Source: a phage
Length of the DNA stretch: 64,000 bases
Reading direction: 5' to 3' (one strand)
Sequence record: PZ445435.1
In this document: in pieces, positions 1-64,000 of the stretch
Position numbering within the stretch: the stretch's first letter is position 1
Layout: the number at the start of each line of letters is the position of its first letter
The notes under the pieces: generated by a model
Told to the model about the DNA's origin: nothing
The model's database searches: none
The model's input: the letters and a program-made list of their open reading frames with translations, nothing else
Made by a program: the position numbers and the translations under genes

Positions 1-686
1 GTAGTGTTCCAACGAAAAGAATCATTTTTAATCATCTTTTCAATTACATCTTTTATAGCTTTTTCACTATCAAAACTTTCTTTATTTTCCTTTGGTGAAA
101 AAAGCTTATTCTCTACATCGTTCCATGTATAAACTCGCTGAGCGGTTTTTGGAATACTGTCACGTTCCCCTCGAGCCATCCAATACACAGGAACACGTAA
201 TATTTCACTCGCATGATCGCAGTGGTGAGCGAGATCGTCAATATAACAAATTACGTTATATTTCTCTTTTGCCTTTTTGAACAACTCTTCTTTTGAAGAA
301 TCATGACCACACATCATTACTTCTGAGAAGGCACCAGGAAAAAGAGCATTCAAATTAAATTGACGATTCAGCAGAGCGTCAATAGAATCACCCAATGCTG
401 TAACAGCTACAAAATTATAATCTTCTTTTAATTTGTTAATTACACACAGGGCATCTTTATATGGAGACAAGTAACGAATAAAATCTGAACGATTGTATTT
501 TTCAATTAGCTTAACGCCAAGCTCTTCATCGCAATTAAATAGTTTACCTGGAGAGATAAATTTCTCATCTTGGATCATTTTTAAAATATGTTCCAACGGA
601 AGATTATATTTCTGAGCAAAATAAGGAAGACCTGATTGCCAGCTTAAACATACTCCATCAATATCAGTTAAAATAGTAGGCTTCAT
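1..686 (-). CDS. HAD-like hydrolase, N-terminal ~228 codons (C-terminus lies beyond window start)
   Basis: Minus-strand ORF starting ATG 686..684 (ATGA overlap with upstream ORF stop); N-terminal MKPTILTDIDGV resembles HAD motif I (DxDG); position matches T4 30.2 region. Confidence 0.5.
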   Translation of the reverse strand, partial: MKPTILTDIDGVCLSWQSGLPYFAQKYNLPLEHILKMIQDEKFISPGKLFNCDEELGVKLIEKYNRSDFIRYLSPYKDALCVINKLKEDYNFVAVTALGDSIDALLNRQFNLNALFPGAFSEVMMCGHDSSKEELFKKAKEKYNVICYIDDLAHHCDHASEILRVPVYWMARGERDSIPKTAQRVYTWNDVENKLFSPKENKESFDSEKAIKDVIEKMIKNDSFRWNT

Positions 687-1147
687 AGAGAGTCTCTTAA
701 TAGGTTTAACACATCAATAAATTCAGCTTCGGTTAGTATTGTATCATCTTTTGTTAGACCACTAGCCATGCTGTGCTTCAAAACTTTTCCTTTCGAGGCT
801 TGTAATGCATCACGAAAGCCCTTGTTTTGGATCGCTGCTTCAAAATATGCATTTGTGTATAATTCTTTCCACGCCGGGGAGTATCTTGAAAACGGAACTC
901 CAAGCCAGAAGAGGGTCCCACGGTCCTGAGCTCTAGCATAAGACCTTCCAGCTTGTTGGGCGGCAAGCCCGGATAACCCAAATATACGACGTTGTTGTTC
1001 AACATTTTTCACCTTACACCCTTGGAGGAATCCTTCAAGACCTCCAAATTGAATACCATCCATAACGAAAGGCCATTGGACGAAATTACTTAATGCACAT
1101 GATGGCCACCTAAAATTACTTCTAATCTCTAACTCAGACATTTTCAA
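683..1147 (-). CDS. NADAR/YbiA-like domain protein (154 aa)
   Basis: ORF track; motif LSNFxxWPFxxDGxxF...E.FLQ..K resembles YbiA/NADAR signature; T4 30.3 position. Confidence 0.55.
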   Translation of the reverse strand: MKMSELEIRSNFRWPSCALSNFVQWPFVMDGIQFGGLEGFLQGCKVKNVEQQRRIFGLSGLAAQQAGRSYARAQDRGTLFWLGVPFSRYSPAWKELYTNAYFEAAIQNKGFRDALQASKGKVLKHSMASGLTKDDTILTEAEFIDVLNLLRDSL

Positions 1148-1340
1148 TGCTTATAATTTCAACATCAGCCCAATGACCATAGCAAGGAAGACGAAATTCA
1201 ACTGGCCAGTTAGGGTCCTTTTCTAATATAATAGACTTAACTTGTGGTTCTTCGTGTTCATCAGTATACGGATTTTTATCTGTTACTTTATATGTGACCT
1301 TAATGTACTGAATTCCAAAAATCTTATTAATTATATTCAT
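1134..1340 (-). CDS. hypothetical protein (68 aa)
   Basis: ORF track, tightly packed minus-strand early gene array. Confidence 0.4.
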   Translation of the reverse strand: MNIINKIFGIQYIKVTYKVTDKNPYTDEHEEPQVKSIILEKDPNWPVEFRLPCYGHWADVEIISIENV

Positions 1341-1534
1341 ACTAATTCCTTTAATCCGTAGATAGGAGATAATTCATCACCCATACGAAGGTCTTCATTT
1401 CCATCTACCCAGGAAACAATATAAGCCTCTTTTATTTGAATACCACTCCATTTAAATGGAGGTAGAACCTTAGAAATTAATCCAGGTATACCAACTCCCT
1501 TTAATTCAACGGTTTGACCTAAAAAGAATTTCAT
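1337..1534 (-). CDS. hypothetical protein (65 aa)
   Basis: ORF track, overlaps neighbours by 4 nt. Confidence 0.4.
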   Translation of the reverse strand: MKFFLGQTVELKGVGIPGLISKVLPPFKWSGIQIKEAYIVSWVDGNEDLRMGDELSPIYGLKELV

Positions 1535-1821
1535 TAAAACCTCATCTGAAAACCATGCGATTTAACGTTACCACCGCCAATATCAGAAATATTAATTTCA
1601 CGCGCAATTGAAGGGTCAATGTCAATTTCACGATTGAGTTTAGTGATAGCTAAAGTATCGCGCCCATTTACAGTACGGAACTCTAAAGGACAAACCACAT
1701 CAACGTAGTTTTTAATCGATTCGCTAGTAGGTTGCAAATGAGCAGGAAGGTCTTTGGGCGCCTTTGAGAAAACCACTTCACAGAAATTTTTGCGGGTATC
1801 AAAATAAGTAGTCATAAACAT
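1534..1821 (-). CDS. hypothetical protein (95 aa)
   Basis: ORF track; GAGGA Shine-Dalgarno upstream. Confidence 0.45.
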   Translation of the reverse strand: MFMTTYFDTRKNFCEVVFSKAPKDLPAHLQPTSESIKNYVDVVCPLEFRTVNGRDTLAITKLNREIDIDPSIAREINISDIGGGNVKSHGFQMRF

Positions 1822-1837
1822 AATATTTTCCTCAGTA

Positions 1838-1853
1838 AGGGGCCGAAGCCCCT
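1838..1853 (-). promoter_or_regulatory. intercistronic stem-loop (AGGGGC-UUCG-GCCCCU) immediately upstream of RBS
   Basis: Perfect 6-bp stem with UUCG tetraloop between two ORFs, no U-tract. Confidence 0.4.
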
Positions 1854-1863
1854 CATTTTATTT

Positions 1864-2241
1864 TTAAATATCAAATTCGTTAAGAACTACATCAAAGATT
1901 GCTTCCAAGTGCTCAGGTTTAGCTTTGTTACTCAGAATATGACGAATCCAAGTTTTAACTAAGAGTTTACGATTAGCACCATTCCAGCAAGGATGAGTCC
2001 CTAAATCGCGTTGGCGGAAATCATCATCCAGAGCGATTTTGAAGTTGGAACCTTTCATCGTGATTGAAACCGTGATACCGTTTTCAAATCGCATATAAAC
2101 GTAGTTAGGAGTCATATACTGTTCAATTTCGCATACTGATCCGTTTTGATGTTTCCAGAGGCAAATAGTATCAATAGAACCTGCAATACCATTAGAAACA
2201 TATTTACGTTCAAAGTTGATGTAGTTCATTTTATTCTCCAA
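1864..2241 (-). CDS. hypothetical protein (125 aa)
   Basis: ORF track. Confidence 0.45.
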   Translation of the reverse strand: MENKMNYINFERKYVSNGIAGSIDTICLWKHQNGSVCEIEQYMTPNYVYMRFENGITVSITMKGSNFKIALDDDFRQRDLGTHPCWNGANRKLLVKTWIRHILSNKAKPEHLEAIFDVVLNEFDI

Positions 2242-2264
2242 GATGTTTAATTGCGGTACAGGTA

Positions 2265-2294
2265 TATAATATCATATCCTGTACCAAAGTAAAC
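2265..2294 (-). promoter_or_regulatory. T4-type early promoter (-35 GTTTAC, -10 TATTAT region)
   Basis: GTTTAC at 2294..2289, -10 about 17-18 nt downstream; palindrome gtacagg...cctgtac encloses the -10. Confidence 0.5.
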
Positions 2295-2296
2295 AA

Positions 2297-2629
2297 TTAT
2301 TTTACTACTTTCCAATGCTGCATGTCAAGTTTACCAACTTTTTTCATCTTCTCAATTAAGCGTTCTGCACGTTGGCGAGCTGTAACATAATGCCATTCGC
2401 CTAATTCATTTTGTTCAATTTTTCCAACGATTACTGTATTCAATTCATAAATCCAACCAGTAAAGAAATTATGAACTTGAATTGTAAAGGTGAAATCTGT
2501 TCCCATACCTTCTGTTGTTTCTACTTCAATAATATCACCTTCAACTGCCATTAAGAACCACATAGTTTCATTATATTTACCATTGAAGCATTTAGTTTTA
2601 ACTGCAGCGTTCAGATTAATCGTTTTCAT
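2297..2629 (-). CDS. hypothetical protein (110 aa)
   Basis: ORF track. Confidence 0.45.
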   Translation of the reverse strand: MKTINLNAAVKTKCFNGKYNETMWFLMAVEGDIIEVETTEGMGTDFTFTIQVHNFFTGWIYELNTVIVGKIEQNELGEWHYVTARQRAERLIEKMKKVGKLDMQHWKVVK

Positions 2630-2656
2630 TTTATTCTCCTTTGTTTGTGTAAGATA

Positions 2657-2686
2657 ATACTATCACAAAGGAACCATACTGTAAAC
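2657..2686 (-). promoter_or_regulatory. T4-type early promoter (-35 GTTTACA, -10 TAGTAT)
   Basis: Motif match and spacing; just downstream of a terminator hairpin. Confidence 0.5.
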
Positions 2687-2708
2687 AACTTTGTGCAATC
2701 TTTGGAAA

Positions 2709-2734
2709 ATAAAAAAGGACTCCCGAAGGAGTCC
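2709..2734 (-). terminator. rho-independent terminator (GGACTCC-UUCG-GGAGUCC + U6)
   Basis: Perfect 7-bp stem, UUCG loop, T-run on minus strand. Confidence 0.7.
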
Positions 2735-2739
2735 TCAAC

Positions 2740-2916
2740 TTATGCTTTCTGCTTACCAAAACGAGAAGCATCATCTCGAAGAACCGCACGTGCTCGGCGC
2801 ATGATCTTCTCAACAGTTTGATTGATACGAGAGTTCGACCCACGCTTGTAGCCAGCGCGTTTAGAATCACCAACTTTCTTTTCAACTGCTTTCTTTGCTT
2901 TAGCTTGTTTTGCCAT
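2740..2916 (-). CDS. small basic protein (58 aa, start at internal ATG)
   Basis: ORF track; Lys/Arg-rich; T4 30.9 position. Confidence 0.4.
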   Translation of the reverse strand: MAKQAKAKKAVEKKVGDSKRAGYKRGSNSRINQTVEKIMRRARAVLRDDASRFGKQKA

Positions 2917-3204
2917 TATAAATTCTCTTTTAAATGAAAATGCAGGACTTATTGGCATTGCCTGCGAAAGCCCTCAAAGGGGTACTTAGGTTTTGAATAT
3001 TTACCGACAGGATAACCATAAACCCGTCATCATACCACCAAGACTTACACAGATAACACTTTTCTGACGCATGATAGTAACATTCAAGAGGTACACCATA
3101 AAACTGCCGGGGTCTTAAAACTATAATGATTCGCAAATCATTAATCAGACAGTTCGACGGCTCCTCGTTTTAACTTCACACTAAGGCAGTGACTCTCCAA
3201 TAAA

Positions 3205-3453
3205 TTACTTCAGTGTTACCACAAAGTGACGAACTGCTTTTCGTGCGGCAGAAGCCAGAGGCTTAGCATATTTAAGTTCATCTTTTTCCTGAAGCTCAGC
3301 AGCTAATGCAGTTTGAGCAGGATTCAGATGTTTGAAATAACGCAGGATTTCAAGAGCTTCGGCTTCAACATCAATAGATGCGCCATAGTTTTCGTGACCA
3401 TTATTCCATGCGTTTCGTTGCAGTTCAAGAGCGTGTTGTAATTGTTTAATCAT
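3205..3453 (-). CDS. rIII: lysis inhibition accessory protein rIII
   Basis: 82-aa product matches recalled T4 RIII sequence and position next to gene 31. Confidence 0.85.
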   Translation of the reverse strand: MIKQLQHALELQRNAWNNGHENYGASIDVEAEALEILRYFKHLNPAQTALAAELQEKDELKYAKPLASAARKAVRHFVVTLK

Positions 3454-3571
3454 TTAAAAATTCTCGTTAGAGATTAAAACTCGGTAGTCACGTTCTTCTG
3501 AATTTCATCTTCTTTCGACAGATCTCTCAGTTGTAGACTACCACATAGAATTGAAACTCAATTCATATTAT

Positions 3572-3579
3572 TATTTATA
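3572..3579 (-). promoter_or_regulatory. candidate late promoter TATAAATA
   Basis: Exact TATAAATA on minus strand upstream of rIII. Confidence 0.35.
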
Positions 3580-3915
3580 TCACTTATAAAGACACGGAAT
3601 AGCTTTATAGTGACAGGTAACAAATTTTTGTTTAATTTCTTTTGGCTGCTTAAGACCTAGAGCTACAAAAGGATGCGGAACGTTTCGAATTTGACCAACT
3701 GGAAGAGAAGTCAAATCACCAACTTCGCAGAAACCTTCAGGAACATCAGGACCAACAGAGTGAACTACACACAGTTCAGGAACTTCACCTTGGACACGTT
3801 TACCAATAATAAGTCCTGATTCTGTAACTTCTTCATCACCGGCTTGCGCAGGTTCAGAAACTAAAATAACATATTCACCGACAGCACGAATTGGTAGCTG
3901 TTGTACTTCAGACAT
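3580..3915 (-). CDS. 31: co-chaperonin gp31 (GroES analogue for capsid folding)
   Basis: 111-aa product matches recalled T4 gp31. Confidence 0.9.
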
Positions 3916-3971
3916 CGTTTTTCCTTTTTGTTAACAGATGAATTAATAATAACAAATAATTCTTAAAGCAT

Positions 3972-4280
3972 TTATTTACCAATAAATTGAAGCAAATGCT
4001 CAACTTTCATGCCATTAACGGAAATCAATTTGTCAATAGAAAAACCTCGCCATGCACCGAGTTCAACATCAAATATCGGAATCATATCAGTAGATTCTTT
4101 CCGAGTAGATTCAGTCAATTTACCGGTTTGCATAGTTGGCATAAAGTCAGCATCACGGGTGCCTTTCATAGTACGAATAGTACCATCAGACTTTTCAAAA
4201 ACCACGTTTGAAATACCCATGGACAATTTAGTTTTCAAAATTTCACGAATTGCTACTTTCTGTTCAGTTGTCAGTTTCAT
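3972..4280 (-). CDS. hypothetical protein (102 aa)
   Basis: ORF track. Confidence 0.45.
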   Translation of the reverse strand: MKLTTEQKVAIREILKTKLSMGISNVVFEKSDGTIRTMKGTRDADFMPTMQTGKLTESTRKESTDMIPIFDVELGAWRGFSIDKLISVNGMKVEHLLQFIGK

Positions 4281-4517
4281 TTATTTACCTATTACAGTTT
4301 TAATATGAGTTGTTCCACGTTCTTTAAGAGTGGAAAGCAACTTTTGGCATTTTTCTAAATCAGATTTCCAACTATATGGTCTATCAATACTAGTCCAATC
4401 AGTTTTATAATACTGCTTCCATTTAGAGAAAAAATATTTCTTATACTCTACAGCAAATGAAATGTTCTCATTAGAATAAGAACTAATTGCTGTGAGTTGT
4501 ACCAAACGAAATTTCAT
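4281..4517 (-). CDS. hypothetical protein (78 aa)
   Basis: ORF track. Confidence 0.4.
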   Translation of the reverse strand: MKFRLVQLTAISSYSNENISFAVEYKKYFFSKWKQYYKTDWTSIDRPYSWKSDLEKCQKLLSTLKERGTTHIKTVIGK

Positions 4518-5098
4518 TATTCACCACAGAATTCGTTGATATTTTCCCAATTTAACTTATTCAAGTTTTTCTTAGGAACATTAAACACTTCAATACCTGC
4601 ATTTCGCAGAATATCATCCCAGCCAGGTTTATTTTTATCGTATGTTTCGCAATAAACCAGTTTTTTAATTCCAGATTGAGCTATGGCTTTTGCGCAATCT
4701 GGACAAGGAGAAAGTGTTACATACATAGTAGCACCTTCAATAGAAGAACCATTTCGTGCAGCAAACAAAATTGCATTTAGTTCAGCATGAATTTCATTTT
4801 TAGACGACCATTCAGAGTGAGCGCTACGGTGTTCTTTCGCCAAGACAAAGCGATCAGTTGAACCAAATGATACGCATTCAGGCTTATGGCCTTGGATGAT
4901 AGTATGTTTAGGTTTATTCAGCAACCAACCTTGCTCAGCGGCATAATCACAACAGTTCACACCTCCTGCGGGTGAACCGTTATACCCAGTAGAAATAATA
5001 CGTCCATTCTTTTCAATTACTGCTCCTACCTTCCAGGAGCAACATTTTGATTCTTGTGATACTAAATATGCAATTTGAAGTACTGTACTCGCTTTCAT
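4517..5098 (-). CDS. cd: dCMP deaminase
   Basis: 193 aa; HAE...PCxxC zinc-binding deaminase motifs. Confidence 0.9.
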   Translation of the reverse strand: MKASTVLQIAYLVSQESKCCSWKVGAVIEKNGRIISTGYNGSPAGGVNCCDYAAEQGWLLNKPKHTIIQGHKPECVSFGSTDRFVLAKEHRSAHSEWSSKNEIHAELNAILFAARNGSSIEGATMYVTLSPCPDCAKAIAQSGIKKLVYCETYDKNKPGWDDILRNAGIEVFNVPKKNLNKLNWENINEFCGE

Positions 5099-5433
5099 TT
5101 CATAATCACCAGATAAGCAGATTTAGCAGTTTCAACACGATAAATTTCATGACGAAGTTTAGTTATACTTTTAATAACAGAACTAATTATATTCTGTCCG
5201 TCTTTAAAGCGGTTTTTCTTATCAATAAAAATTGCGCCAACCATCTTTTTGTGAAGCTCAACTGGATACTTCGTCACAATAATAGCATCATATACAGAAG
5301 GATGAATACTATTTACTAGAGTGTCATTCATTAAAGTTATTCTAATGAACTGTGCTGTTTCAGAGTCAAGCGCTCTATGATCGCCAGTATCATTTTCAAG
5401 ACAATTATCAATTATATCAGTTAAATTCATCAT
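5095..5433 (-). CDS. hypothetical protein (112 aa)
   Basis: ORF track, ATGA overlap. Confidence 0.45.
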   Translation of the reverse strand: MMNLTDIIDNCLENDTGDHRALDSETAQFIRITLMNDTLVNSIHPSVYDAIIVTKYPVELHKKMVGAIFIDKKNRFKDGQNIISSVIKSITKLRHEIYRVETAKSAYLVIMK

Positions 5434-5708
5434 AGTACGCCATACACCCTTTGTGCTTCAACTAATCCATCAAAATCCAGTTTAAGATGCGATATTTGAT
5501 CGCCATCACCTGGATTCACAATTACTAATACTGAACGAGGAGTTTCGGTAATAACACGAACCGATGTTTCAGGAAATCGTTCAGAAACCTTATTTACCAA
5601 TTCCTGAGCAAATAGTTTAACTTTTTCTTGGAATTCTTTAACAGTAATTGGTTTTTCACTTAGCAGCATTTTGTTTTCCTCATTTGTTTGGTAGAGCCAT
5701 AATATCAC
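5430..5708 (-). CDS. hypothetical protein (92 aa)
   Basis: ORF track. Confidence 0.45.
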   Translation of the reverse strand: MILWLYQTNEENKMLLSEKPITVKEFQEKVKLFAQELVNKVSERFPETSVRVITETPRSVLVIVNPGDGDQISHLKLDFDGLVEAQRVYGVL

Positions 5709-5725
5709 AACTCTACCGTAAACTA

Positions 5726-6001
5726 TTAAATCGCTTTGAATTCCGCAGTTTGAGATTCAAAGCGAATGTCGCCTTTGATAACTAACTCAGCATCAAGACC
5801 GAATACGACAATGATATGCGCGGAACCTGGATACAGCGTAATGGCAACAGAATCCACCTGGTCTGGAAGCAAAGTGTTTAATACATGAGTCACTTGAGCA
5901 TGGATTCGAAGCTCGGCTGCGTTATCAAGCTTTTCAAACATATTATTAGCGATAATTTGACTAAACACTACTTCTACGATTTTAGAATAAGTCGGAAACA
6001 T
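5726..6001 (-). CDS. hypothetical protein (91 aa)
   Basis: ORF track. Confidence 0.45.
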   Translation of the reverse strand: MFPTYSKIVEVVFSQIIANNMFEKLDNAAELRIHAQVTHVLNTLLPDQVDSVAITLYPGSAHIIVVFGLDAELVIKGDIRFESQTAEFKAI

Positions 6002-6003
6002 AT

Positions 6004-6204
6004 TTACCTCATATAATTTTCTTCAAGCCAATCAATAACATCCAAAGCGTTATCAAAAGTTGAACCATCTACTTTGTCTTCTGTTTCATAATCAAGAACA
6101 TCTAAGCCTACTCTTCCGTCAACAATAGGCCATAAACAAAATAGATATTTCTTTTCTTTTTCAATTTTATCACAAAGACGATAAATCTTTTCTATGTTAT
6201 TCAT
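6004..6204 (-). CDS. hypothetical protein (66 aa)
   Basis: ORF track. Confidence 0.4.
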   Translation of the reverse strand: MNNIEKIYRLCDKIEKEKKYLFCLWPIVDGRVGLDVLDYETEDKVDGSTFDNALDVIDWLEENYMR

Positions 6205-6382
6205 AAGTTTTCCATGGTAAAGGCAGTTTAGTTTTCTTTACTGTTAGTTCAACATCAGGATTCTTTTCTCTCAATTTAAGACATTCCTCCCAAGCTCTGA
6301 TTTCACTAGTGAATACACAAAATTGCCCATTACTAGTACCGACTAAACCACTATTTACAATAATAATAGCCCCAAGTTTCAT
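6197..6382 (-). CDS. hypothetical protein (61 aa)
   Basis: ORF track. Confidence 0.4.
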   Translation of the reverse strand: MKLGAIIIVNSGLVGTSNGQFCVFTSEIRAWEECLKLREKNPDVELTVKKTKLPLPWKTYE

Positions 6383-6394
6383 GATGCCACGCCA

Positions 6395-7616
<1,222 letters not shown>

Positions 7617-7620
<4 letters not shown>

Positions 7621-7847
7621 TTATTTTTCTCAACTAATGATTGAATATAATCATGCAGATCTTTAGATGCCTTACCCCACTTATTTTGATATTCATTTTT
7701 AAGATTAGCACGTGATTGAGCTAATAAAACATCATTAGTTGGAGGTAAAGATTCTAACCGCTGAATTTGGCGTCCATAAATCATTGCAGCCATCTCGGAT
7801 TCATAAATCAATCCTTTGAGATGTTCAAATTGATGCCATGAAATCAT
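7617..7847 (-). CDS. hypothetical protein (76 aa)
   Basis: ORF track. Confidence 0.4.
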
Positions 7848-8143
7848 TTACATTTATCCTCTTTTAACTCTTGACGATAATAACATATCATAGTTTTCTG
7901 GTCATGTACATATCGTTTTACATCATTAAGCCAAATACGAAATTCCTGAGAATCTTCAAATGGCATACCGACCCAAGCTTTACCATCGATAACTTTAACT
8001 TGCCAAGATAGTTTAGCTTCATCATATGACTTTATCTGCACAGGCCAATTAGGATGAACTGTTTCTTTCTTTACTTCTAGAGGCTTTGTCGAACAACCAA
8101 CTAGAAGACCAATAGATAATATTACTGCTGATAGTTTAATCAT
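7844..8143 (-). CDS. putative lipoprotein (99 aa)
   Basis: N-terminal signal with LLVGCS lipobox. Confidence 0.45.
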   Translation of the reverse strand: MIKLSAVILSIGLLVGCSTKPLEVKKETVHPNWPVQIKSYDEAKLSWQVKVIDGKAWVGMPFEDSQEFRIWLNDVKRYVHDQKTMICYYRQELKEDKCK

Positions 8144-8493
8144 TTAGAAAGGTCCTGGATGTCTTCTGCGAACTTGTTGAAGGAGTTGTTGATTTGTTTT
8201 TCAACCAATCCTGGCTTATGAGCCACCACATCCGCCTTCTTTGCGTCTTTGCGCAGTTTTTCATTTTCACGCTCAATAGCAGCAATTGCCTCACGATTTT
8301 TATTATTCATCGCATCAATATAATTATACTGAATTCGCAAATTATCTAATGCTAAAGCGTTTTCATTGGCCGTTTTTGTAATTTCTACAACAGACGTTTC
8401 TAATCTTTCAATTTTACTTTTTAAAATTAAAGAAGTTCCGCCCAATGCAATTACAATTAATAGCAAGCCTGCTGTCGTATTACTTAATTGCAT
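8140..8493 (-). CDS. membrane-anchored coiled-coil protein (117 aa)
   Basis: N-terminal hydrophobic helix then charged heptad-like region. Confidence 0.4.
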   Translation of the reverse strand: MQLSNTTAGLLLIVIALGGTSLILKSKIERLETSVVEITKTANENALALDNLRIQYNYIDAMNNKNREAIAAIERENEKLRKDAKKADVVAHKPGLVEKQINNSFNKFAEDIQDLSK

Positions 8494-8990
8494 AAAGTTT
8501 TAATAACCTCTATAATATCGTCTTGAGAAAGACCGTTAATTAAAATATGATGTTCAGCAGGAGATTTAGAAATTTTAAAGCATGCCTCAACATCTTCTGC
8601 CATATCCGATGCGCTACGATTTGGATTACTGATTCCAAGACGATGTTTTCCCGTCAAAGGATTAACGATGATGTAGCATTTACAATTATTGATATGAACA
8701 TTAGGTTGAGTCTGATTAATGAACACATCACAATCATATTTCGCAAGCTGATTTTCTAAAAAGACTTTCATCTCCTCAACTGCATCAGGAAGCATATCAC
8801 GGGCTTGCTCAAGACGACGATTTCGATATTCTTTAATGGTCGTTTTCCGCTTGACTTGCTTAGCTAAATCTTTCTTAAGATCGGTGATATATCCAACTCG
8901 ACGATTTCCTTTAAATACAGAAATCCCATCTGTAGTATCACCGTATGCTTCAACGACCATCTCAGTAGTAATAAGCTGCAAATCCATCAT
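8484..8990 (-). CDS. alc: probable Alc (host transcription shutoff), assigned by size and synteny only
   Basis: 167/168 aa between pseT cluster and rnlA, as in T4. Confidence 0.45.
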   Translation of the reverse strand: MMDLQLITTEMVVEAYGDTTDGISVFKGNRRVGYITDLKKDLAKQVKRKTTIKEYRNRRLEQARDMLPDAVEEMKVFLENQLAKYDCDVFINQTQPNVHINNCKCYIIVNPLTGKHRLGISNPNRSASDMAEDVEACFKISKSPAEHHILINGLSQDDIIEVIKTLCN

Positions 8991-9018
8991 AAAGTCCTCA
9001 TGTTATGTCAGTAAAATT

Positions 9019-9048
9019 ACTATAACACAACACGAGGGACTTGTAAAC
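9019..9048 (-). promoter_or_regulatory. T4-type early promoter (-35 GTTTACA, -10 TATAGT)
   Basis: Motif and 17-18 nt spacing upstream of 8990 start. Confidence 0.5.
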
Positions 9049-9051
9049 AGC

Positions 9052-10639
<1,588 letters not shown>

Positions 10640-10647
10640 AATAAAAT

Positions 10648-10661
10648 GGGCCTTGCGGCCC
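10648..10661 (-). promoter_or_regulatory. GNRA-loop hairpin (GGGCC-GCAA-GGCCC) 8 nt upstream of denA ATG
   Basis: Perfect 5-bp GC stem between nrdB stop and denA start. Confidence 0.4.
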
Positions 10662-10666
10662 ACTCC

Positions 10667-11845
10667 TTAAAAATATTTTTTAAAACTCATCATAACTTTA
10701 TCATCAACATCATTATCAATCTGTGCAACAAGATAAGATGACAGTTCTACTTCTTGTGGCGCGGATTGAACATTATCAGAATTAAGATATTCACGAATCC
10801 AAGGATATGGGTGTTTAACCGGAGCATCGGTAATTGGGCATGGAAGACCACACTGTTTCATACGAGATACAGTTAAGTAATCAATAAAGCTCCACATGTT
10901 ATTTGTATTTAATCCAGGAACATCGCCATCTTTAAATAAATGAACTGCCCAATCTTTTTCTTGGCGGTTAACTTCCATGAAAATATCAACTGCTTCTTGT
11001 TCACACTCTTGAGCAATTTTAACCCATTCATCGCCATCAGTGCCAAGTTGAAGTTGACGAATAATATATTGAGTGCCTTTAAGGTGAAGCTGTTCATCAC
11101 GTGCAATGAACTTCATAATCTTTGCATTGCCTTCCATAATTTCCATGTTCTTATGGAAGTTAAAGGTACATGCGAAAGATACATAAAAACGAATAGCTTC
11201 CAATGCGTTGATTACATGCAAACAGAGGTAAAGAGATTTCATTAGCTCACGCTTCCAATATGTCTCATGCTCAATAGCATCTTCAATAACATCTTCGTCT
11301 GCATTAATTTCTTTTTGGTATTCGATATCAGCTTTAGCGTTTTCCCAATAACGAGTTTTAGTCAGAACATCATCATAATAACGTCCAATGGATTCAGCAC
11401 GTTTCATAATAGCTTCATCTAATACAATCTCATCAAATACCTTTGACGGATCAGTATAAAGATTTCGCATGATATGTGTATATGAACGAGAGTGAATAGT
11501 TTCACTAAAAGTCCACGTAGCAACCCATGTATCAAGGCTTGGGTCTGAAATTAATGACATAAGTACAGCAGACGGCGCACGACCCTGAATGCTATCCAAA
11601 AGTGATTGATACTTCAGGTTATTAGTAAAAATATTTTGCTGATACTGAGGAAGCTTATTAAACTGTGCAGCATCCATCATTAAGTTTACTTCTTCAGGAC
11701 GCCAAAAAAATGATAAAGATTTCTCAATAAGTTCTTCAAATACTCTATGTCGTTGAATATCATATCGAGCTAAACCCAATCCAGAACCAAAAAACATCGG
11801 CTCAGTCAAAATATTAACAGGGGATGTATTAAAAACTGTACTCAT
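10667..11845 (-). CDS. nrdB: ribonucleotide reductase small subunit (intronless)
   Basis: 392 aa, di-iron/tyrosyl radical R2 family, contiguous ORF. Confidence 0.9.
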   Translation of the reverse strand: MSTVFNTSPVNILTEPMFFGSGLGLARYDIQRHRVFEELIEKSLSFFWRPEEVNLMMDAAQFNKLPQYQQNIFTNNLKYQSLLDSIQGRAPSAVLMSLISDPSLDTWVATWTFSETIHSRSYTHIMRNLYTDPSKVFDEIVLDEAIMKRAESIGRYYDDVLTKTRYWENAKADIEYQKEINADEDVIEDAIEHETYWKRELMKSLYLCLHVINALEAIRFYVSFACTFNFHKNMEIMEGNAKIMKFIARDEQLHLKGTQYIIRQLQLGTDGDEWVKIAQECEQEAVDIFMEVNRQEKDWAVHLFKDGDVPGLNTNNMWSFIDYLTVSRMKQCGLPCPITDAPVKHPYPWIREYLNSDNVQSAPQEVELSSYLVAQIDNDVDDKVMMSFKKYF

Positions 11846-12483
11846 TTAGAATCCTTAAATTTACATTTATCATAATGCCATCTTAAAGCATTGCCTTTAT
11901 TAACTTTCTTGCCACAATGCGGACAAGGCGGATACTCTGTACCTTGCTTAGTTCTCAAAGAAATCAAATCACGGGTTTCTTTAGTATGAGGAACATCTCT
12001 TGTCGGAGAGATTGTACCATACATCGGATTAAGCACGCCGACTTTAGCAGCAGCTATATTCTTTTTAGCTTCTTCGGTTTTAGGTTTTCTCATGCGAGCT
12101 AAATGCTCTTTGGTAAATTTCCTTCCTTTAAGGGCTCTACTTATCTTTTCTCTGGTTTCCATAGAAACTTCACGTCCTGTAGCAGCTTCAGATAAACGTC
12201 GTCTACCTAATTCGTACAGTTGAGAAGAAATTTTATATGAGCGATTTTTACCAGTCAAGCACATTAAACCAAAAGCTTTCTTTAATCCTGGAGTGTCATA
12301 TATTTTACATAAAAGCCAATGAGCTATAAAATGCTCTCTACCTGTTAATTCAACTAAATTTTCTTTATCATCAGAACCTCCCATACATCTAGGGATTATA
12401 TGATGAGTCTCTTTATATCCTAATAAAGGTTCCCGGGTTTGAGCCCGGGAAATTAAACTATTATATACATTTTGATAATTCAT
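11842..12483 (-). CDS. mobE: free-standing HNH homing endonuclease (MobE-like)
   Basis: HHIIPRCMGGSDDKENLVELTGREHFIAHW HNH core and C-terminal CPHCG zinc finger; lies between nrdA and nrdB. Confidence 0.75.
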   Translation of the reverse strand: MNYQNVYNSLISRAQTREPLLGYKETHHIIPRCMGGSDDKENLVELTGREHFIAHWLLCKIYDTPGLKKAFGLMCLTGKNRSYKISSQLYELGRRRLSEAATGREVSMETREKISRALKGRKFTKEHLARMRKPKTEEAKKNIAAAKVGVLNPMYGTISPTRDVPHTKETRDLISLRTKQGTEYPPCPHCGKKVNKGNALRWHYDKCKFKDSK

Positions 12484-14747
12484 TATAATTTACAGGATGA
12501 ACAATCTTCAGCTTTTGGAGTTTCTATTTCATAATCATCAGTACCAGAACCATCGCGGGTATTATGATAATAGAAATTTTTTCCGCCAAAATACCAGAAA
12601 TACAAAAGGTCATCAATCATTATTGACATTGGAACCTTGCCTTTAGGGAAGATTTGGGGGTCATAGTATGTATTCGCCGAAGCTGATTGACAAACCCATT
12701 TCAGCATAATAGCTACCTGCGTAAGATAAGGTTTATTACCTTTCTTAGCTAATTTCCATGTATAATCATAGAGGTCTATGTTATGCTCAATATTGGGCAC
12801 GACTTGATTAAAGGAGCCCTCTTTTGATTCTTTAACAGAGACTGGTCCACGTGGAGGCTCGATACCGTTTGTACTGTTAGAAACTTGGGAAGATGACTCA
12901 CATGGCATAAGTGCTGATAATGTGCTATTACGGATGCCAAAGAGCTTAAGGTCTTCCCGCAGCGACGACCAGTCACAAACGTATTTTGGAGCTGCGATTT
13001 GGTCAATCTTTTTATTGTACCAGTCGATAGGTAATTCGCCTCGAGACCAACGAGTGTCTGAATAATATTCGCAAGGTCCTTTTTCTTTGGCGAGCTTAAT
13101 GGATGCTTTAATGAGTCCATACTGTAATCTCTCAAATAGTTCATGTGTTAAATCGTTAGCATCTTCATAAGAAGCAAAGTTACTTGCCAGCCAAGCCGCA
13201 TAGTTGGTAACACCTACACCGAGGTTACGACGCTTTTTAGCTTTTTCTGCTTCAGGAACTGGATATCCTTGATAATCCAAAAGATTATCAAGAGCACGAA
13301 CTTGAACTTCTGCCAATTCATTAATTTTATCTTGGTCTTGCCAGTCAAAATTATCTAGTACGAATGCAGAGAGAGTACACAATCCAATTTCAGCATCAGG
13401 ACTGTTCACATCATTTGTTGGAATAGCAATTTCACAGCACAAGTTACTCTGACGAATAGGTGCCTTTTCACGAATAAACGGAGTATAGTTATTCGTATTA
13501 TCAATGAACTGCACATAAATCCTTGCTGTTCCTGAACGTTCAGTCATGAGCAATTCAAATAGTTCACGGGCTTTAATACGCTTTTTACGAATATTAGGGT
13601 CTTTTTCTGCTGCTTCGTATAATTCACGGAAACGGTCTTGGTCTTTAAAATAAGAATAATAAAGCTCGCCACCCATTTCATGCGGACTGAACAAAGTAAT
13701 GTAATCGTTCTTTCCGAATCGTTCCATCATCAAATCATTCAGCTGAACACCATAATCCATATGACGAATGCGGTTTTCTTCTACGCCTTTGTTATTTTTC
13801 AAAACGAGAAGATTTTCAACTTCCAAATGCCAAATAGGATAATAAGCAGTAGCAGCGCCGCCACGAATTCCACCCTGTGAGCATGATTTAACTGCAGTCT
13901 GAAAATGTTTCCAAAAAGGAATAACACCAGTATGGCGTACTTCACCCATGCCAATCTTAGAACCTTCGGCACGAATCATACCAACATTAATACCAATTCC
14001 AGCGCGTTTAGAGATATATTCAACAATTGAAGCGGAAGCCTTATTGATAGACTTCAATGAATCACCTGCCTCAATAACAACACATGAACTAAACTGTCGA
14101 GTCGGAGTACGACAACCAGCCATAATAGGAGTTGGCAATGAAATCTGTCGAGTAGATACTGCTTCATAAAAACGGATAACATGTTTTAATCTATCAACAG
14201 GTTCATCTTGATGCAGTGCCATTCCAATAGTCATAAATGCAAACTGCGGAGTTTCATAAATTTGACCGGTGGTTTTATCTTTAACTAGATATTTTTCTTT
14301 TAATTGCATCGCCCCGGAATAAGTAAATTCCATATCCCGCTCGTGCTTAATTTTTGATTCTAAAAATGTAATTTCTTCTGCTGAATATTTTGACAATAAT
14401 TCAGGGTCATATTTACCTGCATTTACACAATAAGAAATATGGTCAATAAATGAACGCGGTTCATACTGCCCATAAACATGCTTACGAAGAGCAAACATTA
14501 AACAGCGTGCAGCTACATATTGATAATCAGGCTCTTCAACCGAAATAGAATTCGCAGCAGCCTTAATGACAATAGTCTGAATATCATCAGTTGTCATTCC
14601 ATCACGGAGATAAGATTTAATATTTTCATATAATTCATAAGGATCTACTGATGTTCCCTCAGCTGCCCAAGATAAAACTTTAATAATTTTTTGTGGGTCA
14701 AAGCTCTGAGAAACACCACTACTTTTGATAACATTAATTAATTGCAT
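12483..14747 (-). CDS. nrdA: ribonucleotide reductase large subunit
   Basis: 754 aa class Ia R1, C-terminal CxxC tail. Confidence 0.95.
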   Translation of the reverse strand: MQLINVIKSSGVSQSFDPQKIIKVLSWAAEGTSVDPYELYENIKSYLRDGMTTDDIQTIVIKAAANSISVEEPDYQYVAARCLMFALRKHVYGQYEPRSFIDHISYCVNAGKYDPELLSKYSAEEITFLESKIKHERDMEFTYSGAMQLKEKYLVKDKTTGQIYETPQFAFMTIGMALHQDEPVDRLKHVIRFYEAVSTRQISLPTPIMAGCRTPTRQFSSCVVIEAGDSLKSINKASASIVEYISKRAGIGINVGMIRAEGSKIGMGEVRHTGVIPFWKHFQTAVKSCSQGGIRGGAATAYYPIWHLEVENLLVLKNNKGVEENRIRHMDYGVQLNDLMMERFGKNDYITLFSPHEMGGELYYSYFKDQDRFRELYEAAEKDPNIRKKRIKARELFELLMTERSGTARIYVQFIDNTNNYTPFIREKAPIRQSNLCCEIAIPTNDVNSPDAEIGLCTLSAFVLDNFDWQDQDKINELAEVQVRALDNLLDYQGYPVPEAEKAKKRRNLGVGVTNYAAWLASNFASYEDANDLTHELFERLQYGLIKASIKLAKEKGPCEYYSDTRWSRGELPIDWYNKKIDQIAAPKYVCDWSSLREDLKLFGIRNSTLSALMPCESSSQVSNSTNGIEPPRGPVSVKESKEGSFNQVVPNIEHNIDLYDYTWKLAKKGNKPYLTQVAIMLKWVCQSASANTYYDPQIFPKGKVPMSIMIDDLLYFWYFGGKNFYYHNTRDGSGTDDYEIETPKAEDCSSCKL

Positions 14748-15064
14748 AAGTCCTCAACTTGAAAATCGTCTTTAAACAATCGGTTAACTATATGAGCTAT
14801 TATATCACCATGACACGGCTTTGGTTTACATGTGCATCCTAGCCTCATTCCACGTAAAGGCTCTAAATGTGCTTTAGTTATTTCTCCGGATTTAATTCGA
14901 CGTATAAAATCTTTTTTGAATAATTCAATGGCAGCCTCCCGGCTGCCAGCATCTTTACCGACGTAATTTCCCCAAAATGTACCGCGGTGAATATTAACAT
15001 CAAAGTCGGATTTGTATTTATTCACTACCCGGCATAGACGGCCCGGTTGGTAATAATTCTTCAT
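14738..15064 (-). CDS. DUF4326-like protein (108 aa)
   Basis: C...CxC...CHGD pattern; ORF track. Confidence 0.45.
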
Positions 15065-15281
15065 ATTGTTTTTCCGTTAAAACAGTAATATCGTAGTAAC
15101 AGTCAGAAGAAGTTTTAACTGTGGAAATTTTATTGTCAAAATACTCACGAGTCATTTTATGAGTATAGTATTTTTTACCATAAATGGTAATAGGCTGTTC
15201 TGGTCCTGGAACTTCTAACTCGCTTGGATTAGGAAGTGTAAAAAGAACGACACCAGAAGTATCTTTAAATCGTAAAATCAT
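15018..15281 (-). CDS. hypothetical protein (87 aa)
   Basis: ORF track; 47-nt overlap with downstream ORF. Confidence 0.4.
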
Positions 15282-16138
15282 ATTGCCATTTTCCCTTTAA
15301 TTGCTGGATGCGATTCATAATTTTCAAGGATAAAATCTTTCGGTTTCATGTATTCAGTTAACCAGTAAAGCTGTGTTTCGGTGTCACAATTTTCAAACTC
15401 TATAGGCCAATCAATTTTAAGTTCGCACAGTTCTTTAGGCTCACGACGTAAAATTTCTTTACATTGTTCTACATGATTCATATAGATATGAGTATTACCA
15501 CCAGAAAATATCAAATCTCCTGGGATAAGATTACACATCTTAGCCATAATATGCGTCAAGGCAGCGTACGAGGCAATGTTGAATGGCAAGCCCAAGAAAA
15601 CATCTACACTTCTTTGGTACCACTGTAAATCAAGATAACCATTACGCACATTAAACTGATAGAACATATGACAGGGTGGTAATGCCATTTGATTGATTTC
15701 AGCTGGATTCCATGCTGAAACGATTTGACGTCGATCAGTTGGTAATTTTTTAATACGATCAATAGTTTCAACTAATTGATCCACACCACCGAAATCACGC
15801 CATTGTTTACCATATATAGGACCCAGTTCACCACTATGATATCCTAGGTCTTTAGCTTGGTTTTCATAATTGTCATCCCAGATAGTTTTACCTTGAATAA
15901 GACTACCGTGAGTAAGAAGACGTAAATCATTAACATTGGTAGAACCGGAAATAAACCATAAAAGCTCAGCAATGCATGCATTCCAGGCGAGCTTCTTAGT
16001 TGTTACTGCAGGAAAACCTTTACTTAAATCCCAGCGTAATTTAGTACCGAACAAAGCAATTGTTCCTGTGCCCGTTCGGTCATCGGTTTCATAGCCATTT
16101 TCAAAAATGTCTTTAATTAAATCTTGGTATTGTTTCAT
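15278..16138 (-). CDS. td: thymidylate synthase (intronless)
   Basis: 286 aa contiguous; matches recalled T4 TS. Confidence 0.95.
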
Positions 16139-16183
16139 TTAGTACCTTATATAAATTATAATACATTTTATGAAGCTAAATAA

Positions 16184-16531
16184 TCAATACGGTTTAGCAT
16201 CAAATTTTCTCTCAATTTCAGGCGTGAAATATAATTCTTTACCGCGTTTGGAAAAGCGACCAATAATATGATAATTATTCTCATCAAACGTGATATTACC
16301 AATATCCATAGCTTTCAACCAAATATCGATATTTCTATCCAACTTTATGTCAAAATTCCAATACGGAGAACTATTACCGAAAATACTGCAAGCGGATTCA
16401 GTAAAACAACTACTATAAATCTTATCTTTAGGAACTACTAATTGATAGACACCTTTAATAAACTGAGGACCCTGCCATTTTGGTTGTTTCGTGTCTTTTT
16501 CTAATAGAATAGGGTAATAATTAAAATTCAT
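16184..16531 (-). CDS. hypothetical protein (115 aa) inserted between frd and td
   Basis: ORF track; no recognisable motif. Confidence 0.45.
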   Translation of the reverse strand: MNFNYYPILLEKDTKQPKWQGPQFIKGVYQLVVPKDKIYSSCFTESACSIFGNSSPYWNFDIKLDRNIDIWLKAMDIGNITFDENNYHIIGRFSKRGKELYFTPEIERKFDAKPY

Positions 16532-16550
16532 ATTTCCGCCACGCGTTATT

Positions 16551-17377
<827 letters not shown>

Positions 17378-17388
17378 ATTATCTCCTA

Positions 17389-17721
17389 TTAAAAAGGATC
17401 AGGAACATATCCGCTAGCTTTAATCATTTTAATTAACGTTAACATTCCTTTGTTAACTGCTCGTGAGATTTCATCAAAAACTTCATCACTAAAAAGTTCT
17501 AACACACCCTTCTGAACTTTTAATTTACAGCCAACAATTTCGTCATCGCCTATAGTAAATTCATTACCACCAATTCCTCCGAAAAACTTAATTACACCAG
17601 TTAACTGTCTTCCACGAGAATATGGATCGTGTGATAAATTAATATGAGTCACCCCGGGTACAGTTTTAAATTGGCAGCGAATGTTTACTTGTGAAATTCC
17701 AGTTACATGAATATCAGACAT
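17389..17721 (-). CDS. hypothetical protein (110 aa)
   Basis: ORF track. Confidence 0.45.
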   Translation of the reverse strand: MSDIHVTGISQVNIRCQFKTVPGVTHINLSHDPYSRGRQLTGVIKFFGGIGGNEFTIGDDEIVGCKLKVQKGVLELFSDEVFDEISRAVNKGMLTLIKMIKASGYVPDPF

Positions 17722-17731
17722 AATATTTTCC

Positions 17732-17974
17732 TCAAATAGACTTTTTCACAATTTTCCAATCAGCTTTAAACTGATCGACGTCAGAGTGATAAATCCAAAA
17801 TCCTGCGCTTTCACCGTCTTCATAAAGCGGACACCCATCACATTCATCTTCCCATCCCATGCCACGTAAAAGGTGTTCAGCTTTTTCAACAAGTTCAGAA
17901 TCTTTACCGATGATATTAAAATACCATTTACCTCTAACTTCCGAATCTTTGATGCTCTGACGTTGTAATCTCAT
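17732..17974 (-). CDS. hypothetical protein (80 aa)
   Basis: ORF track. Confidence 0.45.
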   Translation of the reverse strand: MRLQRQSIKDSEVRGKWYFNIIGKDSELVEKAEHLLRGMGWEDECDGCPLYEDGESAGFWIYHSDVDQFKADWKIVKKSI

Positions 17975-18002
17975 TTTATTCTCCTCGGTAGTTGATAGGG
18001 TA

Positions 18003-18032
18003 ATAGTATCACACTACTACCCTTCTGTAAAC
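18003..18032 (-). promoter_or_regulatory. T4-type early promoter with conserved leader cassette
   Basis: GTTTACA ... TGATACTAT then leader CCCTATCAACTACCGAGGAG, also seen near 38284 and 38791. Confidence 0.55.
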
Positions 18033-18418
18033 TACTTTTTGAAAGTTTTTCGCAAAAGTTCAATGATTTCATCTACATTGTTTTCGTCAACAATGCAGTG
18101 AATTTTTGTTACGCCAGAAACTATACCTTCATTAGCGGATTGAGGCTTTTCTAAAGTTACCTCAGTAAAGTATTTGAATTCTTCAGAGTAAATCTCAAAA
18201 TACGTCTCAAGTGGGCCACCCGCCATGTATTCAGTGCCATCTTCCATAGTTACACGTACCACACATTCACCAGCGCAATCATCACTTTCCATTTCATCTA
18301 CAACAAAACTAGGTCCGTGCTTCTCTATTAAATTTAGCATCATTACATTGCAACGGCACTCGTTAGCAAAGTCATTTTTAAATAAAGGGTTAATGATATA
18401 AGTTTTTCCAACTTCCAT
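18032..18418 (-). CDS. hypothetical protein (128 aa)
   Basis: ORF track. Confidence 0.45.
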   Translation of the reverse strand: MEVGKTYIINPLFKNDFANECRCNVMMLNLIEKHGPSFVVDEMESDDCAGECVVRVTMEDGTEYMAGGPLETYFEIYSEEFKYFTEVTLEKPQSANEGIVSGVTKIHCIVDENNVDEIIELLRKTFKK

Positions 18419-18464
18419 TTTGATTTCCTCAGTTTAACGGGGCTATCAAATAGCCCCTTGATAA

Positions 18465-18692
18465 TTATTGTTCAATCAGTCCCATGTAAAATTCTGCGTC
18501 TTCAGAATCCATACCATCACAATATTCATTAGCCATAAAGCGGGTGAGGTCTTCAAGAGGACCTTCAACAACAATTTGAATACTCCAAAATTTAGAATCT
18601 TGCACACTTGTGATACTAAGTTCAGGATAACGATTACGAATAATTTCTTCGATATATTCAAAATCAACGATGTCAATATCAACTTTAGCCAT
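18465..18692 (-). CDS. hypothetical acidic protein (75 aa, start at internal ATG with AAGAGGAAA SD)
   Basis: Upstream part of the track ORF overlaps a promoter, so internal start preferred. Confidence 0.45.
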
Positions 18693-18735
18693 ATTATTTT
18701 CCTCTTTAATCATCAGCAGTATTGCCGATAGTTGT

Positions 18736-18765
18736 ATAGTACCATGGAAGGACAAGGATGTAAAC
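18736..18765 (-). promoter_or_regulatory. T4-type early promoter (-35 GTTTACA, -10 TGGTACTAT)
   Basis: Motif and spacing; directly downstream of gene 32 terminator. Confidence 0.55.
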
Positions 18766-18789
18766 CATTTTGTGAAAAAATTTTTTGAA

Positions 18790-18816
18790 ATAAAAAAGGG
18801 GACCCTAGAGGTCCCC
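18790..18816 (-). terminator. rho-independent terminator downstream of gene 32
   Basis: GGGGACC-loop-GGTCCCC perfect stem followed by U6 on minus strand. Confidence 0.75.
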
Positions 18817-18838
18817 AATTAATTAGTAATATAATCTA

Positions 18839-19747
18839 TTAAAGGTCATTCAAAAGGTCATCCAGGTCCGTGTCATCAGCACTAGATGAACTGCCAGAGC
18901 TTGAGCTCATAAAATCATCTTCAGTTTTTGTTTTGAAGTCATCAACATTGAATGCATCCAAATCATCAGCAACTTTATCAGCTTTCTTAGCGGCAGTTGC
19001 TGCGGCACCACCCATAGCAGCAGTTCCCATAACTTGACTGAACTTAGTGCTCAGTTCTTCAAATGATTTGAATTTATCTTTAGAAGTCATTTCAGAAAGG
19101 TCAACCATTTGTTCGAACAGTTCTTTCTGGAAAGATTCATCGTCAATGTTTGGAATCGCAGATTGATTCAGGAATTTAGATTCATCGTAATTACTAAATC
19201 CAGAAACCTGTTTAACTTTCAGTACAAAGTTAGCACCTTCCCACGGACAAGTTACATCAACTGGAGTTTCACCCATTTCAACATCAACCGCAATCATTGC
19301 ATTGATTTTATCCCAGATTTTCTTACCGAAACGGTATTTAAATACTTTACCTTCGTTTTCTGGAGCAGCTGGGTCTTTTACTACAAGAATGTTAGCCCAG
19401 TAAGAAGTTTTACGTTTAACAAGACTGTACTCTTTATTGTCAGTGTTGTACAGATCATTTTTACTAATGTATTGACATACTGGGCAAGAATCGTAATCAC
19501 CGTGGGTAGATGAACAGTTTTCAATATACCATTTACCATTTTTCTTGAAACCGTGATTTACAAGAATTGCGAATGGTGCTTGTTCATCATTTTTAGACGG
19601 AAGAAAACGAATTACTGCTTGACCGTTACCCGCATTGTCGAGTTTCAGTTTCCACTCGCCTTTATCTTCAGAAGAAAAACCACCTTTATTTCCAGCCAGT
19701 TTAGCCATTTGTGCAGCGAGTTCAGCAGTAGATTTACGTTTAAACAT
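18839..19747 (-). CDS. 32: single-stranded DNA-binding protein gp32
   Basis: Matches recalled T4 gp32, acidic Ser/Asp-rich C-terminal tail. Confidence 0.95.
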
Positions 19748-19818
19748 TTTTATTTCCTTTTTAATTTAATTAACAGTTGGTGCTATGACGATGTATGACC
19801 TCATAGCTGGTCAGTGAG
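19748..19818 (-). promoter_or_regulatory. gene 32 translational operator (5' pseudoknot plus AU-rich leader)
   Basis: Leader reads ...GGUCAUACAUCGUCAUAGCACC...UUAAUUAAAUUAAAAAGGAAAUAAAAAUG as in T4. Confidence 0.7.
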
Positions 19819-19821
19819 ATA

Positions 19822-19846
19822 ATTATAATCTATTTATAATAAGCAA
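19822..19846 (-). promoter_or_regulatory. gene 32 promoter region: candidate MotA-box middle promoter (TTGCTTA ... TATAAT) overlapping a TATAAATA late promoter
   Basis: Minus strand reads AATTGCTTATTATAAATAGATTATAAT. Confidence 0.5.
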
Positions 19847-20500
19847 TTAATACTTACAAGATTTCACAGTTTCAATGAAAACACTTTTAGCTTTCTGTGA
19901 ATCAATATTTAAAATTTTTCTATAAGCCTTTAACTTTATAGAATAATTATTCCAGACTAAATTATCAGTCTGTTCATCATGTTTATCAATTATATTTAAA
20001 AATGAATCAAGCAAGATAAACGTCTCAAACGAAATTATGTTCGACTGAAGCAGTTTAAAAATATAACTTGATTGAACTTTTGGATTATATTCAAAAATTT
20101 CTTTAAAAGCAGAAACTTCAACTTTTTTACTAAAATAATAAATGTTGCGAATATCTTCTTCAAACTTAAATTTAATTTGCTTTAAGCGTCCGATATATTC
20201 ACGATAAAACACAAGTGCATCAGCGTCAGAGATGTCACCAATCCAAGCATCTTGGTTAGCAACCAAATTACTTATAAAGATTAAAGCAAGTTCCTTTAAT
20301 TTATATTTTTCTGATAACTTCTGGAAAAAATACTTATCCCTTCGCTTTTGATAAGCGGCATCAGACACCCGCATGCACCAATTATACTTAATAACATCAT
20401 ACTTTCCATTCATATGTTGTTTTATCATTAAGTATAATTTATAAACTGATTTACCATCAATGTATCTTTCACCACCAGCAGGCATGCGGAGTTTAATCAT
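19847..20500 (-). CDS. 59: helicase loader gp59
   Basis: 217 aa; matches recalled T4 gp59. Confidence 0.85.
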   Translation of the reverse strand: MIKLRMPAGGERYIDGKSVYKLYLMIKQHMNGKYDVIKYNWCMRVSDAAYQKRRDKYFFQKLSEKYKLKELALIFISNLVANQDAWIGDISDADALVFYREYIGRLKQIKFKFEEDIRNIYYFSKKVEVSAFKEIFEYNPKVQSSYIFKLLQSNIISFETFILLDSFLNIIDKHDEQTDNLVWNNYSIKLKAYRKILNIDSQKAKSVFIETVKSCKY

Positions 20501-20835
20501 AGTAGAAAATCTAATGTATTAGTTTTTTCACAACGAACAACAGAAGGACGTAAAAGATTTTCATCAATAGCTTCTGACTGAATTTTTTCAATTATACCCG
20601 AAGGAATAAATTTAGCAAATTGAGTTTCAGGAATAGAGTTTTCTTCCAAGAATGCTGTCGTAGCTTCAAGATAACTCATTCCAAACTCTTCTACCATTTT
20701 TTCAATAATAAATCCATTTTCTTGACGATCAAGAAGCTTTGCTATTTCATCCTTTTCTTTCTTAATTGAAAGTTCTTTTTCTGAAAGACCGGTCTCATCG
20801 ACCGGACGAATATCATTTAGAGAAAACTGTGTCAT
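20497..20835 (-). CDS. 33: late transcription co-activator gp33
   Basis: 112 aa from ATG 20835; matches recalled T4 gp33. Confidence 0.8.
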   Translation of the reverse strand: MTQFSLNDIRPVDETGLSEKELSIKKEKDEIAKLLDRQENGFIIEKMVEEFGMSYLEATTAFLEENSIPETQFAKFIPSGIIEKIQSEAIDENLLRPSVVRCEKTNTLDFLL

Positions 20836-21082
20836 AAAGTTCAACTACCTCTTCAGTTTCAGCTTCAAACACATCACGGTTATCTTTATGATACAAAGCT
20901 AATAGACGATTAAACATCTTACCATCAACACCAAGTTCATCTTTGGCACGAATTCGAATATCTTTAATCAGTTCATTATAACCGGAAATTTTCAGTTTAT
21001 GGTCAGATGCTTCTTTAATAAATTTAGCCAAGTCTTCGCCATGGATAGCTTCATCAAATTCAACCATTTCTTTTTTAGCCAT
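20813..21082 (-). CDS. dsbA: dsDNA-binding protein DsbA (late transcription enhancer)
   Basis: 89 aa; position between 33 and rnh. Confidence 0.7.
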   Translation of the reverse strand: MAKKEMVEFDEAIHGEDLAKFIKEASDHKLKISGYNELIKDIRIRAKDELGVDGKMFNRLLALYHKDNRDVFEAETEEVVELYDTVFSK

Positions 21083-21090
21083 TATTCACC

Positions 21091-22008
21091 TCAAAATTCA
21101 TTAATGCTATTAGTTAATTTAGAAAGACCCGCTTTTACAAAATATGAATAAATTTTGCCACGCGGTGGTAATTTATATGAATTATAGTAATTCACAATGT
21201 TTGAAGCAATATTATCAGGAATATAATCAAAATCAATTAGAACTAAATTTTCTTTATAACGATTATATTCAGATTCAGTGAGAAGCACCTTAGCTTGCTC
21301 ACGGTCATTAGCAATAGCTTCAACAATAGAGGTTTTCATTGAAGGAGTTCGTTCACCTTCAACTCTGGTAAACCAAAAGTCAGATCGTACTTTAACTGAA
21401 GCAACGTTGTCCTTTTTGTCGCCTTTAAGGATTTTAGTCATGCAATCAATTTCAGCAGAACCGCTTTTAATTTTAACCCATTTCTTATGCATCGGTGACC
21501 ATTGCTTAACATTTGGATATTTGTGAAGCTGTGTAAAGTCACCATCCGATGAAATGATTAAAATCTTGTGTCCTTCTAAAGAGAACTTTTTAACAAGAAC
21601 AGCAATGTGGTCATCCGCTTCATACTTATCAATATCCATAACAATGTATGGCATATAAGCTTTCAATTCATCTATAACTTTATGGCTGGATTCAAAATAA
21701 CCTTCCCAGTCCCAAGTAGATTCTTCTCGTGCTTTTCCACGGTTTTTCTTATAATAATAAGCGAAATCACGACGCCAGTATCCAGATTTCGCGTTATCAA
21801 TACACAGTACAATTTTAGTGTATCCAAGCGTTTTTGCTTTTTTGACATTAAACTTAATTGAGTTCAATATCAAATGACGAACCATTGATAAATTAATTTT
21901 TTCTTTATCTGGGAAGTTTACTAAAGCAGTTGAAAGCGCAATTTGACTAAAGTCAATAAAGCAAATTCCTTCTTTGTAATCTTCATCCAACATCATTTCT
22001 AAATCCAT
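21091..22008 (-). CDS. rnh: RNase H (5'-3' exonuclease, FEN-1 family)
   Basis: 305 aa from ATG 22008 (track start is TTG); matches recalled T4 RNase H. Confidence 0.9.
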   Translation of the reverse strand: MDLEMMLDEDYKEGICFIDFSQIALSTALVNFPDKEKINLSMVRHLILNSIKFNVKKAKTLGYTKIVLCIDNAKSGYWRRDFAYYYKKNRGKAREESTWDWEGYFESSHKVIDELKAYMPYIVMDIDKYEADDHIAVLVKKFSLEGHKILIISSDGDFTQLHKYPNVKQWSPMHKKWVKIKSGSAEIDCMTKILKGDKKDNVASVKVRSDFWFTRVEGERTPSMKTSIVEAIANDREQAKVLLTESEYNRYKENLVLIDFDYIPDNIASNIVNYYNSYKLPPRGKIYSYFVKAGLSKLTNSINEF

Positions 22009-22070
22009 ATGAACCTCGTTCAATTAGTGAGATTTCTATTATATACCATCCAAATCTTAAAGTAAACAAG

Positions 22071-22078
22071 TATAAATA
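22071..22078 (+). promoter_or_regulatory. late promoter TATAAATA for gene 34
   Basis: Exact consensus about 35 nt upstream of gene 34 ATG. Confidence 0.7.
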
Positions 22079-22112
22079 CTTATTATTGAAAACACAATAG
22101 GAGCCCGGGAGA

Positions 22113-25100
22113 ATGGCCGAGATTAAAAGAAAGTTCAGAGCAGAAGACGGTCTGGACGCAGGTGGCGATAAAATAATCAACGTAGCTTTAGCTGATCGTA
22201 CCGTAGGAACTGACGGTGTTAACGTTGATTACTTAATTCAAGAAAACACAGTTCAACAATATGATCCAACTCGTGGATATTTAAAAGATTTTGTAATCAT
22301 TTATGATAACCGCTTTTGGGCTGCTATAAATGATATTCCAAAACCGGCAGGAGCTTTTAATAGCGGGCGCTGGAGAGCATTACGTACAGACGCAAACTGG
22401 ATTACGGTTTCATCTGGTTCATATCAATTAAAATCCGGTGAAGCTATTTCGGTTAATACTGCAACTGGAAATGACATCACGTTTACTTTACCATCTTCTC
22501 CAATTGATGGAGATACTATCGTTCTCCAAGATATTGGAGGAAAACCTGGAGTTAACCAAGTTTTAATTGTAGCTCCAGTGCAAAGTATTGTAAACTTTAG
22601 AGGTGAACAGGTACGTTCAGTACTAATGACTCATCCAAAGTCACAGCTAGTTTTAATTTTTAGTAATCGTCTGTGGCAAATGTATGTAGCTGATTATAGT
22701 AGAGAAGCTGTAGTTGTAACACCAGCGAATACTTATCAAGCGCAATCTAATGATTTTATCGTGCGTAGATTTACTTCTGCTGCACCAATTAATGTCAAAC
22801 TTCCAAGATTTGCTAATCATGGCGATATTATTAATTTCGTTGATTTAGATAAACTGAATCCACTTTATCATACAATTGTTACTACATACGATGAAACGAC
22901 TTCAGTACAAGAAGTTGGAACTCATTCCATTGAAGGCCGTACATCGATTGACGGTTTCTTGATGTTTGATGATAATGAGAAATTGTGGAGATTGTTTGAC
23001 GGGGATAGTAAAGCACGTTTACGCATTATAACGACTAATTCTAATATTCGTCCAAACGAAGAAGTTATGGTATTTGGTGCGAATAACGGAACAACCCAAA
23101 CAATTGAGCTTCAGCTTCCTACTGATATTTCTGTTGGTGATACTGTTAAAATTTCCATGAATTACATGAGAAAAGGACAAACAGTTAAAATCAAAGCTGC
23201 CGGTGAAGATAAAATTGCTTCTTCAGTTCAATTGCTGCAATTCCCAAAACGCTCAGAATATCCGCCTGAAGCTGAATGGGTTACAGTCCAAGAATTAGTT
23301 TTTAATGGTGAAACTAATTATGTTCCAGTTTTACAGCTCGCTTATATTGAAGATTCTGATGGAAAATACTGGGTTGTACAGCAAAATGTTCCAACTGTAG
23401 AAAGAGTAGATTCTTTAAATGATTCTACTAGAGCAAGATTAGGCGTAATTGCTTTAGCTACACAAGCTCAAGCTAATGTCGATTTAGAAAATTCTCCACA
23501 AAAAGAATTAGCAATTACTCCAGAAACGTTAGCTAATCGTACTGCTACAGAAACTCGCAGAGGTATTGCAAGAATAGCAACTACCGCTCAAGTAAATCAG
23601 AACACCACATTCTCTTTTGCAGATGACCTTATCATTACTCCTAAAAAGCTGAATGAAAGAACTGCTACAGAAACTCGTAGAGGTGTTGCTGAAATTGCTA
23701 CGCAGCAAGAAACTAATACAGGTACTGATGATACTACAATCATCACTCCTAAAAAGCTTCAAGCTCGCCAAGGTTCTGAATCATTATCTGGTATTGTAAC
23801 TTTTGTATCTACTGCAGGTGCTACTCCAGCTTCTAGTCGTGAATTAAATGGTACGAATGTTTATAATAAAAACACTAATAATTTAGTTGTTTCACCTAAA
23901 GCTTTGGATCAGTATAAAGCTACTCCAACACAGCAAGGTGCAGTAATTTTAGCAGTTGAAAGTGAAGTAATTGCTGGACAAAGTCAGGAAGGATGGGCAA
24001 ATGCTGTTGTAACGCCAGAAACGTTACATAAAAAGACATCAACTGATGGAAGAATTGGTTTAATTGAAATTGCTACACAAAGTGAAGTTAATACAGGAAC
24101 TGATTATACTCGTGCAGTCACTCCTAAAACTTTAAATGACCGTAGAGCAACTGAAAGTTTAAGTGGTATAGCTGAAATTGCTACACAAGTTGAATTCGAC
24201 GCAGGCGTCGACGATACTCGTATCTCTACACCATTAAAAATTAAAACTAGATTTAATAGTACTGATCGTACTTCTGTTGTTGCTCTATCTGGATTAGTTG
24301 AATCAGGAACTCTCTGGGACCATTATACCCTTAATATTCTTGAAGCAAATGAGACACAGCGTGGTACACTTCGTGTAGCTACACAGGTTGAAGCTGCTGC
24401 AGGAACATTAGATAATGTTTTAATAACTCCTAAAAAGCTTTTAGGTACTAAATCTACCGAATCGCAAGAAGGTGTTATTAAAGTTGCAACTCAGTCTGAA
24501 ACTGTGACTGGAACATCAGCAAATACTGCTGTATCTCCAAAAAATTTAAAATGGATTGTGCAGAGTGAACCTACCTGGGCAGCTACTACTGCGATAAGAG
24601 GTTTTGTTAAAACTTCATCTGGTTCAATTACATTCGTTGGTAATGATACAGTCGGTTCTACCCAAGATTTAGAACTGTATGAGAAAAATAGCTATGCGGT
24701 ATCACCATATGAATTAAACCGTGTATTAGCAAATTATTTGCCGTTAAAAGCAAAAGCTGTAGATAGTAATTTATTGGATGGTCTAGATTCATCTCAGTTC
24801 ATTCGTAGGGACATTGCGCAGACAGTTAATGGTTCACTAACCTTAACCCAACAAACGAATCTGAGTGCCCCTCTTGTATCATCTAGTACTGCTGCGTTTG
24901 GTGGTTCAGTTTCGGCAAATAGTACATTAACTATTTCTAATACTGGAACGGCAACTCGTCTGATTTTTGAGAAAGGACCTCAAACTGGAACTAACCCAGC
25001 GCAGACGATGACTATCAGAGTTTGGGGAAATCAGTTTGGTGGTGGATCAGATACAACACGTTCTACTGTATTTGAAGTTGGTGATGAAACATCTAATCAC

Positions 25101-25982
25101 TTTTATTCTCAACGTAATAAAGCTGGTAATATTACGTTTAGCATTAATGGTACTGTGATGCCAATAAATGTTAACGCTTCCGGTTCATTGAATGCGAATG
25201 GCGTAGCAACATTTGGTAGTTCAGTTACAGCCAATGGTGAATTCATTAGCAAGTCTGCAAATGCTTTCAGAGCAATAAACGGTGATTATGGATTCTTTAT
25301 CAGGAATGATGGCGGCAGTACATATTTTATGCTTACTGCATCTGGTGATCAGACCGGTGGATTTAATGGATTACGTCCATTATCAATTAATAATCAATCC
25401 GGTCAAGTCACAATTGGTGAAAGCTTAATCATTGCCAAAGGTGCTACTATAAATTCAGGCGGTTTAACTGTTAACTCGAGAATTCGTTCTCAGGGTACTA
25501 AAACATCTGATTTATATACCCGTGCGCCAACATCTGATACGGTAGGATTCTGGTCAATTGATATTAACGATTCAGCCACTTATAACCAATTCCCGGGTTA
25601 TTTTAAAATGGTTGAAAAAACTAATGAAGTGACTGGGCTTCCATACTTAGAACGTGGAGAAGAAGTTAAATCTCCTGGTACACTGACTCAGTTTGGTAAT
25701 ACACTTGATTCACTTTACCAAGATTGGATTACTTATCCAACGACGTCAGACGCGCGTACCACTCGCTGGACACGTACATGGCAGAAAACCAAAAACTCTT
25801 GGTCAAGTTTTGTTCAGGTATTTGATGGAGGTAACCCTCCTCAACCATCTGATATCGGTGCTTTACCATCTGATAATGCCACAATGGGTAATCTTACTAT
25901 TCGTGATTTCTTACGAATTGGTAATGTTCGCATTATTCCTGACCCAGTGAATAAAACGGTTAAATTTGAATGGGTTGAATAA
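22113..25982 (+). CDS. 34: long tail fibre proximal subunit gp34
   Basis: 1289 aa; internal phage-fibre repeats; N-terminus matches T4 gp34. Confidence 0.95.
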   Translation: MAEIKRKFRAEDGLDAGGDKIINVALADRTVGTDGVNVDYLIQENTVQQYDPTRGYLKDFVIIYDNRFWAAINDIPKPAGAFNSGRWRALRTDANWITVSSGSYQLKSGEAISVNTATGNDITFTLPSSPIDGDTIVLQDIGGKPGVNQVLIVAPVQSIVNFRGEQVRSVLMTHPKSQLVLIFSNRLWQMYVADYSREAVVVTPANTYQAQSNDFIVRRFTSAAPINVKLPRFANHGDIINFVDLDKLNPLYHTIVTTYDETTSVQEVGTHSIEGRTSIDGFLMFDDNEKLWRLFDGDSKARLRIITTNSNIRPNEEVMVFGANNGTTQTIELQLPTDISVGDTVKISMNYMRKGQTVKIKAAGEDKIASSVQLLQFPKRSEYPPEAEWVTVQELVFNGETNYVPVLQLAYIEDSDGKYWVVQQNVPTVERVDSLNDSTRARLGVIALATQAQANVDLENSPQKELAITPETLANRTATETRRGIARIATTAQVNQNTTFSFADDLIITPKKLNERTATETRRGVAEIATQQETNTGTDDTTIITPKKLQARQGSESLSGIVTFVSTAGATPASSRELNGTNVYNKNTNNLVVSPKALDQYKATPTQQGAVILAVESEVIAGQSQEGWANAVVTPETLHKKTSTDGRIGLIEIATQSEVNTGTDYTRAVTPKTLNDRRATESLSGIAEIATQVEFDAGVDDTRISTPLKIKTRFNSTDRTSVVALSGLVESGTLWDHYTLNILEANETQRGTLRVATQVEAAAGTLDNVLITPKKLLGTKSTESQEGVIKVATQSETVTGTSANTAVSPKNLKWIVQSEPTWAATTAIRGFVKTSSGSITFVGNDTVGSTQDLELYEKNSYAVSPYELNRVLANYLPLKAKAVDSNLLDGLDSSQFIRRDIAQTVNGSLTLTQQTNLSAPLVSSSTAAFGGSVSANSTLTISNTGTATRLIFEKGPQTGTNPAQTMTIRVWGNQFGGGSDTTRSTVFEVGDETSNHFYSQRNKAGNITFSINGTVMPINVNASGSLNANGVATFGSSVTANGEFISKSANAFRAINGDYGFFIRNDGGSTYFMLTASGDQTGGFNGLRPLSINNQSGQVTIGESLIIAKGATINSGGLTVNSRIRSQGTKTSDLYTRAPTSDTVGFWSIDINDSATYNQFPGYFKMVEKTNEVTGLPYLERGEEVKSPGTLTQFGNTLDSLYQDWITYPTTSDARTTRWTRTWQKTKNSWSSFVQVFDGGNPPQPSDIGALPSDNATMGNLTIRDFLRIGNVRIIPDPVNKTVKFEWVE

Positions 25983-25990
25983 GAGGTATT

Positions 25991-27106
25991 ATGGAAAAAT
26001 TTATGGCAGAGTTTGGACAAGGATATGTCCAAACGCCATTTTTATCGGAAAGTAATTCAGTAAGATACAAAATAAGTATAGCGGGTTCTTGCCCGCTTTC
26101 TACAGCAGGACCATACGTTAAATTTCAGGATAATCCTGTAGGAAGTCAAACATTTAGCGCAGGTCTTCATTTAAGAGTTTTTGACCCTTCCACCGGAGCA
26201 TTAGTTGATAGTAAGTCATATGCTTTTTCGACTTCAAATGATACTACATCAGCTGCTTTTGTTAGTTTCATGAATTCTTTGACGAATAATCGAATTGTCG
26301 CTATATTAACTAGTGGAAAGGTTAATTTTCCTCCTGAAGTAGTATCTTGGTTAAGAACCGCCGGAACGTCTGCTTTTCCATCTGATTCTATATTGTCAAG
26401 ATTCGACGTATCATATGCTGCTTTTTATACTTCTTCTAAAAGAGCTATTGCATTAGAGCATGTTAAATTAAGTAATAGAAAAAGCACAGATGATTATCAA
26501 ACTATTTTAGATGTTGTATTTGACAGTTTAGAAGACGTCGGAGCTACCGGGTTTCCAAGAAGAACGTATGAAAGCGTTGAGCAATTCATGTCAGCGGTTG
26601 GTGGAACTAATAACGAAATTGCGCGTCTACCAACTTCAGCTACTATAAGTAAATTATCTGATTATAATTTAATTCCTGGCGATGTTCTTTATCTTAAAGC
26701 TCAGTTATATGCTGATGCCGATTTACTTGCTCTTGGAACTACAAATATATCTATCCGTTTTTATAATGCATCAAATGGATATATTTCCTCGACACAAGCT
26801 GAATTTACCGGACAAGCTGGGTCATGGGAATTAAAGGAAGATTATGTAGTTGTTCCAGAAAACGCTGTAGGATTTACGATATATGCACAAAGAACTGCTA
26901 AAGCTGGCCAAGGTGGCATGAGAAATTTAAGCTTTTCTGAAGTATCAAGAAACGGTGGTATTTCAAAACCTGCTGAATTTGGCGTCAACGGTATTCGTGT
27001 TAATTATATCTGTGAATCCGCTTCACCTCCGGATATAATGGTACTTCCTACGCAAGCATCATCTAAAACTGGTAAAGTGTTTGGGCAAGAATTTAGAGAA
27101 GTATAA
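25991..27106 (+). CDS. 35: long tail fibre hinge protein gp35
   Basis: 371 aa; matches recalled T4 gp35. Confidence 0.9.
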   Translation: MEKFMAEFGQGYVQTPFLSESNSVRYKISIAGSCPLSTAGPYVKFQDNPVGSQTFSAGLHLRVFDPSTGALVDSKSYAFSTSNDTTSAAFVSFMNSLTNNRIVAILTSGKVNFPPEVVSWLRTAGTSAFPSDSILSRFDVSYAAFYTSSKRAIALEHVKLSNRKSTDDYQTILDVVFDSLEDVGATGFPRRTYESVEQFMSAVGGTNNEIARLPTSATISKLSDYNLIPGDVLYLKAQLYADADLLALGTTNISIRFYNASNGYISSTQAEFTGQAGSWELKEDYVVVPENAVGFTIYAQRTAKAGQGGMRNLSFSEVSRNGGISKPAEFGVNGIRVNYICESASPPDIMVLPTQASSKTGKVFGQEFREV

Positions 27107-27108
27107 AT

Positions 27109-27137
27109 TGAGGGAGCCTTCGGGTTCCCTTTTTCTT
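27109..27137 (+). terminator. rho-independent terminator after gene 35
   Basis: AGGGAGCC-UUCG-GGUUCCCU hairpin followed by UUUUCUUU. Confidence 0.6.
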
Positions 27138-27145
27138 TATAAATA
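27138..27145 (+). promoter_or_regulatory. late promoter TATAAATA for genes 36-37
   Basis: Exact consensus 24 nt upstream of gene 36 ATG. Confidence 0.7.
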
Positions 27146-27168
27146 CTATTAAAATAAAGGGGCATACA

Positions 27169-27834
27169 ATGGCTGATTTAAAAGTAGGTTCAACAACCGG
27201 AGGCTCTGTCATTTGGCATCAAGGAAATTTTCCATTGAATCCAGCCGGTGACGATGTACTCTATAAATCATTTAAAATATATTCAGAATATAATAAACCA
27301 CAAGCTGCTGATAACGATTTCGTTTCTAAAGCTAATGGTGGTACTTATGCATCAAAGGTAACATTTAACGGTGGAATTCAAGTTCCGTATGCTGTAAACA
27401 ACACAAACCCATGCGGTGTTTATCCAGGTAACGGTGATAATGCTACTTTTGCTGTAGCAAATATCGATATTGTTTCGTGGAATGGTATTGGTTTTAAATC
27501 ATCACAAGGTTCAGCAGCTCGAACTGTTGTAATTAATGCACGTAATGGTGATATTAGTACAAAAGGCGTTGTGTCGGCAGCAGGTCAAGTAAGAAGTGAT
27601 GCGGCTGCTCCTATAGCAGCGAATGACCTTACTAGAAAGGACTATGTTGATGGAGCAATAAATACTGTTACGGCAAATGCAAACTCTAGGGTGCTACGGT
27701 CTGGTGACACCATGATAGGTAATTTAACAGCGCCAAACTTTTTCTCGCAGAATCCTGCATCTCAACCTTCACACGTTCCACGATTTGACCAAATCGTAAT
27801 TAAGGATTCTGTTCAAGATTTCGGCTATTATTAA
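27169..27834 (+). CDS. 36: long tail fibre distal connector gp36
   Basis: 221 aa; synteny and size. Confidence 0.9.
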
Positions 27835-27842
27835 GAGGACTT

Positions 27843-30800
27843 ATGGCTACTTTAAAACAAATACAATTTAAAAGAAGCAAAACCGCAGGTGCACGTCCTG
27901 CTGCTTCAGTATTAGCCGAAGGTGAATTGGCTATAAACTTAAAAGATAGAACAATTTTTACTAAAGATGATTCAGGAAATATCATCGATTTAAGCATTTC
28001 TACTGGCGGTAATATCAGTGGTAATATCACTCAAACTGGTGATTATACACAGACTGGAAAATTTAATTTAATTGGTCCGCAAATTGTAGCAAGCGGTGGA
28101 TATATTGAGTTTAATTATCGTACTACTGGAAGTGGGGCTTGGTCCGGTCAACATACTGCGAAAGCTCCAATTTTTGTAGATTTAAGCTCAGCTACTTCCA
28201 CATCTGAATATAATCCTATAATTAAACAGCGCTTTAAAGATGGAACTTTTTCATTAGGTACTTTAGTTTCTGAAGGTTCGTTGAAGATTCATTATATCAA
28301 TGAATCTGGCGATTCGAAATATTGGACGTTTCGACGTGACGGCGGATTTACTGTTGACGGTGGAGGTTTAGCAGTATCAGGAGGTAGTATAACTACATCT
28401 GGAAATATTGCAGCTATTGGAAATATTACTTCGCCTCAGATTAATACTAAAAATATTATTTTAGATACAAAAGCATTTGGACAATACGATTCGCAATCAT
28501 TAGTTCAATATGTTTATCCTGGAACAGGCGAAGAAAATGGTATAAACTATCTTCGTAAAGTTCGAGCTAAATCAGGCGGTACAATTTATCATGAATTAGC
28601 TTCTGCGCAAACCGGAAAAAGTGATGAACTTTCTTGGTGGACTGGTAATACAGCCGTTAATAAACAAATGGGTCTTCGTAATGATGGGGCTTTAGTATTA
28701 CGACGCTCACTCGCAATTGGTACAATTACAACAGATGAAAACATTAATAACTACGGCTCCGCTGGAGCAATGGGCGAATGTTATATAGTTATCGGTGATG
28801 CATCAACAGGCTTATCATACAAAAAAACTGGAGTATATGATTTAGTTGCTAGTGGTCTTTCTTTAGCATCTATTACTCCTGATAGTTTCCGTAGTACCCG
28901 TAAAGCGATTTTTGGTCGTTCCGAGGACCAAGGTACAACATGGATTATGCCTGGAACCAACGCCGCGTTTTTATCGGTTCAAACACAAGCTGATGAAAAC
29001 ACTGCTGGAGACGGCCAGACGCATATTGGCTATAACTCAGGCGGAAAAATGAACCACTATTTCCGTGGTAAAGGCAAAACTAATATTAATACTCAAGAAG
29101 GCATGGAAGTTAACCCGGGTATTTTGAAATTGGTAACTGGCTCTAATAATGTAATGTTTTATGCTGATGGCGGTATTACATCTGTTAAGCAGCTTTCAAT
29201 ATATAATGGCATATATTTAGCAGCTAATAATTCTACTGCTGGGCTAACATTCGCTCCAACTACTACAATTGATGGCACTAAGCAAATTTTGTGGGAAGGC
29301 GGTACTCGTGCTGGTCAGAATAAAAGCTATGTAACTGTTAAAGCATGGGGTAATTCATTTAACGCATCTGGCGATCGTAATCGTGAAACGGTTTTTGAAG
29401 TAGCTGATGGACAAGGATATTATTTTTATTCACAGCGTGTGGCTCCAAGTGGCTCTGAAACTACTGGGCCTGTTGTAACCCAGTTCAATGGACAAGTTAA
29501 TGCTAGAGGAAGTATTATTACTGACGGAAGTTTTAAAGTTAATGGATTAAGCACTTTAGTCGGTAATGTTACCATGTCTAATGGTTTGTTTGTCCAAGGT
29601 GGTTCTTCTATTACTGGACAAGTAAAAATTGGTGGAACTGCTGATGCATTAAGAATTTGGAATGCCGAATACGGTGCTATTTTCCGTCGCTCAGAAACAG
29701 CATTACATATTATCCCGACTCCTAAAGATGCCGGTGAAAGTGGTGGAATAAGTAATCTCCGCCCACTTAGTATTAGTCTTAATAATGGTATGGTACAAAT
29801 GCGCCATTCTGTTACGTTAGGCGATGATGGCGCTGGCGGTAATATGATTACTGTGGACAACGATACCAAACTTGTTGTTGTTACTAGTAATAGTCGCATT
29901 TCTCCTAATTACCGTATGCAGGTAGGACAAGCAGCTTATATTGATGCTGAATGTACTGACACAGTTCGCCCGGCTGGTGCAGGGTCTTTTGCTTCACAAA
30001 ATAATGAAAACGTTCGTGCTCCATTCTATATGAATATTAATCGTACAGATACAAGTACTTACGTTCCTATTTTGAAACAACGATATGTCCAAGGAAACAG
30101 TTGTTATTCTCTGGGAACTCTAATTAACGGCGGTAACTTCAGAGTTCATTATCATGAAGGCGGCGATGGCGGTTCGACTGGCGCTATTATAAAGGATTTA
30201 GGTTGGGAATTTAACAAAAATGGTGATTTTATATCTCCTAAGCGTGTTTCTGCTGGTGGTTCAGTTTATTTAGGTACAGACGGCAATATTACAGGTGGTT
30301 CTGGCAATTTTGCTAATTTAAACAGTACAATTGAATCACTTAAAACCGATATTGTATCGAGTTACCCAATCGGTGCTCCTATTCCATGGCCAACGGATAC
30401 TCCTCCTGACGGTTACGCTATTATGGAAGGCCAGACTTTTGATAAGTCTGCATACCCAAAATTGGCTATGGCTTACCCATCTGGCGTAATTCCAGATATG
30501 CGCGGGCAAACTATTAAAGGTAAACCAAGTGGTCGAGCTGTATTAAGCGCAGAAGCCGATGGTGTTAAGGCTCATAGCCATAGTGCATCGGCTTCAAGTA
30601 CTGACTTGGGTACTAAAACTACGTCGAGTTTTGATTATGGTACTAAGACGACAAGTAGCTTTAACTATGGCACTAAGACTAGCAATACCACAGGTAACCA
30701 CTCTCATACTGTAAGCGGTACTACGAGTTCTGCTGGTGCACACCAACATGCGCGCTCAGGTCCTCAGATACAAGCCGGCATACCCAATAACATATTCTAT

Positions 30801-31118
30801 GACGGATATAATAGTGTAGGTGCAAACGCCAACGCTAAATTCACTGGAACCGTGAACGGTGCTACTGCAGGGTCGAATATAGCCAAAACTTCTTCAGACG
30901 GTGCTCATACTCATACTTGGTCTGGTACTACAAGCACTACAGGTAACCATGCTCACACAGTAGGTATTGGTGCTCATACCCATACTGTAGGTATCGGTGC
31001 TCATACCCACACGGTAGCAATTGGCTCGCATGGTCATACTATCACTGTAAATAGTACAGGTAATACAGAAAACACGGTTAAAAACATTGCTTTTAACTAT
31101 ATCGTTCGTTTAGCATAA
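27843..31118 (+). CDS. 37: long tail fibre distal subunit gp37 (receptor-binding tip with HxH needle)
   Basis: 1091 aa; N- and C-termini match T4 gp37, central region divergent. Confidence 0.95.
30609..30689 (+). repeat. 30-bp tandem repeat (about 2.7 copies) encoding GTKTTSSF(D/N)Y within gene 37
   Basis: Direct inspection of adjacent near-identical 30-mers. Confidence 0.7.
30954..31034 (+). repeat. 27-bp tandem repeat x3 encoding HTVGIGAHT His-box (metal-binding HxH) in gene 37
   Basis: Three consecutive 27-mers. Confidence 0.7.
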
Positions 31119-31122
31119 GGAG

Positions 31123-31138
31123 AGGGGCTTCGGCCCCT
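31123..31138 (+). promoter_or_regulatory. stem-loop (AGGGGC-UUCG-GCCCCU) sequestering the gene 38 RBS region
   Basis: Perfect stem between gene 37 stop and gene 38 ATG, no U-tract. Confidence 0.45.
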
Positions 31139-31145
31139 TCTAAAT

Positions 31146-31697
31146 ATGAAAATATATCATTATTATTTTGACACTAAAGAATTTTACAAAGAAGAAAATT
31201 ACAAACCGGTTAAAGGCCTCGGTCTTCCTGCTCATTCAACAATTAAAAAACCTTTAGAACCTAAAGAAGGATATGCAGTTGTATTTGATGAACGTACTCA
31301 GGATTGGATTTATGAAGAAGACCATCGCGGAAAACGAGCATGGACTTTTAATAAAGAAGAAATTTTTATAAGTGAAATTGGAAGCCCGGTTGGTATAACT
31401 TTTGATGAGCCTGGCGAATTTGATATATGGACTGATGACGGTTGGAAAGAAGACGAAACATATAAGCGAGTTTTAATTCGTAATAGAAAAATTGAAGAAT
31501 TATATAAAGAGTTCCAAGTTTTAAATAATATGATTGAAGCTTCTGTCGCCAATAAAAAGGAAAAATTTTATTATAAAAACCTTAAGCGGTTCTTTGCTCT
31601 TTTAGAAAAGCATGAGCATTTAGGTGGTGAATTCCCTTCATGGCCTGAAAAAGAACGGAAACCTTGGTATAAGCGTTTATTCAAGCATTACGTATAA
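31146..31697 (+). CDS. 38: tail fibre assembly chaperone gp38 (T4-type)
   Basis: 183 aa; matches recalled T4 gp38. Confidence 0.9.
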   Translation: MKIYHYYFDTKEFYKEENYKPVKGLGLPAHSTIKKPLEPKEGYAVVFDERTQDWIYEEDHRGKRAWTFNKEEIFISEIGSPVGITFDEPGEFDIWTDDGWKEDETYKRVLIRNRKIEELYKEFQVLNNMIEASVANKKEKFYYKNLKRFFALLEKHEHLGGEFPSWPEKERKPWYKRLFKHYV

Positions 31698-31700
31698 ATA
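31693..31700 (+). promoter_or_regulatory. late promoter TATAAATA for gene t
   Basis: Exact consensus overlapping gene 38 stop. Confidence 0.65.
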
Positions 31701-31717
31701 TCTTAAAAGGAGGGTCT

Positions 31718-32374
31718 ATGGCAGCACCTAGAATATCATTTTCGCCCTCTGATATTCTGTTTGGTGTTCTAGATCGCTTGTTCAAAGATAACGCTACTGG
31801 GAAGGTTCTTGCTTCCCGGGTAGCTGTCGTAATTCTTTTATTTATGATGGCGATTGTTTGGTATAGGGGAGATAGTTTCTTTGAGTACTATAAGCAATCA
31901 AAGTATGAAACATACCGTGAAATTGTTGAAAAGGAAAGAACTGCACGCTTTGAATCTGTCGCCCTGGAACAACTCCAGATAGTACATATATCATCTGAGG
32001 CAGACTTTAGTGCGGTGTATTCTTTCCGCCCTAAAAACTTAAACTATTTTGTTGATATTATAGCATACGAAGGAAGATTACCTTCAACAATAACTGAAAA
32101 ATCACTTGGAGGATATCCTGTTGATAAAACTATGGATGAATATATAGTTCATTTAAATGGACGTCATTATTATTCTGACTCAAAATTTGCTTTTTTACCA
32201 ACTAAAAAGCCTACTCCCGAAATAAACTACATGTATAGTTGTCCATATTTTAATTTGGATAATATCTATGCTGGAACAATAACAATGTACTGGTATAGAA
32301 ATGATCATATAAGTAATGACCGCCTTGAATCAATATGTGCTCAGGCGGCCAGAATATTAGGAAGGGCTAAATAA
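31718..32374 (+). CDS. t: holin T
   Basis: 218 aa, single N-terminal TM segment and large periplasmic domain. Confidence 0.9.
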   Translation: MAAPRISFSPSDILFGVLDRLFKDNATGKVLASRVAVVILLFMMAIVWYRGDSFFEYYKQSKYETYREIVEKERTARFESVALEQLQIVHISSEADFSAVYSFRPKNLNYFVDIIAYEGRLPSTITEKSLGGYPVDKTMDEYIVHLNGRHYYSDSKFAFLPTKKPTPEINYMYSCPYFNLDNIYAGTITMYWYRNDHISNDRLESICAQAARILGRAK

Positions 32375-32647
32375 TTATTTGTTCGTATACATCTCTAGAT
32401 ATCGATATACACCCTCAAAACCCTCGTTGAATTCGTCGATGAGGGTTTTCTTATCTTCTTGAGTTAATTCAGAAACAATTTTACGGAATGAATTCTGATT
32501 TAATTTTCTACCTTCATGCGTTACTCCAATCTCATTCAGAAATGCAATAAAATTAGCACGATTCTCAACAATATCTTCTCTGGAAAATTTAATCAAAATA
32601 GACGCAACAGTAATAATTTCACGAACTGTATCAATGTTTTTATTCAT
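32375..32647 (-). CDS. asiA: anti-sigma70 factor AsiA
   Basis: 90 aa; matches recalled T4 AsiA. Confidence 0.9.
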   Translation of the reverse strand: MNKNIDTVREIITVASILIKFSREDIVENRANFIAFLNEIGVTHEGRKLNQNSFRKIVSELTQEDKKTLIDEFNEGFEGVYRYLEMYTNK

Positions 32648-32659
32648 TAACTATACCAC

Positions 32660-32812
32660 TCAATTAGTTGACTTTGTTATAATATCATCAGACGCTTGAT
32701 TTGTAAACTGGTCTGTGTTATTTTCTTCAAAAATTTTTTCTACGAATTCCTTGAACGACTCGCGTTCCTGAGCTACATTATGCTCGATTACTTTTTCAAG
32801 ATTATGACTCAT
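32660..32812 (-). CDS. small acidic ORF (50 aa, not in supplied track)
   Basis: Own translation; ATGA overlap with upstream ORF stop. Confidence 0.3.
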   Translation of the reverse strand: MSHNLEKVIEHNVAQERESFKEFVEKIFEENNTDQFTNQASDDIITKSTN

Positions 32813-33087
32813 TCGAAATAATCTTCAATTTCATAATCATGGACGTAAATCATTATAGTTTTTAATACATCATCAATACTTTTTCCTGGAGCTGGAATTA
32901 CGTAGAAATATCCTGCTTTTGAGAGGTCTTTATAAGTTCCAATCAAGAAATCATTATTCTCAAGATGTAGTTCTTCAACTAATTCATTAACAATTGAATG
33001 GTATAGGTTTGGTAGAAACTTATATAGCTTTTCTAGAATATCAATTTTGATTGTGTATTGAACCACGGATTGAGAATCAATAATCAT
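32809..33087 (-). CDS. arn: probable Arn (anti-restriction, McrBC inhibitor)
   Basis: 92 aa acidic protein at the T4 arn position. Confidence 0.6.
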   Translation of the reverse strand: MIIDSQSVVQYTIKIDILEKLYKFLPNLYHSIVNELVEELHLENNDFLIGTYKDLSKAGYFYVIPAPGKSIDDVLKTIMIYVHDYEIEDYFE

Positions 33088-33170
33088 AGACCTTCCCCTT
33101 ATGTTTCTGTTTGCGATTAGATTCTTTAAACGCTTTCTTCTTATCCTTATGAACAGAAGCTTTATTAAAA

Positions 33171-33389
33171 TTATGTTTTGCGACTAAATTGTTCATAGTG
33201 CTGAATTACCTCTCTCAAACATTTGCATGTGAATGAAAACTTTTTAGCTACACCACATTCAAATATATGTTCTCTTAAATCGTGTGTATCCGTATATCCC
33301 ATCTCAACAATAAAATGCCGTATTAGATTTTTATCTTTATCATTGAGAGAATTAAAATAATCAGATTTTGAATTAATTTCCCTGGCCAA
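33171..33389 (-). CDS. hypothetical protein (72 aa, Cys-containing)
   Basis: ORF track. Confidence 0.4.
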   Translation of the reverse strand: MAREINSKSDYFNSLNDKDKNLIRHFIVEMGYTDTHDLREHIFECGVAKKFSFTCKCLREVIQHYEQFSRKT

Positions 33390-33669
33390 ATTGAATCACC
33401 TTCAGTTGACGTTTTAACTCTTTTATCATTTCTTCGTTCATCGCAATATAAAGATCACGTAAAGCAGGTTTTAGCATTCCATTTATTGGGGAACTAAATG
33501 GACATACATAATCTTTTCCTACGAGCTTTTTGGTGAATTCCATATTACAGAATTGAAATGCCGGTTCATTGGCATAAATTCCCCAATTAGTTGACATCAT
33601 TTTATTGGCATATTCCAGTGCCTTAATTTGATTCGTAATTCCGTCAATTTGAAACTTTTTAATATTCAT
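33373..33669 (-). CDS. hypothetical protein (98 aa)
   Basis: ORF track. Confidence 0.45.
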   Translation of the reverse strand: MNIKKFQIDGITNQIKALEYANKMMSTNWGIYANEPAFQFCNMEFTKKLVGKDYVCPFSSPINGMLKPALRDLYIAMNEEMIKELKRQLKVIQFGQGN

Positions 33670-34130
33670 TAGTAAAGGTCCTCAGAGTAAAGTTCTTTTT
33701 CACTACCACCGCGTTCAATACGTACTTGTCCAGCATAAGTTGCAATAATCATTGCTTCTTCACGTGTCCAATAATTACTATATTGGTCAATAAACCCTTG
33801 GTCATCATCACAAACTTGCTGAGTAACTAATTGAGGTTTAACTACATCTAAAACTTCTGCCATATCTTTAGAATAATGACGAGCACCTGGAATAACAAGA
33901 GTTCGTCCATCTTTTAATTTAAAACGGTTGGCTGCACAGACAATTCGTCGTTGATACTTTTGGTTTTCATCCCAGTACGCAGTCTGCCAACAGATTTCAG
34001 GAACTTCTTTCAGAATATCTTCTTCTGTGCATTTATAACCATGCGCTTTAAATTTTTCAACAAGACTTTCTGGAGTTTCACGAGATAAAGGAACATTCAG
34101 CATTTTTAAACGATTAATAAATGGGTTCAT
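33669..34130 (-). CDS. hypothetical protein (153 aa)
   Basis: ORF track. Confidence 0.45.
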
Positions 34131-34456
34131 TTAAACCATCCTTTAATACGTTGCCACAAAGTTTTCTGCTGAGCTTTGTTAACACCAATTGAACGAATAA
34201 CCGGTTGAGATTCCTGGAATTCTTTATAATCGGCAAGGTAAATTTCGTAAGCTGCATCCGCAAATGAACTTATCGCTGCCATAAAATTATTGCGAATACC
34301 TACTGGAGCATCTTTACTTTCACGAATAATCATGTATTTACCAGTCTTAATCTTTACAATAGTTCCAAGATAAGCTCCATGGTACCAAATATCCCAACCC
34401 TCTTGAGTAGGTTCTGCGCAACGACGAAGTTCATTAACAATTTCTAACTTGTTCAT
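34127..34456 (-). CDS. hypothetical protein (109 aa)
   Basis: ORF track. Confidence 0.45.
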
Positions 34457-34466
34457 TATTTATTCC

Positions 34467-35102
34467 TCACAGTTCAGATGCTACAGTGATTACTGCTTCA
34501 ATGTTTTCTGCCGAACGTCTAATGTCAAGATACACATTACCGTTTTTAGCGATTTTACATGACATTCCGATATCAGTAAATTTCTGAATATGATGTTCCA
34601 TCATTTTGTATCCAAAAATTCGCATATTTCCATTGTTGTTAATTTCAAAATTACGAATTCCGTGAGTGCGTTTTTCTAAAATGGCAAGATAATTACTACG
34701 ATAAGTTTCAACCTTTTTAAGAACAAATCCATTTTCATCTAAAAGTTTTAACATGAGGTCTTTATCTTCTTCCATATCGGAAGTAATCTCGCGAGCTTTA
34801 CGAGTTGCTCGTTTTTTCAGTAGTTCCGGAGCATTTTCCTGTGCATATAAAGTTGCTGCATTTGAAATAATATCCTGAGCTTCACCAGTAATGATTAATC
34901 CATCACCAGATTTCTCCACCAGGCCTTTTTTAATCAATACCCCAATATTACTATTAACTACTGCGTTACCTAAATCTGGATGCACCTCACGAACTTCTGC
35001 AGCTGTAATGAAATCTTTCTTAGCAATAGTAATTAAAATCGCAGCAGTTTTTTCATTCAGAACATCGTTAGAAGCTTTGATGATGTAAGTTACTTTAGAC
35101 AT
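34467..35102 (-). CDS. motA: middle transcription activator MotA
   Basis: 211 aa; matches recalled T4 MotA. Confidence 0.9.
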   Translation of the reverse strand: MSKVTYIIKASNDVLNEKTAAILITIAKKDFITAAEVREVHPDLGNAVVNSNIGVLIKKGLVEKSGDGLIITGEAQDIISNAATLYAQENAPELLKKRATRKAREITSDMEEDKDLMLKLLDENGFVLKKVETYRSNYLAILEKRTHGIRNFEINNNGNMRIFGYKMMEHHIQKFTDIGMSCKIAKNGNVYLDIRRSAENIEAVITVASEL

Positions 35103-35143
35103 TTTCTAATCTCCGTAATTCTGTATCAGTAGTTGATAGTTGT

Positions 35144-35173
35144 ATAGTACCACAGTATGCTTTGGTTGTAAAC
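35144..35173 (-). promoter_or_regulatory. T4-type early promoter upstream of motA
   Basis: GTTTACAACCAAAGCATACTGTGGTACTATACAACT on minus strand. Confidence 0.6.
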
Positions 35174-35195
35174 CGTTTTGTGAAAAAAATTTTGA

Positions 35196-35223
35196 AATAA
35201 AAAAGGAGAGCCGAGGCTCTCCC
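35196..35223 (-). terminator. rho-independent terminator downstream of the gene 52 unit
   Basis: GGAGAGCC-GAG-GGCTCTCC perfect stem followed by U6. Confidence 0.75.
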
Positions 35224-35228
35224 TAAAA

Positions 35229-35378
35229 TTACTGCATGACAGTTATCACAGTCATGATAACACGTTGAATTCCGAACGCAAGAAGACCTCCTGCTACGGC
35301 TGGAACAACGCCTAACCCTGCCAGTAAAACGCTACCAGATACTAATGCAGCGCTTGTAATACCAATGAATGGACTCAT
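35229..35378 (-). CDS. small hydrophobic membrane peptide (49 aa, not in track)
   Basis: Own translation; ATGA overlap with gene 52 stop. Confidence 0.35.
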   Translation of the reverse strand: MSPFIGITSAALVSGSVLLAGLGVVPAVAGGLLAFGIQRVIMTVITVMQ

Positions 35379-36703
35379 TTGATTTCCTCTAAATCTTTGG
35401 TGTATTCAGTAACTACATCAGTAGTTTTCCAATATTCGTTTTCTTCTTTTTTAGCTTTAGCTTCTTCAGCAAGTTTCTTTGCTTCGTCGGAAGTCATATG
35501 AAAAATATTCATACCAACTAGTTTATCAACATAAGAAGAATACATCTCAATTTTAGAAAGTTCTTCAGTCAGTTCTTTGCGAGTTTTACCCTGCACAACG
35601 ATTTCGCCTGAAATTACTTTCTTAATGAAATGTGCCTTGGCAAAGGCTAAACGAAAAGCTGATTCAGTTTCTTTGATTTTGTTATCAATTCGTTTTTGGA
35701 CATAAGTTTTACGAACTTCAACAAAGTCTTTAATTAAATCAACTACATTATCGTAAACTTGTAGCTTTCCTTTCTCATTAATAACGGTGATATTCTGGGA
35801 ACGACGCTCAATCAACCCAAAGTCTTTCATGATTTTTGCATGGCGTTCTTCTTCGTTATCGCTTAAGGAATATTCTTTACGGAATTTAACTTTGAAGCCA
35901 AAACCATGCTCACCGCAAGCATCATCCCACGTAATGAAGCCTTTATCTTCAAGCGGGTCTAAGATTTTACTCACATAAGTTTCACGATCATACTTATACG
36001 GAATCTCAGTGATATGCATTTGAGTTCGTGAAGTAAACTTGTATGTTCCACGAATTTCATATTGACCGTCAATTTCAACGACTTCACCGCGAAATTCTGG
36101 GAATTCTACCTTCGGTTTAGTTACTTTCTTTCCTTGAAGAGCTTGCAGTACAGCTTTCTTGACAGAAGAAACGCTATGAGGAAGAATGTAAGTTGCATAA
36201 CCAGTTGCAATACCGGAAACACCATTAAGAAGAACAGTAGGAATAATAGGCAAATAGAAAGCAGGCGGAATGTGTTCTTTATCTTGATGTACCGGAGCAT
36301 ATTCAGTATCTTTATATACATTATAGAAATTTTTACTTACACGAGCAAAAATATAACGACTTGCCGCTGCTTTTTGAACGGTACGAGAACCAAAGTTTCC
36401 TTGACCATCTAACAAAGGAAAGTTATTATTCCAAGTGTTAGCCATCAAAGCACCTGCGTCTTGCGCAGAGTTTTCACCATGATGATATCCAAGGTCTGCT
36501 ACACCGCCTGCAATAGAAGCGAGTTTGTGAAACTTATCTTTATTTCCTCGTGCCAAATCAAGAGCTCGAGCAATAACAAATCGTTGAACTGGCTTAAATC
36601 CATCAATCATATTTGGGATAGCACGATTTTCAACCGTGTACATAGCATAAGCCAATGCTTCATTATCAATGATACTTTTTAAATCGCGATTATTCAGTTG
36701 CAT
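35375..36703 (-). CDS. 52: DNA topoisomerase II medium subunit gp52
   Basis: 442 aa; GyrA-like N-terminal domain, size and synteny. Confidence 0.9.
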   Translation of the reverse strand: MQLNNRDLKSIIDNEALAYAMYTVENRAIPNMIDGFKPVQRFVIARALDLARGNKDKFHKLASIAGGVADLGYHHGENSAQDAGALMANTWNNNFPLLDGQGNFGSRTVQKAAASRYIFARVSKNFYNVYKDTEYAPVHQDKEHIPPAFYLPIIPTVLLNGVSGIATGYATYILPHSVSSVKKAVLQALQGKKVTKPKVEFPEFRGEVVEIDGQYEIRGTYKFTSRTQMHITEIPYKYDRETYVSKILDPLEDKGFITWDDACGEHGFGFKVKFRKEYSLSDNEEERHAKIMKDFGLIERRSQNITVINEKGKLQVYDNVVDLIKDFVEVRKTYVQKRIDNKIKETESAFRLAFAKAHFIKKVISGEIVVQGKTRKELTEELSKIEMYSSYVDKLVGMNIFHMTSDEAKKLAEEAKAKKEENEYWKTTDVVTEYTKDLEEIK

Positions 36704-36707
36704 AAAT

Positions 36708-36848
36708 TTACCATACTAGTGAATGTAGTGCCATAATAACATCAGAAATGAAAAGCACGACTTGAATTAATCCGAACATTATTCCGTAATATAATGCTAT
36801 CAATAAAATAGCAAGGGCTAATGAATAGCCCAAGATTTTCTTAATCAT
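36708..36848 (-). CDS. small membrane peptide (46 aa, not in track)
   Basis: Own translation; hydrophobic. Confidence 0.3.
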   Translation of the reverse strand: MIKKILGYSLALAILLIALYYGIMFGLIQVVLFISDVIMALHSLVW

Positions 36849-36999
36849 TAGTAGATAACAACACAAATGTTAAATATGCACACATACCCTGAGCTAAAGC
36901 TTGCGAAAACACACTGCTGGCATCAATACAGATAGTTAAAACACATGCTACTATCCAACAAATAAATGAAATAACTCCTAATAATTTTGCAATATTCAT
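36841..36999 (-). CDS. small membrane protein (52 aa), possible ac homologue
   Basis: Own translation; GAGGA SD; position downstream of stp as in T4. Confidence 0.35.
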   Translation of the reverse strand: MNIAKLLGVISFICWIVACVLTICIDASSVFSQALAQGMCAYLTFVLLSTND

Positions 37000-37006
37000 A
37001 TTTTCC

Positions 37007-37087
37007 TCACTGGTGTCCGAAGACGCCTTTGGTTTTAAGATTGTTACGATAGAACTGCATCACGTGTTCGTTGTGGAAATTACTCAT
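37007..37087 (-). CDS. stp: Stp peptide (26 aa, anti-restriction peptide that activates PrrC)
   Basis: Own translation [26 protein letters not shown], matches recalled T4 Stp. Confidence 0.7.
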
Positions 37088-37545
37088 TAATATGCCTGCA
37101 AAACAAATTTAAAGTTATCAGCCAACATACGGTTCATTTCTTCAAGTGTTTGATACTCAGAATGATGATTACGAGTAAACGCTAAAGCTAACTGTCCTTT
37201 TCCAAATCCCGTCGTCAGAGGTTTCATCTTAGAAGCAGGCAGATAAAATACTGTGTATACCATATTGTTATTTGCAATAGTACGTGCAAGCTGAGACCGA
37301 CGTTGACGAATATGACTTAGAACTGCACTGAATCCTTGCTTAGAACGCTGATTACCTACATAAAATCGTGCAGACACACATGGATTACTAAATGGACGAC
37401 CATCTAATTTACTTACTAAAAAGTAAAATCCAGGTTTAGATAAAATGTCTTTATGCGGAGTTCCCAAAAACCATTCACCGCCCTTGATTGTGCCAATAAC
37501 AGTAGCGCCTGCATTATTCAGATCAGTAACAGTCATGTATTTCAT
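37087..37545 (-). CDS. ndd: nucleoid disruption protein Ndd
   Basis: About 152 aa from internal [12 protein letters not shown]; matches recalled T4 Ndd. Confidence 0.8.
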
Positions 37546-37605
37546 ATTAATTTCCTCTAAATTATTTTCTACTCCAAGGCCGCATGAATACACGCGGCCA
37601 TTAAA

Positions 37606-37821
37606 TTAATCGTCGCAGTCGACGCTCAATTCCCAAAACTCTTCTACGGTATAAGTTTCAGTATCATTTTCAATACAGAAACGTTCATTACTGTTATTTG
37701 CTAAAGTAGCGTTAACTGTCATTTTCTCGCTGGTGCTCTTAAGAGGTGAAATACGAATTAACTGATCACCACTATCCAAGCAAAAAATTTCACCAACTTT
37801 TACATCTTTAAAGATTTTCAT
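37606..37821 (-). CDS. hypothetical protein (71 aa)
   Basis: ORF track. Confidence 0.4.
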   Translation of the reverse strand: MKIFKDVKVGEIFCLDSGDQLIRISPLKSTSEKMTVNATLANNSNERFCIENDTETYTVEEFWELSVDCDD

Positions 37822-37936
37822 AATTCACCTCAAGGAGTATAAAATCCAAATGCAGTTGTTGACCATCCCATCCAATATGGAAAATTTGCACCAATGTAAA
37901 ACATAAGAATATAAAACCAAATGTTTAGTAAATTCA

Positions 37937-38155
37937 TCATTTTACACCATTCCAAATTGTTTCAACTACGGATTTTAAACCATTCTGATGAATATCCATT
38001 CCGACTACCGCCATCAAATAGATTCCAACTACAACTGAACCTAAGGCAAAAATCAGCATGAAAATGAATAAAGCCGGAAAAATATTATCGAAAAACCATT
38101 CAATAAATGTAAAAGCACTGCGTTTACGCTTCATATTTTCCTCACATAAATCCAA
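37937..38155 (-). CDS. small membrane protein (72 aa)
   Basis: Two predicted TM helices. Confidence 0.4.
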   Translation of the reverse strand: MDLCEENMKRKRSAFTFIEWFFDNIFPALFIFMLIFALGSVVVGIYLMAVVGMDIHQNGLKSVVETIWNGVK

Positions 38156-38255
38156 AGTAAACGTTTAATACATCAATCATTAAAACGATTGGGAATATAC
38201 TCAAAACTACTAGTATTATAACTACATTCCATATAGCTTTAACAATCTTTTTCAT
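38142..38255 (-). CDS. small single-TM peptide (37 aa, internal start of track ORF)
   Basis: Start follows promoter and GGAGGA SD. Confidence 0.35.
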   Translation of the reverse strand: MKKIVKAIWNVVIILVVLSIFPIVLMIDVLNVYFGFM

Positions 38256-38283
38256 TTTCTGTTCCTCCGTAGTTGATAGGGTA

Positions 38284-38313
38284 ATAGTACCACGGAAGAA
38301 CAGTCTTGTAAAC
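38284..38313 (-). promoter_or_regulatory. T4-type early promoter with conserved leader cassette
   Basis: Near-identical to the 18003 and 38791 copies. Confidence 0.55.
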
Positions 38314-38498
38314 AACTTTTTTAAAAATATTCGTAATAAATGTGAATACCAACTACTACCGCTGAAACCTGTGCAACCCACCACGCACAAGCAATAAGTA
38401 CAGAATTCAAAATTTTCATAATAACCTCATCACAAAAGTAAATGTTAAACAAATTACTGGAATACTAATTAACCAAACAAAACACCACCATAATGAAC

Positions 38499-38762
38499 TC
38501 ATAGTTCAATCTCAGCGATTTTCATTTTATTACTATTAATAGCCTCTTTAAGACTATCTGAAAGAATTACATTCCAGTGGTCATTCATATGACCATTAAC
38601 TAAGCGTGTAATTTCTTCAGGAGTTGAAAAATAAGGCTGATCAGACTCCCAATGCGATAATCCTAAGCGAGTATAAATCATGCCTTCATCATCGCTAGAA
38701 TATTCAACTGACACAAACTCATCAGTTATTTTATGTTTAGCGTAATAAAATTTAAATTTCAT
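38499..38762 (-). CDS. hypothetical protein (87 aa)
   Basis: ORF track. Confidence 0.45.
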   Translation of the reverse strand: MKFKFYYAKHKITDEFVSVEYSSDDEGMIYTRLGLSHWESDQPYFSTPEEITRLVNGHMNDHWNVILSDSLKEAINSNKMKIAEIEL

Positions 38763-38790
38763 TTTCCGCTCCTCCGTAGTTGATAGGGTA

Positions 38791-38820
38791 ATAGTACCAC
38801 GGTCCTTGTGGTATGTAAAC
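38791..38820 (-). promoter_or_regulatory. T4-type early promoter with conserved leader cassette
   Basis: GTTTACA...TGGTACTAT then CCCTATCAACTACGGAGGAG. Confidence 0.55.
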
Positions 38821-38838
38821 CGTTTTGTGAAAAAATTT

Positions 38839-39396
38839 TTAAATGGAAAGATACCATCCGTTGTAGTTGCTTTTTCTTACAACCCTACGAAGGTCTTCTC
38901 TGTCACCGATGAACTTCGGAGTGTACTGGATGACACCTGGATGAATTTCTTTAGTGTTGAATATAATTATACAGTCAGCGACTTGATGATTTAGAATGGG
39001 CCCTAAATTTATTCCAGAACCATATGGATACTCTCCGCTGCATCCCGTTGTTACCGAAATCCAACGCGAGTCAGTTTGATGTGTTTTGACTTCTACACGA
39101 AGCCCGCAATATTTTGGATGCGCTAAAACATCCCATGCATACGTGTACGGATCATCGACATTTTCTTGGCCTTTATTGACATATCCGCTTAGCCAATCTG
39201 CCACAAAAAACTCTGCGTACACAGCGATACGGCATCTTTCGATAACTTCTGCTTTATCCTGGTTCGGGTTTTGTTTTAAAGAGTATCTTGCTGTATCAGC
39301 AATTTTGACCTTCATTTCACTAGTCAAGTCACTGTTCGATAGGGTAAATGTCGGAATCTGAAATAGTCTCTGTAAACCCGGATTCGTTTTCTGCAT
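38839..39396 (-). CDS. denB: probable endonuclease IV (DenB), by size and synteny
   Basis: 185 aa adjacent to rIIB. Confidence 0.55.
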   Translation of the reverse strand: MQKTNPGLQRLFQIPTFTLSNSDLTSEMKVKIADTARYSLKQNPNQDKAEVIERCRIAVYAEFFVADWLSGYVNKGQENVDDPYTYAWDVLAHPKYCGLRVEVKTHQTDSRWISVTTGCSGEYPYGSGINLGPILNHQVADCIIIFNTKEIHPGVIQYTPKFIGDREDLRRVVRKSNYNGWYLSI

Positions 39397-39443
39397 TTAA
39401 ACTTTCCTTTATGTCGGAATCATAATTTCTCTTAAAACAAAAG

Positions 39444-39462
39444 GGCCGAAGCCCTTATTTTA
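39444..39462 (-). terminator. hairpin AAGGGC-UUCG-GCCCUU followed by U-rich tract
   Basis: Perfect stem then UUGUUUU on minus strand. Confidence 0.45.
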
Positions 39463-39654
39463 TTTGAATTGTGCGATTCTTTTCTCTAGACACTCAGCAT
39501 AAGATTTCATTGAGATGAACTGTGAAAGCAGCAGTTCTTGCTCAACTGCACTAACCGTTAGAAACTTTGTGCTTTCTAAAAATTTGCTCAGTGCATTAAT
39601 TTTGAGCATTAATTGATCGTATTCTTCTTTTACTCGTGCTTGATAACCTAACAT
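39460..39654 (-). CDS. hypothetical protein (64 aa)
   Basis: ORF track. Confidence 0.4.
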   Translation of the reverse strand: MLGYQARVKEEYDQLMLKINALSKFLESTKFLTVSAVEQELLLSQFISMKSYAECLEKRIAQFK

Positions 39655-39667
39655 AATTTTCCTTAAT

Positions 39668-39690
39668 ATGATAAGGGCCGAAGCCCTTAT
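39668..39690 (-). promoter_or_regulatory. intercistronic UUCG stem-loop upstream of RBS
   Basis: UAAGGGC-UUCG-GCCCUUA perfect stem. Confidence 0.4.
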
Positions 39691-40625
39691 TTAAATTGTT
39701 CAGTAACGTCTTCAACTACTTCGTATTGGCAGGTACGCATTTTAGCATCGTTGTAATCAATCGGAATTGATACTACATCACGTGGATGTACTTTAACTTT
39801 TACAACTCGGCTGGTTGAACTGCCAAAGTGACGAATATAAGATTTAGAACACACATGCAGACCACGAGAACAAGTTTGTGTATCATCGTCATTTACACGA
39901 GTACGCGGCATTTTAACTACTTTACCAGGACTGTTATCAAAGGTGTTTGAGTGACAGTCAAAGTAGTTGTCACGAACTACTTTCCAAGCATAGAAGTAAC
40001 CATCTTCTGTAATTTCAATATCGTTTGCTACCAAGAAATCAAAGAGTCGAGATACCGCTTTCTGGCTTGGGTTTTCCAGCAGATTTTCCAAGAACGGAAA
40101 ATAAAATTCAAAGTTTTCACCTTTTTCCATCGAATCGAGAATACGATCAACTAAACCAGACCGTAATTCGATATTTTGATAGAACAAGCTTCCGCCTTCA
40201 ATTCGAACATCGCCGGAAATATATTTTTCAACAGCGCGACGAACATTAATTTTTTGTGCCGCTTCTTCCAACTTATCTGCTACAAGCAGATTAAGAATTT
40301 CCTGGAAGTTTGAATGAGTATTAGGAGTTGCGTTATAAGTTACACCGTCAACAGTAATTGAAATGAATTTTTTAGATGCATTCCAAATAATGTCAGATTT
40401 AGCAACTGGAGCAATAACTGCATCGCTATTAACTTTAATTGTAATATCACCGCTAATAGTAACTTTAGAGCGTTTAGCTTCTTCAGCATTTTTCAAAACA
40501 CGACGAATTGTGTCAACCGATACACCTTGCCAATCAGCCAATTCCTGTTGGGTGTAATTACCACTTGAATACAGCTTAACAATTTCAGCTTGTTCGTTTT
40601 TGGTCAGGCATTTAATATTGTACAT
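39687..40625 (-). CDS. rIIB: rIIB protein
   Basis: 312 aa; N-terminus and size match T4 rIIB. Confidence 0.9.
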   Translation of the reverse strand: MYNIKCLTKNEQAEIVKLYSSGNYTQQELADWQGVSVDTIRRVLKNAEEAKRSKVTISGDITIKVNSDAVIAPVAKSDIIWNASKKFISITVDGVTYNATPNTHSNFQEILNLLVADKLEEAAQKINVRRAVEKYISGDVRIEGGSLFYQNIELRSGLVDRILDSMEKGENFEFYFPFLENLLENPSQKAVSRLFDFLVANDIEITEDGYFYAWKVVRDNYFDCHSNTFDNSPGKVVKMPRTRVNDDDTQTCSRGLHVCSKSYIRHFGSSTSRVVKVKVHPRDVVSIPIDYNDAKMRTCQYEVVEDVTEQFK

Positions 40626-40636
40626 AATTTTCCTTA

Positions 40637-42814
40637 TTAGGCCGCAAGGGCCTTCATAGTTTTAGCGATTTGGGAAACTTCATCATCACTTAAAGAGTTG
40701 CGATAACCGATGAAGTCGGAAACAATACGGAATTTCTTGGTAAACTCAGCAACCATTTTATCACTATTTTTTGAAGCATTACGTGATAATTCATCAAAGA
40801 GATTAGTTACTGTCCAGATATCATGACCGATGGTATCTTTTCCACCATTGAAATACACACCGCGTAATGAACTAACCATATTACCAAGTCGTGTATATTC
40901 TTCAGAAACTTCATCTGTACTGAAGTACTTCATCATAAAATCTAGTTCAGGATACTTGATAATTTTATCAATATATCGTTGAGCTGAACTTGAATAACCT
41001 ACATACTTATCATAATCTACATCATCAAAAGCATCTACATATAAATCACGCAAAGCTTCAAAAATACATTGGCACTGACCGAGTTCTTTTACCTTTTTCT
41101 GTAAAAGCGGACGAATAACATAAAATTCATTAATGCCAATAAGATTAGCCATACGAATCAAAATATTCATAGATGGATGACAAAGAGATGTAGTACCATC
41201 CATAGAGAAAATATCAGAACGATGCATATACGCTACATAACCAGTAATTTCATCTGCTTCTGATGTGAGCGTAAATAATTCCTCTTTTTCCCAGCGCCCG
41301 TCTTTAATTTCAAACTTAAATGCTGTAGCAGCTTTAGGACGAGGAGCTTTACTTTTAACTACCTTTGGAATATAGCTTTTAACTAAAGCTTCAATTTCTG
41401 ACAAATAATGAATGTTAACTTCATCACTTTCAAACATCGCCATAATATCAGGAAGTAAATCAATCTGCGATTCTACTTCTGGATTAATAAACAGAAGACG
41501 CTCATTATGATGAATATTCAAAGTGTTATTAAATTCACTATCATCTAACGCTCGTGCTAATCCACGAACAATATTAACACGATTTTTAATATTATCAATA
41601 ACAATATTAATTTTTGTTGTATTAATACCAAACAGACGATAACTTGATGCAACAGCTGAAGTTTCATGACTTTGCTTAATGCGCTTCAGTCGAGGGTCAA
41701 GATTTACTTCATACACAACTCCTGCATTGCATAACTTACTATCAGGTTCAAACATGCTTTGCATCTTCTTATATGACAGATTTTTAGTCGTAAATTTGAC
41801 TGAATTACTAATCATATAATCTCGAGCAGAATACCCCATCTTCATCAATTCACGATATGTATGACGAGGAGATGTAGATTCTTTAAATCGTTTTACATCT
41901 TCATTGAATGCCTTCTCACTAAGCTCTTTAACACGCTCAATAATATTTTTACGGGTACGATCATCTAATGAAAGAGCTTCGCGTGATGGAGCAATATCAA
42001 GTGAACCCATTGGAAACTTAATGTAATTCACTTCATTGCGGATGCTTAACCAGTTACGGTCTCTAATAACACCATCGATAGGATAAACAATACCACCATA
42101 GATAGCATACAATCCACCACGATCTGGCCAGTATCTTTCTGGATTTACGCCGTAATAGTCATCAAAATCCGGAAAATAATCAATTTCGCGGTCAAGACCG
42201 TTAATAATAGCCAAATCTTTGAATGGTCGCATGATATAAGAAACTTCATAAGCAAAGTTTCTAAAGTCTTTTTCTTCAACTGGAACTACGATTTCAATAC
42301 CAGTTTTATCATTTGGACCCATTTCTTTTACGAATGTAGGTTTAATTTGTGGACCATCGCCATCCATGTAAGCTACATAACCACGAATTTCGCCTTTATG
42401 ATATGAAGTAATACTAAATGTATCAGTATAACTAAACGGAGATTTAGAACCTAAACCAAATCCGCCAATGAAATCGTTAGATTCAGCCTTAGATGAACTA
42501 AAGTATGAATTATACAACCCAGGAGAATTATCATCACCTTGAATATCAAAATCGCTCATACCCGGACCAAAATCTCGGCAAACAAATCGCGGATCTAATC
42601 GTCCTGGAACTTGAATGATAAATTTTTCAGGATTTCCATTGAGAGCATGGGCATCAATCATGTTGGTAATCAATTCACGGACTACTGCGCGAATCTTGTT
42701 TGTATACAAATCAGATGACAGAATTTTAAATACTTTAGGAGATGCTGTGATGCTAAATGCTTTTGATTTAGAACCATTGCCAAGAATTGTTTCTTTTTCA
42801 GTGGTGATAATCAT
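40637..42814 (-). CDS. rIIA: rIIA protein
   Basis: 725 aa; synteny. Confidence 0.9.
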
Positions 42815-42824
42815 AATTTCCTCA

Positions 42825-43028
42825 TTAATTCATATTGCGTTTAATAACTTCAGCAACTTCTAGTAGTTCATCTTTAGTTGCGGTGTCGGATTGAATTTTA
42901 TCTCTAATATCCTTAAAGCGGTTTTTAAACTCTTCGGCTTCTCCCATATCGAAAAAGCGTTGAATGATTCTATATTCTCGATGAACTGCTTTATCAAAAA
43001 GTTCTAAATTTACTTTATATGATTTCAT
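42825..43028 (-). CDS. hypothetical protein (67 aa)
   Basis: ORF track. Confidence 0.4.
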
Positions 43029-43053
43029 TTCAATATCCTCATTTGCCCAATTA

Positions 43054-43083
43054 ATTATACCACATCCTTGTGGTAAAGTAAAC
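43054..43083 (-). promoter_or_regulatory. T4-type early promoter (palindrome CCACATCCTTGTGG in spacer)
   Basis: GTTTAC ... GTATAAT on minus strand. Confidence 0.5.
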
Positions 43084-44900
43084 TACTGGCTCATCCATTC
43101 TTTACGAAGGTCAGCATTATCTCCCATGAGCATTTCAAAAAGCTCTTTCCAGTTCTCAGGAAGTTTAACAACATCATATACTGGGTTTTGAATCATCTCA
43201 CGATATTCAGATTTTTCCAAAGAGCCAAGTCCCTTAATATAACGGATGCTATGTTTAGGTAGAGCATCTTTGGCACTCTCATATTCAGCGACTGTATAAA
43301 ACCATTCTTGTTTTTTACCGACCTGAGCGATGATTACAGGAGTTTTGACGAAGCGAATTCTTCCTTGTTCAAACAGTTCTGGCCAATTACTAAAAAATCC
43401 GAGCAGAGAAGGATAAATGCTTCCTAGACCATCGTGGTCAGCATCGGTCATAATAGCAATATTATGATAATTCAAGTTTTCAGCTTTTTCACCAAGAACT
43501 AATCCAGTGATTGCGCAAATATCAAATAGTTCTTTGTTTTTAAGCATATCAGCATATGACATACCCCAACTGTTGAGAACTTTACCACGCAATGGATAAC
43601 CACCATGAAGTTCTTTATCACGAACATCAATAAGATATCCGATAGCAGAATCACCCTCAGTCAAGAAAAGAGTAGTATCAGCATCTTTACCGCACAGATT
43701 AGCTTTAATATGTTTATGAACCTTTGCCTTAGAAGCCTTTTTAGCTGCTTTAGTTTCAGCTGCTTTTTCTGCTGCCAATTTACGAGCTAGTGCAGCTTCA
43801 ATAATTGGCATTAAAATTGCTTCATTATTTAAAATAGCGCGTGAAATCTTTTTAGCGTCAAGTTGAATATGACTACGGATTTCACCAAATGGAGAAGTCA
43901 AACGCTCTTTAGTTTGAGAATCAAATCGCATGTTTTTCATATCACGAAGAAACATAACGATAGTCAAACATTCTTTAACACGTGCTTTAGTTACATCAAT
44001 TTTGAATTTACGTTTGATTTGTGGAATAAGGTCTTCACAAATATCATCCATAACGCAGTCAATGTGATGGCCACCATTCTTAGTGTGAATGTTATTCACA
44101 TAAGTTAATTGACGAAAACCATCCGGTGAACGACCAACCGCAATAGAACAATTTTCTTGTTCTTGAACAATAGCATGTTCATCATACTGTCGTGCATATT
44201 TCTTAAAATTGCCCTGAACCTTTTTACCATTAAAGGTAAATTGAATATCAGGATAAACTACTGCAAGTGTCTGGAGACGATCCAGTGTAATGTCAAGATA
44301 AACTTGGGACAGCTCATTAGTTTCAAATGACATAAAATCTGGAATGAAAGTAACACGAGTTCCTTTCCATTTTCCAGGAATAGTTTCCCAGGATTTATTT
44401 TCCATGCCATTTGAACAACGAACTACAATATTATTTTGACCATCGCCAGTTTCACCGACAAACATCACAGAAAAAATGTTAGTTAAACTAGAACCAACAC
44501 CATTCATACCACCGGTGACACGTTCTTTATCATCACCAAAGTTACCACCCGCTTTTGGAATAGTCCAAGCAGCAACTGGACCAGGAATTTCTTCACCGGT
44601 AGGTGTTTTAACCATCGCTTGTGGAATACCACGACCGTTATCTTCAACTGTTACTTGATTGTTTTTGATAGTAACATTAATTTTATTTGCGAATTTAAAC
44701 TTAGTACGAATACCTTCATCTACTGAGTTATCGATAATTTCATCAATAAGCTTAACAAGACCAGGTACATACTGAACACTTTCCCATTTACCAAACAGAA
44801 AGCGCTCATGCATTTCATTAGCAGAAGAGCCAATATACATGCCGCTACGCTTTTTGATATGTTCAATATCGCTCAGAATTTTAATTTCATTCTTAATCAT
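43083..44900 (-). CDS. 39: DNA topoisomerase II large subunit gp39, uninterrupted (T4 39 and 60 equivalents fused)
   Basis: 605 aa continuous ORF; C-terminal 90 aa correspond to what T4 encodes separately in gene 60. Confidence 0.9.
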   Translation of the reverse strand: MIKNEIKILSDIEHIKKRSGMYIGSSANEMHERFLFGKWESVQYVPGLVKLIDEIIDNSVDEGIRTKFKFANKINVTIKNNQVTVEDNGRGIPQAMVKTPTGEEIPGPVAAWTIPKAGGNFGDDKERVTGGMNGVGSSLTNIFSVMFVGETGDGQNNIVVRCSNGMENKSWETIPGKWKGTRVTFIPDFMSFETNELSQVYLDITLDRLQTLAVVYPDIQFTFNGKKVQGNFKKYARQYDEHAIVQEQENCSIAVGRSPDGFRQLTYVNNIHTKNGGHHIDCVMDDICEDLIPQIKRKFKIDVTKARVKECLTIVMFLRDMKNMRFDSQTKERLTSPFGEIRSHIQLDAKKISRAILNNEAILMPIIEAALARKLAAEKAAETKAAKKASKAKVHKHIKANLCGKDADTTLFLTEGDSAIGYLIDVRDKELHGGYPLRGKVLNSWGMSYADMLKNKELFDICAITGLVLGEKAENLNYHNIAIMTDADHDGLGSIYPSLLGFFSNWPELFEQGRIRFVKTPVIIAQVGKKQEWFYTVAEYESAKDALPKHSIRYIKGLGSLEKSEYREMIQNPVYDVVKLPENWKELFEMLMGDNADLRKEWMSQ

Positions 44901-44953
44901 CACTTATCCTCGTTTGGTTTCGGGAATATTATACTCCGGTAATCATAAAGCTA

Positions 44954-44970
44954 AAGGCCCGAAGGCCTTT
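44954..44970 (-). terminator. hairpin AAGGCC-UUCG-GGCCUU downstream of lipoprotein gene
   Basis: Perfect stem; weak U-tract. Confidence 0.4.
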
Positions 44971-45239
44971 TATTTAAAACGAATAGTTGAATCCTTAAAG
45001 AACAGCCCAGAACATACTGTTCCTTCTACTTTCTGCCCAGTAGGTCCAACAGCACGAAATCCAGTATGTTGGAAATCATTTTCAGAGCAACCGAACCAGT
45101 TATATCCAGTGATTTCAATATTCGTAAAACCACTTGATGATAAAATTTTAGTTGCATTATCAGCATCAGTGCATCCTACTAAAGATACTGCTAATACTAA
45201 TGCTGCGATAGAACGATTAACATATTTCATAATTTTCAC
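44970..45239 (-). CDS. putative lipoprotein (89 aa)
   Basis: Signal peptide with LVGCT lipobox. Confidence 0.5.
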   Translation of the reverse strand: MKIMKYVNRSIAALVLAVSLVGCTDADNATKILSSSGFTNIEITGYNWFGCSENDFQHTGFRAVGPTGQKVEGTVCSGLFFKDSTIRFK

Positions 45240-45607
45240 TTAAATTTAATGGCTTGAAGGAGACTAATAATTCTTAAACGGCTTCTTTCATCTTTAACTG
45301 TAAAAGAAAGAGGGTCGCCAGATTTCATAGTAATAGTGCATTCAAAATCAAAATCTTCAGGAACTTCTTCGAAGAAGTCAAATTCTTCATCATAAATTAG
45401 AACATTACTCTGAAAACTGTGAAGAATTTTTCCATCATTTCCAGATGCTGTACTAATCATTGTAACATTATTACCTTTCATATCTTCAACGATAAATTCG
45501 CTTGTAGATATTACATTACTAATAGAACCATTCCTATAAATAGCAGAAAATAGATATTTCTTTTCTTCGCCTTCGCGAATACGATACTTCTTACCGATTT
45601 TAAACAT
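45236..45607 (-). CDS. hypothetical protein (123 aa)
   Basis: ORF track. Confidence 0.45.
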   Translation of the reverse strand: MFKIGKKYRIREGEEKKYLFSAIYRNGSISNVISTSEFIVEDMKGNNVTMISTASGNDGKILHSFQSNVLIYDEEFDFFEEVPEDFDFECTITMKSGDPLSFTVKDERSRLRIISLLQAIKFK

Positions 45608-45609
45608 AA

Positions 45610-45786
45610 TTACCCTTTAAGTAAGTCGTAAAAACCGCCATTCACATGCTTAGGAGCAGAAGGCCGACGAGTAGACAGACGATGACATTTAGGGCAAACA
45701 TCATTTTCTCGTTCAGAAATCTTTTTAATTTTTTCATATTCATGCCCGCAATCTTCGGATTGGCATTTATAATCATACATTGGCAT
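45610..45786 (-). CDS. zinc-ribbon protein (58 aa, CxxC...CxxC, not in track)
   Basis: Own translation MPMYDYKCQSEDCGHEY...CPKCH. Confidence 0.4.
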   Translation of the reverse strand: MPMYDYKCQSEDCGHEYEKIKKISERENDVCPKCHRLSTRRPSAPKHVNGGFYDLLKG

Positions 45787-45788
45787 AA

Positions 45789-46208
45789 TTATTCCTTAAA
45801 GTGTACTTTCAACATCTGATACAAGGACCATGCCTGTTCATTATTTTCAATAGTAACTTTCATGACAGGAAATTCTGTGAAATCTTCTATTTGTTCTTGC
45901 TCTTCCTGCTTTTGCTCTTCGGACGCTTGATATGGATTTCCAACTTCGTCAAAGAACTCTGCTTCATTCGTGGAGAGCCAGATAAAGTTTTCATCAAGGA
46001 TATCACCGCCTGTTGCGTATCCAACCGTGCCAGTAGATGTCACAATTTTAGTAGGACGACTGAGATGGTCAACATCTAAAATTTTAAAAGGTTCCATACC
46101 TAAACGTCGTGCGTAGATTCCGTTATCAATATGGTCTTTAATAAAAGCTTCTTGAGCTTGTTTATTTTTAAATTGATACCATTTATTAACTTCAAATCTA
46201 ATAGCCAT
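45789..46208 (-). CDS. hypothetical protein (139 aa)
   Basis: ORF track. Confidence 0.45.
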
Positions 46209-46423
46209 TAATAAATTTCCTTCCAGTAAGTTGTACCGTCTTCAGTGATTTCACGGAATACACCATAAATCGGTTGTTTATCACCAACCTTTTCATACAC
46301 ATAAACCGAAGTCAAGTGAGTAAACTTGATGGTGTGTTCCTTTTGAACTACTACCAAATCTGGATCGAATAATACATCTTCAAATTCGTCATTAGTGCAA
46401 TTCTGAACAATTTTACGTTTCAT
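46208..46423 (-). CDS. hypothetical protein (71 aa)
   Basis: ORF track. Confidence 0.4.
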
Positions 46424-46436
46424 TACAATTTCCTCA

Positions 46437-46718
46437 TTAATTGAACAGTGGAGCGATGCGTTTCAGAAGAGTAGCAGCACCTTTAGCGAATTTTACATCA
46501 TGAAAAACAGTTTCTTCTTCCGTTACAACACGAGCTTTAATGTTTTCACAATCCCAATTTTTGCGAACAATCTTCAAAAGCTGCAGTAAATCTTTACATT
46601 CAGCAATATCGATAACACATCCACGAGAATCTTCCATTATCGCACGATAACCGTAAGCCATACCATAATCATTGAAAGATTGCTCGATGATAATTAAATT
46701 TTCCATTTTATTCTCCAA
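46437..46718 (-). CDS. hypothetical protein (93 aa)
   Basis: ORF track. Confidence 0.4.
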   Translation of the reverse strand: MENKMENLIIIEQSFNDYGMAYGYRAIMEDSRGCVIDIAECKDLLQLLKIVRKNWDCENIKARVVTEEETVFHDVKFAKGAATLLKRIAPLFN

Positions 46719-46803
46719 GTTGTTTTCTGTATCAGTAGTTGATATTGATATAGTACCATAATCAACTACTGATGTATATAGTTTTATGAAAAAATTTTAA
46801 ACT

Positions 46804-47295
46804 TTATGCATAGCGAGCTTTGCTATAGTGTTTAATCCAACTTTCAGGAATGACTTTGTATGTTCCTAAAAATACCGCGTTGTATAACTTAACGCCATCT
46901 TCTACCCATTGATCAGTAATGTATGCACACATAGCGCGAGTACGGTTAACAACACCTTCCTCACCTTCAGTAAATTCAAACTCATAAGGAGCAACGAACT
47001 TAATAGCCTGACCGAGTTTCCACTTAAAGTCTACACCTACATGCGAAGTATCAATCGTTTCAATTCCTTTAGCAGGAACAGCTTTCAAAAACGCAGATTC
47101 AAGAAATTTCGCACGAACATAGCCAAACTGAGGTTTAGACTTTCCATCTTTAGGAATGATACGCACTTTTACTTCAGAATCTTCATCTTTAACACCGTGT
47201 TTAAGCTGAATGCTTACAACTTCGACCAATTTTCCTGCCGCTTTAGAGCGGGATTTATCAGATACACGAGCTAATTCACCAATATTAATAATCAT
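46804..47295 (-). CDS. possible MotB-like protein (163 aa)
   Basis: Size and position between 39 and dexA. Confidence 0.4.
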   Translation of the reverse strand: MIINIGELARVSDKSRSKAAGKLVEVVSIQLKHGVKDEDSEVKVRIIPKDGKSKPQFGYVRAKFLESAFLKAVPAKGIETIDTSHVGVDFKWKLGQAIKFVAPYEFEFTEGEEGVVNRTRAMCAYITDQWVEDGVKLYNAVFLGTYKVIPESWIKHYSKARYA

Positions 47296-47339
47296 AGTTA
47301 TCTCTCACTTGTTAAAAAGATTTTATACTCCACGGGACC

Positions 47340-47369
47340 ATTATACTCTGGTCCCAAGAGTTTGTAAAC
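47340..47369 (-). promoter_or_regulatory. T4-type early promoter (GTTTACA, 18 nt, TATAAT)
   Basis: Consensus -10 embedded in inverted repeat GGGACCA...TGGTCCC. Confidence 0.6.
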
Positions 47370-47806
47370 TAGCTTACACGAACATTAATCACTGCGCTGC
47401 GAGGAACTACAGAGTACTCTCCAGCATGAACTACGTTCAGAAGTTCAACACCATCTTCAATCCACTGATCAGTCACCCATCCACCCACAGGATTCGCGAA
47501 TGGACGACGAATATAAACTGCCTTACACAGTAGATCAGTTGGATCTTCAGGTTTTTCAATTTCTGTCAATAGACTAAAATCTTTTTCATAAATAATAAGC
47601 GGTGATACCATTCCATAATAGTTTCTAATTTCAATATACATCATACCGATAAGAATTCCGCTATTAACACTAATAACAGTAAAAGGATATCCGCCAGTTA
47701 AACCAAGAAGTTCACAAAACTTATTATGAGCTGTATTAGACAGTACCGAAAAATTCTTAATTTCATCAAATTTTTTCAATTGATAAACAGCATTATTTTT
47801 AATCAT
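47369..47806 (-). CDS. hypothetical protein (145 aa), C-terminal domain paralogous to upstream 163-aa protein
   Basis: Shared motif TDQWxEDGVxLxNxV. Confidence 0.45.
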   Translation of the reverse strand: MIKNNAVYQLKKFDEIKNFSVLSNTAHNKFCELLGLTGGYPFTVISVNSGILIGMMYIEIRNYYGMVSPLIIYEKDFSLLTEIEKPEDPTDLLCKAVYIRRPFANPVGGWVTDQWIEDGVELLNVVHAGEYSVVPRSAVINVRVS

Positions 47807-47816
47807 AATTTTCTCT

Positions 47817-48320
47817 TTAATCTAAGGTAATAAAGCCTTTTAATTCGGCATGTGACTTGCGGAACATTACTTGATGCCCACCAATGATAACTTTATCTTC
47901 AGGTACTTCGTATACAGCGAGATAAAATCCTTTAGAAGCTAATTCTTCACGCTCTTCTCGTGTGAACCATCTCATCATATCATATTCACTAGCAAAAGCA
48001 AAATGATAAAGAGCTATAAACCATCCTGGAATATAGTGATCTACGCCTACATATTCTTCTTTCTCAAAATTAGTATTAATTGCTATATTAGCATTTTTAA
48101 CTAATAGTTTGTCTTCGTGCGGAAGAGGAATTCTTTTATTATCATTACTATGATGCATAAAATTAGGTCTGTCATAACCTACGTGTAATAACCACTCTTC
48201 GCTCCATGAATCCATTATACTCCTGTACGGCGTTATTTGAACACAAAGATCTCGACGTATTGTTATAGCATCTTCATAATTAAGAATACTAAATGATGAT
48301 TCAACACGATAAATTTTCAT
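47817..48320 (-). CDS. hypothetical protein (167 aa from internal ATG)
   Basis: GAGGA SD before internal ATG; track start would overlap the promoter. Confidence 0.45.
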   Translation of the reverse strand: MKIYRVESSFSILNYEDAITIRRDLCVQITPYRSIMDSWSEEWLLHVGYDRPNFMHHSNDNKRIPLPHEDKLLVKNANIAINTNFEKEEYVGVDHYIPGWFIALYHFAFASEYDMMRWFTREEREELASKGFYLAVYEVPEDKVIIGGHQVMFRKSHAELKGFITLD

Positions 48321-48347
48321 TTTATTATCCTCAGTAGCTATGGTGTT

Positions 48348-48377
48348 ATAATACCACAACTAACCGAGGAAGTAAAC
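48348..48377 (-). promoter_or_regulatory. T4-type early promoter
   Basis: GTTTAC ... GGTATTATAA. Confidence 0.5.
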
Positions 48378-48383
48378 AACTTT

Positions 48384-49067
48384 TTATCGTTTTGTTGGAA
48401 GAGATAGAGGATCGCACTCTTCCTCTGACGGAGCATCTTCAAGACCCATAGCATATCGCAAAGCATACTTCATCATCAGGATGTCTTTCGCACAATCATG
48501 AATAGAATCATGCGCAACGAATCCATCTAAAGTTCCCTTTGGAAGAGGACATGTAGTCATATCACGAACAAGCAGAAGTGCTTCAATTCTGGTACGAATA
48601 TCACGCTGATTCCAGAATTTACAAGGTTCTAACTTAAACGTATCAAGCTCATTCTCAGAAACGCCATTAAGACGTTGAATATCGCGAATGAGATCGACTA
48701 AAATTGGAAAATCAAACGACATTCCACGGCACCAACCTTGAGATTTCCAAGGATCGATATTATGTGCATTGATGTAATCGTTGAATTTTGCAATACCATC
48801 AATGGTGCTTACATCTTCATCGGATGGTGCAATATTTTTTCGAGCTTCAGGAGACTGATTTTTCCACCATTCGATAGTGCTTTTAGTAAAAAGACGATGT
48901 CCTTTTTGGCTTTTTAAATCAAATTTGATTTTAATGCCACGTGAAACTAATTCATCAAATGTTTCAACAACTTCTGGGTTAGGGTCAAAGGCAATAACAG
49001 CCAAATCAATAACCGCTGCTTTTTCACCGCTTCCCATTGTTTCAAAATCTATAATAAAATCAAACAT
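48384..49067 (-). CDS. dexA: exonuclease A (DEDD 3'-5' exonuclease)
   Basis: 227 aa; N-terminal FDFETMG exo motif. Confidence 0.8.
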   Translation of the reverse strand: MFDFIIDFETMGSGEKAAVIDLAVIAFDPNPEVVETFDELVSRGIKIKFDLKSQKGHRLFTKSTIEWWKNQSPEARKNIAPSDEDVSTIDGIAKFNDYINAHNIDPWKSQGWCRGMSFDFPILVDLIRDIQRLNGVSENELDTFKLEPCKFWNQRDIRTRIEALLLVRDMTTCPLPKGTLDGFVAHDSIHDCAKDILMMKYALRYAMGLEDAPSEEECDPLSLPTKR

Positions 49068-49309
49068 TAAATTTTCCTCGCTAAATCGCGAATTTGACCT
49101 ACAGTATAATCTTGGATATAAACTTTATTAATGGGCTCATCAATAAATTTTGCCATAGATTCAATATCTTTTTGTATCTCTTCAAGACTGTATACTATCT
49201 TTAAAGCTTTTTCGCGAATAGTAACATTATCAGGTCCTGGATTTTCCTCAATGACAGCTTTGACATTTGTCATAAGAGATTTAAACTGATGCAAACTTAA
49301 TTCAATCAT
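49067..49309 (-). CDS. hypothetical protein (80 aa)
   Basis: ORF track. Confidence 0.4.
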   Translation of the reverse strand: MIELSLHQFKSLMTNVKAVIEENPGPDNVTIREKALKIVYSLEEIQKDIESMAKFIDEPINKVYIQDYTVGQIRDLARKI

Positions 49310-49562
49310 TAATAATCGCCTTATAAAGATAGCTAATTTCGCCTAAAACATAATCATTAATTGTAACAGTTTTCACTTCACCGCAAAAGAATTCTAACGC
49401 AATTAAATCTCGTTCAATTTCTTCTAATTGAAGCATCAACTTACTAGATTCAATTTTTACAGTTTCACGATTTTTACCATGAGCAATTTCATAAATTTCG
49501 CTAACTTTATCCTGAAGAAGATAAAACTGATCTTTAGTTATTTCCACGAATAGCTTCCTCAA
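49302..49562 (-). CDS. hypothetical protein (86 aa), weak paralogue of preceding ORF
   Basis: Shared LEEIxxD...TIxDYxxGxI pattern. Confidence 0.4.
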   Translation of the reverse strand: MRKLFVEITKDQFYLLQDKVSEIYEIAHGKNRETVKIESSKLMLQLEEIERDLIALEFFCGEVKTVTINDYVLGEISYLYKAIIND

Positions 49563-49568
49563 ATTTAA

Positions 49569-50888
49569 TCATACGTAAAACACATCATAACGACCACGAG
49601 TGACACCAACATAAAGAAGCTGCTGAGCTAATTCAGCATCTGCATAATGAATACAAGGCGTATAGATGAAAGCACGGTCTACAGACATACCCTGCGCTTT
49701 ATGGAATGTTGATGCAGGAAGTGCTTTCACTTTACTAAACTGTGATTTAGCATCCCAAAAATCACTCCATGGAGCTTTTCCGCCTTTATTCCAATTTTTA
49801 TAAGTTTCTGCGGTTTTACCTAAAAATAGGTTAAACTTATATAGCTCTTCATCGGATGAAATTATTTTAATCTTTTCACGATAATATTCATCATCGCCAT
49901 AAGTTTCTACTGTTAAATCCCAATGACGAATTAGATATTCTCCAGGAACACCACGAGCTTTAACAAAGGTTGATGTATACTCTGCTTCTATAATACGAAC
50001 TAATTGTCCGTTATTAAAAATAATTTCTGACACAGGCTTTCCATCAATTTTATATGTTTTAATTAATGGTTCCTGCATTACAATAATTTCACCGACAATA
50101 AAATCTTTATCAGTTTCAAAAATCTTTTTACGAATAATGCTATTTAACTTGTCAACAGATTTATTCGTAAATGCCATTACGCGATTTTCAAACAAATCAT
50201 CTAGTGATTTGACGATTGAAAAATAATTTACCATAAAATCGCGTAAAGCGGTATCACCGGTAAATCCACGTACTCCATGACCGTCAACAACTTTATCATA
50301 AATCCACTTACCGTTACGAACGTCAGTAGCTACATCAATAATAGGAGCATTACTGCGTTTAACTTCAGTGAGTTCACACTGATAAAAATCTTTGTGTGTA
50401 AAGAATGGACTGATATAAGCAGTATTTTCTCCTGGGTCAACAGGTCTAATTTGCTTATTATCACCTATTCCAATTATAGTACACCAAGGTGGAATGGTTG
50501 AAAGCAGAATTTTAAATAGCTTTCTATCATACATTGACACTTCGTCGCAGATTAATACCCTGCATTTAGCTAAATCTGGTACTTCTTTTTGTTCAAAAAG
50601 AACGTTTTCTTCATATGTTACTGGGTTAATTTTGAGAATACTGTGAATAGTACTTGCTTCTTTCCCAGATAGTTTTGAAAGAATCTTTTTAGCTGCATGA
50701 GTAGGAGCTGCTAAAATAATACCAGTTTCACCTGTAGATATTAGGGCTTCAATAATGAACTTAGTAAGAGTAGTCTTACCAGTACCAGCAGGTCCATTAA
50801 TAGTTACATGGTGTTTCTTTTCTTTGATAGCCCTCATAACGATGTTAAAGGCATTTTTCTGGCCTTCGGTCAAATCATCAAATGTCAT
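49569..50888 (-). CDS. dda: DNA helicase Dda (SF1B)
   Basis: 439 aa; GPAGTGKTT Walker A. Confidence 0.9.
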   Translation of the reverse strand: MTFDDLTEGQKNAFNIVMRAIKEKKHHVTINGPAGTGKTTLTKFIIEALISTGETGIILAAPTHAAKKILSKLSGKEASTIHSILKINPVTYEENVLFEQKEVPDLAKCRVLICDEVSMYDRKLFKILLSTIPPWCTIIGIGDNKQIRPVDPGENTAYISPFFTHKDFYQCELTEVKRSNAPIIDVATDVRNGKWIYDKVVDGHGVRGFTGDTALRDFMVNYFSIVKSLDDLFENRVMAFTNKSVDKLNSIIRKKIFETDKDFIVGEIIVMQEPLIKTYKIDGKPVSEIIFNNGQLVRIIEAEYTSTFVKARGVPGEYLIRHWDLTVETYGDDEYYREKIKIISSDEELYKFNLFLGKTAETYKNWNKGGKAPWSDFWDAKSQFSKVKALPASTFHKAQGMSVDRAFIYTPCIHYADAELAQQLLYVGVTRGRYDVFYV

Positions 50889-51196
50889 CGTAAATTCCCT
50901 GCAATTGGTATACTAACAATACGCCCAGTATCTAAAATTCGCTGATATAATCTTTGCGTGTCTACGTCAGGCTTAACATGTTTAACTTCTATTTTATTAA
51001 ACCAAAACTTACGTGGAGTCTCAACTAATCTTGGAATTCCCTTACCTAAAGCTAGTCGATACTGCTCTTTAAGAGTAGTAAATACTTTATCAGCAATATT
51101 CCATTCAAAAAATACAGCAGGACGATGTTCATCAAGTGGAACTGGCGCTGTAAATCCGTCTTTGTCTCGGTAAACTATCGCATATACATAAACCAT
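50885..51196 (-). CDS. hypothetical protein (103 aa)
   Basis: ORF track. Confidence 0.45.
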   Translation of the reverse strand: MVYVYAIVYRDKDGFTAPVPLDEHRPAVFFEWNIADKVFTTLKEQYRLALGKGIPRLVETPRKFWFNKIEVKHVKPDVDTQRLYQRILDTGRIVSIPIAGNLR

Positions 51197-51197
51197 A

Positions 51198-51944
51198 TTA
51201 TCCTCGGATAAGTTTAAAAATTGAACAATTTAGCGGGTATCCTCTTTTCAGTTTAAGTTTATCAATAAAAGACAAATTTTGATACCGCTCTACACCTTGA
51301 ATAATTTTATCACACATATCATATTGCATTTCTGCTTCTGACAGCTTTTTCACAATTTTCCAATCCGAGCCTTTAAGAAGAACGTTCAGTTTAACAACTT
51401 CAGCGCCTTCTGCTATGCGAGAACCATCAATACGAGCTTTAAGTGCTATAATCCTTAGCTTAATGTCAGAGGTCTGTTTTGATTTAGAAAGCTGAGAAAT
51501 GTGTTCAATTCGATTTTCACGTTTTTTCTGTATAGCTTTAATTTGATTATAAGTCTTTTTGATTTTAGCCCATTTCTTTTCATCTAAATTTAGTTTATGA
51601 ACTTTTTTCGCAGATGAACGACCAATTCGCAAAGCAAATAAATCCCGTTTTTCAATCAACTCTTCTAAAGTATAATCAGAACGAAATGTATTATACTTTT
51701 TCTTTACTGCAATAACATTCCCTTTAATATATCCAATGTTATTATCAAAACGTTCTAATGATAATTTCTCTCCTTCAATACGATTATCAAAAGGTTCTCC
51801 CGAGTAAGCACAAACTTTTTGATCTAAAATGTTCTTAATGTAATTGAAGTCTAAGTTAAAATCTTTAGAACGTCTTTTAGCAGATGCCTGAGTGTGCTCT
51901 AAACGACGTTTAATTTTACGAATTTGATTATTAGACAGTTTCAT
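51198..51944 (-). CDS. basic protein (248 aa), possibly Srd, by synteny only
   Basis: Position between dda and modA. Confidence 0.4.
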   Translation of the reverse strand: MKLSNNQIRKIKRRLEHTQASAKRRSKDFNLDFNYIKNILDQKVCAYSGEPFDNRIEGEKLSLERFDNNIGYIKGNVIAVKKKYNTFRSDYTLEELIEKRDLFALRIGRSSAKKVHKLNLDEKKWAKIKKTYNQIKAIQKKRENRIEHISQLSKSKQTSDIKLRIIALKARIDGSRIAEGAEVVKLNVLLKGSDWKIVKKLSEAEMQYDMCDKIIQGVERYQNLSFIDKLKLKRGYPLNCSIFKLIRG

Positions 51945-51979
51945 ATTTTTCTCACATCTTACGGACGATTGACTACTAT

Positions 51980-52009
51980 ACTATAACATTTTTACTTCAG
52001 ATTGTAAAC
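51980..52009 (-). promoter_or_regulatory. T4-type early promoter (GTTTACA, TATAGT)
   Basis: Motif and spacing. Confidence 0.5.
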
Positions 52010-52066
52010 AACTTTATGCAAAAATGCTTTAAAACTTTCGTGGTATAATGAATCTAAGTCCTTCCA

Positions 52067-52669
52067 TTATAGATTAAATCCTTCAAAATCAAGAGTATAG
52101 ATAGTATATGTTGAATACTTTTTATACTCATATCTATCTGCAATTCTAAATACACTTCCAGCTGGTATCATTACTTCTTGTTCATCTGAAACTAATTCCA
52201 TATTACGATAACGATGGCTATCCGGAAACTTAAAGTTTGGATTGTATTCTTTACAGCGTAGAGCTTTTATGGCATACTCCTGGAAATTGAATACCATAGG
52301 AGCTTTGAATTCAAAAATAACCTGTGTGTTATACTCTAAACCGGAAGCAAAATGTAGAGCTATATTTTTATCATATGAAGCTGATACGACTTTATCAAAT
52401 GTAATAATATCAATTCCTTGATTTAACACCTGCTTAGTCTCAGCTGGAACACCTCTCCAAAGAGGTTTATCGTTTGGAACCAAACGAGATTTGATTATTT
52501 CATTTAACCAAGTATGGTCATCTGGTTTGTTGGTAATACAATGAATTAAAAGTTCAATTTCAGATAAATTAAACCCTTCAGAAAGTAATTCTTCACGAAT
52601 AGAAGCACGCACCGATGCATCCATTGATTTTATTTTAAAATCTTTTAGTTGCATTACTGAGTATTTCAT
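52067..52669 (-). CDS. modA: ADP-ribosyltransferase ModA
   Basis: 200 aa; paralogue pair with ModB. Confidence 0.75.
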   Translation of the reverse strand: MKYSVMQLKDFKIKSMDASVRASIREELLSEGFNLSEIELLIHCITNKPDDHTWLNEIIKSRLVPNDKPLWRGVPAETKQVLNQGIDIITFDKVVSASYDKNIALHFASGLEYNTQVIFEFKAPMVFNFQEYAIKALRCKEYNPNFKFPDSHRYRNMELVSDEQEVMIPAGSVFRIADRYEYKKYSTYTIYTLDFEGFNL

Positions 52670-53289
52670 TCAACTACCTCAATATCATAAACTTTAAATG
52701 TTCCAAATGAATCGTGTAATTTTTCTTTTGAAATAGAAGTTATTCTATACTTTCCAATTGGAATCATCCATTCCTGTTCACGCACAATCATCATTAAGTT
52801 ATCAGTACGCTCTGAATCTAGCCCATCAGTATCTTCATACGTATACTTAAACTCAGTATTAGGAGAAGAAAGTATAATATCGCTGATATGGTCAGAATAA
52901 TTAAAAGCTTTATCAGTTTTTAAGCGAAGTATTATTTTAGTAAAATATTCAGCATAAGAAAAAGAACATGCTGTGAGCAAACTAGTAGTAAATGAATCTA
53001 CTCTATTCGTTGAAAACACTTCTCCAACTTGTAAATCTTTAATAAGTTCTTCTGTTGATTTTGATATACCACGATATAACTGATAAGGCGATTTAGTTAA
53101 ATGCTTTTTAACGATTTTATTCAACTGCTGATGAAGAGCTTCATTCTTTTTAGCTTCCATACATTGCCAAAGAATTGACTGCTCAAAGTCAGTAAATTTT
53201 TCACAGACTTTTTTATACATATCATATTGAAAATCAACGCTTTCAGCTTTTATAGATAACTGTTCAACATCTGCAAGATTAATAATCAT
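52666..53289 (-). CDS. modB: ADP-ribosyltransferase ModB
   Basis: 207 aa. Confidence 0.75.
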   Translation of the reverse strand: MIINLADVEQLSIKAESVDFQYDMYKKVCEKFTDFEQSILWQCMEAKKNEALHQQLNKIVKKHLTKSPYQLYRGISKSTEELIKDLQVGEVFSTNRVDSFTTSLLTACSFSYAEYFTKIILRLKTDKAFNYSDHISDIILSSPNTEFKYTYEDTDGLDSERTDNLMMIVREQEWMIPIGKYRITSISKEKLHDSFGTFKVYDIEVVE

Positions 53290-53315
53290 GATAGCCTCCG
53301 TATACTTCAGAAGCT

Positions 53316-53345
53316 ATCATATCATTGTTAGGAAGGAAAGTAAAC
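53316..53345 (-). promoter_or_regulatory. candidate T4-type early promoter
   Basis: GTTTAC with weaker -10. Confidence 0.4.
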
Positions 53346-53356
53346 AACTTTTTGAA

Positions 53357-53539
53357 TTATTTTGCCCAGGGAGCCCAGGGCGGAGGGTCAAGATGGTATG
53401 AAGCTAGTTCTTCTAGAAGAGCATCTGGGGCTTCAATTCCATAATTCTGTAATACTATACGGTACTCTTTCTTATAATCACTAGAATCATTCTGGATATT
53501 CGTAGAATGATTATCTTCTAACATCTCAAATAAATCCAT
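53357..53539 (-). CDS. hypothetical protein (60 aa)
   Basis: ORF track. Confidence 0.35.
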   Translation of the reverse strand: MDLFEMLEDNHSTNIQNDSSDYKKEYRIVLQNYGIEAPDALLEELASYHLDPPPWAPWAK

Positions 53540-53547
53540 ATTAATTC

Positions 53548-54018
53548 CTAGCGATAAAAACCAAAATGACGATTAGCTTCAGCAATCTTTCTTTCTTCTT
53601 CGGACATTCTCCATCGTAGTCCAACATCAAAATGAGCCCAGACCATCCTAACAAATGCATTTATATCTTTAATATCTTCAATAATGAATGTTTTACTTTT
53701 AGAAGGTTGACTCGCTAATTTAACTTTATCGTCTTCAAACATGTCAAAAAGACCATATTCATGAGCTCTTTTATAGCCTTTAATAGTTAAAGCTTCAGAA
53801 GAAGAAAATGGTGAATCTGTATTCTGCAAAATATCTTCAGTATGCTTTATAATTAGAATAATATTTTCTGGATATTTTCTTTCTTTTATATCTTTAATTA
53901 AAATATCCGGATTTTCTGCTAAAGGAATAATTAATGAGCATTTTTTATCAAGTGTATTTACTGATTTACCTTCTTTAGACATAAATTCTATTGAATAATG
54001 TTTTGCTACTTCAATCAT
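53548..54018 (-). CDS. hypothetical protein (156 aa)
   Basis: ORF track. Confidence 0.45.
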
Positions 54019-54171
54019 GGGATTTCCTTTTGCCTACTAATGGACCATCGGGAATTTTGTTTTCCTGGATATATTTCTCATTTTCTTCCATCATTTTACT
54101 GCCAATTTTAAGAAGCAAATCTAAGGCTTCATTTGCTTTAGCTTTAGCCTCTTCTAACGTCATGTTCTTGT

Positions 54172-54375
54172 TCATGATTTATCCCCATAGATGTCTCTCA
54201 TCAATTTAAGTGCTGAGCGTTCTAATTTCTTTTCTTTCTCAGCACTAATCATTGATTTCATCCATTCTTCCGATTCGTTCTGCATTTCTTTATTTGCCTG
54301 TTCAACCCAACCATCGTCAATATACATTGAGTTTGGTCTATTGAACCATTCAAGCATTTTCTTCAGAACTTTCAT
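54172..54375 (-). CDS. hypothetical protein (67 aa)
   Basis: ORF track. Confidence 0.4.
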
Positions 54376-54847
54376 TTGTTTTACCTAAAACAATAGTAGG
54401 AGCATCGTCAAATTCATGAATTTTTAGCAATTTTGGATTTAAATTATTCCATACATAATAAATAAAGTATGATAAAGCATCTTCACTCGCAATTATAAAT
54501 TTATTTCCTTCATTTATTTTCCAGTCATATACTGAATCGTACGAATAAAAAGATAAAGGATTACCATTATATTGTTCTGCGCTAACATTAATGTATTCGG
54601 ATTTAGTAAATGCTTCAATTGCTCTAAACGGACTATTTGGCACAGTTTCAATAATTCCGATCTTTTTAAGTTTTATTTCAACATCTTCTGGAACTGGCAT
54701 TGAAACGAAATTTTCTACGAGATACATAGGGTTACAATAACCCTTATCAATCACTACGGCTACAGTAATTGGAACATCTTTAGCAAACGACATGCTATTA
54801 CTGCTAATATACATTTCAAACAAAATTGCTTCCATAATTTTCCTCAA
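54350..54847 (-). CDS. hypothetical protein (165 aa)
   Basis: ORF track. Confidence 0.45.
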
Positions 54848-55185
54848 TCACAAGATGTAGATGAACAGCTAGAATCACAAGAACTTCCGCATGAATCACC
54901 TGCCCATACATGAACAGGGACATTTGTATCATATGAATCAGAACTAGACTGTGTATTCTGTGCATTAGATGATGTAGTAGGTACTGACCAGCGCCAAGGA
55001 TTTTTATAATATTCTTGGGCTTCTTCATAAGTCATAGTAACTGCTTCTACTGTTCCATCTCCCATATAAACATACTCAACTACAGTTAAAGGAAGGTAGT
55101 CATTTGAAATAGGAACTACACCTTCTCCCGGAGTTGTAGAGAAAAAATCTGTAAAGAAATTTTTAAACCAATTAAAGATAAACAT
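54844..55185 (-). CDS. hypothetical protein with Cys/Ser-rich C-terminal tail (113 aa)
   Basis: C-terminus [15 protein letters not shown]. Confidence 0.45.
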
Positions 55186-55397
55186 TACAAAAAGCCTCTT
55201 TGAAATTCGACTCTTTGAAATCCACCCCAGTCAGTATATCGCATTTCAGCATTGAACTCGACTGAACCATCTGCATGCATCATGAATGAATGCGTGACGA
55301 CATCACAATCCCAGCTTTTCATACCCCATTTATCAGAGATAGCTTTATCAAGAACCTTCTGAAGGTCTTCATTTGGTTTAATCCAACGATTTAACAT
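55185..55397 (-). CDS. hypothetical protein (70 aa)
   Basis: ORF track. Confidence 0.4.
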   Translation of the reverse strand: MLNRWIKPNEDLQKVLDKAISDKWGMKSWDCDVVTHSFMMHADGSVEFNAEMRYTDWGGFQRVEFQRGFL

Positions 55398-55423
55398 AGT
55401 GTTCTCCTCTATAAGATATTTTT

Positions 55424-55453
55424 ATTATACCACACTCATTTTGACATGTAAAC
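55424..55453 (-). promoter_or_regulatory. T4-type early promoter (GTTTACA, 18 nt, TATAAT)
   Basis: Consensus elements. Confidence 0.6.
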
Positions 55454-55461
55454 CATAAAAT

Positions 55462-55488
55462 GAAAAAAGGAATCCCGAAGGATTCCTT
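55462..55488 (-). terminator. rho-independent terminator downstream of soc
   Basis: GGAATCC-UUCG-GGAUUCC perfect stem followed by U6. Confidence 0.75.
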
Positions 55489-55495
55489 AAATTAT

Positions 55496-55753
55496 TTAAC
55501 CACCTACACCTGGTGTAGGTGTAACAGTCCAAAGACCTTCATTAGCAGTGATCCATTCAGTACGTTGATTTTCTTCATATACTGTAGAATATGCTGCTTT
55601 TTCAGAAGGGAATGTCTGATAATGAGCACCAGAAATTTTGTGAACATCAGAATAAAGAGGGAAAGCTACAGAAATTTCTTTACCCTGAATTGTACCACCA
55701 TCAACTGCTTGGTCAAATGTTTTAATATTAACATAACCGCGAGTACTAGCCAT
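55496..55753 (-). CDS. soc: small outer capsid protein Soc
   Basis: Matches recalled T4 Soc. Confidence 0.85.
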   Translation of the reverse strand: MASTRGYVNIKTFDQAVDGGTIQGKEISVAFPLYSDVHKISGAHYQTFPSEKAAYSTVYEENQRTEWITANEGLWTVTPTPGVGG

Positions 55754-55769
55754 GTAATTCTCCTTTTAT

Positions 55770-55979
55770 TTAAATTACATGATTATTTATAATAAATTCT
55801 CGCGGAACGTTAAAATACCCGATTTTAGTTAATATAACAACATCGCCGTTAATAATTACCGGAGAATAATCTTCTGGAGCATTAAATTTCCAATGGGCTC
55901 TAATATTATATCCATCAGAACCAAATGCTCGAGTAGCCGGTCTCCCGGCTTTTTGCCACGCGTAGAAATCAAATTTCAT
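55770..55979 (-). CDS. hypothetical protein (69 aa)
   Basis: ORF track. Confidence 0.4.
   Translation of the reverse strand: MKFDFYAWQKAGRPATRAFGSDGYNIRAHWKFNAPEDYSPVIINGDVVILTKIGYFNVPREFIINNHVI
55784..55791 (-). promoter_or_regulatory. late promoter TATAAATA for soc
   Basis: Exact consensus about 30 nt upstream of soc ATG. Confidence 0.6.
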
Positions 55980-56170
55980 TTTGAATGCTCTATAATTAAT
56001 TTTAAAGCTTCTTCACTGACAAAAATTTCGTCAGGACCTTCTATAACTTCAACCATACGAAGTTGATTAGTTAAGAGCTCACATACGAGCTCCTTGTTAT
56101 AATCTTTAAATAGCTGGTCAATACGTTTCTTATGGGCTTTCTTAAGCTGACGCTTATTTAAACGAGCCAT
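55976..56170 (-). CDS. hypothetical protein (64 aa)
   Basis: ORF track. Confidence 0.4.
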   Translation of the reverse strand: MARLNKRQLKKAHKKRIDQLFKDYNKELVCELLTNQLRMVEVIEGPDEIFVSEEALKLIIEHSK

Positions 56171-56688
56171 TAATAACCTCGGTCTTGACGAGCGAAGTTT
56201 TCAGCATTTTTCAGATAATAAAGTTTAAATATTTCTTCAGCTGACATTCCAAGAGCAATGAATTTATTCATGAAAAAGTGAAATTGATCAATCAGTTCAA
56301 ATTTAATTTCAAGTTGATCTTCAGGAGATAAGTCTTGAATTTTCTTGGATTGCATTTCAGAATAACGTTTCTTCCAAGGTTTCCATACGGCAGAAGCTTC
56401 TTTTTCACCATTACTCATACCACCAAGAGAAGTATATAGCTCGCGAGTTTCATCTGCGATATAATCGTCTTGGTTTCGCAACCAAGCAAGAACTTCTCCT
56501 GCAGTTTCAAGTGAATCGGGATGACGATTTGTTTCTGGTTTATCATTAGCCAAACGAATCTGTAAATGCCGCTGCATATCAAGCATAACCTGCAATGGGT
56601 CAATACTGTGCATAATATACTCAGCATATGCACGATTTGCTTTATCAACACCTTCGATCAAATGAGCACATTCATTAAAGTGAGCCAT
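56170..56688 (-). CDS. 56: dCTPase/dUTPase gp56 (MazG-like pyrophosphatase)
   Basis: 172 aa from internal ATG with AAGGA SD; track N-terminal extension is hydrophobic. Confidence 0.75.
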   Translation of the reverse strand: MAHFNECAHLIEGVDKANRAYAEYIMHSIDPLQVMLDMQRHLQIRLANDKPETNRHPDSLETAGEVLAWLRNQDDYIADETRELYTSLGGMSNGEKEASAVWKPWKKRYSEMQSKKIQDLSPEDQLEIKFELIDQFHFFMNKFIALGMSAEEIFKLYYLKNAENFARQDRGY

Positions 56689-56759
56689 TATTTTTCCTTT
56701 CAATTCATGGGTTAGTAGATTAATTATACAATAAATATATAAAGCAATAAGGAGGACAT

Positions 56760-56960
56760 ATGGTACAAAAATTAATGGCACTTGTTAATGCCATAAAAGG
56801 TAATAAGAAACGTATAGCTTTTACTATTTCTGCTATGGTAGGAATTTTACTCTGGAACTTTATTTTATCACCTGTTGCAATTGCACATGGTATTAATATT
56901 CCAGTAGTTACTCTTGATACATTCGTAGATTTAGCATTTGCTTTAGTTGGGTTAATTTAA
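56760..56960 (+). CDS. small membrane protein (66 aa) on plus strand in the 56-61 gap
   Basis: Strong AAGGAGG SD 7 nt upstream of ATG; two hydrophobic segments. Confidence 0.35.
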   Translation: MVQKLMALVNAIKGNKKRIAFTISAMVGILLWNFILSPVAIAHGINIPVVTLDTFVDLAFALVGLI

Positions 56961-57985
56961 ATCTTAGCATATTTAGATAGCCGCATTTTAGCCATCAACC
57001 CCTGGGCAATATTATTTTTCATATATTCCATAATTTGTTCAGGGGTTGCACCTTCCTTTCTAATCATATCATTAACATCTTTTGATTTCCAGGGAGATTT
57101 ATCCCAAAACATAACCCTTTCTCCTGCATCAACTAATTTAGTCATTCGTTTGATAGTGTCAGGGTGACGAGGTTCATTATCTAAAACCCACACTCGTCTA
57201 TCTTTAAATGGAACAACTTCTAGGTCTAATTGACCACCCGTAATAGCTATACCATTTTCAATAAAAAGTGAATCTATAGGTCCTTCTAGAACATATACAT
57301 CACCATCTTTAACTCGTTCGACTCCATATATTTTTGTTGCCTCAGGATAAGCTTTGATGGTGATATATTTTTGAGGAGCATCTTTCTTTAATGCACGTCC
57401 TTGAAAAGACTCAGCTTTTCCATTAGCATTATAAATTGGAATAACAAGACGAGGCTCAGAAATTTCCTTTTTGTATGTTCCCGGTGCTATGCTATTAACT
57501 AATTTAGGCCATTCGGTTGTAAACCAAAGATATTTCCATTTATCCTTTGGAATACAACGAGCTTTTACATATTTTATAATTGGATGGTCTTCCGCCAGTT
57601 TATCTAATCTAACGCATGACGGAAGAGATTTAATTATTTTCTTCTCAGGTTGTTTAGGAAGTTCTTTAGGTTTTTCTACTGGACGACTTTTACCTTTTTC
57701 TTTTCTTATTTCAAAGATATACTCACGATATAAATCAGGTTCAAACTCCTTTAAATATATTCCGATTGGTGCATGATAGTTACAGTTATAACAATGAATA
57801 TTTCCTTCATTATTATCACCATAATACCATCCACGAGCTTTATTCTGGTCGGTTTTTGAATCTCCACAAACAGGGCATCTAAACCGTAATTTAAAAGTTG
57901 AACTATTATTTACTTGTGTGAATTTAGGTAAATGAGCTAATGCACGGTATGCAAACTCATTATCAATCCAAGGTATTGATGACAT
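56957..57985 (-). CDS. 61: DNA primase gp61
   Basis: 342 aa; N-terminal CxxC...CxxC zinc ribbon plus TOPRIM. Confidence 0.9.
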   Translation of the reverse strand: MSSIPWIDNEFAYRALAHLPKFTQVNNSSTFKLRFRCPVCGDSKTDQNKARGWYYGDNNEGNIHCYNCNYHAPIGIYLKEFEPDLYREYIFEIRKEKGKSRPVEKPKELPKQPEKKIIKSLPSCVRLDKLAEDHPIIKYVKARCIPKDKWKYLWFTTEWPKLVNSIAPGTYKKEISEPRLVIPIYNANGKAESFQGRALKKDAPQKYITIKAYPEATKIYGVERVKDGDVYVLEGPIDSLFIENGIAITGGQLDLEVVPFKDRRVWVLDNEPRHPDTIKRMTKLVDAGERVMFWDKSPWKSKDVNDMIRKEGATPEQIMEYMKNNIAQGLMAKMRLSKYAKI

Positions 57986-57987
57986 TT

Positions 57988-58152
57988 TTACTCTTCTTTT
58001 TCTTTAGATTCCTCTTTTTTCTTTTTAGGAATCTGTTCAGGACCTTTATTTACTACAGCGCCTGACGTTGTTCCAGTAGAGATATTTTCAGGATTACCAC
58101 CTGAATCTCCAGCGACCATATCTTCTTTGATAAATTCTTTATATGTTTTCAT
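57988..58152 (-). CDS. small hydrophilic Lys/Glu-rich ORF (54 aa, not in track)
   Basis: Own translation. Confidence 0.3.
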   Translation of the reverse strand: MKTYKEFIKEDMVAGDSGGNPENISTGTTSGAVVNKGPEQIPKKKKEESKEKEE

Positions 58153-58153
58153 A

Positions 58154-58510
58154 TTAACCTCTATTCATAAAAGCATTAAAAATTTGGTCATCAATAGATG
58201 GTGCAGTAATATTTTCTGCATCATTTAGCAAATCATTAATTTCATCAGATAGCATAACACATGTACCTTTATTTCCTGTAATTGTTACTGCACAATTACG
58301 AACGTTTTCTTTATCAAATTTTAGGTTAATATTTTCGTAGTGAAAATCCTTTAATGCCGAATATATCTTTAAAATAAAATTGTCTTTTACTACAATAAAC
58401 CCAACCTCACTATTAAAACGTGGTTCATGGAAACTGTAATAAACCTTTTCATCTATAAAATCGTATGAAATTTTTTCCATTTTTAAATATGAAAATTCAG
58501 AACTATACAT
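58154..58510 (-). CDS. hypothetical protein (118 aa), single-domain paralogue of next ORF
   Basis: Shares FIVVKDN-type core and C-terminal SIDDQIFNAFMNRG with 215-aa neighbour. Confidence 0.5.
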   Translation of the reverse strand: MYSSEFSYLKMEKISYDFIDEKVYYSFHEPRFNSEVGFIVVKDNFILKIYSALKDFHYENINLKFDKENVRNCAVTITGNKGTCVMLSDEINDLLNDAENITAPSIDDQIFNAFMNRG

Positions 58511-58511
58511 A

Positions 58512-59159
58512 TTAACCTTTATTCATAAAAGCATTAAAAATTTGATCGTCAATAGAAACTTTTACTTTAGGCTGTTCTTCAAACGGTAATTCATATCCAC
58601 ATATTACAATTTTGTGATCGATACCAAAATACACAGAAGCAATATGATTAATATTATTTTCAGTGAAATCTAAATCAACATCAATATCTTTTTGACTAAC
58701 GCTCAAAGGATAATTAATACGAATAATTCGATTATCTTTAACAAAGATTCCACCGACATACTCTGTGTTGCGTTTAAAGTTTACACGTTTCCTAAATGAA
58801 AAATATTCAGGTTCTTTATGAGCCCGACTCATAGGACACAATGAGTAGCTAGAATAAGAGATGTCAAATCCTACACCTTCAATATGAATATGAGCCAACG
58901 TGTCATGATTAAACCAATTATAATCATATGCCAAATCCATTATATTGTAATATGTGAAAGGCACCGGATTAACATCATATGTTGTACCTTTAAAATCTGC
59001 CCAGGCAACGATTTCGTTATCTTTAACAATTACAAAAATTGTGCCAATAAGATATCCACGGTTATTTTCATCAGGTGTTATATTATAACATTGTGCATCA
59101 GGAAATTTACCGTATTTAAACGGTGGATTTTTGTGCATATAATAAATCATATTATTCAC
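58512..59159 (-). CDS. hypothetical protein (215 aa), two-domain paralogue
   Basis: Internal duplication; identical C-terminal 14-aa module. Confidence 0.5.
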   Translation of the reverse strand: MNNMIYYMHKNPPFKYGKFPDAQCYNITPDENNRGYLIGTIFVIVKDNEIVAWADFKGTTYDVNPVPFTYYNIMDLAYDYNWFNHDTLAHIHIEGVGFDISYSSYSLCPMSRAHKEPEYFSFRKRVNFKRNTEYVGGIFVKDNRIIRINYPLSVSQKDIDVDLDFTENNINHIASVYFGIDHKIVICGYELPFEEQPKVKVSIDDQIFNAFMNKG

Positions 59160-59445
59160 CTGTGATTTCGGTTACGATATTTTTGTTATTAAAGTTTTTA
59201 TCGCAATACAGAACATAATTATACTGCATTACACCACCAGACTTAAGTTGTTTTTGCACTTCAGCTTTCATTTCAGGACGATCGCGCTCAACGATATTCA
59301 TAATATCTGCTTCAATTTGGGTTTCAACTTCAGTCTGATCCGCAGTCATAGACCATTCGCACAAATCTTTATCATAGCCTGCCATAGCAGGCTGAGCAGC
59401 ACAAGAAGCCAAAGTAAAAATTGTAGCAAAAATAAATTTTTTCAT
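59152..59445 (-). CDS. sp: probable Spackle (periplasmic superinfection-exclusion protein)
   Basis: 97 aa with cleavable signal peptide; position between 61 and 41. Confidence 0.55.
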   Translation of the reverse strand: MKKFIFATIFTLASCAAQPAMAGYDKDLCEWSMTADQTEVETQIEADIMNIVERDRPEMKAEVQKQLKSGGVMQYNYVLYCDKNFNNKNIVTEITGE

Positions 59446-59505
59446 GATAATCTCCTCAGTAGTTTATGTTTATATAGTATCTCAATTTCCAACAAAAGTA
59501 AACAG

Positions 59506-59805
59506 CTATTTTAAAACTTCTGCATAATCACATGTTACAAACTGTTTCTCTAGCTTGACGATTTTACGAAAGTATCTTTTGCATTGGCGAATCTGTCGCT
59601 TCGTGGGGCGAACAGCAAACTTAATAAATTCCACTCGACCAAATGGAGGACTTTCTTCTGCTGGAATATCTAACACCAATTCCCACGTATCTGCAATAAG
59701 TGCTTTGAATTGAGTATTTTTCCTGACGTTATACGGAGTAGGTTTAAATAAAACAATATGCATATTATCCTCGGCAATCCACTTCGCACACTTTCTTGTC
59801 ATCAA
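59506..59805 (-). CDS. hypothetical protein (99 aa)
   Basis: ORF track. Confidence 0.45.
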   Translation of the reverse strand: MMTRKCAKWIAEDNMHIVLFKPTPYNVRKNTQFKALIADTWELVLDIPAEESPPFGRVEFIKFAVRPTKRQIRQCKRYFRKIVKLEKQFVTCDYAEVLK

Positions 59806-59947
59806 TGAAAGCTTTAACTAATGCTTTATTAACTTCAGCATATTGAGTAGTAGCCCATTGAACGTCATCTTTCATCATTGTGATTTCTTTAGTAAACATG
59901 CTTTCATTCTTAAACCACCCCATAAAAACTACCTTTACCAATTCCAT
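59765..59947 (-). CDS. hypothetical protein (60 aa)
   Basis: ORF track. Confidence 0.4.
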   Translation of the reverse strand: MELVKVVFMGWFKNESMFTKEITMMKDDVQWATTQYAEVNKALVKAFIDDKKVCEVDCRG

Positions 59948-59976
59948 AACAATCTCCTCATTTAACCAACAAGACT

Positions 59977-60006
59977 ACTATACCATAGTCTTGTCAGCTT
60001 GTAAAC
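59977..60006 (-). promoter_or_regulatory. T4-type early promoter (GTTTACA, TATAGT within inverted repeat AAGACTA...TAGTCTT)
   Basis: Motif and spacing; overlaps gene 41 stop. Confidence 0.55.
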
Positions 60007-61433
60007 TAAAATTTTAATTCATTTGCCAAAGCATCTAACTGAGCTCGAGTGGATTCATTTCTTTGATAGCGATTCTGCTCAGCCTGAATCTGTTGTGAAC
60101 CTGCTACTTCACTCACTTCAGTTGGAGTAGAATCTTGTTCAATTTCTACCCATTTTTGATTTCCTTTTTGAACACCCATCAAAAACTTATTCCACTTATT
60201 CTTATCACCATATCGTGATTTGATTTGCTTAATGAGTTGTTGTTCAGCAGCTGCTAGCTCCTCGGTTTCAATGACCGCAAGCATAAAATCAGCTGTTGCT
60301 GGAAGACCAGCAGATTCTGCAATATCGCTCATGTTAACATCGGAAGAGTCCCAAGCTTGTTTACCAACCTGTGCTGCAGTCCAAAGAACAGTTTCGGTTT
60401 CAACAGCCAGAGCACGCAATTCCTCTGCGATAGCTTTAACAGTTGTGTAACTATTTTCTGAATAAACTCTAATGCGGCAAGATTTACAAATACCTAGATA
60501 GTCGACAATAATGATTGTTGGAACAAAATTCTTCTTGAGCTTTAATTCATTTAAAAGTGATCGAAATGTATTAGCGTCTGCTCCACCAGTAGGATATTGC
60601 TTAACGATTAAACGACCAAGGGTAGATTTCTCACGCCATTTTTCCATTTTTCCTTTATACTCAGCGTAAGAAATATGCCCATCATCAATGTCATCAAGAG
60701 AAACATCGAGCATGTTAGCATCAATACGTTTAGCACAGACTTCTTCTGCCATTTCCATGGAGATATAAAGAACGTTATGACCAAGCTGCAAATAATCTGC
60801 TGCCAATGAACACAGACCTAATGACTTACCAACGTTAACGCCAGCCATTAAAACGTTCAGTGTTCCAGTCTCAGCTCCACCTTTCGTAATTTTGTTTAGA
60901 ATTCTGAGTTTAAATGGAACCTTACGAGCTTTATTCATATAAGATAGCCAACGCGCTTCATAGTCATCCATCCAATCATGACCAACGTAGCTATCAAATG
61001 AAATTGATAATGCTTGGCGCATGATGTCAGGAATAGCACCTACATCTGGCATTTTCTTATTTCGTTTTTCCGGAGGAAGCTCAGCATTAGTTTGAATTTC
61101 GATTATTTTAGACGTAGCATTAAACATCGCCCTTTGCTGAACATATTTTTCTGTTTCTTTTACTAACCAGCTGTGGTCTTCTGGAGAATCAGCCAGTTTT
61201 GAAATAAGTGTTTTTACACCAGAATATTCTGTTTCAGTAAATGAACTATTTTCTAATGCAACATTTAACGCATTAATAGATGGAACGCTATGATACTCAT
61301 TAACATGAGATTTAATTAATTTGAATGTATTTTTAGCTGGACCACTTTCAAAATATTCTGAATCCATATATGGCCAAACTTTTGAAAAATAAGCTTGATC
61401 AAATATGAGATGAGAAAGAATAATTTCTACCAC
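60006..61433 (-). CDS. 41: replicative DNA helicase gp41 (DnaB family)
   Basis: 475 aa; GVNVGKS Walker A; GTG start codon. Confidence 0.95.
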   Translation of the reverse strand: MVEIILSHLIFDQAYFSKVWPYMDSEYFESGPAKNTFKLIKSHVNEYHSVPSINALNVALENSSFTETEYSGVKTLISKLADSPEDHSWLVKETEKYVQQRAMFNATSKIIEIQTNAELPPEKRNKKMPDVGAIPDIMRQALSISFDSYVGHDWMDDYEARWLSYMNKARKVPFKLRILNKITKGGAETGTLNVLMAGVNVGKSLGLCSLAADYLQLGHNVLYISMEMAEEVCAKRIDANMLDVSLDDIDDGHISYAEYKGKMEKWREKSTLGRLIVKQYPTGGADANTFRSLLNELKLKKNFVPTIIIVDYLGICKSCRIRVYSENSYTTVKAIAEELRALAVETETVLWTAAQVGKQAWDSSDVNMSDIAESAGLPATADFMLAVIETEELAAAEQQLIKQIKSRYGDKNKWNKFLMGVQKGNQKWVEIEQDSTPTEVSEVAGSQQIQAEQNRYQRNESTRAQLDALANELKF

Positions 61434-61442
61434 ACTTACTCC

Positions 61443-61799
61443 TTAAAAGAATTTAAATTTTTTCTTTGACCTTTTATTAAATGCATCTTGCAGTTGCATT
61501 GTAATACATTTTTCTACATGAGGAGCTAACTCAGCTTTTCTTTCTTGGTCAAGAACAGCAAAGTCCATTACGACTTTTCCATCAACCCAATCTAATTTTG
61601 TCACATACACAATGTGTGTAGAACCATCTTCTAGTTTAATGACAATCTCCTGGATAACATTTTCCATGGCAGATTTAATTATCTTAAGAGATTCATTAAA
61701 AAGACGTTCTTTTCTTTCTTCTTCCCCCTCCGAAGAGGGGGATTCATCGATAATTTCTAAATCTAAATCATCTTTACTCATTAAATTCTTCCATATCAC
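61443..61799 (-). CDS. 40: probable gp40 (head vertex assembly), by synteny
   Basis: 118 aa between 41 and uvsX. Confidence 0.5.
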   Translation of the reverse strand: MIWKNLMSKDDLDLEIIDESPSSEGEEERKERLFNESLKIIKSAMENVIQEIVIKLEDGSTHIVYVTKLDWVDGKVVMDFAVLDQERKAELAPHVEKCITMQLQDAFNKRSKKKFKFF

Positions 61800-62955
61800 T
61801 TAACTGCTCGAGGTCAGTTTCTAAATCAGCAGCTGATTTACTTTTACTTTCTGGAGATTTAAATTTTTCAACCTTTGAGTTAATCAATTCATCAACTTCA
61901 GCTTCAACAATTTCATTACTATCAATAGCACCTAACTGATAAGCACGTTTAATAGCATCTCGGAATGGTTGATGCTTAAATAAAGGACCCCAGAATGTAG
62001 TGCAGTTGGTATCTTTTGCACGCCAAGATTTTTCTTCGCGAATCATCTCGCCGGTTTCTTCATCAAGAAATTCACGAGCATACCAGCCATTTTTAGGTTT
62101 TACCACGAATCCTAATTCTAAAGCCATATCTAACAATCCAGAATAAGGATCGATACCACCGTCAAATTTAACATCAATAAAGAATTTACTTTTTTCTTTA
62201 ACGGTACGAGATTTTTCTACATTTAGAACAAATTGATACCCCTGAAGATCAGAACCATCTTTAATCTGACGCTTACCGATAATGAATACAGTATCAGCCG
62301 AATACATTACGCCTGTACCACCTGTCATCACGGTTTTACTAAACATTTCAATTGTTTCAATTGTATGGTTAACCGCAACACATGGAATATTTTTAATGCT
62401 AAAGTAAGGAGTAACAATACGGAATAATGACTTCAGTGATTTAGCACGAGTCATATCTGCCACAGATTTTTCATTCAAGGCATCTTCAGTTTCTTTCTTA
62501 GAAGCCATATTACCGATTGAGTCGATGAATACAATAACTTTTTCACCACGCTCAATATCTTCAAGCTGATTCACCATATCAATTTTCAGCTGTTCAACTG
62601 ACTGGATTGGCGTATGAATTACTCGTTCCGGGTCAACTCCCATGGATCGCAAATAAGCTGGAGTAATACCAAATTCGCTATCATAGAATAGACAAACCGC
62701 GTCAGGATATTTGTTCAAATACGCCGCAACCATAGTCAAAGACATATTTGATTTAAAGTGTTTAGAAGGCCCTGCGAAAATAGTTAAACCAGACTGCATA
62801 CCACCATCAATCGCACCAGAAATAGCAATATTAAGCATTGGGATTTTTGTACGGATTACATCCTTTTCATTAAAGAATTTAGATGTAGTCAGTTCAGCAG
62901 TCATTTTAGAAGTGGAAGCTTTAATCAAACGGGATTTTAAATCTGCAATAGACAT
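61774..62955 (-). CDS. uvsX: recombinase UvsX (RecA/Rad51 family)
   Basis: 393 aa; Walker A FAGPSKHFKS; matches recalled T4 UvsX. Confidence 0.95.
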   Translation of the reverse strand: MSIADLKSRLIKASTSKMTAELTTSKFFNEKDVIRTKIPMLNIAISGAIDGGMQSGLTIFAGPSKHFKSNMSLTMVAAYLNKYPDAVCLFYDSEFGITPAYLRSMGVDPERVIHTPIQSVEQLKIDMVNQLEDIERGEKVIVFIDSIGNMASKKETEDALNEKSVADMTRAKSLKSLFRIVTPYFSIKNIPCVAVNHTIETIEMFSKTVMTGGTGVMYSADTVFIIGKRQIKDGSDLQGYQFVLNVEKSRTVKEKSKFFIDVKFDGGIDPYSGLLDMALELGFVVKPKNGWYAREFLDEETGEMIREEKSWRAKDTNCTTFWGPLFKHQPFRDAIKRAYQLGAIDSNEIVEAEVDELINSKVEKFKSPESKSKSAADLETDLEQLSDMEEFNE

Positions 62956-63032
62956 TCATTTTTTCCATAGGCATCATTATATTTTCCTCACTGGTTAAAG
63001 ATAGAGTAATTATAACACAATAAATTTAGGCA

Positions 63033-63875
63033 TTAATCAACTGCTATTGGATGAATAGCATTAAACTTATGAAATGCTTCTGATTTTTCTTTGCGCGAAA
63101 CACACATGCGAAGAACCTTTAATGGCTCGTCTTCTTCACCCAACGATTTTCGTTTTTCAATATTAGAAGTTTTCCAACGAGCTTGCTCTGGAAACTCTCT
63201 ATTGATTTGCTCAAGCGCTCTATTATGTTTAGAATTACTACGAATTGAACTGCACCCGCCAGGAGCTTGTGCTTTTCCAGATACAACCAGATATTTGAAC
63301 AAGGCCAAATGCGGATAACCTTGATTAATTAAATTGAGAAATGCATACATATCTTCACATAAATCAATTTTTCCATACCCAATTTGTTCTGTCGTAAGTT
63401 TTCCGAGGTCATACCATGTATTCGTGAATCCATATGAATTTTCACGATAATTACCCCAAGATGAAGTAATTTTAAAAATAGGTAGACGAGCATGGCCATG
63501 ATAATACCCGCAATCCATAGCATCTTCAACGTATTGAATCAATTCGTAGAATTGTTCACGGGTTAATTGATTGACTTTATCTACACAGCGACGATCATCT
63601 CTTTTTCGCATTGAGCTCATACGAATCGTAGTATCATCGTCAATCATCCAGATTCGTTGACCTGCATACATATCAGTAATTGCTTTACGAGTACCGGCAA
63701 TTCCGTTTACATCATCAGGAATAGTTACAATTTTAGCTCTAGACCCATAGGCGTCATAATAAGCTTTTTCTTCATGTTCACGTACTACAATATGAGGTTC
63801 ATAATCAGTCGGAAACATATCAAGGGCAGAAACTGCCCCTACGCGTTGATAGCTCGGAATTACGAATTGAATCAT
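63033..63875 (-). CDS. GT-A fold (DxD) glycosyltransferase at the T4 beta-gt locus (about 280 aa)
   Basis: IWMIDDDTTI DxD motif; lies between uvsX and gene 42; does not resemble recalled T4 Bgt. Confidence 0.55.
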   Translation of the reverse strand: MIQFVIPSYQRVGAVSALDMFPTDYEPHIVVREHEEKAYYDAYGSRAKIVTIPDDVNGIAGTRKAITDMYAGQRIWMIDDDTTIRMSSMRKRDDRRCVDKVNQLTREQFYELIQYVEDAMDCGYYHGHARLPIFKITSSWGNYRENSYGFTNTWYDLGKLTTEQIGYGKIDLCEDMYAFLNLINQGYPHLALFKYLVVSGKAQAPGGCSSIRSNSKHNRALEQINREFPEQARWKTSNIEKRKSLGEEDEPLKVLRMCVSRKEKSEAFHKFNAIHPIAVD

Positions 63876-64000
63876 TTCCACTCACCGTTATAATCTTTTT
63901 TCACAATATGAGTTTCGCCAGTATTCCACCAATGATCAACCAAGTAAAAATGACGAGAATATACATGAAGACTTCCAACATTCCATATAATAGAACCTGC
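63872..64000 (-). CDS. 42: dCMP hydroxymethylase gp42, C-terminal 42 codons (partial)
   Basis: Own translation ...GSIIWNVGSLHVYSRHFYLVDHWWNTGETHIVKKDYNGEWK matches recalled T4 gp42 C-terminus. Confidence 0.65.
   Translation of the reverse strand, partial: AGSIIWNVGSLHVYSRHFYLVDHWWNTGETHIVKKDYNGEWK

Follow-up and report, generated by a model that had tools for sequence, protein, structure and literature searches.

Through sequence analysis of the window, that is the whole 64,000-nucleotide stretch of record PZ445435.1, a family of 19 minus-strand repeats has been identified in a Tequatrovirus genome (T4-like coliphage). These repeats very probably (probability about 0.9) represent T4-type early promoters that depend on sigma-70. 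Every putative promoter is fused to the leader for translation initiation of the gene that opens a short early transcription unit; promoter function in PZ445435.1 is a reading which we infer from the sequence and from the likeness to T4. The feature is already known, in the form of the well-described T4 early promoters or promoter-early stem-loops (PeSLs), and a role in gene shuffling has already been proposed in print. The assignment confirms textbook T4 biology in one more Tequatrovirus genome. For annotation it contributes 19 predicted early promoters and four terminators, besides several very small ORFs or remnants of ORFs that gene callers miss. The predicted promoter segments are given below, and the sites are referred to by the upper coordinate; paired energies describe the opening of the start region in read-through RNA and in RNA from the gene's own promoter, respectively.

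59945..60006, minus strand: dmd early promoter to ATG; -35 G at 60006; 15-pair hairpin across the -10, z -3.98; T4 20642-20553, 97.8%
59443..59503, minus strand: sp (spackle) early promoter to ATG; without hairpin; T4 orthologue
55395..55453, minus strand: mrh.2 early promoter to ATG; T4 orthologue
53287..53345, minus strand: modB early promoter to ATG; -10 TATGAT arm pairs with SD and AUG; opening energy 18.0 vs 1.9 kcal/mol; z -4.93
51942..52009, minus strand: srd early promoter to ATG; T4 orthologue
48318..48377, minus strand: motB.2 early promoter to ATG; spacer anti-SD pairs with GAGGA; 13.6 vs 2.3 kcal/mol; z -5.49
47293..47369, minus strand: motB early promoter to ATG; GGGACC/GGTCCC stem around the -10; z -4.03; T4/PST homology ends at the -35
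46704..46780, minus strand: ATATAC cassette before an 89-aa ORF; 13-bp perfect inverted repeat around the -10; z -5.01
43026..43083, minus strand: rIIA.1 early promoter to ATG; 100% to T4
38760..38820, minus strand: chimeric cassette before an 87-aa ORF absent from T4; motA-type UP/-35 half and ndd.4-type -10/leader half
38253..38313, minus strand: ndd.4 early promoter to ATG; spacer CTGTTCTTCCGT pairs with ACGGAGGAACAG (SD); 19.5 vs 0.7 kcal/mol; z -4.92
35100..35173, minus strand: motA early promoter and leader; -35 and -10 annotated in T4 record Z48569
32645..32708, minus strand: asiA early promoter; first minus-strand gene past the plus-strand late block; without hairpin
22006..22067, minus strand: rnh early promoter; divergent from gene 34; without significant hairpin
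18690..18765, minus strand: frd.3 early promoter and leader; T4 orthologue
17972..18032, minus strand: frd.1 early promoter and leader; GGGTAGTAGT/ACTATTACCC stem takes in the -10; leader ends in GGAGAATAAAATG; z -2.72
8988..9048, minus strand: alc early promoter; long hairpin, spacer with SD; 19.0 vs 3.8 kcal/mol; z -6.79
2627..2686, minus strand: gene 30.8 early promoter; spacer CCTTTGTG pairs with CAAAGGAG; 11.6 vs 0.1 kcal/mol; z -2.11
2227..2294, minus strand: gene 30.7 early promoter; GGTACAGG/CCTGTACC stem around the -10; z -4.85

Across the whole window the pattern GTTTAC-N15-19-TANNNT has 21 matches, compared with 4.63 +/- 2.16 in shuffled sequences (21 was reached in 0 of 100 shuffles), and 19 of the 21 lie on the minus strand. 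Of the sites, 18 are complete, having both TGn and A/T-rich sequence upstream; the 19th (46780) carries ATATAC instead of GTTTAC. The matches at 22595 (minus), 23017 (plus) and 63705 (plus), without TGn and UP, are probably due to chance. A generic sigma-70 scan revealed no enrichment (82 vs 76.7, 79 vs 73.2 and 92 vs 90.0), which appears only with the T4-specific extended pattern. A direct-repeat search independently recovered the cassettes as its two largest families, D1 and D2. The first-pass annotation had counted at least 15 minus-strand early promoters of the GTTTAC type; 19 are present and all coordinates named there hold, including the related copies at 35121..35173, 18721..18765 and the GTTTAC-less 46726..46780, but the extent of 17985-38820 was too narrow, the cassettes being spread from 2227 to 60006.

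The consensus of the 19 sites is characterized by an A/T-rich UP region, AAAgTT-GTTTACa and tGTGg-TAyTAT. The -35 is exact in 18 sites and TAnnnT is present in all 19; counted in the TTTACA register the spacer measures 17 nt, and the -10 is of the TGn extended type. According to the information profile, the UP region (about -40 to -60) has the consensus AAA.T. with T/A runs upstream; pairwise identity of this segment is 0.412 (0.305 in shuffles). An early-gene or ORF start follows every site at 22-45 nt, and the SD and start codon of the next gene form the 3' end of each cassette. In the 24 nt after the -10, mean pairwise identity over all 19 cassettes is 0.359 vs 0.277 +/- 0.007 in shuffles, and four leader pairs are at least 70% identical where none is expected. 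Shuffled controls fall far short of this likeness.

T4 orthologues exist at the same loci for all 19 sites (88-100% identity). The genes that follow them agree as well (motA, asiA, alc, modB, srd, motB, dmd, sp, rnh and others), and the architecture of UP, GTTTAC(a), 17-nt spacer, TGn and TAnnnT is common to both phages. The original lists of T4 early promoters are reportedly those of Liebig & Rüger 1989, Wilkens & Rüger 1996 and Miller et al. 2003. Nothing essential differs from T4; three promoters of this phage are followed by other leaders or ORFs, in that ORF87 replaces ndd.6, the mini-ORF before frd.1 is missing and ORF89 is intact. At the homologue of the 38820 site, the record of the relative fPS-65 carries the annotation 'predicted early promoter'. 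The T4 early promoters have been termed 'uber UP/-35/TGn/-10' promoters with further consensus regions (Hinton 2010, PMC2988021).

Several cassettes had been described as sitting directly behind strong terminators. All four terminators named are real, are located 14-33 nt upstream of a -35 and rank among the best minus-strand terminator-like sites in the window:

55467..55488, minus strand: intrinsic terminator, hairpin and T-run, downstream of soc; 9 pairs; 14 nt upstream of the -35 at 55453 (mrh.2)
35203..35224, minus strand: intrinsic terminator before motA; 9 pairs; 30 nt upstream of the motA -35
18798..18816, minus strand: intrinsic terminator downstream of gene 32; 8 pairs, 6 GC; 33 nt upstream of the frd.3 -35
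2715..2736, minus strand: intrinsic terminator before gene 30.8; 9 pairs; 29 nt upstream of the 30.8 -35

An upstream intrinsic terminator is present at four of the 19 sites and a hairpin overlapping the -10 (z <= -2.1) at ten; a stem-loop of either kind occurs at 13 (site 2686 has both), and six sites have none or a weak spacer hairpin only. As read from the sequence, a T-run follows the four upstream hairpins only; the -10-overlapping ones lack it and are therefore unlike intrinsic terminators in appearance.

The suggestion of mobile regulatory cassettes in T4-type genomes matches the published PeSL model (PMC2839356, PMC4122927). PeSLs have been described for RB49/phi1 (Arbiol et al. 2010, PMC2839356) and for PST/T4 and nt-1/KVP40, with the ndd.4/.5 locus as Fig. 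6A (Comeau et al. 2014, PMC4122927). They share with the present cassettes the AT-rich region, early promoter, stem-loop, SD and ATG and the position in plastic regions beside indels of close relatives; the PST/T4 consensus TTTACW-N17-TAYWAT fits the sites of the window (PMC4122927). For PST/T4 the stem-loops were assigned to positions immediately upstream of the promoter, whereas here an upstream terminator is found at only 4/19 sites; the stem-loop overlapping the -10 in RB49/phi1 is the arrangement seen here at 10/19. The stem-loops were taken for terminators or attenuators, and SD sequestration is not discussed (PMC2839356, PMC4122927).

The leader identity noticed earlier in 17985..18032, 38264..38313 and 38766..38820 is real: 33 nt (CCGTGGTACTATTACCCTATCAACTACGGAGGA) are identical between 38313 and 38820, and 21 nt are common to 18032 and each of the two. 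The 33 nt cover spacer and leader positions that vary freely among the other 17 promoters. Cassette 38820 is a two-parent chimera: its upstream (5') half is of the motA type, with 22 nt in common with the motA cassette, and its downstream (3') half is of the ndd.4 type, with the 33 nt in common with the ndd.4 cassette. In fPS-65, T2 and ime09 a motA-type leader stands behind the homologous promoter, in fPS-65 directly before ORF87; the window's ORF87-cassette junction, matched at >=99% in only 27 of 478 records, is a minority allele. The denB-ndd.6 locus has four alleles (none, as in T4; ORF87; ORF68; ORF68+ORF87), joined at (A)AAATGAAA leader microhomology, with the junctions inside the cassette or leader. 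At the frd.1 cassette T4 has a 22-aa mini-ORF, and Ozark an extra 86-aa ORF with a second promoter, inserted just upstream of the -35; at motB, homology to T4/PST ends at the -35. Indel or replacement junctions among close relatives are found at the ORF87/ndd.6, frd.1 and motB cassettes; the flanked ORFs differ among relatives, with junctions within the cassettes. Neither outcome named in the first-pass annotation as refuting, copies no more alike than shuffled sequence or invariant flanked genes, is seen. Gene shuffling as the published PeSL model describes it is neatly illustrated here by the chimeric cassette and the four-allele locus.

The positions of the junctions vary (upstream of the -35, at the -35, between -10 and SD, at SD-ATG), and many fall in 8-13-nt SD-ATG microhomology and not in the promoter proper, so that 'cassette-mediated' may partly mean ordinary illegitimate recombination, viable in intergenic DNA. 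Only two or three of the approximately 18 large differences between the window and T4 touch a cassette. Most are homing-endonuclease (seg/mob) or intron insertions or ORF-internal microhomology deletions, for example the ORF89 remnant; these lie away from the promoters, and the cassettes therefore account for only a minority of the plasticity.

In the proposed mechanism, the host RNA polymerase in its unmodified state would read UP, -35, TGn and -10 together, as described in the literature on T4, and the promoters would therefore outcompete host promoters straight after infection; ADP-ribosylation by Alt would boost some of them, with shut-off after a few minutes. According to the same literature, leaders with a terminal GGAG(AATAAAA) would be cut by RegB/S1, leading to inactivation of the early mRNAs. 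Because the 60-100-bp modules stand as direct repeats between small non-essential genes, they and their shared SD-ATG microhomology may act as crossover points for the efficient short-homology recombination of T4. Exchange would then swap, delete or insert ORFs arriving with their own promoter, and the long leader identity of 38313, 38820 and 18032 would be a recent exchange product and no separate functional element.

The hairpins spanning the -10 are strong, eight having z at about -4 or lower. In five genes (alc, modB, motB.2, ndd.4 and 30.8) the untranscribed promoter spacer or -10 pairs with the SD/AUG, and opening of the start region takes 11.6-19.5 kcal/mol in read-through RNA vs 0.1-3.8 in own-promoter RNA. 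A cost of 11-20 kcal/mol is found for 5/19 promoter-proximal genes vs 0/49 others (Fisher p = 0.001). Of the five, alc, the mod gene and motB.2 were checked in other genera, where all three keep the pairing and show compensatory changes: the mod hairpin is present in five named genera and an unclassified Klebsiella phage, compensatory changes accounting for 3 of the 14 pairs; the alc start is sequestered in five of six lineages, including CCGTTTGG/CCAAACGG vs CCATTTGG/CCAAATGG; and motB.2 has three different stems.

Promoter-embedded inhibitory hairpins at start regions have been described for T4 genes e, soc, 49 and I-TevI (PMC3014915). There too the SD/AUG is paired with an upstream arm lacking from proximal-promoter transcripts, and only transcripts from the proximal promoter are translated. 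In those genes, however, the internal promoter is late and early/middle read-through RNAs are silenced, whereas here it is early, and the same logic would therefore limit translation to the first minutes of infection. We propose tentatively, and with more doubt than confidence, that about half of the T-even early promoters lie in RNA hairpins that are conserved and have the untranscribed spacer or -10 as their 5' arm, and that this arrangement is functional and not already described. At least for alc, modB/modA, motB.2, ndd.4 and 30.8, only own-early-promoter transcripts would be translatable and upstream read-through would be silent. If true, this would be an early-gene counterpart, in mirror image, of the late-promoter hairpins at e/soc/49/I-TevI, confining the synthesis of toxic takeover proteins to the first minutes after infection and insulating the cassettes translationally as well as transcriptionally. 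If functional and undescribed, it would explain how the choice of promoter is coupled to the expression of toxic early proteins, and why promoter and leader travel as one unit. The anti-SD hairpin at alc, mod, motB.2, ndd.4 and 30.8 is the only part possibly adding knowledge.

Selection on the RNA hairpins, for control of read-through translation or processing, might mainly drive the similarity past the -35, with the promoter secondary. This explanation, which we regard as unlikely, agrees with the ten segments at z <= -2.1, the costly start regions and the compensatory changes; but the common leader of the trio sequesters the SD only at 38313 and not at 38820, where the spacer differs, nine of the 19 promoters have no hairpin, and hairpin-free likeness is already seen between 35173 and the upstream half of 38820. 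The hairpin arms vary between sites and therefore cannot account for the resemblance of the copies. It is very improbable that the copies have merely converged, each independently held to a strong-promoter/strong-RBS consensus with no exchange. Most information does lie in the UP, -35, TGn and -10 positions, and TATCAAC, which recurs in other genera too at a constant distance downstream of the -10, hints at a functional start-site motif; convergence is nevertheless largely refuted by the allele comparison, with the 33-nt run through freely varying positions, the two-parent origin of 38820 and the other leader before ORF87 in fPS-65.

Marginally less credible still is a dedicated site-specific recombination, integron-like or MITE-like, in place of passive homology. 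PeSL mini-circles have been detected in RB49 and a stem-loop-binding protein speculated (Arbiol 2010, PMC2839356), and hairpins overlap half of the promoters here; yet the junctions fall at differing places with no one fixed core site, every hairpin sequence is different, no recombinase is associated, and <50 bp of homology suffices for T4 recombination (cited in PMC2839356). Chance matches in an AT-rich genome can practically be dismissed. Although generic hexamers occur at shuffle level and two or three of the 21 matches look random, this reading is already refuted by the excess over the 4.6 expected, by the fact that 19/21 lie on the strand coding for early genes and precede start codons at a constant spacing, and by conservation in T4. 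With the repeats read as early-promoter cassettes, 38313 and 38820, 507 bp apart, are the obvious candidate pair for mini-circle excision.

The strong-site consensus of RegB/S1 is GG*AGRAYARAA (Durand et al. 2006, via PMC3014915). The sequence GGAGRAYARAA occurs four times vs 0.32 expected, in each case in a cassette leader; these four leaders end in GGAGAATAAAA, a perfect consensus match, and contain predicted cleavage sites. A GGAG within a sequestering hairpin would be protected from RegB in read-through RNA. Read off the letters, GGAG forms part of the SD in 11 of the 19 leaders.

A search of the window for GTTTAC-N15-19-TANNNT returned 21 matches against 4.63 +/- 2.16 expected, a count reached in 0 shuffles, and 19 of the 21 lie on the minus strand. 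After inspection, 18 complete sites were retained, together with a 19th (46780, sites being named by the window coordinate of the first base of the -35) in which ATATAC replaces GTTTAC. A generic sigma-70 hexamer scan of the window gave no enrichment over shuffles, which leaves the extended T4-type pattern as the only informative signal. The consensus, anchored on the -10, comprises (i) an A/T-rich block; (ii) AAAgTT-GTTTACa; (iii) about 11 variable bases; (iv) tGTGg-TAyTAT, followed by A. At every one of the 19 sites an ORF starts 22-45 nt downstream; by T4 homology these are dmd, sp, mrh.2, modB, srd, motB.2, motB, ORF89 (89 aa), rIIA.1, ORF87 (87 aa), ndd.4, motA, asiA, rnh, frd.3, frd.1, alc, 30.8 and 30.7. 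The resulting cassettes, each a promoter with the leader of a small early gene, were also the two largest direct-repeat families in an unguided repeat search of the window. Another minus-strand sequence, GTTTAC-N18-TACAAT at 22566-22595 (antisense in gene 34), has neither TGn nor an A/T-rich upstream region and is probably a chance match; T4 oriG is not nearby.

The interpretation of these repeats as promoter and leader cassettes, proposed in the first-pass annotation, is supported by the orthology of 19/19 sites to the same T4 loci (88-100% identity over 40-91 aligned nt), by the small T4 record Z48569, which marks both promoter elements (-35 and -10) at the motA copy, and by the literature on promoter-early stem-loops (PeSLs). 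The repeats themselves are confirmed; read as T4 early promoters, published also as PeSLs, they are an already known feature. The T4 GenBank/RefSeq records hold no promoter features, with the single exception of a note naming early promoter Pe133295, and in the fPS-65 record the homologue of 38820 is labelled as a predicted early promoter. In Hinton's review (PMC2988021), T4 early promoters are described as “uber” promoters that combine UP, -35, TGn and -10 elements with further consensus regions. They are fired by host polymerase in its unmodified form, a subset respond to stimulation by Alt, and shut-off follows within minutes. The three main copies have the sequences originally described, and the extended leader identity claimed for them is seen in 33 identical nt common to 38313 and 38820. 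The four terminators named alongside rank with the best terminator-like sites of the minus strand, their stems ending 14-33 nt before the -35. Mean leader identity is 0.359 vs 0.277 +/- 0.007 in shuffled controls, which places the resemblance among copies far above chance, and four leader pairs among the 19 cassettes reach at least 70% identity vs 0 expected from shuffling.

Each of the 19 -35-to-ATG segments was folded as RNA and given a z-score. The distribution is bimodal: ten segments have z of -2.1 or lower, and the remaining nine range from -1.6 to +1.1, with seven at zero or higher.

Folded segments with z-scores and, for the five whose hairpin pairs with the SD/AUG, segment coordinates
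alc: z -6.8; 8988-9048, minus strand, SD/AUG-pairing hairpin
motB.2: z -5.5; 48318-48377, minus strand, SD/AUG-pairing hairpin
ORF89: z -5.0
modB: z -4.9; 53287-53345, minus strand, SD/AUG-pairing hairpin
ndd.4: z -4.9; 38253-38313, minus strand, SD/AUG-pairing hairpin
30.7: z -4.9
dmd: z -4.0
motB: z -4.0
frd.1: z -2.7
30.8: z -2.1; 2627-2686, minus strand, SD/AUG-pairing hairpin

The -10 occupies either the hairpin loop or one arm of the stem. In five genes the 5' arm, formed by the promoter spacer or the -10 and situated before the expected start site, base-pairs with the SD/AUG. Opening the start region of these five genes costs 11.6-19.5 kcal/mol in read-through RNA vs 0.1-3.8 in RNA from the own promoter. 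Strong sequestration is found in 5/19 promoter-proximal genes vs 0/49 of the remaining minus-strand genes that have a good SD (Fisher p = 0.001). Tested over all 19 sites together the effect is weak, with a combined z of about 2 and a Mann-Whitney p of 0.28; it is bimodal, with five strong cases and none in the remainder. The asiA and rnh promoters, with no same-strand gene upstream, have no hairpin, nor do three of the four promoters preceded by an intrinsic terminator. Sequence inspection found no U-run after the -10-overlapping hairpins, which makes them unlike intrinsic terminators in appearance. In the T4 analogues e, soc, 49 and I-TevI the promoter inside the hairpin is a late one (PMC3014915), and stem-loops overlapping the -10 in RB49 were noted by Arbiol 2010 and interpreted as attenuators (PMC2839356). 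Specialist attention is warranted only for the promoter-embedded anti-SD hairpins, which may already be described in the older promoter literature.

At alc, the mod gene and motB.2, compensatory changes in other Tevenvirinae genera preserve the pairing. The mod-gene hairpin, in which a TATGAT -10 pairs with ..ATCATG, occurs in Tequatro-, Mosig-, Dhaka-, Karam- and Gelderlandvirus and in a Klebsiella phage, and its alignment contains 14 consensus pairs, three of them compensatory. The alc start is sequestered in 5/6 lineages, with a textbook compensation of CCGTTTGG/CCAAACGG vs CCATTTGG/CCAAATGG. An IMG/VR search with Alc gave six near-identical loci, useless for covariation, and a phage collection was used instead. 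In motB.2 a CTCCTC anti-SD is kept, with stems of three different kinds in per-sequence folds; RNAalifold on a MAFFT alignment of the orthologues returned no structure because the shifted stems had been misaligned.

The strong RegB/S1 site is GGAGRAYARAA (PMC3014915). It occurs four times in the window vs 0.32 expected, and all four matches fall in cassette leaders (30.7, 30.8, frd.1 and ORF89; leader sequence GGAGAATAAAA), so that the leaders, with these predicted sites, would fit the known post-transcriptional layer of RegB/S1. A further motif, TATCAAC, is found in the same register in five cassettes, 5-11 nt after the -10 and around the expected start site:

17991-17997: TATCAAC, frd.1 cassette
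35132-35138: TATCAAC, motA cassette
38272-38278: TATCAAC, ndd.4 cassette
38779-38785: TATCAAC, ORF87 cassette
46738-46744: TATCAAC, ORF89 cassette

In Mosig-, Dhaka- and Karamvirus, too, early promoters have TATCAAC or TATCAAA downstream of them. The cassette at 46725-46798, with ATATAC for GTTTAC, has the same sequence in T4 and Ozark, and contains a perfect 13-bp inverted repeat, ATCAGTAGTTGAT / ATCAACTACTGAT, around the -10, the 3' arm of which is the common leader motif. In the Dhakavirus IME08 (segment L019, about 6955-7020), GGGTAGTGATATTATTACCCTATCAAC upstream of cef is close in sequence to the core of the frd.1 cassette of the window, at a non-orthologous locus.

PeSLs were first described in RB49/phi1, where mini-circles were detected experimentally (PMC2839356), and then in PST/T4 (PMC4122927), where the consensus is TTTACW-N17-TAYWAT and the ndd.4/.5 exchange is worked through in detail; the idea of mobile cassettes raised in the first-pass annotation is already in print as the PeSL model. 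Shuffling was checked by comparing the three extended copies with relatives. Four alleles of the denB-ndd.6 locus were found:

ime09: ORF68 and ORF87
T2 and RB7: ORF68 only
Window and most relatives: ORF87 only
T4: neither

The allele junctions lie within (A)AAATGAAA-type SD-ATG microhomology. T4 keeps an 8-codon remnant of the ORF87 C-terminus (MKIAEIEL), overlapping the ndd.6 start. The ORF87 leader is of the motA type in fPS-65 and of the ndd.4 type in the window, where cassette 38820 is a chimera: its UP/-35 part has 22 nt in common with the motA cassette, and its -10/leader part shares 33 nt with the ndd.4 cassette, which lies 507 bp downstream of it. A match of 99% or more to the window's junction was seen in only 27 of 478 records; in several others the query's leader portion was placed about 500 nt from the remainder, and we infer from the alignments that the displaced match would be their ndd.4 cassette. 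The frd.1 cassette of T4 holds a 22-codon hydrophobic mini-ORF (MFAPYIMAAVMLVCLYLLIKAC) between early promoter and frd.1, missing from the window. In Ozark the cassette has gained an additional 86-aa ORF, together with another promoter, by insertion immediately before the -35. At motB, divergence between window/Ozark and T4/PST starts exactly at the -35. Invariance of the flanked genes, named in the first-pass annotation as a refutation of the cassette reading, is ruled out by these variants at denB-ndd.6, frd.1 and motB.

Short T4 reading frames at the compared loci
L002 (T4 NC_000866 segment) 24018-24042, T4 ~167017-167041: in-frame ORF87 remnant; ORF87 intact in the window
L002 3017-3085, T4 ~146016-146084, minus strand: frd.1 mini-ORF, unannotated in the T4 records examined
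L010 6560-6580: collapsed, in-frame ORF89 remnant between motB and cef; ORF89 intact in the window

The role of shuffling carries a caveat of proportion, as most differences between the window and T4 are not cassette events: of about 18 large ones, most are insertions of segG, segF, mobA/60, mobE, dam, I-TevI and I-TevIII or tail-fibre divergence. The cef-motB difference (46498-46697) looked cassette-linked but was rejected as such: at AAAATT microhomology, T4 has lost an internal, in-frame piece of ORF89. In the 61.1/61.2 region, a 49-nt direct repeat of 94% identity (58150-58198 and 58508-58556), made of a gene end and GAGGTTAATATG with SD and ATG, brackets about 358 bp missing from T4, which looks like an ORF insertion or duplication through start-region homology with no promoter involved. 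The topoisomerase large subunit gene is unsplit in the window (43418-43483 vs T4 2793-3911), and the T4 gene 60/mobA insertion, including the 50-nt translational bypass, is missing from it.

The 17000-39000 part of the window matches hundreds of Tequatrovirus (T4-like) genomes, the best at 98% (vB-Eco-KMB22 and Ozark) and none listed above about 98%, and 47250-53420 is 100% identical to phage PaulHMueller. Gene order in 17000-39000 is frd-32-59-33-rnh (minus), the tail-fibre genes 34-38 followed by t (plus) and asiA-motA-52-ndd-denB-rIIB (minus), and the window crosses the conventional T4 origin into rIIA-39-motB-dda-modA/B-soc-61-41-uvsX. In gene 37, three tandem in-frame 27-nt repeats (30948-31028, plus strand) encode H-x-H-T-V-G/A-I-G-A/S and resemble the repeats of the His-x-His type that bind metal at the gp37 tip. 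Two copies of a terminator hairpin, AAGGGCTTCGGCCCTT with a T-run (39426-39466 and 39658-39698, 78% identity), lie on either side of the small gene denB.1, the first following rIIB and the second denB.1 itself.

Follow-up and report, generated by a model that had tools for sequence, protein, structure and literature searches.

Gene 37 and its neighbours

The locus considered here lies in a stretch of phage DNA of 64,000 nucleotides (sequence record PZ445435.1), referred to below as the window, in which the long tail fibre genes follow the order 34-35-36-37-38-t known from T4, with open reading frames of 1289, 371, 221, 1091, 183 and 218 aa and sizes as in T4. Over 100% of its length the DNA of gene 37 is 99.4-99.9% identical to 13 GenBank records from 11 phages, Bas41 included, which are annotated as the long tail fibre distal subunit; roughly 720 gp37 genes were matched in the same search. 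The T4 gp37 tip (PDB 2xgf_A) is matched by gp37 aa 814-1091 (phmmer, E = 2.1e-95), the Pfam Collar domain is found at aa 844-891 (E = 2.2e-11), and eight HxH motifs occur downstream of the collar. Gene 37 is an ordinary and already known T4-like gene for the outer half of the long tail fibre, in a patchwork allele. An earlier note on this DNA had the gene begin at 28000, which is 157 nt inside it, the actual start being at 27843; the lengths given there, 1091 aa for the product and 1026 aa for T4 gp37, were both right, and the reading frame ends at 31118.

Table 1. Gene 37 of the window, its parts and its nearest neighbours
Feature	Positions	Strand	Remarks
T4 late-promoter consensus match TATAAATA	27138..27145	+	24 nt upstream of gene 36
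gp36, distal hinge connector joining gp37 to the proximal half fibre	27169..27834	+	221 aa; Pfam Phage_T4_gp36, E = 1.4e-42
Gene 37, long tail fibre distal subunit with built-in adhesin	27843..31118	+	1091 aa
Conserved N-terminus	27843..27992	+	aa 1-50; 48/50 identical to T4, 50/50 to T2
T2-type proximal shaft segment	27993..28622	+	aa 51-260; 96-98% aa identity to T2 gp37
Patchwork shaft	28623..30302	+	aa 261-820; block-wise switching identity to T4, T2, JK36, LH01, JS09
Third-source segment in the shaft	29688-29927	+	aa 616-695; carries an 11-aa insertion
Collar domain and needle base with the first HxH (aa 911-913)	30303..30605	+	aa 821-921; 92% identical to T4
Ascending-strand repeat, 27 aa	30609..30689	+	2.5 units of 30 bp (10 aa); 1.5 units in T4
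Ascending His boxes 2 and 3 (NHSHT, AHQHA)	30699..30749	+	14 aa apart, spacing as in T4
Head (receptor-binding) domain	30750..30905	+	aa 970-1021; 52 aa between flanking His boxes, 34 in T4
Five descending-strand His boxes	30906..31037	+	spacings 14, 9, 9, 9 aa; T4 has four, spacings 14, 9, 9
27-bp His-box tandem repeat, H-x-H-T-V-G/A-I-G-A/S	30948..31028	+	three units; TRF
Conserved C-terminal end and stop codon	31038..31118	+	aa 1050-1091; 42/42 identical to T4
gp38, T4-type chaperone for gp37 assembly, not adhesin	31146..31697	+	183 aa

The gp36 protein is 91.4% identical to that of T4, and its informative sites side with T4 in 98 cases and with T2 in 18. Judging from what is known of T4, the TATAAATA motif ahead of gene 36 is likely the start of the 36-37-38 late transcript; the same motif precedes gene 34 (at 22071) and gene t (at 31693), and its count within the window does not exceed chance. 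Neither Rfam nor tRNA scans of the window gave a hit. An antisense open reading frame of 157 aa within gene 37 (29426-29899) was discounted as a side effect of the coding strand, and a 9-bp repeat at 28400-28427, to which TRF gives a score of 35, seemed too weak for interpretation.

The product of gene 38 is identical to the T4 protein at 181 of 183 residues, to that of TuIb at 182 and to that of Bas41 at all 183, and it has no similarity to the 262-aa gp38 adhesin of T2 (E = 81). Since gp38 is thus a chaperone of the T4 type, it would be logical to place the adhesin in the gp37 tip itself, an argument of the earlier note which these comparisons support, and the neighbouring gp38 would then act solely as a folding chaperone.

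Mosaic structure of gene 37

Overall gp37 is 67.8% identical to its T4 counterpart, with a very uneven distribution; uniform identity to T4, which would speak against any divergent part, is clearly absent. At the nucleotide level, identity to T4 is at least 95% up to about 27970, 31-60% over 27971-28450, patchy to 30600 and 31-62% over 30670-30990, after which it is 100% through gp38 and t (from 31031 onward the DNA is 100% identical). T4-like DNA therefore ends at about 27970 and returns at about 30990, and this right-hand junction lies inside the 27-bp His-box repeat.

In its first part the gene resembles T2. The identity of aa 1-260 to T2 gp37 is 96-100%, nucleotide identity to T2 is 96-100% over 27791-28510, the N-proximal 780 nt of the gene being T2-type, and 249 informative sites of this segment group the window with T2, as against 4 with T4. 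The breakpoint analysis recommended in the earlier note was carried out by the maximum chi-square method and gave a recombination breakpoint at 27774-27883 (Fisher p = 2e-65). The N-terminus, described earlier as T4-like, is so for aa 1-50 (96%), which probably form the end joining gp36, but not for aa 51-205, where identity to T4 is 27%. Further along the shaft, in the third-source segment (29689-29928), there are 96 sites at which T4 and T2 agree with each other but not with the window, and aa 466-686 show a resemblance to the gp34 structures 5nxf and 4uxe.

The C-terminal needle, which had also been equated with that of T4, agrees with it at aa 821-921 (92%) and aa 1050-1091 (100%) but not at aa 922-1049 between them (49%, with 37 gap columns). 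It is also here that most of the additional length is found: the 65 residues by which gp37 exceeds T4 gp37 are distributed as 16 in aa 1-230, 10 near aa 652, 37 in aa 901-1091 and 2 elsewhere, so that 37 of 65 fall in the last 190 aa and not, as was thought, in the middle of the protein.

Judged by these alignments, gene 37 is a recombinational mosaic whose nearest relative changes abruptly, as had been proposed, and its product is laid out as a T2-type part (aa 1-260), a patchwork shaft and a receptor domain of the TuIb type. The simpler picture of T4 termini around a divergent middle fits the T4-identical DNA at both ends of the gene, but these ends are about 130 nt each, and the shaft, being moderately similar to T4 (54-80%), is not the most divergent part. 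A stronger version, in which a T4 gp37 had its middle replaced by foreign DNA, with the repeats as part of the import and with the receptor switched, may also draw on the strongly uneven identity inside the gene and on the mosaicism, which is genuine. We regard it as unlikely and as largely refuted already by the sequence comparisons, because the N-proximal segment is of the T2 type, the repeats, which T4 also has, sit in the C-terminal needle, and OmpC, the protein receptor of T4 itself, is used by phages with the same tip.

Tandem repeats and the proposed rungs of the needle

Both tandem repeats exist at the sites where they were first noticed, one from 30609 and the other as 27-bp units at 30948-31028, and both exceed chance. 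Units of the former begin in frame at nt 30609, 30639 and 30669 (the third reads GTKTS...), and the first two differ at 8 of 30 nucleotides and at 1 of 10 residues; at the DNA level this repeat was missed by TRF with a minimum score of 30. As its DNA copies have diverged and the repeat is one of protein, residue shuffling was used instead: in 2000 shuffles of either the whole gp37 sequence or the C-terminal 200 aa the maximum tandem identity was 7 residues, as compared with 9/10 and 9/9 in the actual repeats. For the His-box repeat, TRF reports 30954-31017, with a period of 27, 2.4 copies, 86% matches and a score of 100, and the units are 70-81% identical to one another.

The two repeats occupy aa 923-949 and 1036-1062 of 1091, that is, they are located within the C-terminal needle, and T4 carries both of them, each one unit shorter, which disagrees with the earlier view of them as marks of a divergent central region. 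At the equivalent site the GenBank records of teqhad and teqdroes have an annotated repeat_region. In the sequences compared, the repeats are conserved units from which the needle is built, and T4, TuIa, TuIb, Mosigvirus phages and E. coli prophage fibres all have them.

Laboratory mutants of T4 with duplicated His-box segments and a broadened host range were reportedly described by Tetart et al. in 1996, and one may ask if the present repeats are also recent, unstable, contingency-like His-box expansions that broaden the host range, the more so as unequal crossing-over could make use of a 14-nt exact match, GGTGCTCATACCCA, whose copies are 27 nt apart. We find this the least likely of the alternatives weighed here, since the divergence between units of both repeats, at the values given above, is mostly synonymous, TuIa and TuIb (records of 1990), Mosigvirus phages and many prophage fibres have the same copy number, this number is constant among the near-identical alleles examined, and ascending and descending copy numbers are strictly coupled. 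An 18-nt length difference in teqdroes, for which repeat instability was considered as a cause, is actually due to the deletion of aa 559-564 (6 aa), which lie outside the repeats.

The coupling emerges from 123 homologous tips, which were classed by explicit spacing patterns and, as related sequences, are non-independent; they fall into 18 head clusters, and in two of these clusters both needle lengths are seen. An ascending spacing of 32 aa from HxH1 to HxH2 is accompanied by two descending spacings of 9 aa in 65 tips, and a spacing of 42 aa by three such spacings in the remaining 58, with no discordant case. The 14-aa His-box units are present on the ascending and descending strands as 1/1 in 89 tips, 0/0 in 33 and 2/2 in one.

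We propose that the tandem repeats are rungs, in which the 10-aa ascending unit would be partnered by a 9-aa descending His-box unit, VGIGAHTHT; having one rung more than T4, the needle would accordingly offer 8 HxH metal sites, as against 7 in T4. The pairing is suggested by covariation among related sequences together with descriptions of 2XGF taken second-hand from PMC9659904, PMC11705849, PMC5221442 and PMC3157838. According to PMC9659904 and PMC11705849, the T4 needle is six-stranded and antiparallel and contains seven iron ions. It is in our opinion probable that the needle consists of paired modules (10-aa with 9-aa, and 14-aa on both strands) and that the repeats first noticed together make up one extra rung, each being half of it. 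If this is true, needle length and the number of metal sites (7, 8 or more) would be a character that evolves in discrete steps and through coupled insertions only. The strict coupling may be taken as a design rule for chimeric gp37 tips, with rungs added or taken out in pairs and heads swapped at His boxes.

Receptor domain and comparison with known fibres

Homology to 2XGF suggests that gp37 is a homotrimer whose HxH boxes coordinate Fe2+. The distal half of every long tail fibre would consist of three such 1091-aa chains, and the chain would ascend the needle, build the head at the extreme tip and then descend. This putative head (aa 970-1021), 18 aa larger than that of T4, would be the part that contacts the outer-membrane porin OmpC, and the conserved rungs and His boxes probably double as recombination junctions, allowing the exchange of heads between phages. 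The T4 host-range residues 938-955 fall in the head domain, according to PMC5221442.

Residues 961-1040 of gp37 are 100% identical to those of Bas41, JK36, teqhad and KMB22, and Bas41 and JK36 were shown to select ompC mutants by RB-TnSeq in K-12 and O157:H7 (bioRxiv 10.64898/2026.07.23.740414). From this published genetics of phages with an identical tip, OmpC can be predicted as the primary receptor, and the tip may have an additional, T4-like LPS-dependent mode. The host-range switching read earlier from the mosaic is not borne out as far as the receptor protein is concerned, as no change from T4 is indicated when Bas41 and JK36 depend on OmpC like T4 itself. OmpC would be common to T4 and the present allele despite heads which are 20-38% identical, and head sequence is therefore a poor predictor of receptor across types.

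We have also considered that the tip binds another primary receptor, for example OmpF, LamB or LPS alone. Close architectural relatives do differ in this respect, TuIa using OmpF and TuIb being listed as an OmpC(/LamB) phage (PMC9659904), and, of the four residues that differ from TuIb (N941D, F1000I, T1003S and N1005S), the last three are in the head. At these three positions, however, the window is the same as the OmpC-dependent Bas41 and JK36, and the sole private change, D941N, is in a needle rung outside the head, so that we hold such a receptor to be very unlikely.

From our analysis, we would give a probability of about 85% to the reading that the locus is gene 37 of a Tequatrovirus, in a mosaic allele with a receptor domain of the TuIb type, a head that contacts OmpC, a chaperone gp38 and paired needle rungs. 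The discovery value is little, as the allele is already in GenBank repeatedly, the sequence of its receptor domain dates from 1990, and the receptor type has been genetically mapped in phages with the same tip. The fibre can be annotated with confidence as a member of the TuIb/Bas41 class of T4-type adhesin-in-fibre, its predicted primary receptor being OmpC, and the gene is a clean example of how a T-even fibre is assembled from T2-type and T4/TuIb-type pieces with conserved junctions.

Among known phages, Bas41 (FriedrichZschokke), Bas44 (AdolfPortmann), teqhad, Ozark and vB-Eco-KMB22 also have a gp37 of 1091 aa, with 99.6-99.9% nucleotide identity and 2-4 residues different from the window. 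Residue 941 is N here and D in every close relative, and the database look-up returned no record of the exact product with N941. For the remaining window, identity to the best database match is lower, at about 96-97%, which means that the same fibre allele stands in a different genomic background.

TuIb (GenBank X55191; Montag, Hashemolhosseini and Henning 1990), compared over the 3' part of gene 37 that is on record, is identical at 263 of 267 C-terminal residues (98.5%), with few nucleotide differences. It shares with the window the features of the TuIa/TuIb long-needle subtype, which are 2.5 ten-aa units, three His-box spacings of 9 aa and a 52-aa head, here starting with ARSGPQ. The HxH spacing pattern, 42,14,55,14,9,9,9, is identical to that of TuIa, JK36, LH01, O157tp3 and JS09. 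T4 gp37 (NP_049863; PDB 2XGF) has in common with the window the locus, the first 50 and last 42 residues, the HxH needle, the chaperone and OmpC, and differs in being 65 aa shorter, with one rung fewer per needle strand (7 HxH against 8) and a 34-aa head.

The gp37 of T2 (AYD82838, 1341 aa) is unrelated from about aa 820, aa 821-1091 being 23-29% identical to it, and T2 has its 262-aa gp38 adhesin where the window has the 183-aa chaperone; the allele thus falls outside the T2/T6 type, only aa 1-260 being T2-like. Finally, the same module of collar, needle and head, with both kinds of rung and the C-terminal end, is found in side tail fibre tips of lambdoid and other prophages from E. coli and Shigella (the lambda Stf family; 2881 proteins matched at E <= 1e-10), which differ in their short and unrelated N-terminal fibre bodies, their siphovirus or prophage contexts and their many other head types.

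Mosaic structure of the fibre cluster

According to the ORF listing, the + strand of the window carries a T-even long-tail-fibre cluster, in which gene 37 encodes gp37, the distal subunit of the long tail fibre. The earlier note, made from the sequence alone, had this gene end correctly at 31118 and begin at 28000, which lies 157 nt inside it. It also took the product to be longer than in T4, and since T4 gp37 has 1026 aa against 1091 aa here, the difference is real. Of the surplus, the 37 residues in the last 190 aa comprise one 10-aa unit, one 9-aa His-box (HxH) unit and 18 aa of the head.

Fibre genes and similarity to T4 along gene 37 (nucleotides of the window; aa, residues of gp37)
Feature	Position	Strand	Product	Comparison with T4
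Gene 34	22113-25982	+	1289 aa	95.7% protein identity
Gene 35	25991-27106	+		98.9% protein identity
Gene 36	27169-27834	+		91.4% protein identity
Gene 37	27843-31118	+	1091 aa	67.8% protein identity, 83 gap columns
Gene 38	31146-31697	+	183 aa	98.9% protein identity
Holin gene t	31718-32374	+		96.8% protein identity
DNA block	up to about 27970			at least 95% DNA identity
DNA block	27971-28450			31-60% DNA identity
DNA block	up to about 30600			42-92% DNA identity, fluctuating
DNA block	30670-30990			31-62% DNA identity
DNA block	from about 31030 through gp38 and t			100% DNA identity
T2-type part	aa 1-230			net +16 residues
Shaft position	near aa 652			net +10 residues
Rest of gp37	elsewhere			net +2 residues
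C-terminal end	last 190 aa			net +37 residues

The T4 late-promoter consensus, TATAAATA, occurs at 27138, just 5' of gene 36, and also upstream of genes 34 and t, its count across the whole window being not above chance; genes 36, 37 and 38 probably share one late transcript. A 157-aa ATG ORF antisense to gene 37 (29426-29899, - strand) is probably a by-product of coding-strand composition.

The N-terminal-side stretch unrelated to T4 has 98.5% DNA identity to T2 gene 37; the protein is 96-100% identical to T2 over aa 1-260 and 27% identical to T4 over aa 51-205. In a three-way count of informative sites (window, T4, T2) gp36 groups with T4 (98 sites vs 18) and nt 27883-28520 of gene 37 with T2 (249 vs 4), the breakpoint lying within the universally conserved interval 27774-27883 (Fisher p = 2e-65). 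Further downstream the nearest relative changes repeatedly: at 29689-29928 there are 96 sites where T4 and T2 agree but the window differs, together with an 11-aa insertion, and identity is also block-wise against JK36, LH01, O157 typing phage 3 and JS09. Gene 36 contains a divergent patch (27341-27610; DNA 80-83% to T4 and 53-67% to T2, flanks 98-100%), so that the hinge connector gp36 is mosaic as well; this patch is 100% identical to phage FriedrichZschokke (Bas41).

Needle repeats and the adhesin tip

The solved T4 tip (PDB 2xgf) aligns with residues 814-1091 (E = 2.1e-95), of which aa 844-891 match the Pfam Collar domain. The 10-aa GTKT units of the ascending needle strand begin at nt 30609, 30639 and 30669, the third reading GTKTSNT..., and the 9-aa His-box units of the descending strand at 30948, 30975 and 31002, the third reading HTHTVAIGS. 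TRF detected the 27-bp array (30954-31017, score 100) and did not report the 30-bp one, whose copies differ at 8 of 30 nt, yet at only one of 10 aa. Tandem residue matches reach 9/10 and 9/9, as against a maximum of 7 in 2000 shuffles, and the repeats are therefore real, as had been claimed; their place, though, is the C-terminal needle (aa 923-949 and 1036-1062), not the centre of gp37. T4 gp37 has the same two repeats, with one unit fewer of each.

Published accounts of the T4 needle describe six antiparallel strands in which HxH pairs hold seven iron ions (PMC9659904, PMC11705849). We tabulated HxH spacings after the collar for 123 homologous tips, the sample being mutually related sequences (120 database proteins, the window, T4, TuIa and four phage alleles). 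On the ascending strand, 65 tips have a first spacing of 32 aa (1.5 GTKT units) and 58 have one of 42 aa (2.5 units); all 65 short forms have two 9-aa spacings on the descending strand and all 58 long forms have three, with no discordant case. The 14-aa His-box units are likewise equal on both strands in 123/123 (1/1 in 89, 0/0 in 33, 2/2 in 1). Clustered at 50% identity, the heads form 18 groups, two of which include both needle lengths. The simplest reading of these related sequences would be that one rung consists of an ascending 10-aa unit with a descending 9-aa unit beside it; on that reading the window would be a long form with 3 + 5 = 8 HxH sites, against 3 + 4 = 7 in T4. A limited literature search found no earlier statement of such strict pairing.

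Codon 941 (30663-30665), in the second rung, is AAC (Asn), the sole private substitution of the window allele; it is GAC (Asp) in TuIb, TuIa, Bas41, AdolfPortmann (Bas44), teqhad, vB-Eco-KMB22, KAW1E185 and JK36. The collar-needle-head module is very common in prophage tail fibres of E. coli, Shigella and Enterobacter (2881 proteins, E <= 1e-10), and several of the 120 database proteins are mislabelled at source as terminase, tape measure protein or fatty acid transporter.

The cassette that diverges from T4 covers nt 30606-30989 (aa 922-1049; 49% identity, 37 gap columns) and is flanked by near-T4-identical DNA, with its edges in the GTKT and the His-box repeat. Published work likewise places exchanges in these adhesin genes at conserved motifs (Tetart et al. 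1996 and 1998, summarised in PMC3157838). The last 267 aa are identical to TuIb gp37 (X55191) at 263 positions, with few nucleotide differences; to TuIa (X55190) identity is 87% over the last 271 aa. Both records (Montag, Hashemolhosseini and Henning 1990, reference given in PMC9659904) already have 2.5 GTKT units, a larger head than T4 and the additional His box.

Receptor and chaperone

Host range in T4 maps to residues 938-955 of the head, between His boxes three and four; OmpC is assigned to the lateral surface of the head and LPS to its top (PMC5221442). The head segment of the window (aa 970-1021) has 52 aa against 34 in T4 and 20-38% identity to it, and aa 961-1040, which contain it, are 100% identical to Bas41 and JK36. 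For both phages ompC is reported as the outer-membrane-protein fitness gene in O157:H7, which is said to agree with BW25113 assignments (2026 preprint, bioRxiv 10.64898/2026.07.23.740414); PMC9659904 lists OmpC(/LamB) for TuIb and OmpF for TuIa. From the head identity and this ompC dependence we predict OmpC as the primary receptor; there is no sign of a changed receptor protein relative to T4.

Window gp38 is identical to that of T4 at 181/183 positions, to TuIb at 182/183 and to Bas41 at 183/183, and has no similarity to the 262-aa T2 gp38 adhesin. In T4, gp38 acts as a chaperone in folding, and the adhesin is supplied by the C-terminus of gp37 (PMC3157838); the suggestion that the gp37 tip is itself the adhesin holds.

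A known allele in a slightly different genome

Two genes elsewhere in the window, those for thymidylate synthase (15278-16138, - strand, 286 aa, full-length Pfam match) and the RNR small subunit (10667-11845, - strand, 392 aa), are uninterrupted ORFs, and an Rfam scan of the window found no group I intron. T4 has introns in td and nrdB, which this phage thus appears to be without. Its topoisomerase II large subunit, split in T4 into gp39 and gp60 (the translational-bypass gene), is one ORF of 606 aa (43083-44903, - strand) with HATPase, GyrB and TOPRIM_C domains, and looks like the unsplit T2/T6-type form.

Thirteen GenBank records (11 phages) match gene 37 along its entire length at 99.4-99.9% DNA identity; among them are vB-Eco-KMB22, Ozark, teqhad, Bas41, Bas44, R5505 and teqdroes. 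The close alleles are 2-4 aa from the window and all carry D941; the exact window product was not on record in the database look-up. Apart from an in-frame loss of 6 aa in the shaft (ITDGSF, aa 559-564; window 29517-29534), the teqdroes allele is about 99.4% identical; evidently the shaft tolerates small indels. Mosigvirus phages, too, have alleles of similar length (1080-1093 aa). For the first 25 kb (1-25000) the best phage records give only about 96-97% identity, and the distal fibre module (from the 3' part of gp35 to gp37; 26351-32374 compared) is 99-100% identical to Bas41; this module looks to be passed horizontally between Tequatrovirus genomes that otherwise differ.

The earlier observation is thus partly confirmed and its interpretation partly supported: length, repeats and chaperone stand; the start and the central placing of the repeats do not, and no change of receptor protein is indicated. 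Gene 37 is a well-known kind of gene, and its allele is a known one in a slightly different genome: it joins a T2-type N-terminal part and a TuIb-type adhesin with a T4-type chaperone, and its predicted receptor is OmpC.

Follow-up and report, generated by a model that had tools for sequence, protein, structure and literature searches.

Small hydrophobic peptide genes between gene 52 and denB of a T4-like phage: gene content, conservation, and a probable role at the host inner membrane

Gene content of the block between gene 52 and denB

The window analyzed here is a stretch of 64,000 nt of phage DNA (sequence record PZ445435.1). By sequence identity, its region 36708-38502, read on the minus strand, is the T4 block 52.1-ac-stp-ndd-ndd.1 through ndd.6 in a Tequatrovirus genome, and as such it is already known and ordinary. 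The region is ~95% identical to T4, its gene order is that of the T4 annotation, and the T4 reference (AF158101) carries the block in the same order and on the same strand, among the same neighbors (gene 52, stp, ndd, ndd.1, denB, and rIIB). A 3.1-kb stretch matched 582 phage records, and in 484 of these the match covered 80% of its length or more. Every ORF of the block matched a PHROG family, and three of them (52.1, stp, and ndd.2a/3) also had Pfam matches above the cut-off. Seven ORFs of 28 to 65 aa are hydrophobic (52.1, ac, ndd.2, ndd.2a/3, ndd.4, ndd.5, and ndd.6), and the interval also holds the non-membrane genes stp (polar), ndd, ndd.1, and an 87-aa ORF. The first-pass annotation had described a cluster of at least six tiny hydrophobic ORFs at this place; the peptides and coordinates it quoted are present on the minus strand, and its identification of gene 52, Stp, and denB was right. 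Its size range of 28 to 72 codons holds at the lower end, whereas the upper figure belongs to a TTG-extended reading of a frame that has 65 aa from its ATG.

At the gene 52 side of the block, 52.1 (36708..36848, minus strand; 46 aa; phrog_3595, E 4.7e-24) scores 78.3 bits with DUF7396 (cut-off, 27) over residues 1-46 of 46. It has matches in 709 phage records and a pN/pS of 0.20, its first 8 nt double as the end of ac, and Erwinia phage COW86c has a homologue at the corresponding position. The ac gene (36841..36999, minus strand; 52 aa) lies between stp and 52.1, beside gene 52, with a Shine-Dalgarno (SD) site, GAGGAAA, 5 nt upstream of its ATG. Its product matches phrog_2501 (E 3.7e-25), its residues 1-51 covering all 50 profile positions, is 96% identical to T4 Ac, and has an extra threonine near the C terminus (LLSTND); two hydrophobic stretches are separated by D-A-S-S. 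We counted 459 near full-length matches to ac in phage records, with a pN/pS of 0.02, and the 52-aa variant recurs at 100% identity in 329 records, while phages Ac3 and JS98 carry divergent alleles of 31-40% identity. The variant with the inserted threonine has been described previously, and phage PP01, whose acriflavine phenotype is known, carries the extra residue (10.1101/2025.06.30.662393).

The next gene, stp (37007..37087, minus strand; 26 aa), begins on the stop codon of ndd (TAATG) and is a clear member of PF08133 (70.8 bits; cut-off, 25). Residues 1-24 equal those of T4 Stp and the polymorphic C terminus carries R25H, so that the N-terminal 18 residues, which are required for activity (PMC3014915), are identical to those of T4. 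It is followed by ndd (37087..37545, minus strand; 152 aa; phrog_1102, E 8.4e-65), which encodes the soluble nucleoid disruption protein and is 97% identical to T4 Ndd, and by ndd.1 (37606..37821, minus strand; 71 aa; phrog_2183, E 1.7e-37), whose acidic, soluble product has no hydrophobic window. Between these two genes lies a 9-bp RNA hairpin (37578..37599, minus strand): the fold of 37546-37615 has a free energy of -19.4 kcal/mol (z -3.5), a stability that none of 200 shuffles attained, and no U-tract follows the stem. Two other candidate structures, a UUCG hairpin in the 3' end of stp (z -0.5) and a hairpin at the ac/52.1 overlap (z -1.8), were no stabler than shuffles, and no Rfam family was found at 36000-40000.

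Beyond ndd.1, ndd.2 (37830..37940, minus strand; 36 aa; phrog_4135, E 6.2e-24; pN/pS 0.16) encodes an aromatic-rich hydrophobic peptide with a marginal membrane-helix score and shares an ATGA overlap with the gene upstream of it. That gene (37937..38134, minus strand; 65 aa from its ATG; phrog_2401) is a single frame of 65 codons in PZ445435.1, whereas in the T4 reference a 1-nt deletion after codon 2 splits it into ndd.3 and ndd.2a. Its product begins with a basic N terminus (MKRKRS), continues into one predicted membrane helix, and ends in a C-terminal tail that is also helical. It reaches 71.9 bits with DUF7248 (cut-off, 27), its residues 6-63 aligning to positions 4-57 of the 58 in the profile, which itself spans both T4 "genes." The 493 full-length matches in phage records include a T4 sequence (MT984581), the pN/pS is 0.08, and the homologue in Erwinia phage COW86c scores 81.5 bits. 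A sequence search of the PDB with Ndd.2a/3 returned nothing meaningful.

The following gene, ndd.4 (38142..38255, minus strand; 37 aa; phrog_3098, E 2.3e-21), is preceded by the SD sequence GGAGGA and starts with MKKIVK, and no other member of the set has so strong a membrane-helix window. Near full-length matches occur in 595 phage records from several host genera, with identities of 61-64% in Dhakavirus and 36% in the Erwinia phage. In PZ445435.1 the gene is without the upstream ATG that serves as its start in the T4 annotation. Three entries of the T4 reference are thus probably wrong: ndd.3 and ndd.2a would be one gene, and the start of ndd.4 would have been placed too far upstream. We also considered a resemblance between the C-terminal tail of Ndd.2a/3 (LKSVVETIWNGV) and the N terminus of Ndd.4 (MKKIVKAIWNVV), as aligned by MAFFT, and discarded it, as BLASTP gave no significant similarity.

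Of the remaining frames, ndd.5 (38321..38419, minus strand; 32 aa; phrog_5011, E 3.6e-26) shows 94-100% identity across all the Tequatrovirus loci compared (pN/pS 0.12), and ndd.6 (38416..38502, minus strand; 28 aa; phrog_8851, E 1.6e-17; pN/pS 0.07) has a Dhakavirus homologue of 40-44% identity and an ATGA overlap that couples its translation to the upstream ORF. This upstream ORF encodes a soluble 87-aa product (38499..38762, minus strand; phrog_2390, E 1.3e-46) and, at 0.215, exceeds the rest of the region in nucleotide diversity. Its alleles in relatives are 53-99% identical, and even in close relatives it is present, replaced, or deleted: T2 has a different gene at the site, and in T4 all but the last 8 codons of the 87-codon ORF found here between ndd.6 and denB are missing. 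The suggestion that this is a hyperplastic region is borne out by this variability and by the recognition of such regions in T4-type genomes, in which a swap of ndd.4/.5 in phage PST has also been reported (PMC4122927).

Conservation and expression signals of the small reading frames

Because the coding strand contains 36.6% T, short frames rich in leucine, isoleucine, phenylalanine, and valine might arise here as by-products of composition, and such spurious hydrophobic ORFs do exist elsewhere in the window, e.g., a 66-aa ORF within gene 52 (36121-36321), read in a different frame from that gene. However, the 1,821 nt examined contain six ATG-initiated ORFs of 25-90 aa with a membrane-like window (defined as a Kyte-Doolittle score of 1.6 or more over 19 residues), a number that none of 1,000 dinucleotide-preserving shuffles reached (mean, 1.1; standard deviation, 1.0; largest, 5; P<0.001), and the block is the densest spot of such small ORFs in the 64-kb window. 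Pooled over the seven hydrophobic ORFs, variable sites at the first, second, and third codon positions number 20, 15, and 70, and six of the seven have pN/pS values of 0.02-0.20, indicative of purifying selection. The exception is ndd.4, whose value of 1.31 within Tequatrovirus rests on only four variable sites. Moreover, the small ORFs follow one another along the DNA and overlap no larger gene, each has an SD site or a coupled start (see below), and, as the first-pass annotation had proposed to check, their frames are conserved, being intact in hundreds of phage genomes and across genera. The conservation data rule out a compositional artifact, the probability of which we regard as close to nil.

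We compared 12 GenBank loci. In Tequatrovirus, ndd is flanked by members of the 52.1, ndd.2a/3, and ndd.4 families; the Erwinia phage has all three in corresponding places, and in Dhakavirus 52.1 and ndd.4 flank the gene as well. The gene content around these three conserved genes varies freely among the loci compared. In another genus the peptide families are still recognizable at 30-36% identity, with the hydrophobic pattern kept. A scan of IMG/VR with Ndd yielded five loci, all from close relatives.

The genes of the block follow one another closely in the same orientation, at spacings of -8 to +8 nt, and each hydrophobic ORF is equipped with either a strong SD site or an ATGA/TAATG overlap with the preceding gene; a stop-SD-start unit, TGAGGAAAATATG, occurs twice. 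Two T4-type early promoters (GTTTAC, 15 nt, TGGTACTAT; scanned with the TG extension) were predicted on the minus strand, one before ndd.4 (38313-38284) and one before the 87-aa ORF, ndd.6, and ndd.5 (38820-38791). We counted 10 copies of the motif on the window's minus strand, where 0.02 would be expected. The second promoter is also present in T4, where it stands ahead of the 8-codon remnant. Among T4 transcripts, those of 52.1, ac, stp, ndd.2, and ndd.2a have been assigned to the early class, and the ndd.1 protein was detected early; at the protein level, none of the seven hydrophobic peptides was classified, with 52.1, ac, ndd.2, and ndd.2a given as NA (PMC9697503, including Table S2). Such non-detection would be expected of tiny hydrophobic peptides, and we infer that they are translated; our literature search found no ribosome-profiling data for T4.

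Predicted membrane helices, Ac, and Stp

As far as can be judged from simple hydropathy scales and, for 52.1 and ndd.2a/3, single-sequence AF2 models, the seven genes encode peptides of 28-65 residues, each made up almost wholly of a single hydrophobic alpha-helix. Six of the seven (52.1, ac, ndd.2a/3, ndd.4, ndd.5, and ndd.6) carry a stretch of about 19 hydrophobic residues for which membrane insertion is predicted, with Kyte-Doolittle windows of 2.2-3.1 (e.g., 2.50 for 52.1, 3.05 for ndd.4, 2.17 for ndd.5, and 2.33 for ndd.6) and summed insertion energies that are negative or near zero. The models show a single helix at residues 2-45 for 52.1 (pLDDT 94.4) and one helix at residues 6-64 for ndd.2a/3 (pLDDT 89.7), and lysine or arginine is found at the N terminus of five peptides. 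Two products have no such stretch: Ndd.2, with a window of 1.29 and a summed insertion free energy of +4.05, and Stp, which has no membrane-like window and a GRAVY of -0.98. Accordingly, the description of the cluster as almost entirely hydrophobic ORFs fits six helix-like peptides, less so the marginal ndd.2, and leaves aside three soluble genes in the same interval. Likewise, Stp was placed correctly, as a 26-aa product of 37007..37087, yet it is soluble and polar, unlike the neighboring hydrophobic peptides among which it had been counted.

The T4 counterparts of 52.1, ac, and ndd.2 through ndd.6 are 92-100% identical in amino acid sequence to the peptides of PZ445435.1, and the T4 reference (AF158101) already labels 52.1, ac, ndd.2, ndd.2a, and ndd.3 through ndd.6 as "predicted membrane proteins." More specific T4 labels such as "outer membrane" or "periplasmic" would seem unfit for these peptides, because they are predicted to be alpha-helical and hydrophobic and have no signal-peptide features.

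Among the seven peptides, a phenotype is known only for Ac. Deletion of ac confers resistance to acriflavine, expression of Ac sensitizes E. coli to acriflavine and ampicillin, the point mutation G38R alters the phenotype, and a block of AcrAB-TolC by Ac has been proposed (bioRxiv 10.1101/2025.06.30.662393). The expectation that such peptides target host membrane complexes therefore finds weak support in Ac alone. Similarly, the expectation that they target defense systems applies to Stp only, which acts on EcoprrI/PrrC, inhibiting type Ic restriction and triggering the PrrC nuclease (PMC3014915). The Stp encoded here would thus work differently from its hydrophobic neighbors: as a soluble peptide, it would bind the type Ic enzyme EcoprrI and inhibit restriction, the tRNA(Lys) nuclease PrrC being unleashed as a side effect.

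Possible roles and comparison with known systems

We favor the view, with a probability of about 0.85, that this is an early, non-essential T4-like block whose peptides insert in the inner membrane and modulate host membrane proteins. The peptides would most likely be accessory, single-helix modulators that act early: translational coupling on polycistronic early mRNAs would yield them during the first minutes after infection, they would enter the inner membrane of the host, for the most part with a cytoplasmic basic N terminus, and each would independently modulate a host membrane protein or membrane physiology. Ac may serve as the model, in that the infected cell accumulates acridines, possibly through the proposed block of AcrAB-TolC efflux. 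Such functions would be accessory and relevant only in particular hosts or conditions. In genome-wide T4 screens, all genes of the block were non-essential or "Not Fit" (by transposon mapping and by knock-down without a fitness effect), and saDelta9, a deletion that removes 52.1 through denB, leaves T4 viable with ~50% of the burst but without its stimulation of phospholipid synthesis (PMC6071114).

Alternatively, the peptides might serve mainly in counter-defense, each neutralizing a membrane-embedded or membrane-triggered host system. The company they keep would suit such a role, as the neighboring Stp acts on a restriction/abortive-infection system, rIIB, two genes away, counters RexAB, and, like many anti-defense genes, these are accessory genes in a hyperplastic region. 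Nevertheless, we consider it unlikely: T4 transposon libraries screened against RexAB, RnlAB, CBASS, DarTG1, and DarTG2 gave no reported match in the block and reported only rIIA/B, dmd, acb1, adfN, and tk.4, and the Bas37 homologues of 52.1, ac, stp, and ndd.x had q=1.0 in the two conditions considered. Moreover, the sole known peptide phenotype, that of Ac, is dye accumulation rather than defense, and whereas arms-race genes typically turn over fast, Ac is highly constant, with 329 records of at least 99% identity. It could also be that translation of these frames matters while the product is inert, so that they act as coupling or leader ORFs that feed ribosomes to ndd and gene 52 or protect the early mRNA. 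The very tight junctions and the reuse of the stop-SD-start unit agree with this, as does the T4 remnant of the 87-aa ORF, which still overlaps the ndd.6 start by ATGA; but with pN/pS well below 1, hydrophobic patterns retained in another genus, a phenotype changed by Ac G38R, and transposon insertions throughout the block that leave the essential gene 52 working, we find this very improbable.

The loss of phospholipid stimulation in saDelta9 invites yet another reading, in which the conserved peptides, rather than being independent effectors, work as one module, either reprogramming host membrane lipid synthesis (stimulation of phosphatidylglycerol) or tethering to the membrane the nucleoid that Ndd has disrupted. 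That 52.1, ndd.2a/3, and ndd.4 flank ndd in both Tequatrovirus and an Erwinia phage would fit, as would the T4 annotation, according to which Ndd binds host DNA to the membrane. However, saDelta9 also lacks ndd, denB, ndd.1, and stp, and for this reason its lipid phenotype can be assigned to no single peptide; moreover, the genes around the three conserved ones come and go. We thus regard a module as unlikely in general, and also in the specific form in which 52.1 (DUF7396), Ndd.2a/3 (DUF7248), and Ndd.4 (phrog_3098), possibly together with Ac, would underlie the phosphatidylglycerol phenotype of saDelta9 or anchor the Ndd-displaced nucleoid to the membrane.

As a discovery the block has little value, since its genes are annotated in the T4 reference and have homologues in hundreds of sequenced T-even phages. 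The selection statistics do confirm as genuine genes a set of very short frames, several of which many genome annotations skip. With their conservation far beyond T4, 52.1, Ndd.2a/3, and Ndd.4 would be the best candidates for mapping the lipid-synthesis phenotype of saDelta9.

Two comparisons with known systems bear on how such a block is built and how its products might act. The promoter and leader segment that precedes ndd.4 recurs as a direct repeat before the variable 87-aa ORF (46 nt, 96% identical), and the gene content of relatives differs exactly at these two points, as in the PeSL cassettes of T4-type phages (PMC4122927). Only the promoter half of such a cassette is seen here, and our scan found no terminator-like stem-loop directly upstream of either early promoter.

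For Ac, a sequence search of the PDB retrieved no relative, and no alignment was obtained with AcrZ. AcrZ is a bacterial small inner-membrane protein of ~50 aa that binds AcrB and consists of a single hydrophobic helix. The two are alike in size, in their helix, and in the proposed action on a large membrane complex, so that Ac may be regarded as an analog of AcrZ rather than a member of its family.

Gene content of the block and hydrophobicity of its products

The minus-strand block between gene 52 and denB is a known T4 gene block, so that the feature itself is not new. It comprises 52.1 (36708-36848, 46 aa), ac (36841-36999, 52 aa), stp (37007-37087, 26 aa), ndd (37087-37545, 152 aa), ndd.1 (37606-37821, 71 aa), ndd.2 (37830-37940, 36 aa), a single ORF covering ndd.2a and ndd.3 (37937-38134, 65 aa), ndd.4 (38142-38255, 37 aa), ndd.5 (38321-38419, 32 aa), and ndd.6 (38416-38502, 28 aa), followed by an 87-aa ORF that is not in T4 (38499-38762; phrog_2390) and by denB (38839-39396, 185 aa), all on the minus strand. 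Every ORF of the block matches a known PHROG family, and the Pfam assignments of 52.1 (DUF7396), the 65-aa ORF (DUF7248), and Stp (PF08133) all exceed the curated cut-offs. In a nucleotide comparison, 582 phage records, nearly all from T-even phages of Escherichia, Shigella, Yersinia, and Salmonella, matched the 3.1 kb around the block, 484 of them over at least 80% of this stretch with 90-99% identity; phage vB-Eco-KMB39 is the top match (97.7%).

The first-pass annotation had described a cluster of tiny hydrophobic membrane peptides including Stp. The peptides that it quoted and their positions are right, and seven ORFs are indeed hydrophobic. Stp, however, is polar (GRAVY -0.98) and was therefore misplaced under that title; Ndd, Ndd.1, and the 87-aa product are also soluble. 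Six of the seven hydrophobic ORFs reach 2.2-3.1 in a 19-residue Kyte-Doolittle window, and their summed membrane-insertion energy is below or close to zero (scale of Hessa et al. 2005); ndd.2, rich in aromatics, is marginal (1.29 and +4.05, respectively). AF2 models give one helix each for the 65-aa (pLDDT 90) and 46-aa (pLDDT 94) peptides. The labels “outer membrane” and “periplasmic,” carried over from the annotation of T4, do not suit such alpha-helical hydrophobic peptides.

Small hydrophobic ORFs also occur elsewhere in the window. On the opposite side of gene 52, just beyond the interval considered in the first-pass annotation, motA.1 (35229-35378; phrog_3487) is a 49-aa hydrophobic, Gly/Ala/Val-rich ORF that overlaps the gene 52 start and encodes a small predicted membrane peptide. 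Free-standing ORFs of 66 aa (56760-56960, plus strand) and 99 aa (7844-8143, minus strand) each combine a Shine-Dalgarno (SD) sequence with a hydrophobic stretch, the latter with a lipoprotein-like N terminus (LLVGCS).

Conserved, tightly coupled early genes

Since the coding strand is 37% T, caution about composition is justified, and gene 52 does contain a spurious 66-aa hydrophobic frame. Nevertheless, the view that the hydrophobic ORFs are composition artefacts is refuted. Six membrane-helix-like ATG ORFs lie within 1821 nt, well above chance: 1000 dinucleotide-preserving shuffles gave a mean of 1.1±1.0 and a maximum of 5, with 0/1000 reaching six, and the block is the densest spot for such ORFs in the 64-kb window. 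Across 13 Tequatrovirus loci the frames are unbroken, with 91-100% amino acid identity, and pN/pS is 0.20 for 52.1, 0.02 for ac, 0.16 for ndd.2, 0.08 for ndd.2a/3, 0.12 for ndd.5, and 0.07 for ndd.6, compared with 0.04 for denB and 0.12 for ndd; variable sites pooled over the seven ORFs fall 20/15/70 on codon positions 1/2/3. For ndd.4, pN/pS is 1.31, with only four variable sites, and its nucleotide diversity is the lowest of the region (0.014 versus 0.02-0.08 for its neighbors, 14 Tequatrovirus sequences); the gene is still recognized in Dhakavirus (61-64% identity) and in Erwinia phage COW86c (36%). Synonymous sites of ndd.4 (38142-38255) are low too (pS 0.015); its low diversity could reflect a recent sweep, constraint on the nucleotide sequence, or a recombination tract.

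Searching 50,697 phage records with tblastn, we found 52.1 in 709, ac in 462 (459 near full length), the 65-aa ORF in 494 (493 near full length), and ndd.4 in 595. The Erwinia phage carries members of DUF7396, DUF7248, and phrog_3098 around ndd, positioned as in the block, and the ORF that separates 52.1 from stp in JS98 is a divergent Ac (phrog_2501). Given that the frames are intact in Tequatrovirus and the families keep their positions in the Erwinia phage, the conservation in related phages on which the first-pass proposal depended is clearly present.

Small genes are absent from some deposited annotations. That of JS98 lists the divergent Ac as orf256 and omits a 57-aa membrane-type ORF between stp and ndd (phrog_5941; 3884-4057 of the locus) and a 53-aa ORF (phrog_9347; 3347-3508), and that of dhabil omits 52.1 and stp (3214-3354 and 3525-3596). 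The T2 record AP018813 has in-frame stops in ac (745-897 of the locus; GVI*FICW) and in ndd.2a/3 (1848-2042; ALG*VVVG); either pseudogenes of a laboratory strain or errors in sequencing could account for them.

The expression signals are those of tightly coupled early genes. A GAGG/GGAGG-type SD sequence lies 5-8 nt from the ATG of ac, ndd.2a/3, ndd.4, ndd.5, ndd.1, and ndd, while 52.1, stp, ndd.2, and ndd.6 start within or at the preceding gene's stop codon (overlaps of 8, 1, 4, and 4 nt, respectively); the stop-SD-start unit TGAGGAAAATATG is used twice. All gaps but three are 8 nt or shorter. In two of the three lie T4-type early promoters (GTTTAC, 15 nt, TGGTACTAT; 38313-38284 and 38820-38791, minus strand); the minus strand of the window contains 10 copies of their motif, GTTTAC-N15-TGGTAnTAT, where 0.02 would be expected. 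The third, between ndd.1 and ndd, holds a stable 9-bp hairpin (37578-37599; GGCCGCGUG UAUU CAUGCGGCC; the 70 nt containing it fold at -19.4 kcal/mol, z -3.5), which has no U-tract and is therefore not a standard terminator. In T4, transcripts from 52.1, ac, stp, ndd.2, and ndd.2a belong to the early class; Ndd and Ndd.1 were detected as proteins, and the products of those five genes are unclassified at the protein level (PMC9697503 Table S2), so that we infer their translation. No ribosome profiling study of T4 was found in the literature. That the small ORFs, with their overlapping starts, are merely coupling ORFs finds little or no support beside their pN/pS values; they are real, conserved genes whose peptides are essentially one hydrophobic helix.

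Possible functions

Ac is the only hydrophobic peptide of the block with a phenotype. Its sequence showed no similarity to that of AcrZ, an AcrB-binding peptide, nor to PDB chains in a sequence search. T4 without ac is acriflavine resistant, E. coli expressing Ac is more sensitive to acriflavine and ampicillin, and G38R abolishes this sensitization (bioRxiv 10.1101/2025.06.30.662393); the authors proposed that membrane-located Ac blocks AcrAB-TolC (restated in PMC13250531). The window encodes the common 52-aa variant with one extra Thr, described in the same preprint. Most likely, the peptides insert into the inner membrane, where each would modulate a membrane protein of the host, or membrane physiology, as proposed for Ac, to a benefit that would be visible only in some hosts or conditions. 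Lys/Arg at the N terminus of five peptides suggests that this end would stay cytoplasmic.

No block gene is required in genome-wide screens: 52.1, ac, stp, ndd, ndd.1, ndd.2, and ndd.2a scored “Not Fit” in CRISPRi-ART (PMC11879866 supplement), and 52.1, stp, ndd, and ndd.1-ndd.6 were non-essential in HIDEN-SEQ. The first-pass suggestion that such peptides often target host membrane complexes or defense systems is partly supported, Ac illustrating the membrane side. A role of the peptides as anti-defense factors has little or no support: none of the hits that HIDEN-SEQ reported under RexAB, RnlAB, CBASS, DarTG1, DarTG2, or minimal medium lies in the block, and the defense-related activity known here is that of polar Stp, whose first 18 residues bind EcoprrI, a type Ic enzyme, inhibiting restriction and unmasking the PrrC tRNA(Lys) nuclease (PMC3014915). 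The same grade applies to a single lipid or nucleoid module; the saDelta9 deletion, which is viable with about half the burst, abolishes the postinfection stimulation of phospholipid synthesis, but it removes the whole block from 52.1 through denB (PMC6071114).

Variable cassette and comparison with T4

Right behind an early promoter, the region of the 87-aa ORF (38499-38838) forms a variable cassette with the regional maximum of nucleotide diversity (0.215). Alleles in relatives share 53-99% identity (53-55% for that of fPS-2 and Pu-Krd-SF1), the gene at this place in T2 is unrelated, and all that is left in T4 is the final eight codons (MKIAEIEL), which still overlap the start of ndd.6; the junction to ndd.6, AAAATGAAAATCGCTGAGATTGAACTATGA, is common to all. 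A 46-nt repeat (promoter -10, leader, SD, and ATGAAA), 96% identical, precedes ndd.4 (38250-38295) and the 87-aa ORF (38757-38802), and its 30-nt core recurs at 17983-18012 with 2 mismatches. This is in line with the shuffling mediated by promoters that has been described in hyperplastic regions of T4 (PMC4122927); a scan found no stem-loop upstream of either block promoter.

In the T4 reference (AF158101), the 65-codon gene (3933-4129 of the locus) lacks 1 nt after codon 2 (ATGAA-CGT versus ATGAAGCGT), which splits it into an out-of-frame “ndd.3” and an internal-ATG “ndd.2a.” These are a single gene: the DUF7248 profile covers both halves, and the frame is unbroken in the later T4 record MT984581 and 493 others. 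The annotated T4 ndd.4 (MEEQKM...) is five codons longer, with an ATG overlapping the GGAGGA SD sequence (4250-4265); since this ATG is ACG in the window (38255-38275), the true product is probably the 37-aa peptide that begins with MKKI. Residues 1-24 of Stp are identical to those in T4. Overall, the block differs little from the T4 reference. Identity to T4 is ~95% over the 3.1 kb, gene order and strand are identical (52, 52.1, ac, stp, ndd, ndd.1, ndd.2, ndd.2a, ndd.3, ndd.4, ndd.5, ndd.6, denB, denB.1, rIIB), and the T4 annotation already calls the products of the hydrophobic genes predicted membrane proteins.

Follow-up and report, generated by a model that had tools for sequence, protein, structure and literature searches.

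Introduction

The type II topoisomerase of phage T4 is unique in having three subunits, whereas the T2 and T6 enzymes have two, gp39 and gp52; the structure of T6 gp39/gp52 was solved by cryo-EM and the enzyme was active, and the phage enzyme relaxes DNA rather than supercoiling it (2024 cryo-EM study, PMC11461880). The large-subunit gene of T4 was split, relative to that of related phage, by the insertion of mobA (2010 review of T4-like mobile elements, PMC2988022). Genomes without this insert were termed "parental (no MobA insert)" in a 2022 preprint (bioRxiv 10.1101/2022.08.31.505936), where it was reported that the MobA element in the T4 clade removes a 64-nt region; that the 3' end of the element lies just past D490/G491, with 9 further diverged nucleotides in clade 1; that MobA nicks T2 and homes into T2; and that in some clades the endonuclease and the bypass were secondarily lost while the insert-derived CTE/NTE were kept. 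In the T4 reference the locus lies on the minus strand and comprises genes 39 (516 aa), mobA/60.1, 60, rIIA.1 and rIIA, with gene 60 annotated as two exons joined over a 50-nt "non-coding translational bypass region".

We examined gene 39 within a 64,000-nt stretch of phage DNA (record PZ445435.1), referred to as the window; coordinates are those of the window unless T4 is named. The window is colinear with T4 from ~127.6 kb through the genome end to ~23.5 kb, and its best 25-kb match was phage teqdroes (96.6%). The gene is, with very little doubt, a normal unsplit Tequatrovirus gene 39 of the T2/T6 type, encoding the GyrB-like half of topoisomerase II at a locus from which the MobA cassette is absent.

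Reading frame, strand and start of gene 39

Gene 39 was found, from the ORF list and by translation, as a complete and unsplit CDS at 43083..44900 on the minus strand (ATG at 44900..44898, stop at 43085..43083) encoding 605 aa plus the stop. Translation of 43083..44900 revealed no internal in-frame stop across the 605 codons. An earlier note on this DNA had placed a 605-aa ORF at 43083-44900; its coordinates, its length and its freedom from stops all stood, and the strand, which is minus, had been left out. The strand matters, because the opposite (plus) strand of the same interval was riddled with stops on translation.

The longest ORF at the locus, 43083..44903 (minus strand, 606 aa), begins with a GTG one codon 5' of the ATG. 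We rejected this GTG at 44903 as the start and preferred the ATG at 44900, because an SD-like GAGGA at 44911..44907 stands at a spacing of 6 nt from the ATG and because MIKNEIK is the N-terminus of gp39 in T4, T2 and T6.

Domains and relatives of the gp39 protein

Pfam searches of the gp39 protein returned HATPase_c (aa 47-149, E 1.9e-9), the transducer model DNA_gyraseB (aa 250-384, E 3.3e-13) and TOPRIM_C (aa 519-604, E 4.2e-7), and PHROG 543, "DNA topoisomerase II large subunit", matched over the full length (E 2e-295). The core Pfam Toprim model stayed below threshold on gp39, where only TOPRIM_C scored; this missing score is offset because the EGDSA and DxDxDG motifs, along with an end-to-end match to 8ylu, cover the region. 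The best PDB match was 8ylu_C (1386.9 bits, residues 1-605 on 1-605), this chain C being the single-chain "DNA topoisomerase (ATP-hydrolyzing)" of the T6 cryo-EM study; the next was 8yo3, an artificial T4 gp39-gp60 fusion.

The GHKL ATPase motifs of gp39 map to 44493..44741 (minus strand) and consist of the N-box EIIDNSVDE (aa 54-62), G1 DNGRGIP (aa 87-93) and G2 GGMNGVG (aa 130-136). The QTK loop of the transducer domain (aa 329-331, within FDSQTKERL at aa 326-334) is encoded at 43908..43916 (minus strand), and the TOPRIM motifs EGDSA (aa 415-419) and DADHDG (aa 486-491) at 43428..43658 (minus strand), on one polypeptide. Gene 52, for the GyrA-like partner subunit responsible for cleavage and religation, was located at 35375..36703 on the minus strand (442 aa; Pfam DNA_topoisoIV, E 1e-76), in a block that is 96.9% identical to, and syntenic with, the T4 gene 52 region. 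These sequence features of a B-type subunit were found: a GHKL ATPase, the transducer QTK lysine, the TOPRIM Glu and DxDxD, and an A-type partner in the same genome.

The T4 reference itself departs from the window near the QTK loop. At gene 39 codons 326-328 NC_000866 gives MRLIRQTK, a variant that adjoins the catalytic loop and is present in NP_049621.1, whereas MRFDSQTK is found in the window (43917..43925), in T2, in T6 and in resequenced T4 (MT984581). At the DNA level the discrepancy consists of a one-base deletion and a one-base insertion 8 nt apart, i.e., a compensated frameshift, which is probably a legacy sequencing error in NC_000866. We rejected "FDS" against the T4 "LIR" as a real feature of the window, since resequenced T4 agrees with the window.

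The T2 and T6 records hold a 1,818-nt gene at the equivalent place and in the equivalent gene order (39 - rIIA.1 - rIIA). The window protein is 99.67% identical to T6 gp39, with two substitutions (L318V, Q526H), and 99.50% identical to T2 gp39, with three (F70L, T173D, L318V); full-length identity of 99.5-99.7% is, as judged by alignment, far beyond chance. The gene itself differs from that of T6 by 63 nucleotides and from that of T2 by 66, about 3.5% synonymous divergence. Because so many nucleotide differences leave so few amino acid changes, they argue for strong purifying selection on gene 39, and the pattern shows what one would look for in an expressed gene held under such selection.

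It is hardly credible, given these data, that gene 39 only looks intact and is non-functional, for example with the host supplying topoisomerase. Mutants of T4 genes 39, 52 and 60 are DNA-delay and not absolutely lethal, so that topoisomerase function is partly dispensable; but in this phage the ATPase, QTK and TOPRIM motifs are all intact, and the T6 protein, from which gp39 differs by two residues against 63 nucleotide changes, is active and structurally solved.

Comparison of the locus with split gene 39/60 of T4

Residues 1-473 of the window protein aligned without gaps to T4 gp39 1-473 (98.1% identity), and residues 472-605 were colinear with T4 gp60 27-160 (95.5% identity). Two T4 segments had no match in the window protein: the 43-aa C-terminal extension of gp39 (residues 474-516) and the gp60 N-terminus (its first about 26-30 aa). 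The second alignment bears out the earlier claim that the ORF runs past GLVLGEKA (aa 466-473) into gp60-like sequence; the alignment check that had been proposed, against T4 gp39 plus gp60 and T2 gp39, was run with T6 added and yielded the unsplit form that had been predicted.

At the nucleotide level the blastn flanks paired window 45232..43483 with T4 5661..3911 and window 43418..42700 with T4 2793..2075. Between them lie 64 nt in the window (43419..43482) versus 1,117 nt in T4 (2794..3910), the T4 insert accounting for the homing-endonuclease cassette with mobA, the additional termini of the two proteins and the 50-nt bypass gap. Neither a mobA gene nor a mobA pseudogene was found at the window gene 39 locus, which has no counterpart of T4 2794..3910. 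Gene 39 is unsplit because no MobA cassette occupies the locus; the lengths between the flanks and the absence of any cassette component agree with what had been noted from the letters, that there is neither a split nor a bypass-like gap.

The 64-nt "parental" segment (43419..43482, minus strand) comprises codons 474-494 plus one base and encodes E-N-L-N-Y-H-N-I-A-I-M-T-D-A-D-H-D-G-L-G-S. When flanked segments were compared it showed 2 silent differences from T2 (ACC for ACT and CAC for CAT) and 5 differences from T6, and it clearly reads as the T2/T6 "parental" version and not as a diverged homR copy from a T4 cassette. The figures of the 2022 preprint were reproduced here: the segment measures 64 nt, the T4 gap comes right after Gly491, and the divergence runs on through codons 492-494.

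These comparisons bear on the history of the locus. A lineage invaded by the MobA cassette in the past that had then lost it cleanly, e.g., in recombination with an uninvaded phage during co-infection, would now look much the same, and we regard such a history as unlikely. T-even genomes are mosaic, the window and its best 25-kb relative sharing only ~96.6% identity and differing in many blocks, and clades with secondary loss of the endonuclease and bypass are known (bioRxiv 10.1101/2022.08.31.505936); yet the reported cases keep the CTE/NTE, of which there is no trace here, the protein being colinear with T2 and T6 gp39 with no extra residues, and the 64-nt segment has the T2/T6 parental sequence in place of the T4 homR version. 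A clean gene conversion would leave no visible trace, and the present nature of gene 39 would be unaffected either way.

We compared the bypass site codon by codon. The codon for Gly491, GGT at 43428..43430 (minus strand), is homologous to the GGA take-off codon of T4 gene 60 when window, T4, T2 and T6 are set side by side. The window there reads GAT GGT CTA GGA AGC (D-G491-L-G-S), with no stop and no gap, whereas T4 has GAT GGA, then the 50-nt gap (TAGCCTTCGGGCTATC...ATTGGA), and then TTA GGT TCT. The whole window gene 39 was scanned for a GGA followed in frame by a stop, for GGATAG in all frames, and for the T4 bypass take-off hairpin core (AGCCTTCGGGCT), and none of them occurs. The GGA take-off/landing pair that the earlier note had looked for and not seen is indeed lacking, the homologous codon being GGT and followed directly by CTA. 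A cryptic bypass-like element within gene 39 was accordingly rejected, there being no stop, no GGA plus stop, no GGATAG and no hairpin core.

Frequency of the uninterrupted locus among phages

The locus was surveyed by megablast with a 2.6-kb gene 39 query against 50,697 phage records, 536 of which matched. The locus was uninterrupted, i.e., covered in one continuous place over at least 80% of the query, in 505 of the 536, nearly all at 95-99% identity; the annotations among these include "DNA topoisomerase II large subunit" and "DNA gyrase subunit B". Only 43 records contained the T4-specific 1,117-nt insert, among them T4 strains, RB55, RB59, HY01 and vB_EcoM_112; in several of the insert-bearing records, as in resequenced T4 strains, the annotation gives a full-length homing endonuclease. 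With 505 uninterrupted against 43 insert-bearing records, most sequenced Tequatrovirus genomes have the unsplit gene, and it is T4 that is exceptional in its arrangement.

The survey also leaves the chance that an assembly or sequencing artefact collapsed a real insert at next to nothing. Nothing specific speaks for such a collapse. The uninterrupted arrangement recurs in 505 independently sequenced records, T2 and T6 included; the reading frame is kept across the junction; and cassette-bearing genomes contain nothing equivalent to the 64-nt segment, which therefore could not be created by the collapse of an insert.

Sequences flanking gene 39

Upstream of gene 39, reading along the minus strand, the stop of the preceding ORF is followed by a GC hairpin, AAGGCCTTCGGGCCTTT, at 44969..44953, which is a putative terminator in the annotation of the near-identical record MK373786. 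After it come a Mot-box-like AGCTTTA at 44952..44946 and a -10 TATAAT at 44933..44928 (all three minus strand and recognized by reading the sequence); from the known consensus, AGCTTTA and TATAAT together would form a putative T4-type middle promoter. Directly after the gene 39 stop, upstream of rIIA.1, there is a strong sigma-70-like promoter match at 43082..43054 (minus strand; TTTACT-17-TATAAT with extended-10 TG, 10/12).

Two ORFs lie directly upstream of gene 39, both on the minus strand and both annotated in T6 and R5505. One, at 45236..45607, is a 123-aa ORF that T4 lacks; it belongs to PHROG 622 and has weak goF-like N-terminal similarity (E 1.9e-7). The other, at 44970..45239, encodes a homologue of gp39.1 (89 aa) with an N-terminus (…LAVSLVGC…) that looks like the signal peptide of a lipoprotein; at the gp39.1 locus a "putative lipoprotein" is annotated in one related record.

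Other differences from T4 within the window

The mobA cassette is one of several T4 homing-endonuclease elements that are missing here, although one intact mob-type endonuclease is present. Both nrdB and td are intron-less (window 11170-11171 and 15587-15590), the T4 group I introns with I-TevIII (T4 138458-139057, 600 nt) and I-TevI (T4 143544-144564, 1,021 nt) being cleanly absent. The segG gene (623 nt in T4) is absent at 19811-19845 and segF (696 nt in T4) at 55792-56206, where the segF position holds ORFs of 69 aa and 64 aa, the latter matching PHROG 5782, "virion structural protein". An intact 213-aa homing endonuclease with HNH and NUMOD3 is encoded at 11842..12483 (minus strand; PHROG 655, E 9.5e-66), between nrdB and nrdA, where T4 has mobE; homing endonucleases are therefore not altogether missing from this genome.

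Genes concerned with DNA modification also differ. The dam gene (T4 16846-17625) is absent between genes 56 and 61, where 20 nt (56729-56748) stand in for 899 nt of T4; we rejected this absence as something unusual, since the dam-less junction was found in 291 phage records and is a common polymorphism. A beta-glucosyl-HMC-alpha-glucosyltransferase gene at 63033..63881 (minus strand; PHROG 842, E 3e-89; Pfam TAGT) comes after uvsX, where T4 has segA and beta-gt, and points to a gentiobiosyl DNA modification of the T2/T6 type.

Near genes 61.1/61.2 a 309-nt insertion relative to T4 accommodates a 118-aa ORF (58154..58510, minus strand) resembling the C-terminal part of AdfA, anti-DarT factor A (Pfam PF23813, E 1.1e-7), and is possibly a variant, or a duplicate in part, of an anti-defence gene. 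The region of the distal long-tail-fibre gene 37 (28456-30647) falls to 75-79% identity with T4 between flanks of ~96%, and is the usual host-range hypervariable segment. Five small ORFs of 87-115 aa, all on the minus strand, occur in segments that T4 lacks and look like typical T-even accessory-gene polymorphism: those at 7300..7620, 16184..16531 and 17389..17721 fall into PHROG families whose function is unknown (2364, 1928 and 3566, the ORF of PHROG 3566 also matching Pfam DUF7247), and Pfam searches returned no match for those at 38499..38762 and 46437..46718.

Discussion

The single 605-aa chain of this phage bears the ATPase, the transducer and a complete TOPRIM domain. From its near identity to the T6 protein, gp39 would pair with gp52, which is GyrA-like and carries the catalytic tyrosine, in an A2B2 heterotetramer; this enzyme would carry out ATP-dependent strand passage, relaxing and decatenating phage DNA in replication. 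We infer the strand-passage activity of gp39 by analogy with the active T6 protein, from which it departs at only two positions.

In T4 and a minority of its relatives, the cassette has taken the place of 64 nt inside the TOPRIM-coding region, and brought with it mobA, new termini for both halves of the protein and the 50-nt ribosome-bypass gap. The 64-nt segment in the window is presumably an unoccupied MobA homing site and as such susceptible to MobA; if a MobA-positive phage infected the same cell, the cassette could be copied in, whereby the gene would be split and the bypass introduced.

That gene 39 is unsplit in a phage of this kind is already known and is textbook T-even biology; nothing in the finding is novel. 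The unsplit gene serves as the common reference state for interpreting the T4 split gene and its 50-nt ribosomal bypass, and the window adds one more example of an unoccupied MobA target site. We think it very improbable that the phage represents a previously undeposited Tequatrovirus variant with a naive MobA site at which the two silent differences from T2 might alter susceptibility; this, if true, would be a small natural-variation datum on homing-site specificity and not a new kind of system. For annotation, the name [quoted passage not shown] is suitable, and neither gene 60 nor mobA should be expected in this genome.

Known systems close to this one include the cellular type IIA topoisomerases, for which the PDB matches were human topoisomerase II beta/alpha (E 1e-59), yeast topoisomerase II (5e-56), ParE (3e-48) and GyrB (3e-36). 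The order of domains, GHKL ATPase-transducer-TOPRIM, is held in common with GyrB/ParE and with the N-terminal half of eukaryotic topoisomerase II, but the phage enzyme is far smaller. T4 shares the enzyme, as gp39 plus gp60, and the flanking genes; it differs in that its TOPRIM EGDSA is in gp39 and its DADHDG in gp60, whereas both are on one chain here, and in having mobA, the gp39 C-terminal extension, the unique gp60 N-terminus, the GGA-TAG take-off, the hairpin and the 50-nt gap, which belong to T4 only. The gp39 proteins of T2, T6 and the window are all of 605 aa, colinear and ungapped, and the sequence at the MobA target and bypass site, GAT GGT CTA GGA AGC, is identical in the three phages.

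Follow-up and report, generated by a model that had tools for sequence, protein, structure and literature searches.

The motB locus

The DNA analysed here, referred to as the window, is a stretch of 64,000 nucleotides (sequence record PZ445435.1) that can be assigned, on the basis of its sequence, to a T4-like phage (Tequatrovirus). Over 2 kb, its DNA is 100% identical to that of two Escherichia phages, PaulHMueller and AugustSocin, and its identity with many further Tequatrovirus genomes exceeds 96%. On the minus strand, the order of transcription is dda, two small ORFs, dexA, an ORF of 167 or 180 aa, the ORFs of 145, 163, and 93 aa, cef, goF together with small ORFs, and a 606-aa topoisomerase II large subunit. 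The tandem ORFs of 163 and 145 aa are identifiable as the early genes motB and motB.1, respectively; motB.2, motB.1, and motB follow one another as in T4, and motB.1 and motB stand in tandem within the non-essential dda-dexA-motB-cef-goF-39 region. The features of the locus are as follows.

49569–50888, minus strand: dda helicase (ORF list)
48384–49067, minus strand: dexA exonuclease (ORF list)
47817–48359, minus strand: motB.2 ORF, 180 aa from a TTG start; phrog_1106 (unknown function)
47369–47806, minus strand: motB.1 CDS, 145 aa plus stop; phrog_2333, PF17613 (partial)
47340–47368, minus strand: putative sigma-70-type (T4 early-type) promoter of motB, directly after the motB.1 stop codon
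46804–47295, minus strand: motB CDS, 163 aa plus stop; PF17613, phrog_1671
46437–46718, minus strand: 93-aa ORF between cef and motB; phrog_3720 (unknown function)
43083–44903, minus strand: topoisomerase II large subunit, a single 606-aa ORF

The 163-aa product matches the Pfam family PF17613 from end to end (334.8 bits against a cut-off of 25, E 9.6e-101, residues 1–163 on profile positions 1–162 of 162) as well as phrog_1671, 'MotB-like transcriptional regulator' (E 3.5e-76), and motB, or modifier of transcription, is its annotation in identical and near-identical phage records. The 145-aa product matches phrog_2333 over residues 1–144 (E 9.3e-68), and full-length similarity together with synteny places it in the MotB.1 subfamily (PHROG 2333; category 2 of Son et al. 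2021). Its match to PF17613 (32.7 bits, cut-off 25) is confined to residues 104–139, aligned on profile positions 118–153; MotB.1 therefore belongs to this family via its C-terminal module only, and its N-terminal domain (NTD) lies outside it. Searches of the motB.2 product and of the 93-aa product against Pfam gave no match. In annotated relatives, motB.2 begins at an internal ATG (near 48320), yielding a 167-aa protein that starts MKIYRVESS....

By consensus match, motB has its own early-type promoter. The putative element reads TTTACA-17-TATAAT, agrees with the consensus at 11 of 12 positions, and is the best site of the region as judged by consensus match only; its sequence is identical in T4, and it is annotated in phage Kha5h as a consensus host promoter. 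Between motB and the 93-aa ORF, close behind the motB stop codon, lies an imperfect 20-nt inverted repeat (46731–46773; 85% complementary, with a 3-nt loop and a perfect outer 13 nt). A consensus scan found no terminator after motB, and this repeat is unlike a classical intrinsic terminator because no T-run follows it. It may form a hairpin that acts in RNA processing or stability.

A C-terminal domain shared by MotB and MotB.1

An earlier note on this DNA, made from the sequence alone, proposed that the 163-aa and 145-aa proteins share a C-terminal segment but have unrelated N-termini, and this is confirmed, with the quoted peptides being exact. BLASTP aligns the two proteins over a short core with 16 of 29 identities and 21 of 29 positives (E 5e-10). 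The Smith–Waterman score is 98, far above the 28.0 ± 4.4 (maximum 51) obtained with 2000 shuffles of the second protein, none of which reached it (z = 15.8). Family alignments of 27 MotB-type and 23 MotB.1-type proteins, compared by hhalign, match with a probability of 98.3% (E 1e-14), residues 93–157 of MotB being placed on residues 92–142 of MotB.1 with a 13-residue insertion in MotB. Given this range, the homologous unit is the entire C-terminal domain (CTD) of about 51–65 aa, extending beyond the 29-aa core. The PHROG families of the two proteins also cross-match in the same pattern as Pfam.

Chance or compositional artefact might be entertained as the source of the similarity, since the obvious match is only 29 aa long; this is refuted by the shuffle test, the BLASTP and hhalign values, and the reciprocal Pfam and PHROG cross-matches, and retains practically no credibility. 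MotB and MotB.1 are thus identified, by sequence comparison, as paralogues with one homologous CTD of about 55–75 aa, corresponding to the C-terminal half of PF17613. The N-terminal halves show no such relationship: between MotB and MotB.1, BLASTP gave only an off-register pair at E 0.26 in this part, and hhalign aligned nothing N-terminal. A six-frame hmmsearch of the 64-kb window with both CTD profiles found no third copy of the module, the next best E-values being 0.27–0.4. The domains are delimited as follows.

47089–47295, minus strand: MotB NTD, aa 1–69, basic KOW-like five-strand barrel (AF2 model, charge, homologue alignment)
46807–47037, minus strand: MotB CTD, aa 87–163, the shared module plus a MotB-specific long hairpin (AF2, hhalign)
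46840–46926, minus strand: MotB conserved core, aa 124–152, AYITDQWVEDGVKLYNAVFLGTYKVIPES (BLASTP)
47558–47806, minus strand: MotB.1 NTD, aa 1–83, beta-barrel with inserted helices (AF2; LSm-like according to PMC12152347)
47372–47545, minus strand: MotB.1 CTD, aa 88–145, a minimal form of the shared module (AF2, hhalign)
47396–47482, minus strand: MotB.1 conserved core, aa 109–137, GWVTDQWIEDGVELLNVVHAGEYSVVPRS (BLASTP)

The core follows the motif [ST]-D-x-W-x-E-[DE]-G-x-x-L-x-N-x-V-x-x-G-x-x-x-V. Columns that are invariant across the superfamily hold D, W, E, G, L, N, V, G, and V, lysine and arginine being absent from this set, and aromatic residues are conserved at the invariant W and at three further positions. 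In MotB, the invariant D, W, E, and N are D128, W130, E132, and N139. Within the MotB.1 family, nearly all residues from G109 to H127 are invariant.

The relationship itself is a correct re-discovery: the shared CTD and the differing NTDs were published in 2021 (PMC7827196), and the present demonstration therefore adds little. Son et al. 2021 described the common CTD, the different NTDs, and the probable duplication of one gene from the other, and sorted 102 phage homologues into four categories by their NTD (PMC7827196). What is added here, and is of modest value, is a reading of the CTD as an SH3-type barrel, the narrow distribution of the family with its KOW-like plus CTD ancestry, and an apparent one-base problem in the T4 reference motB.1.

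Fold of the shared domain

Both CTDs are modelled by AF2 as four strands, a turn, and a further strand. In MotB, the strands span residues 97–110, 115–132, 135–142, and 145–150, followed by a helical turn at 151–153 and a strand at 154–157, with pLDDT mostly 81–94 (mean for the whole model, 79). In MotB.1, they span residues 96–99, 107–117, 120–127, and 130–135, followed by a helical turn at 136–138 and a strand at 139–143, with pLDDT 84–93 (mean for the whole model, 83). The helical element between the fourth and fifth strands is the only one in either CTD. In SH3-type small barrels, a helical turn lies between β4 and β5, whereas in the OB-fold a helix lies between β3 and β4. Because its only helical element falls between β4 and β5, the CTD is read as an SH3-type barrel.

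For the module, the models accordingly predict an SH3-type small beta-barrel (β1-β2-β3-β4, helical turn, β5) and not the published OB-fold; Son et al. 2021 had assigned the MotB CTD in silico (HHpred) to the cold-shock-type OB-fold (PMC7827196). The combination expected of a cold-shock OB-fold, a β1-β2-β3-helix-β4-β5 order together with structural neighbours that are OB domains, was not found, as far as the models go. Five strands, a short 3-10 turn between β4 and β5, and neighbours of the SH3-type class were found, the searches for neighbours having used whole two-domain models without aligned ranges, so that matches may come partly from the NTDs, themselves small barrels. A Foldseek search of viral models returned MotB.1 relatives, MotB, and phage proteins labelled 'KOW domain-containing'.

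The likeness to SH3-type barrels, such as the KOW domains of NusG/Spt5 and the Tudor, PWWP, chromo, and BAH domains of the 'Royal family', is one at fold level only: Pfam and PDB profile searches found no match of the CTD to SH3-type families by sequence. With the CTD profile, a search of all PDB sequences gave no match at E <= 10, and a solved relative is thus undetectable by sequence. The cold-shock type of OB-fold, as in the C-terminal domain of eIF5A, is also a small five-stranded beta-barrel of similar size, whose members often bind nucleic acids.

The N-terminal domains

The earlier note had taken the N-termini to be effector or targeting regions. Nothing found here supports this. By prediction, each is a small beta-barrel of the nucleic-acid- or protein-binding type—KOW-like in MotB, LSm-like in MotB.1 (Kim et al. 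2025)—and neither is an enzyme or toxin domain.

The MotB NTD is modelled with strands at residues 8–11, 23–30, 41–46, 56–61, and 65–67, carries a net charge of +5 (pI 9.75), and is joined to the CTD by a linker (residues 70–86) that is disordered in the model, with pLDDT below 50. The Pfam KOW family PF00467 (cut-off 22.3 bits) was not matched by the window's MotB or by its NTD alone, and only PF17613 was reported at E <= 1. Two distant homologues, P0242 (24.8 bits) and P0248 (22.9 bits), exceed the PF00467 cut-off, and their NTDs align with that of MotB. The MotB NTD, having no direct profile match of its own, is therefore KOW-like through a chain of homology together with its fold.

In the MotB.1 NTD, AF2 places strands at residues 7–10, 42–49, 55–61, 67–73, and 80–83 and helices at residues 24–37 and 74–79. 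Kim et al. 2025 report residues 1–82 of T4 MotB.1 as an LSm-like fold that is common to GoF and Frd.2 (PMC12152347), and the five strands and two helices modelled here are compatible with this GoF/MotB.1/Frd.2 fold.

Distribution and origin of the module

The CTD profile, searched against 1.84 billion representative proteins, gathered only 31 clusters at E <= 1e-3. Three of the proteins found, P0243, P0245, and P0246 (601–842 aa), are rejected as spurious members, each giving 4–7 matches over 20–27 profile positions; the two that were read (P0243 and P0246) contain a short repeated G-Y-x-[TW]-[QE]-[QK]-[WN] motif. The remaining clusters hold proteins of 43–251 aa. Every CTD cluster that was traced came from T4-like phages, with contigs or genomes of about 165–175 kb, whose hosts are Escherichia, Shigella, Klebsiella, and Serratia, and the family is, going by these searches, confined to T4-like phages. 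Across these phages, the notion of a shared module fused to differing N-termini is borne out repeatedly, the CTD standing behind KOW-like NTDs, behind MotB.1/LSm-like NTDs, and in longer forms of 180 and 250 aa.

Among the longer forms, the 180-aa proteins (P0086 and P0101) carry the CTD after one extended, divergent MotB.1-like NTD, and those of about 246–251 aa (P0040, P0047, and P0050) carry it after two tandem divergent copies; NTDs thus vary in number as well as in type.

KOW motifs occur at the N-terminus of the most divergent members, P0242 and P0248 being above the Pfam cut-off and P0249, whose cluster includes Klebsiella phages KpV477 and Mineola, giving a weak PF00467 match below it. 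CTDs of the MotB.1 type (DPTDLLC...GWVTDQWIEDGVELLNVVH...VVPRS) are also found behind KOW-like NTDs (P0119, P0230, and P0232), and P0233–P0235 have intermediate CTDs in which a MotB-type hairpin is combined with MotB.1-type flanks. Klebsiella phage pzk-kv8 has a single gene, of 147 aa and consisting of a KOW-like domain and the CTD, at the syntenic locus (dda, dexA, small ORF, [gene], cef, ... 39). The cores of motB and motB.1 in the window are identical at 51 of 87 nucleotides (59%), with 13 of 29 third codon positions shared, which argues that the duplication is old.

On the strength of the KOW motifs in divergent members, the intermediates, the single-copy gene of pzk-kv8, and the low DNA identity, the ancestral gene most likely encoded a KOW-like NTD followed by the CTD, was duplicated long ago, and subsequently had the NTD of its MotB.1 copy replaced by an LSm-like barrel. 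Recent recombination or gene conversion between unrelated neighbours would offer another source of the C-terminal similarity, as motB and motB.1 are adjacent, T4-like genomes are mosaic, and deletion or fusion products such as the 43-aa P0244 occur at this locus. Such an exchange is nevertheless very improbable: identity is low even over the best-conserved 87 nt, with third positions near random; in many phages, CTDs of the MotB type and of the MotB.1 type each form a conserved subfamily of their own; and intermediates and single-copy genomes exist. With old duplication and domain replacement as the preferred history, MotB.1 would be a case of N-terminal domain replacement in a family that seemingly began as a KOW-like plus CTD gene.

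The 43-aa P0244, from Escherichia phage BYEP01, joins residues 1–17 of MotB.2 (MKIYRVESSFSIL.YED) to the C-terminal 26 residues of the MotB.1 CTD, the equivalents in the window being 48320 (the ATG start of MotB.2) and 47372–47455. Its sequence suggests that a deletion joined motB.2 to the 3′ end of motB.1 across a short YED/IED microhomology, and a comparable product is the 29-aa 'category 3' peptide of RB69 (Son et al. 2021, PMC7827196).

An apparent frameshift in the T4 reference motB.1

The T4 reference (AF158101.6 / NC_000866.4) carries one extra G in motB.1, reading GGATTGGAAGA where the window has GGATT-GAAGA; the site lies at about 47457–47462 of the window and at about 2292–2340 of the compared stretch of NC_000866.4, near position 7300 of that record. 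Because of this single base, the reference MotB.1 is 119 aa long and ends ...WVTDQWIGRWR* inside the conserved module; downstream of the extra G, the other frame still encodes the rest of the CTD. The insertion is found only in the two reference records and is absent from 13 others (eleven T4 or T4T records plus RB55 and RB59), and MT984581 encodes a 143-aa MotB.1 with the full CTD. On this comparison of records, the extra G appears to be either a one-base error or a stock-specific frameshift, removing half of the module.

Any construct whose synthesis followed NC_000866.4 would then encode the truncated MotB.1. Kim et al. 2025 cite NC_000866.4 for cloned T4 fragments, obtained plasmids by gene synthesis, and give MotB.1 as 13.8 kDa (PMC12152347), and for these reasons their plasmid-borne MotB.1 was presumably the truncated form. 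The same study found that MotB.1 had no effect in an RNA reporter and that a motB.1 deletion had no phenotype and a normal burst size (PMC12152347). If the plasmid-borne protein was indeed truncated, the reported lack of a MotB.1 phenotype or activity tells little about the intact protein.

Proposed roles of the two domains

T4 MotB, made early and in abundance, binds DNA tightly, coats it with no sequence preference, and modulates H-NS; its overproduction de-represses H-NS-silenced host genes (PMC6070864, PMC7827196). Patterson-West et al. 2018 showed that it binds DNA at about 100 nM irrespective of sequence, whether the DNA is unmodified or carries glucosyl-hydroxymethylcytosine, that its protection spreads over entire fragments, and that it doubles the burst size; a direct contact between MotB and H-NS was not found without DNA (PMC6070864). 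In the work of Son et al. 2021, MotB altered the DNase I footprint of H-NS, and its overexpression up-regulated 75 host genes, of which about 30% are H-NS-regulated (PMC7827196).

The idea of the earlier note that the shared segment is a binding module is plausible. The shared domain itself is not basic. The MotB CTD has a pI of 6.8 and a net charge of 0, and that of MotB.1 has a pI of 5.0 and a net charge of −2 (core pI 4.2; full-length MotB.1 pI 5.35). Since no basic residue is invariant and the CTD is neutral to acidic, electrostatic attachment to the DNA backbone is unlikely to be what all carriers of the module have in common. Electrostatic contact with DNA would instead be supplied by the basic KOW-like NTD and by MotB-specific basic residues, and the shared CTD would supply a contact that is not electrostatic: the proteins would associate with themselves or with one another along DNA, or would dock to the same partner on the host nucleoid. 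Association of CTDs with one another would account for the cooperative spreading of MotB.

Taken together, this division of labour is given a little less than an even chance. Against it stands that no direct contact between MotB and H-NS was seen without DNA (PMC6070864). The normal burst size of the motB.1 deletion and the lack of a known MotB.1 phenotype also weigh against it, as does the published assignment of the CTD to the cold-shock OB-fold (PMC7827196). The conserved acidic and aromatic motif could, moreover, be purely structural, as in a tight turn. That published OB-fold assignment (PMC7827196) implies a different role, in which the CTD itself binds nucleic acid, MotB and MotB.1 are two DNA or RNA binders, and the NTDs tune other contacts; this role, the main rival, is somewhat less likely than that of a protein contact.

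Of the proposed non-electrostatic CTD contact there is a more specific version, which is unlikely as a whole: the CTD would be no OB-type DNA binder but an SH3-type barrel whose D-x-W-x-E-x-G face serves as a protein-contact surface, by which MotB, MotB.1, and their variants associate mutually or bind one common host nucleoid protein, and the published MotB.1 work would have used the truncated 119-aa form. An SH3-type CTD with an invariant acidic and aromatic motif would make assays for partners or for oligomerisation sensible besides EMSA. As the best explanation overall, the account given here, comprising the identity of motB and motB.1, their paralogy, origin, and fold, and the proposed CTD contact, is jointly regarded as probable.

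Comparison with T4 and its relatives

The topoisomerase II large subunit is a single ORF here, whereas it is split between gene 39 and gene 60 in T4. Gene 60 of T4 contains the 50-nt translational bypass; T2 and T6 have the fused form. At the site of the 93-aa ORF, by comparison, the T4 reference has a 170-nt gap without an annotated gene.

T4 MotB (PF17613 'motB, modifier of transcription') is the orthologue of the 163-aa protein, which shows about 90% identity with P0124, the T4-type protein of 162 aa; the locus, the upstream early-type promoter, and the two-domain layout all agree. The difference amounts to one additional residue and a few substitutions in the MotB-specific hairpin, and is nothing substantial.

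T4 MotB.1 (P0026; UniProt P39415 'uncharacterized 13.8 kDa protein in motB-dexA intergenic region') is likewise the orthologue of the 145-aa protein, with 78% identity over the common part, and its gene lies between motB.2 and motB, as does the 145-aa ORF here. The two part company at their C-termini: the 119-aa T4 reference entry is cut within the CTD motif, whereas the protein encoded in the window carries the complete CTD.
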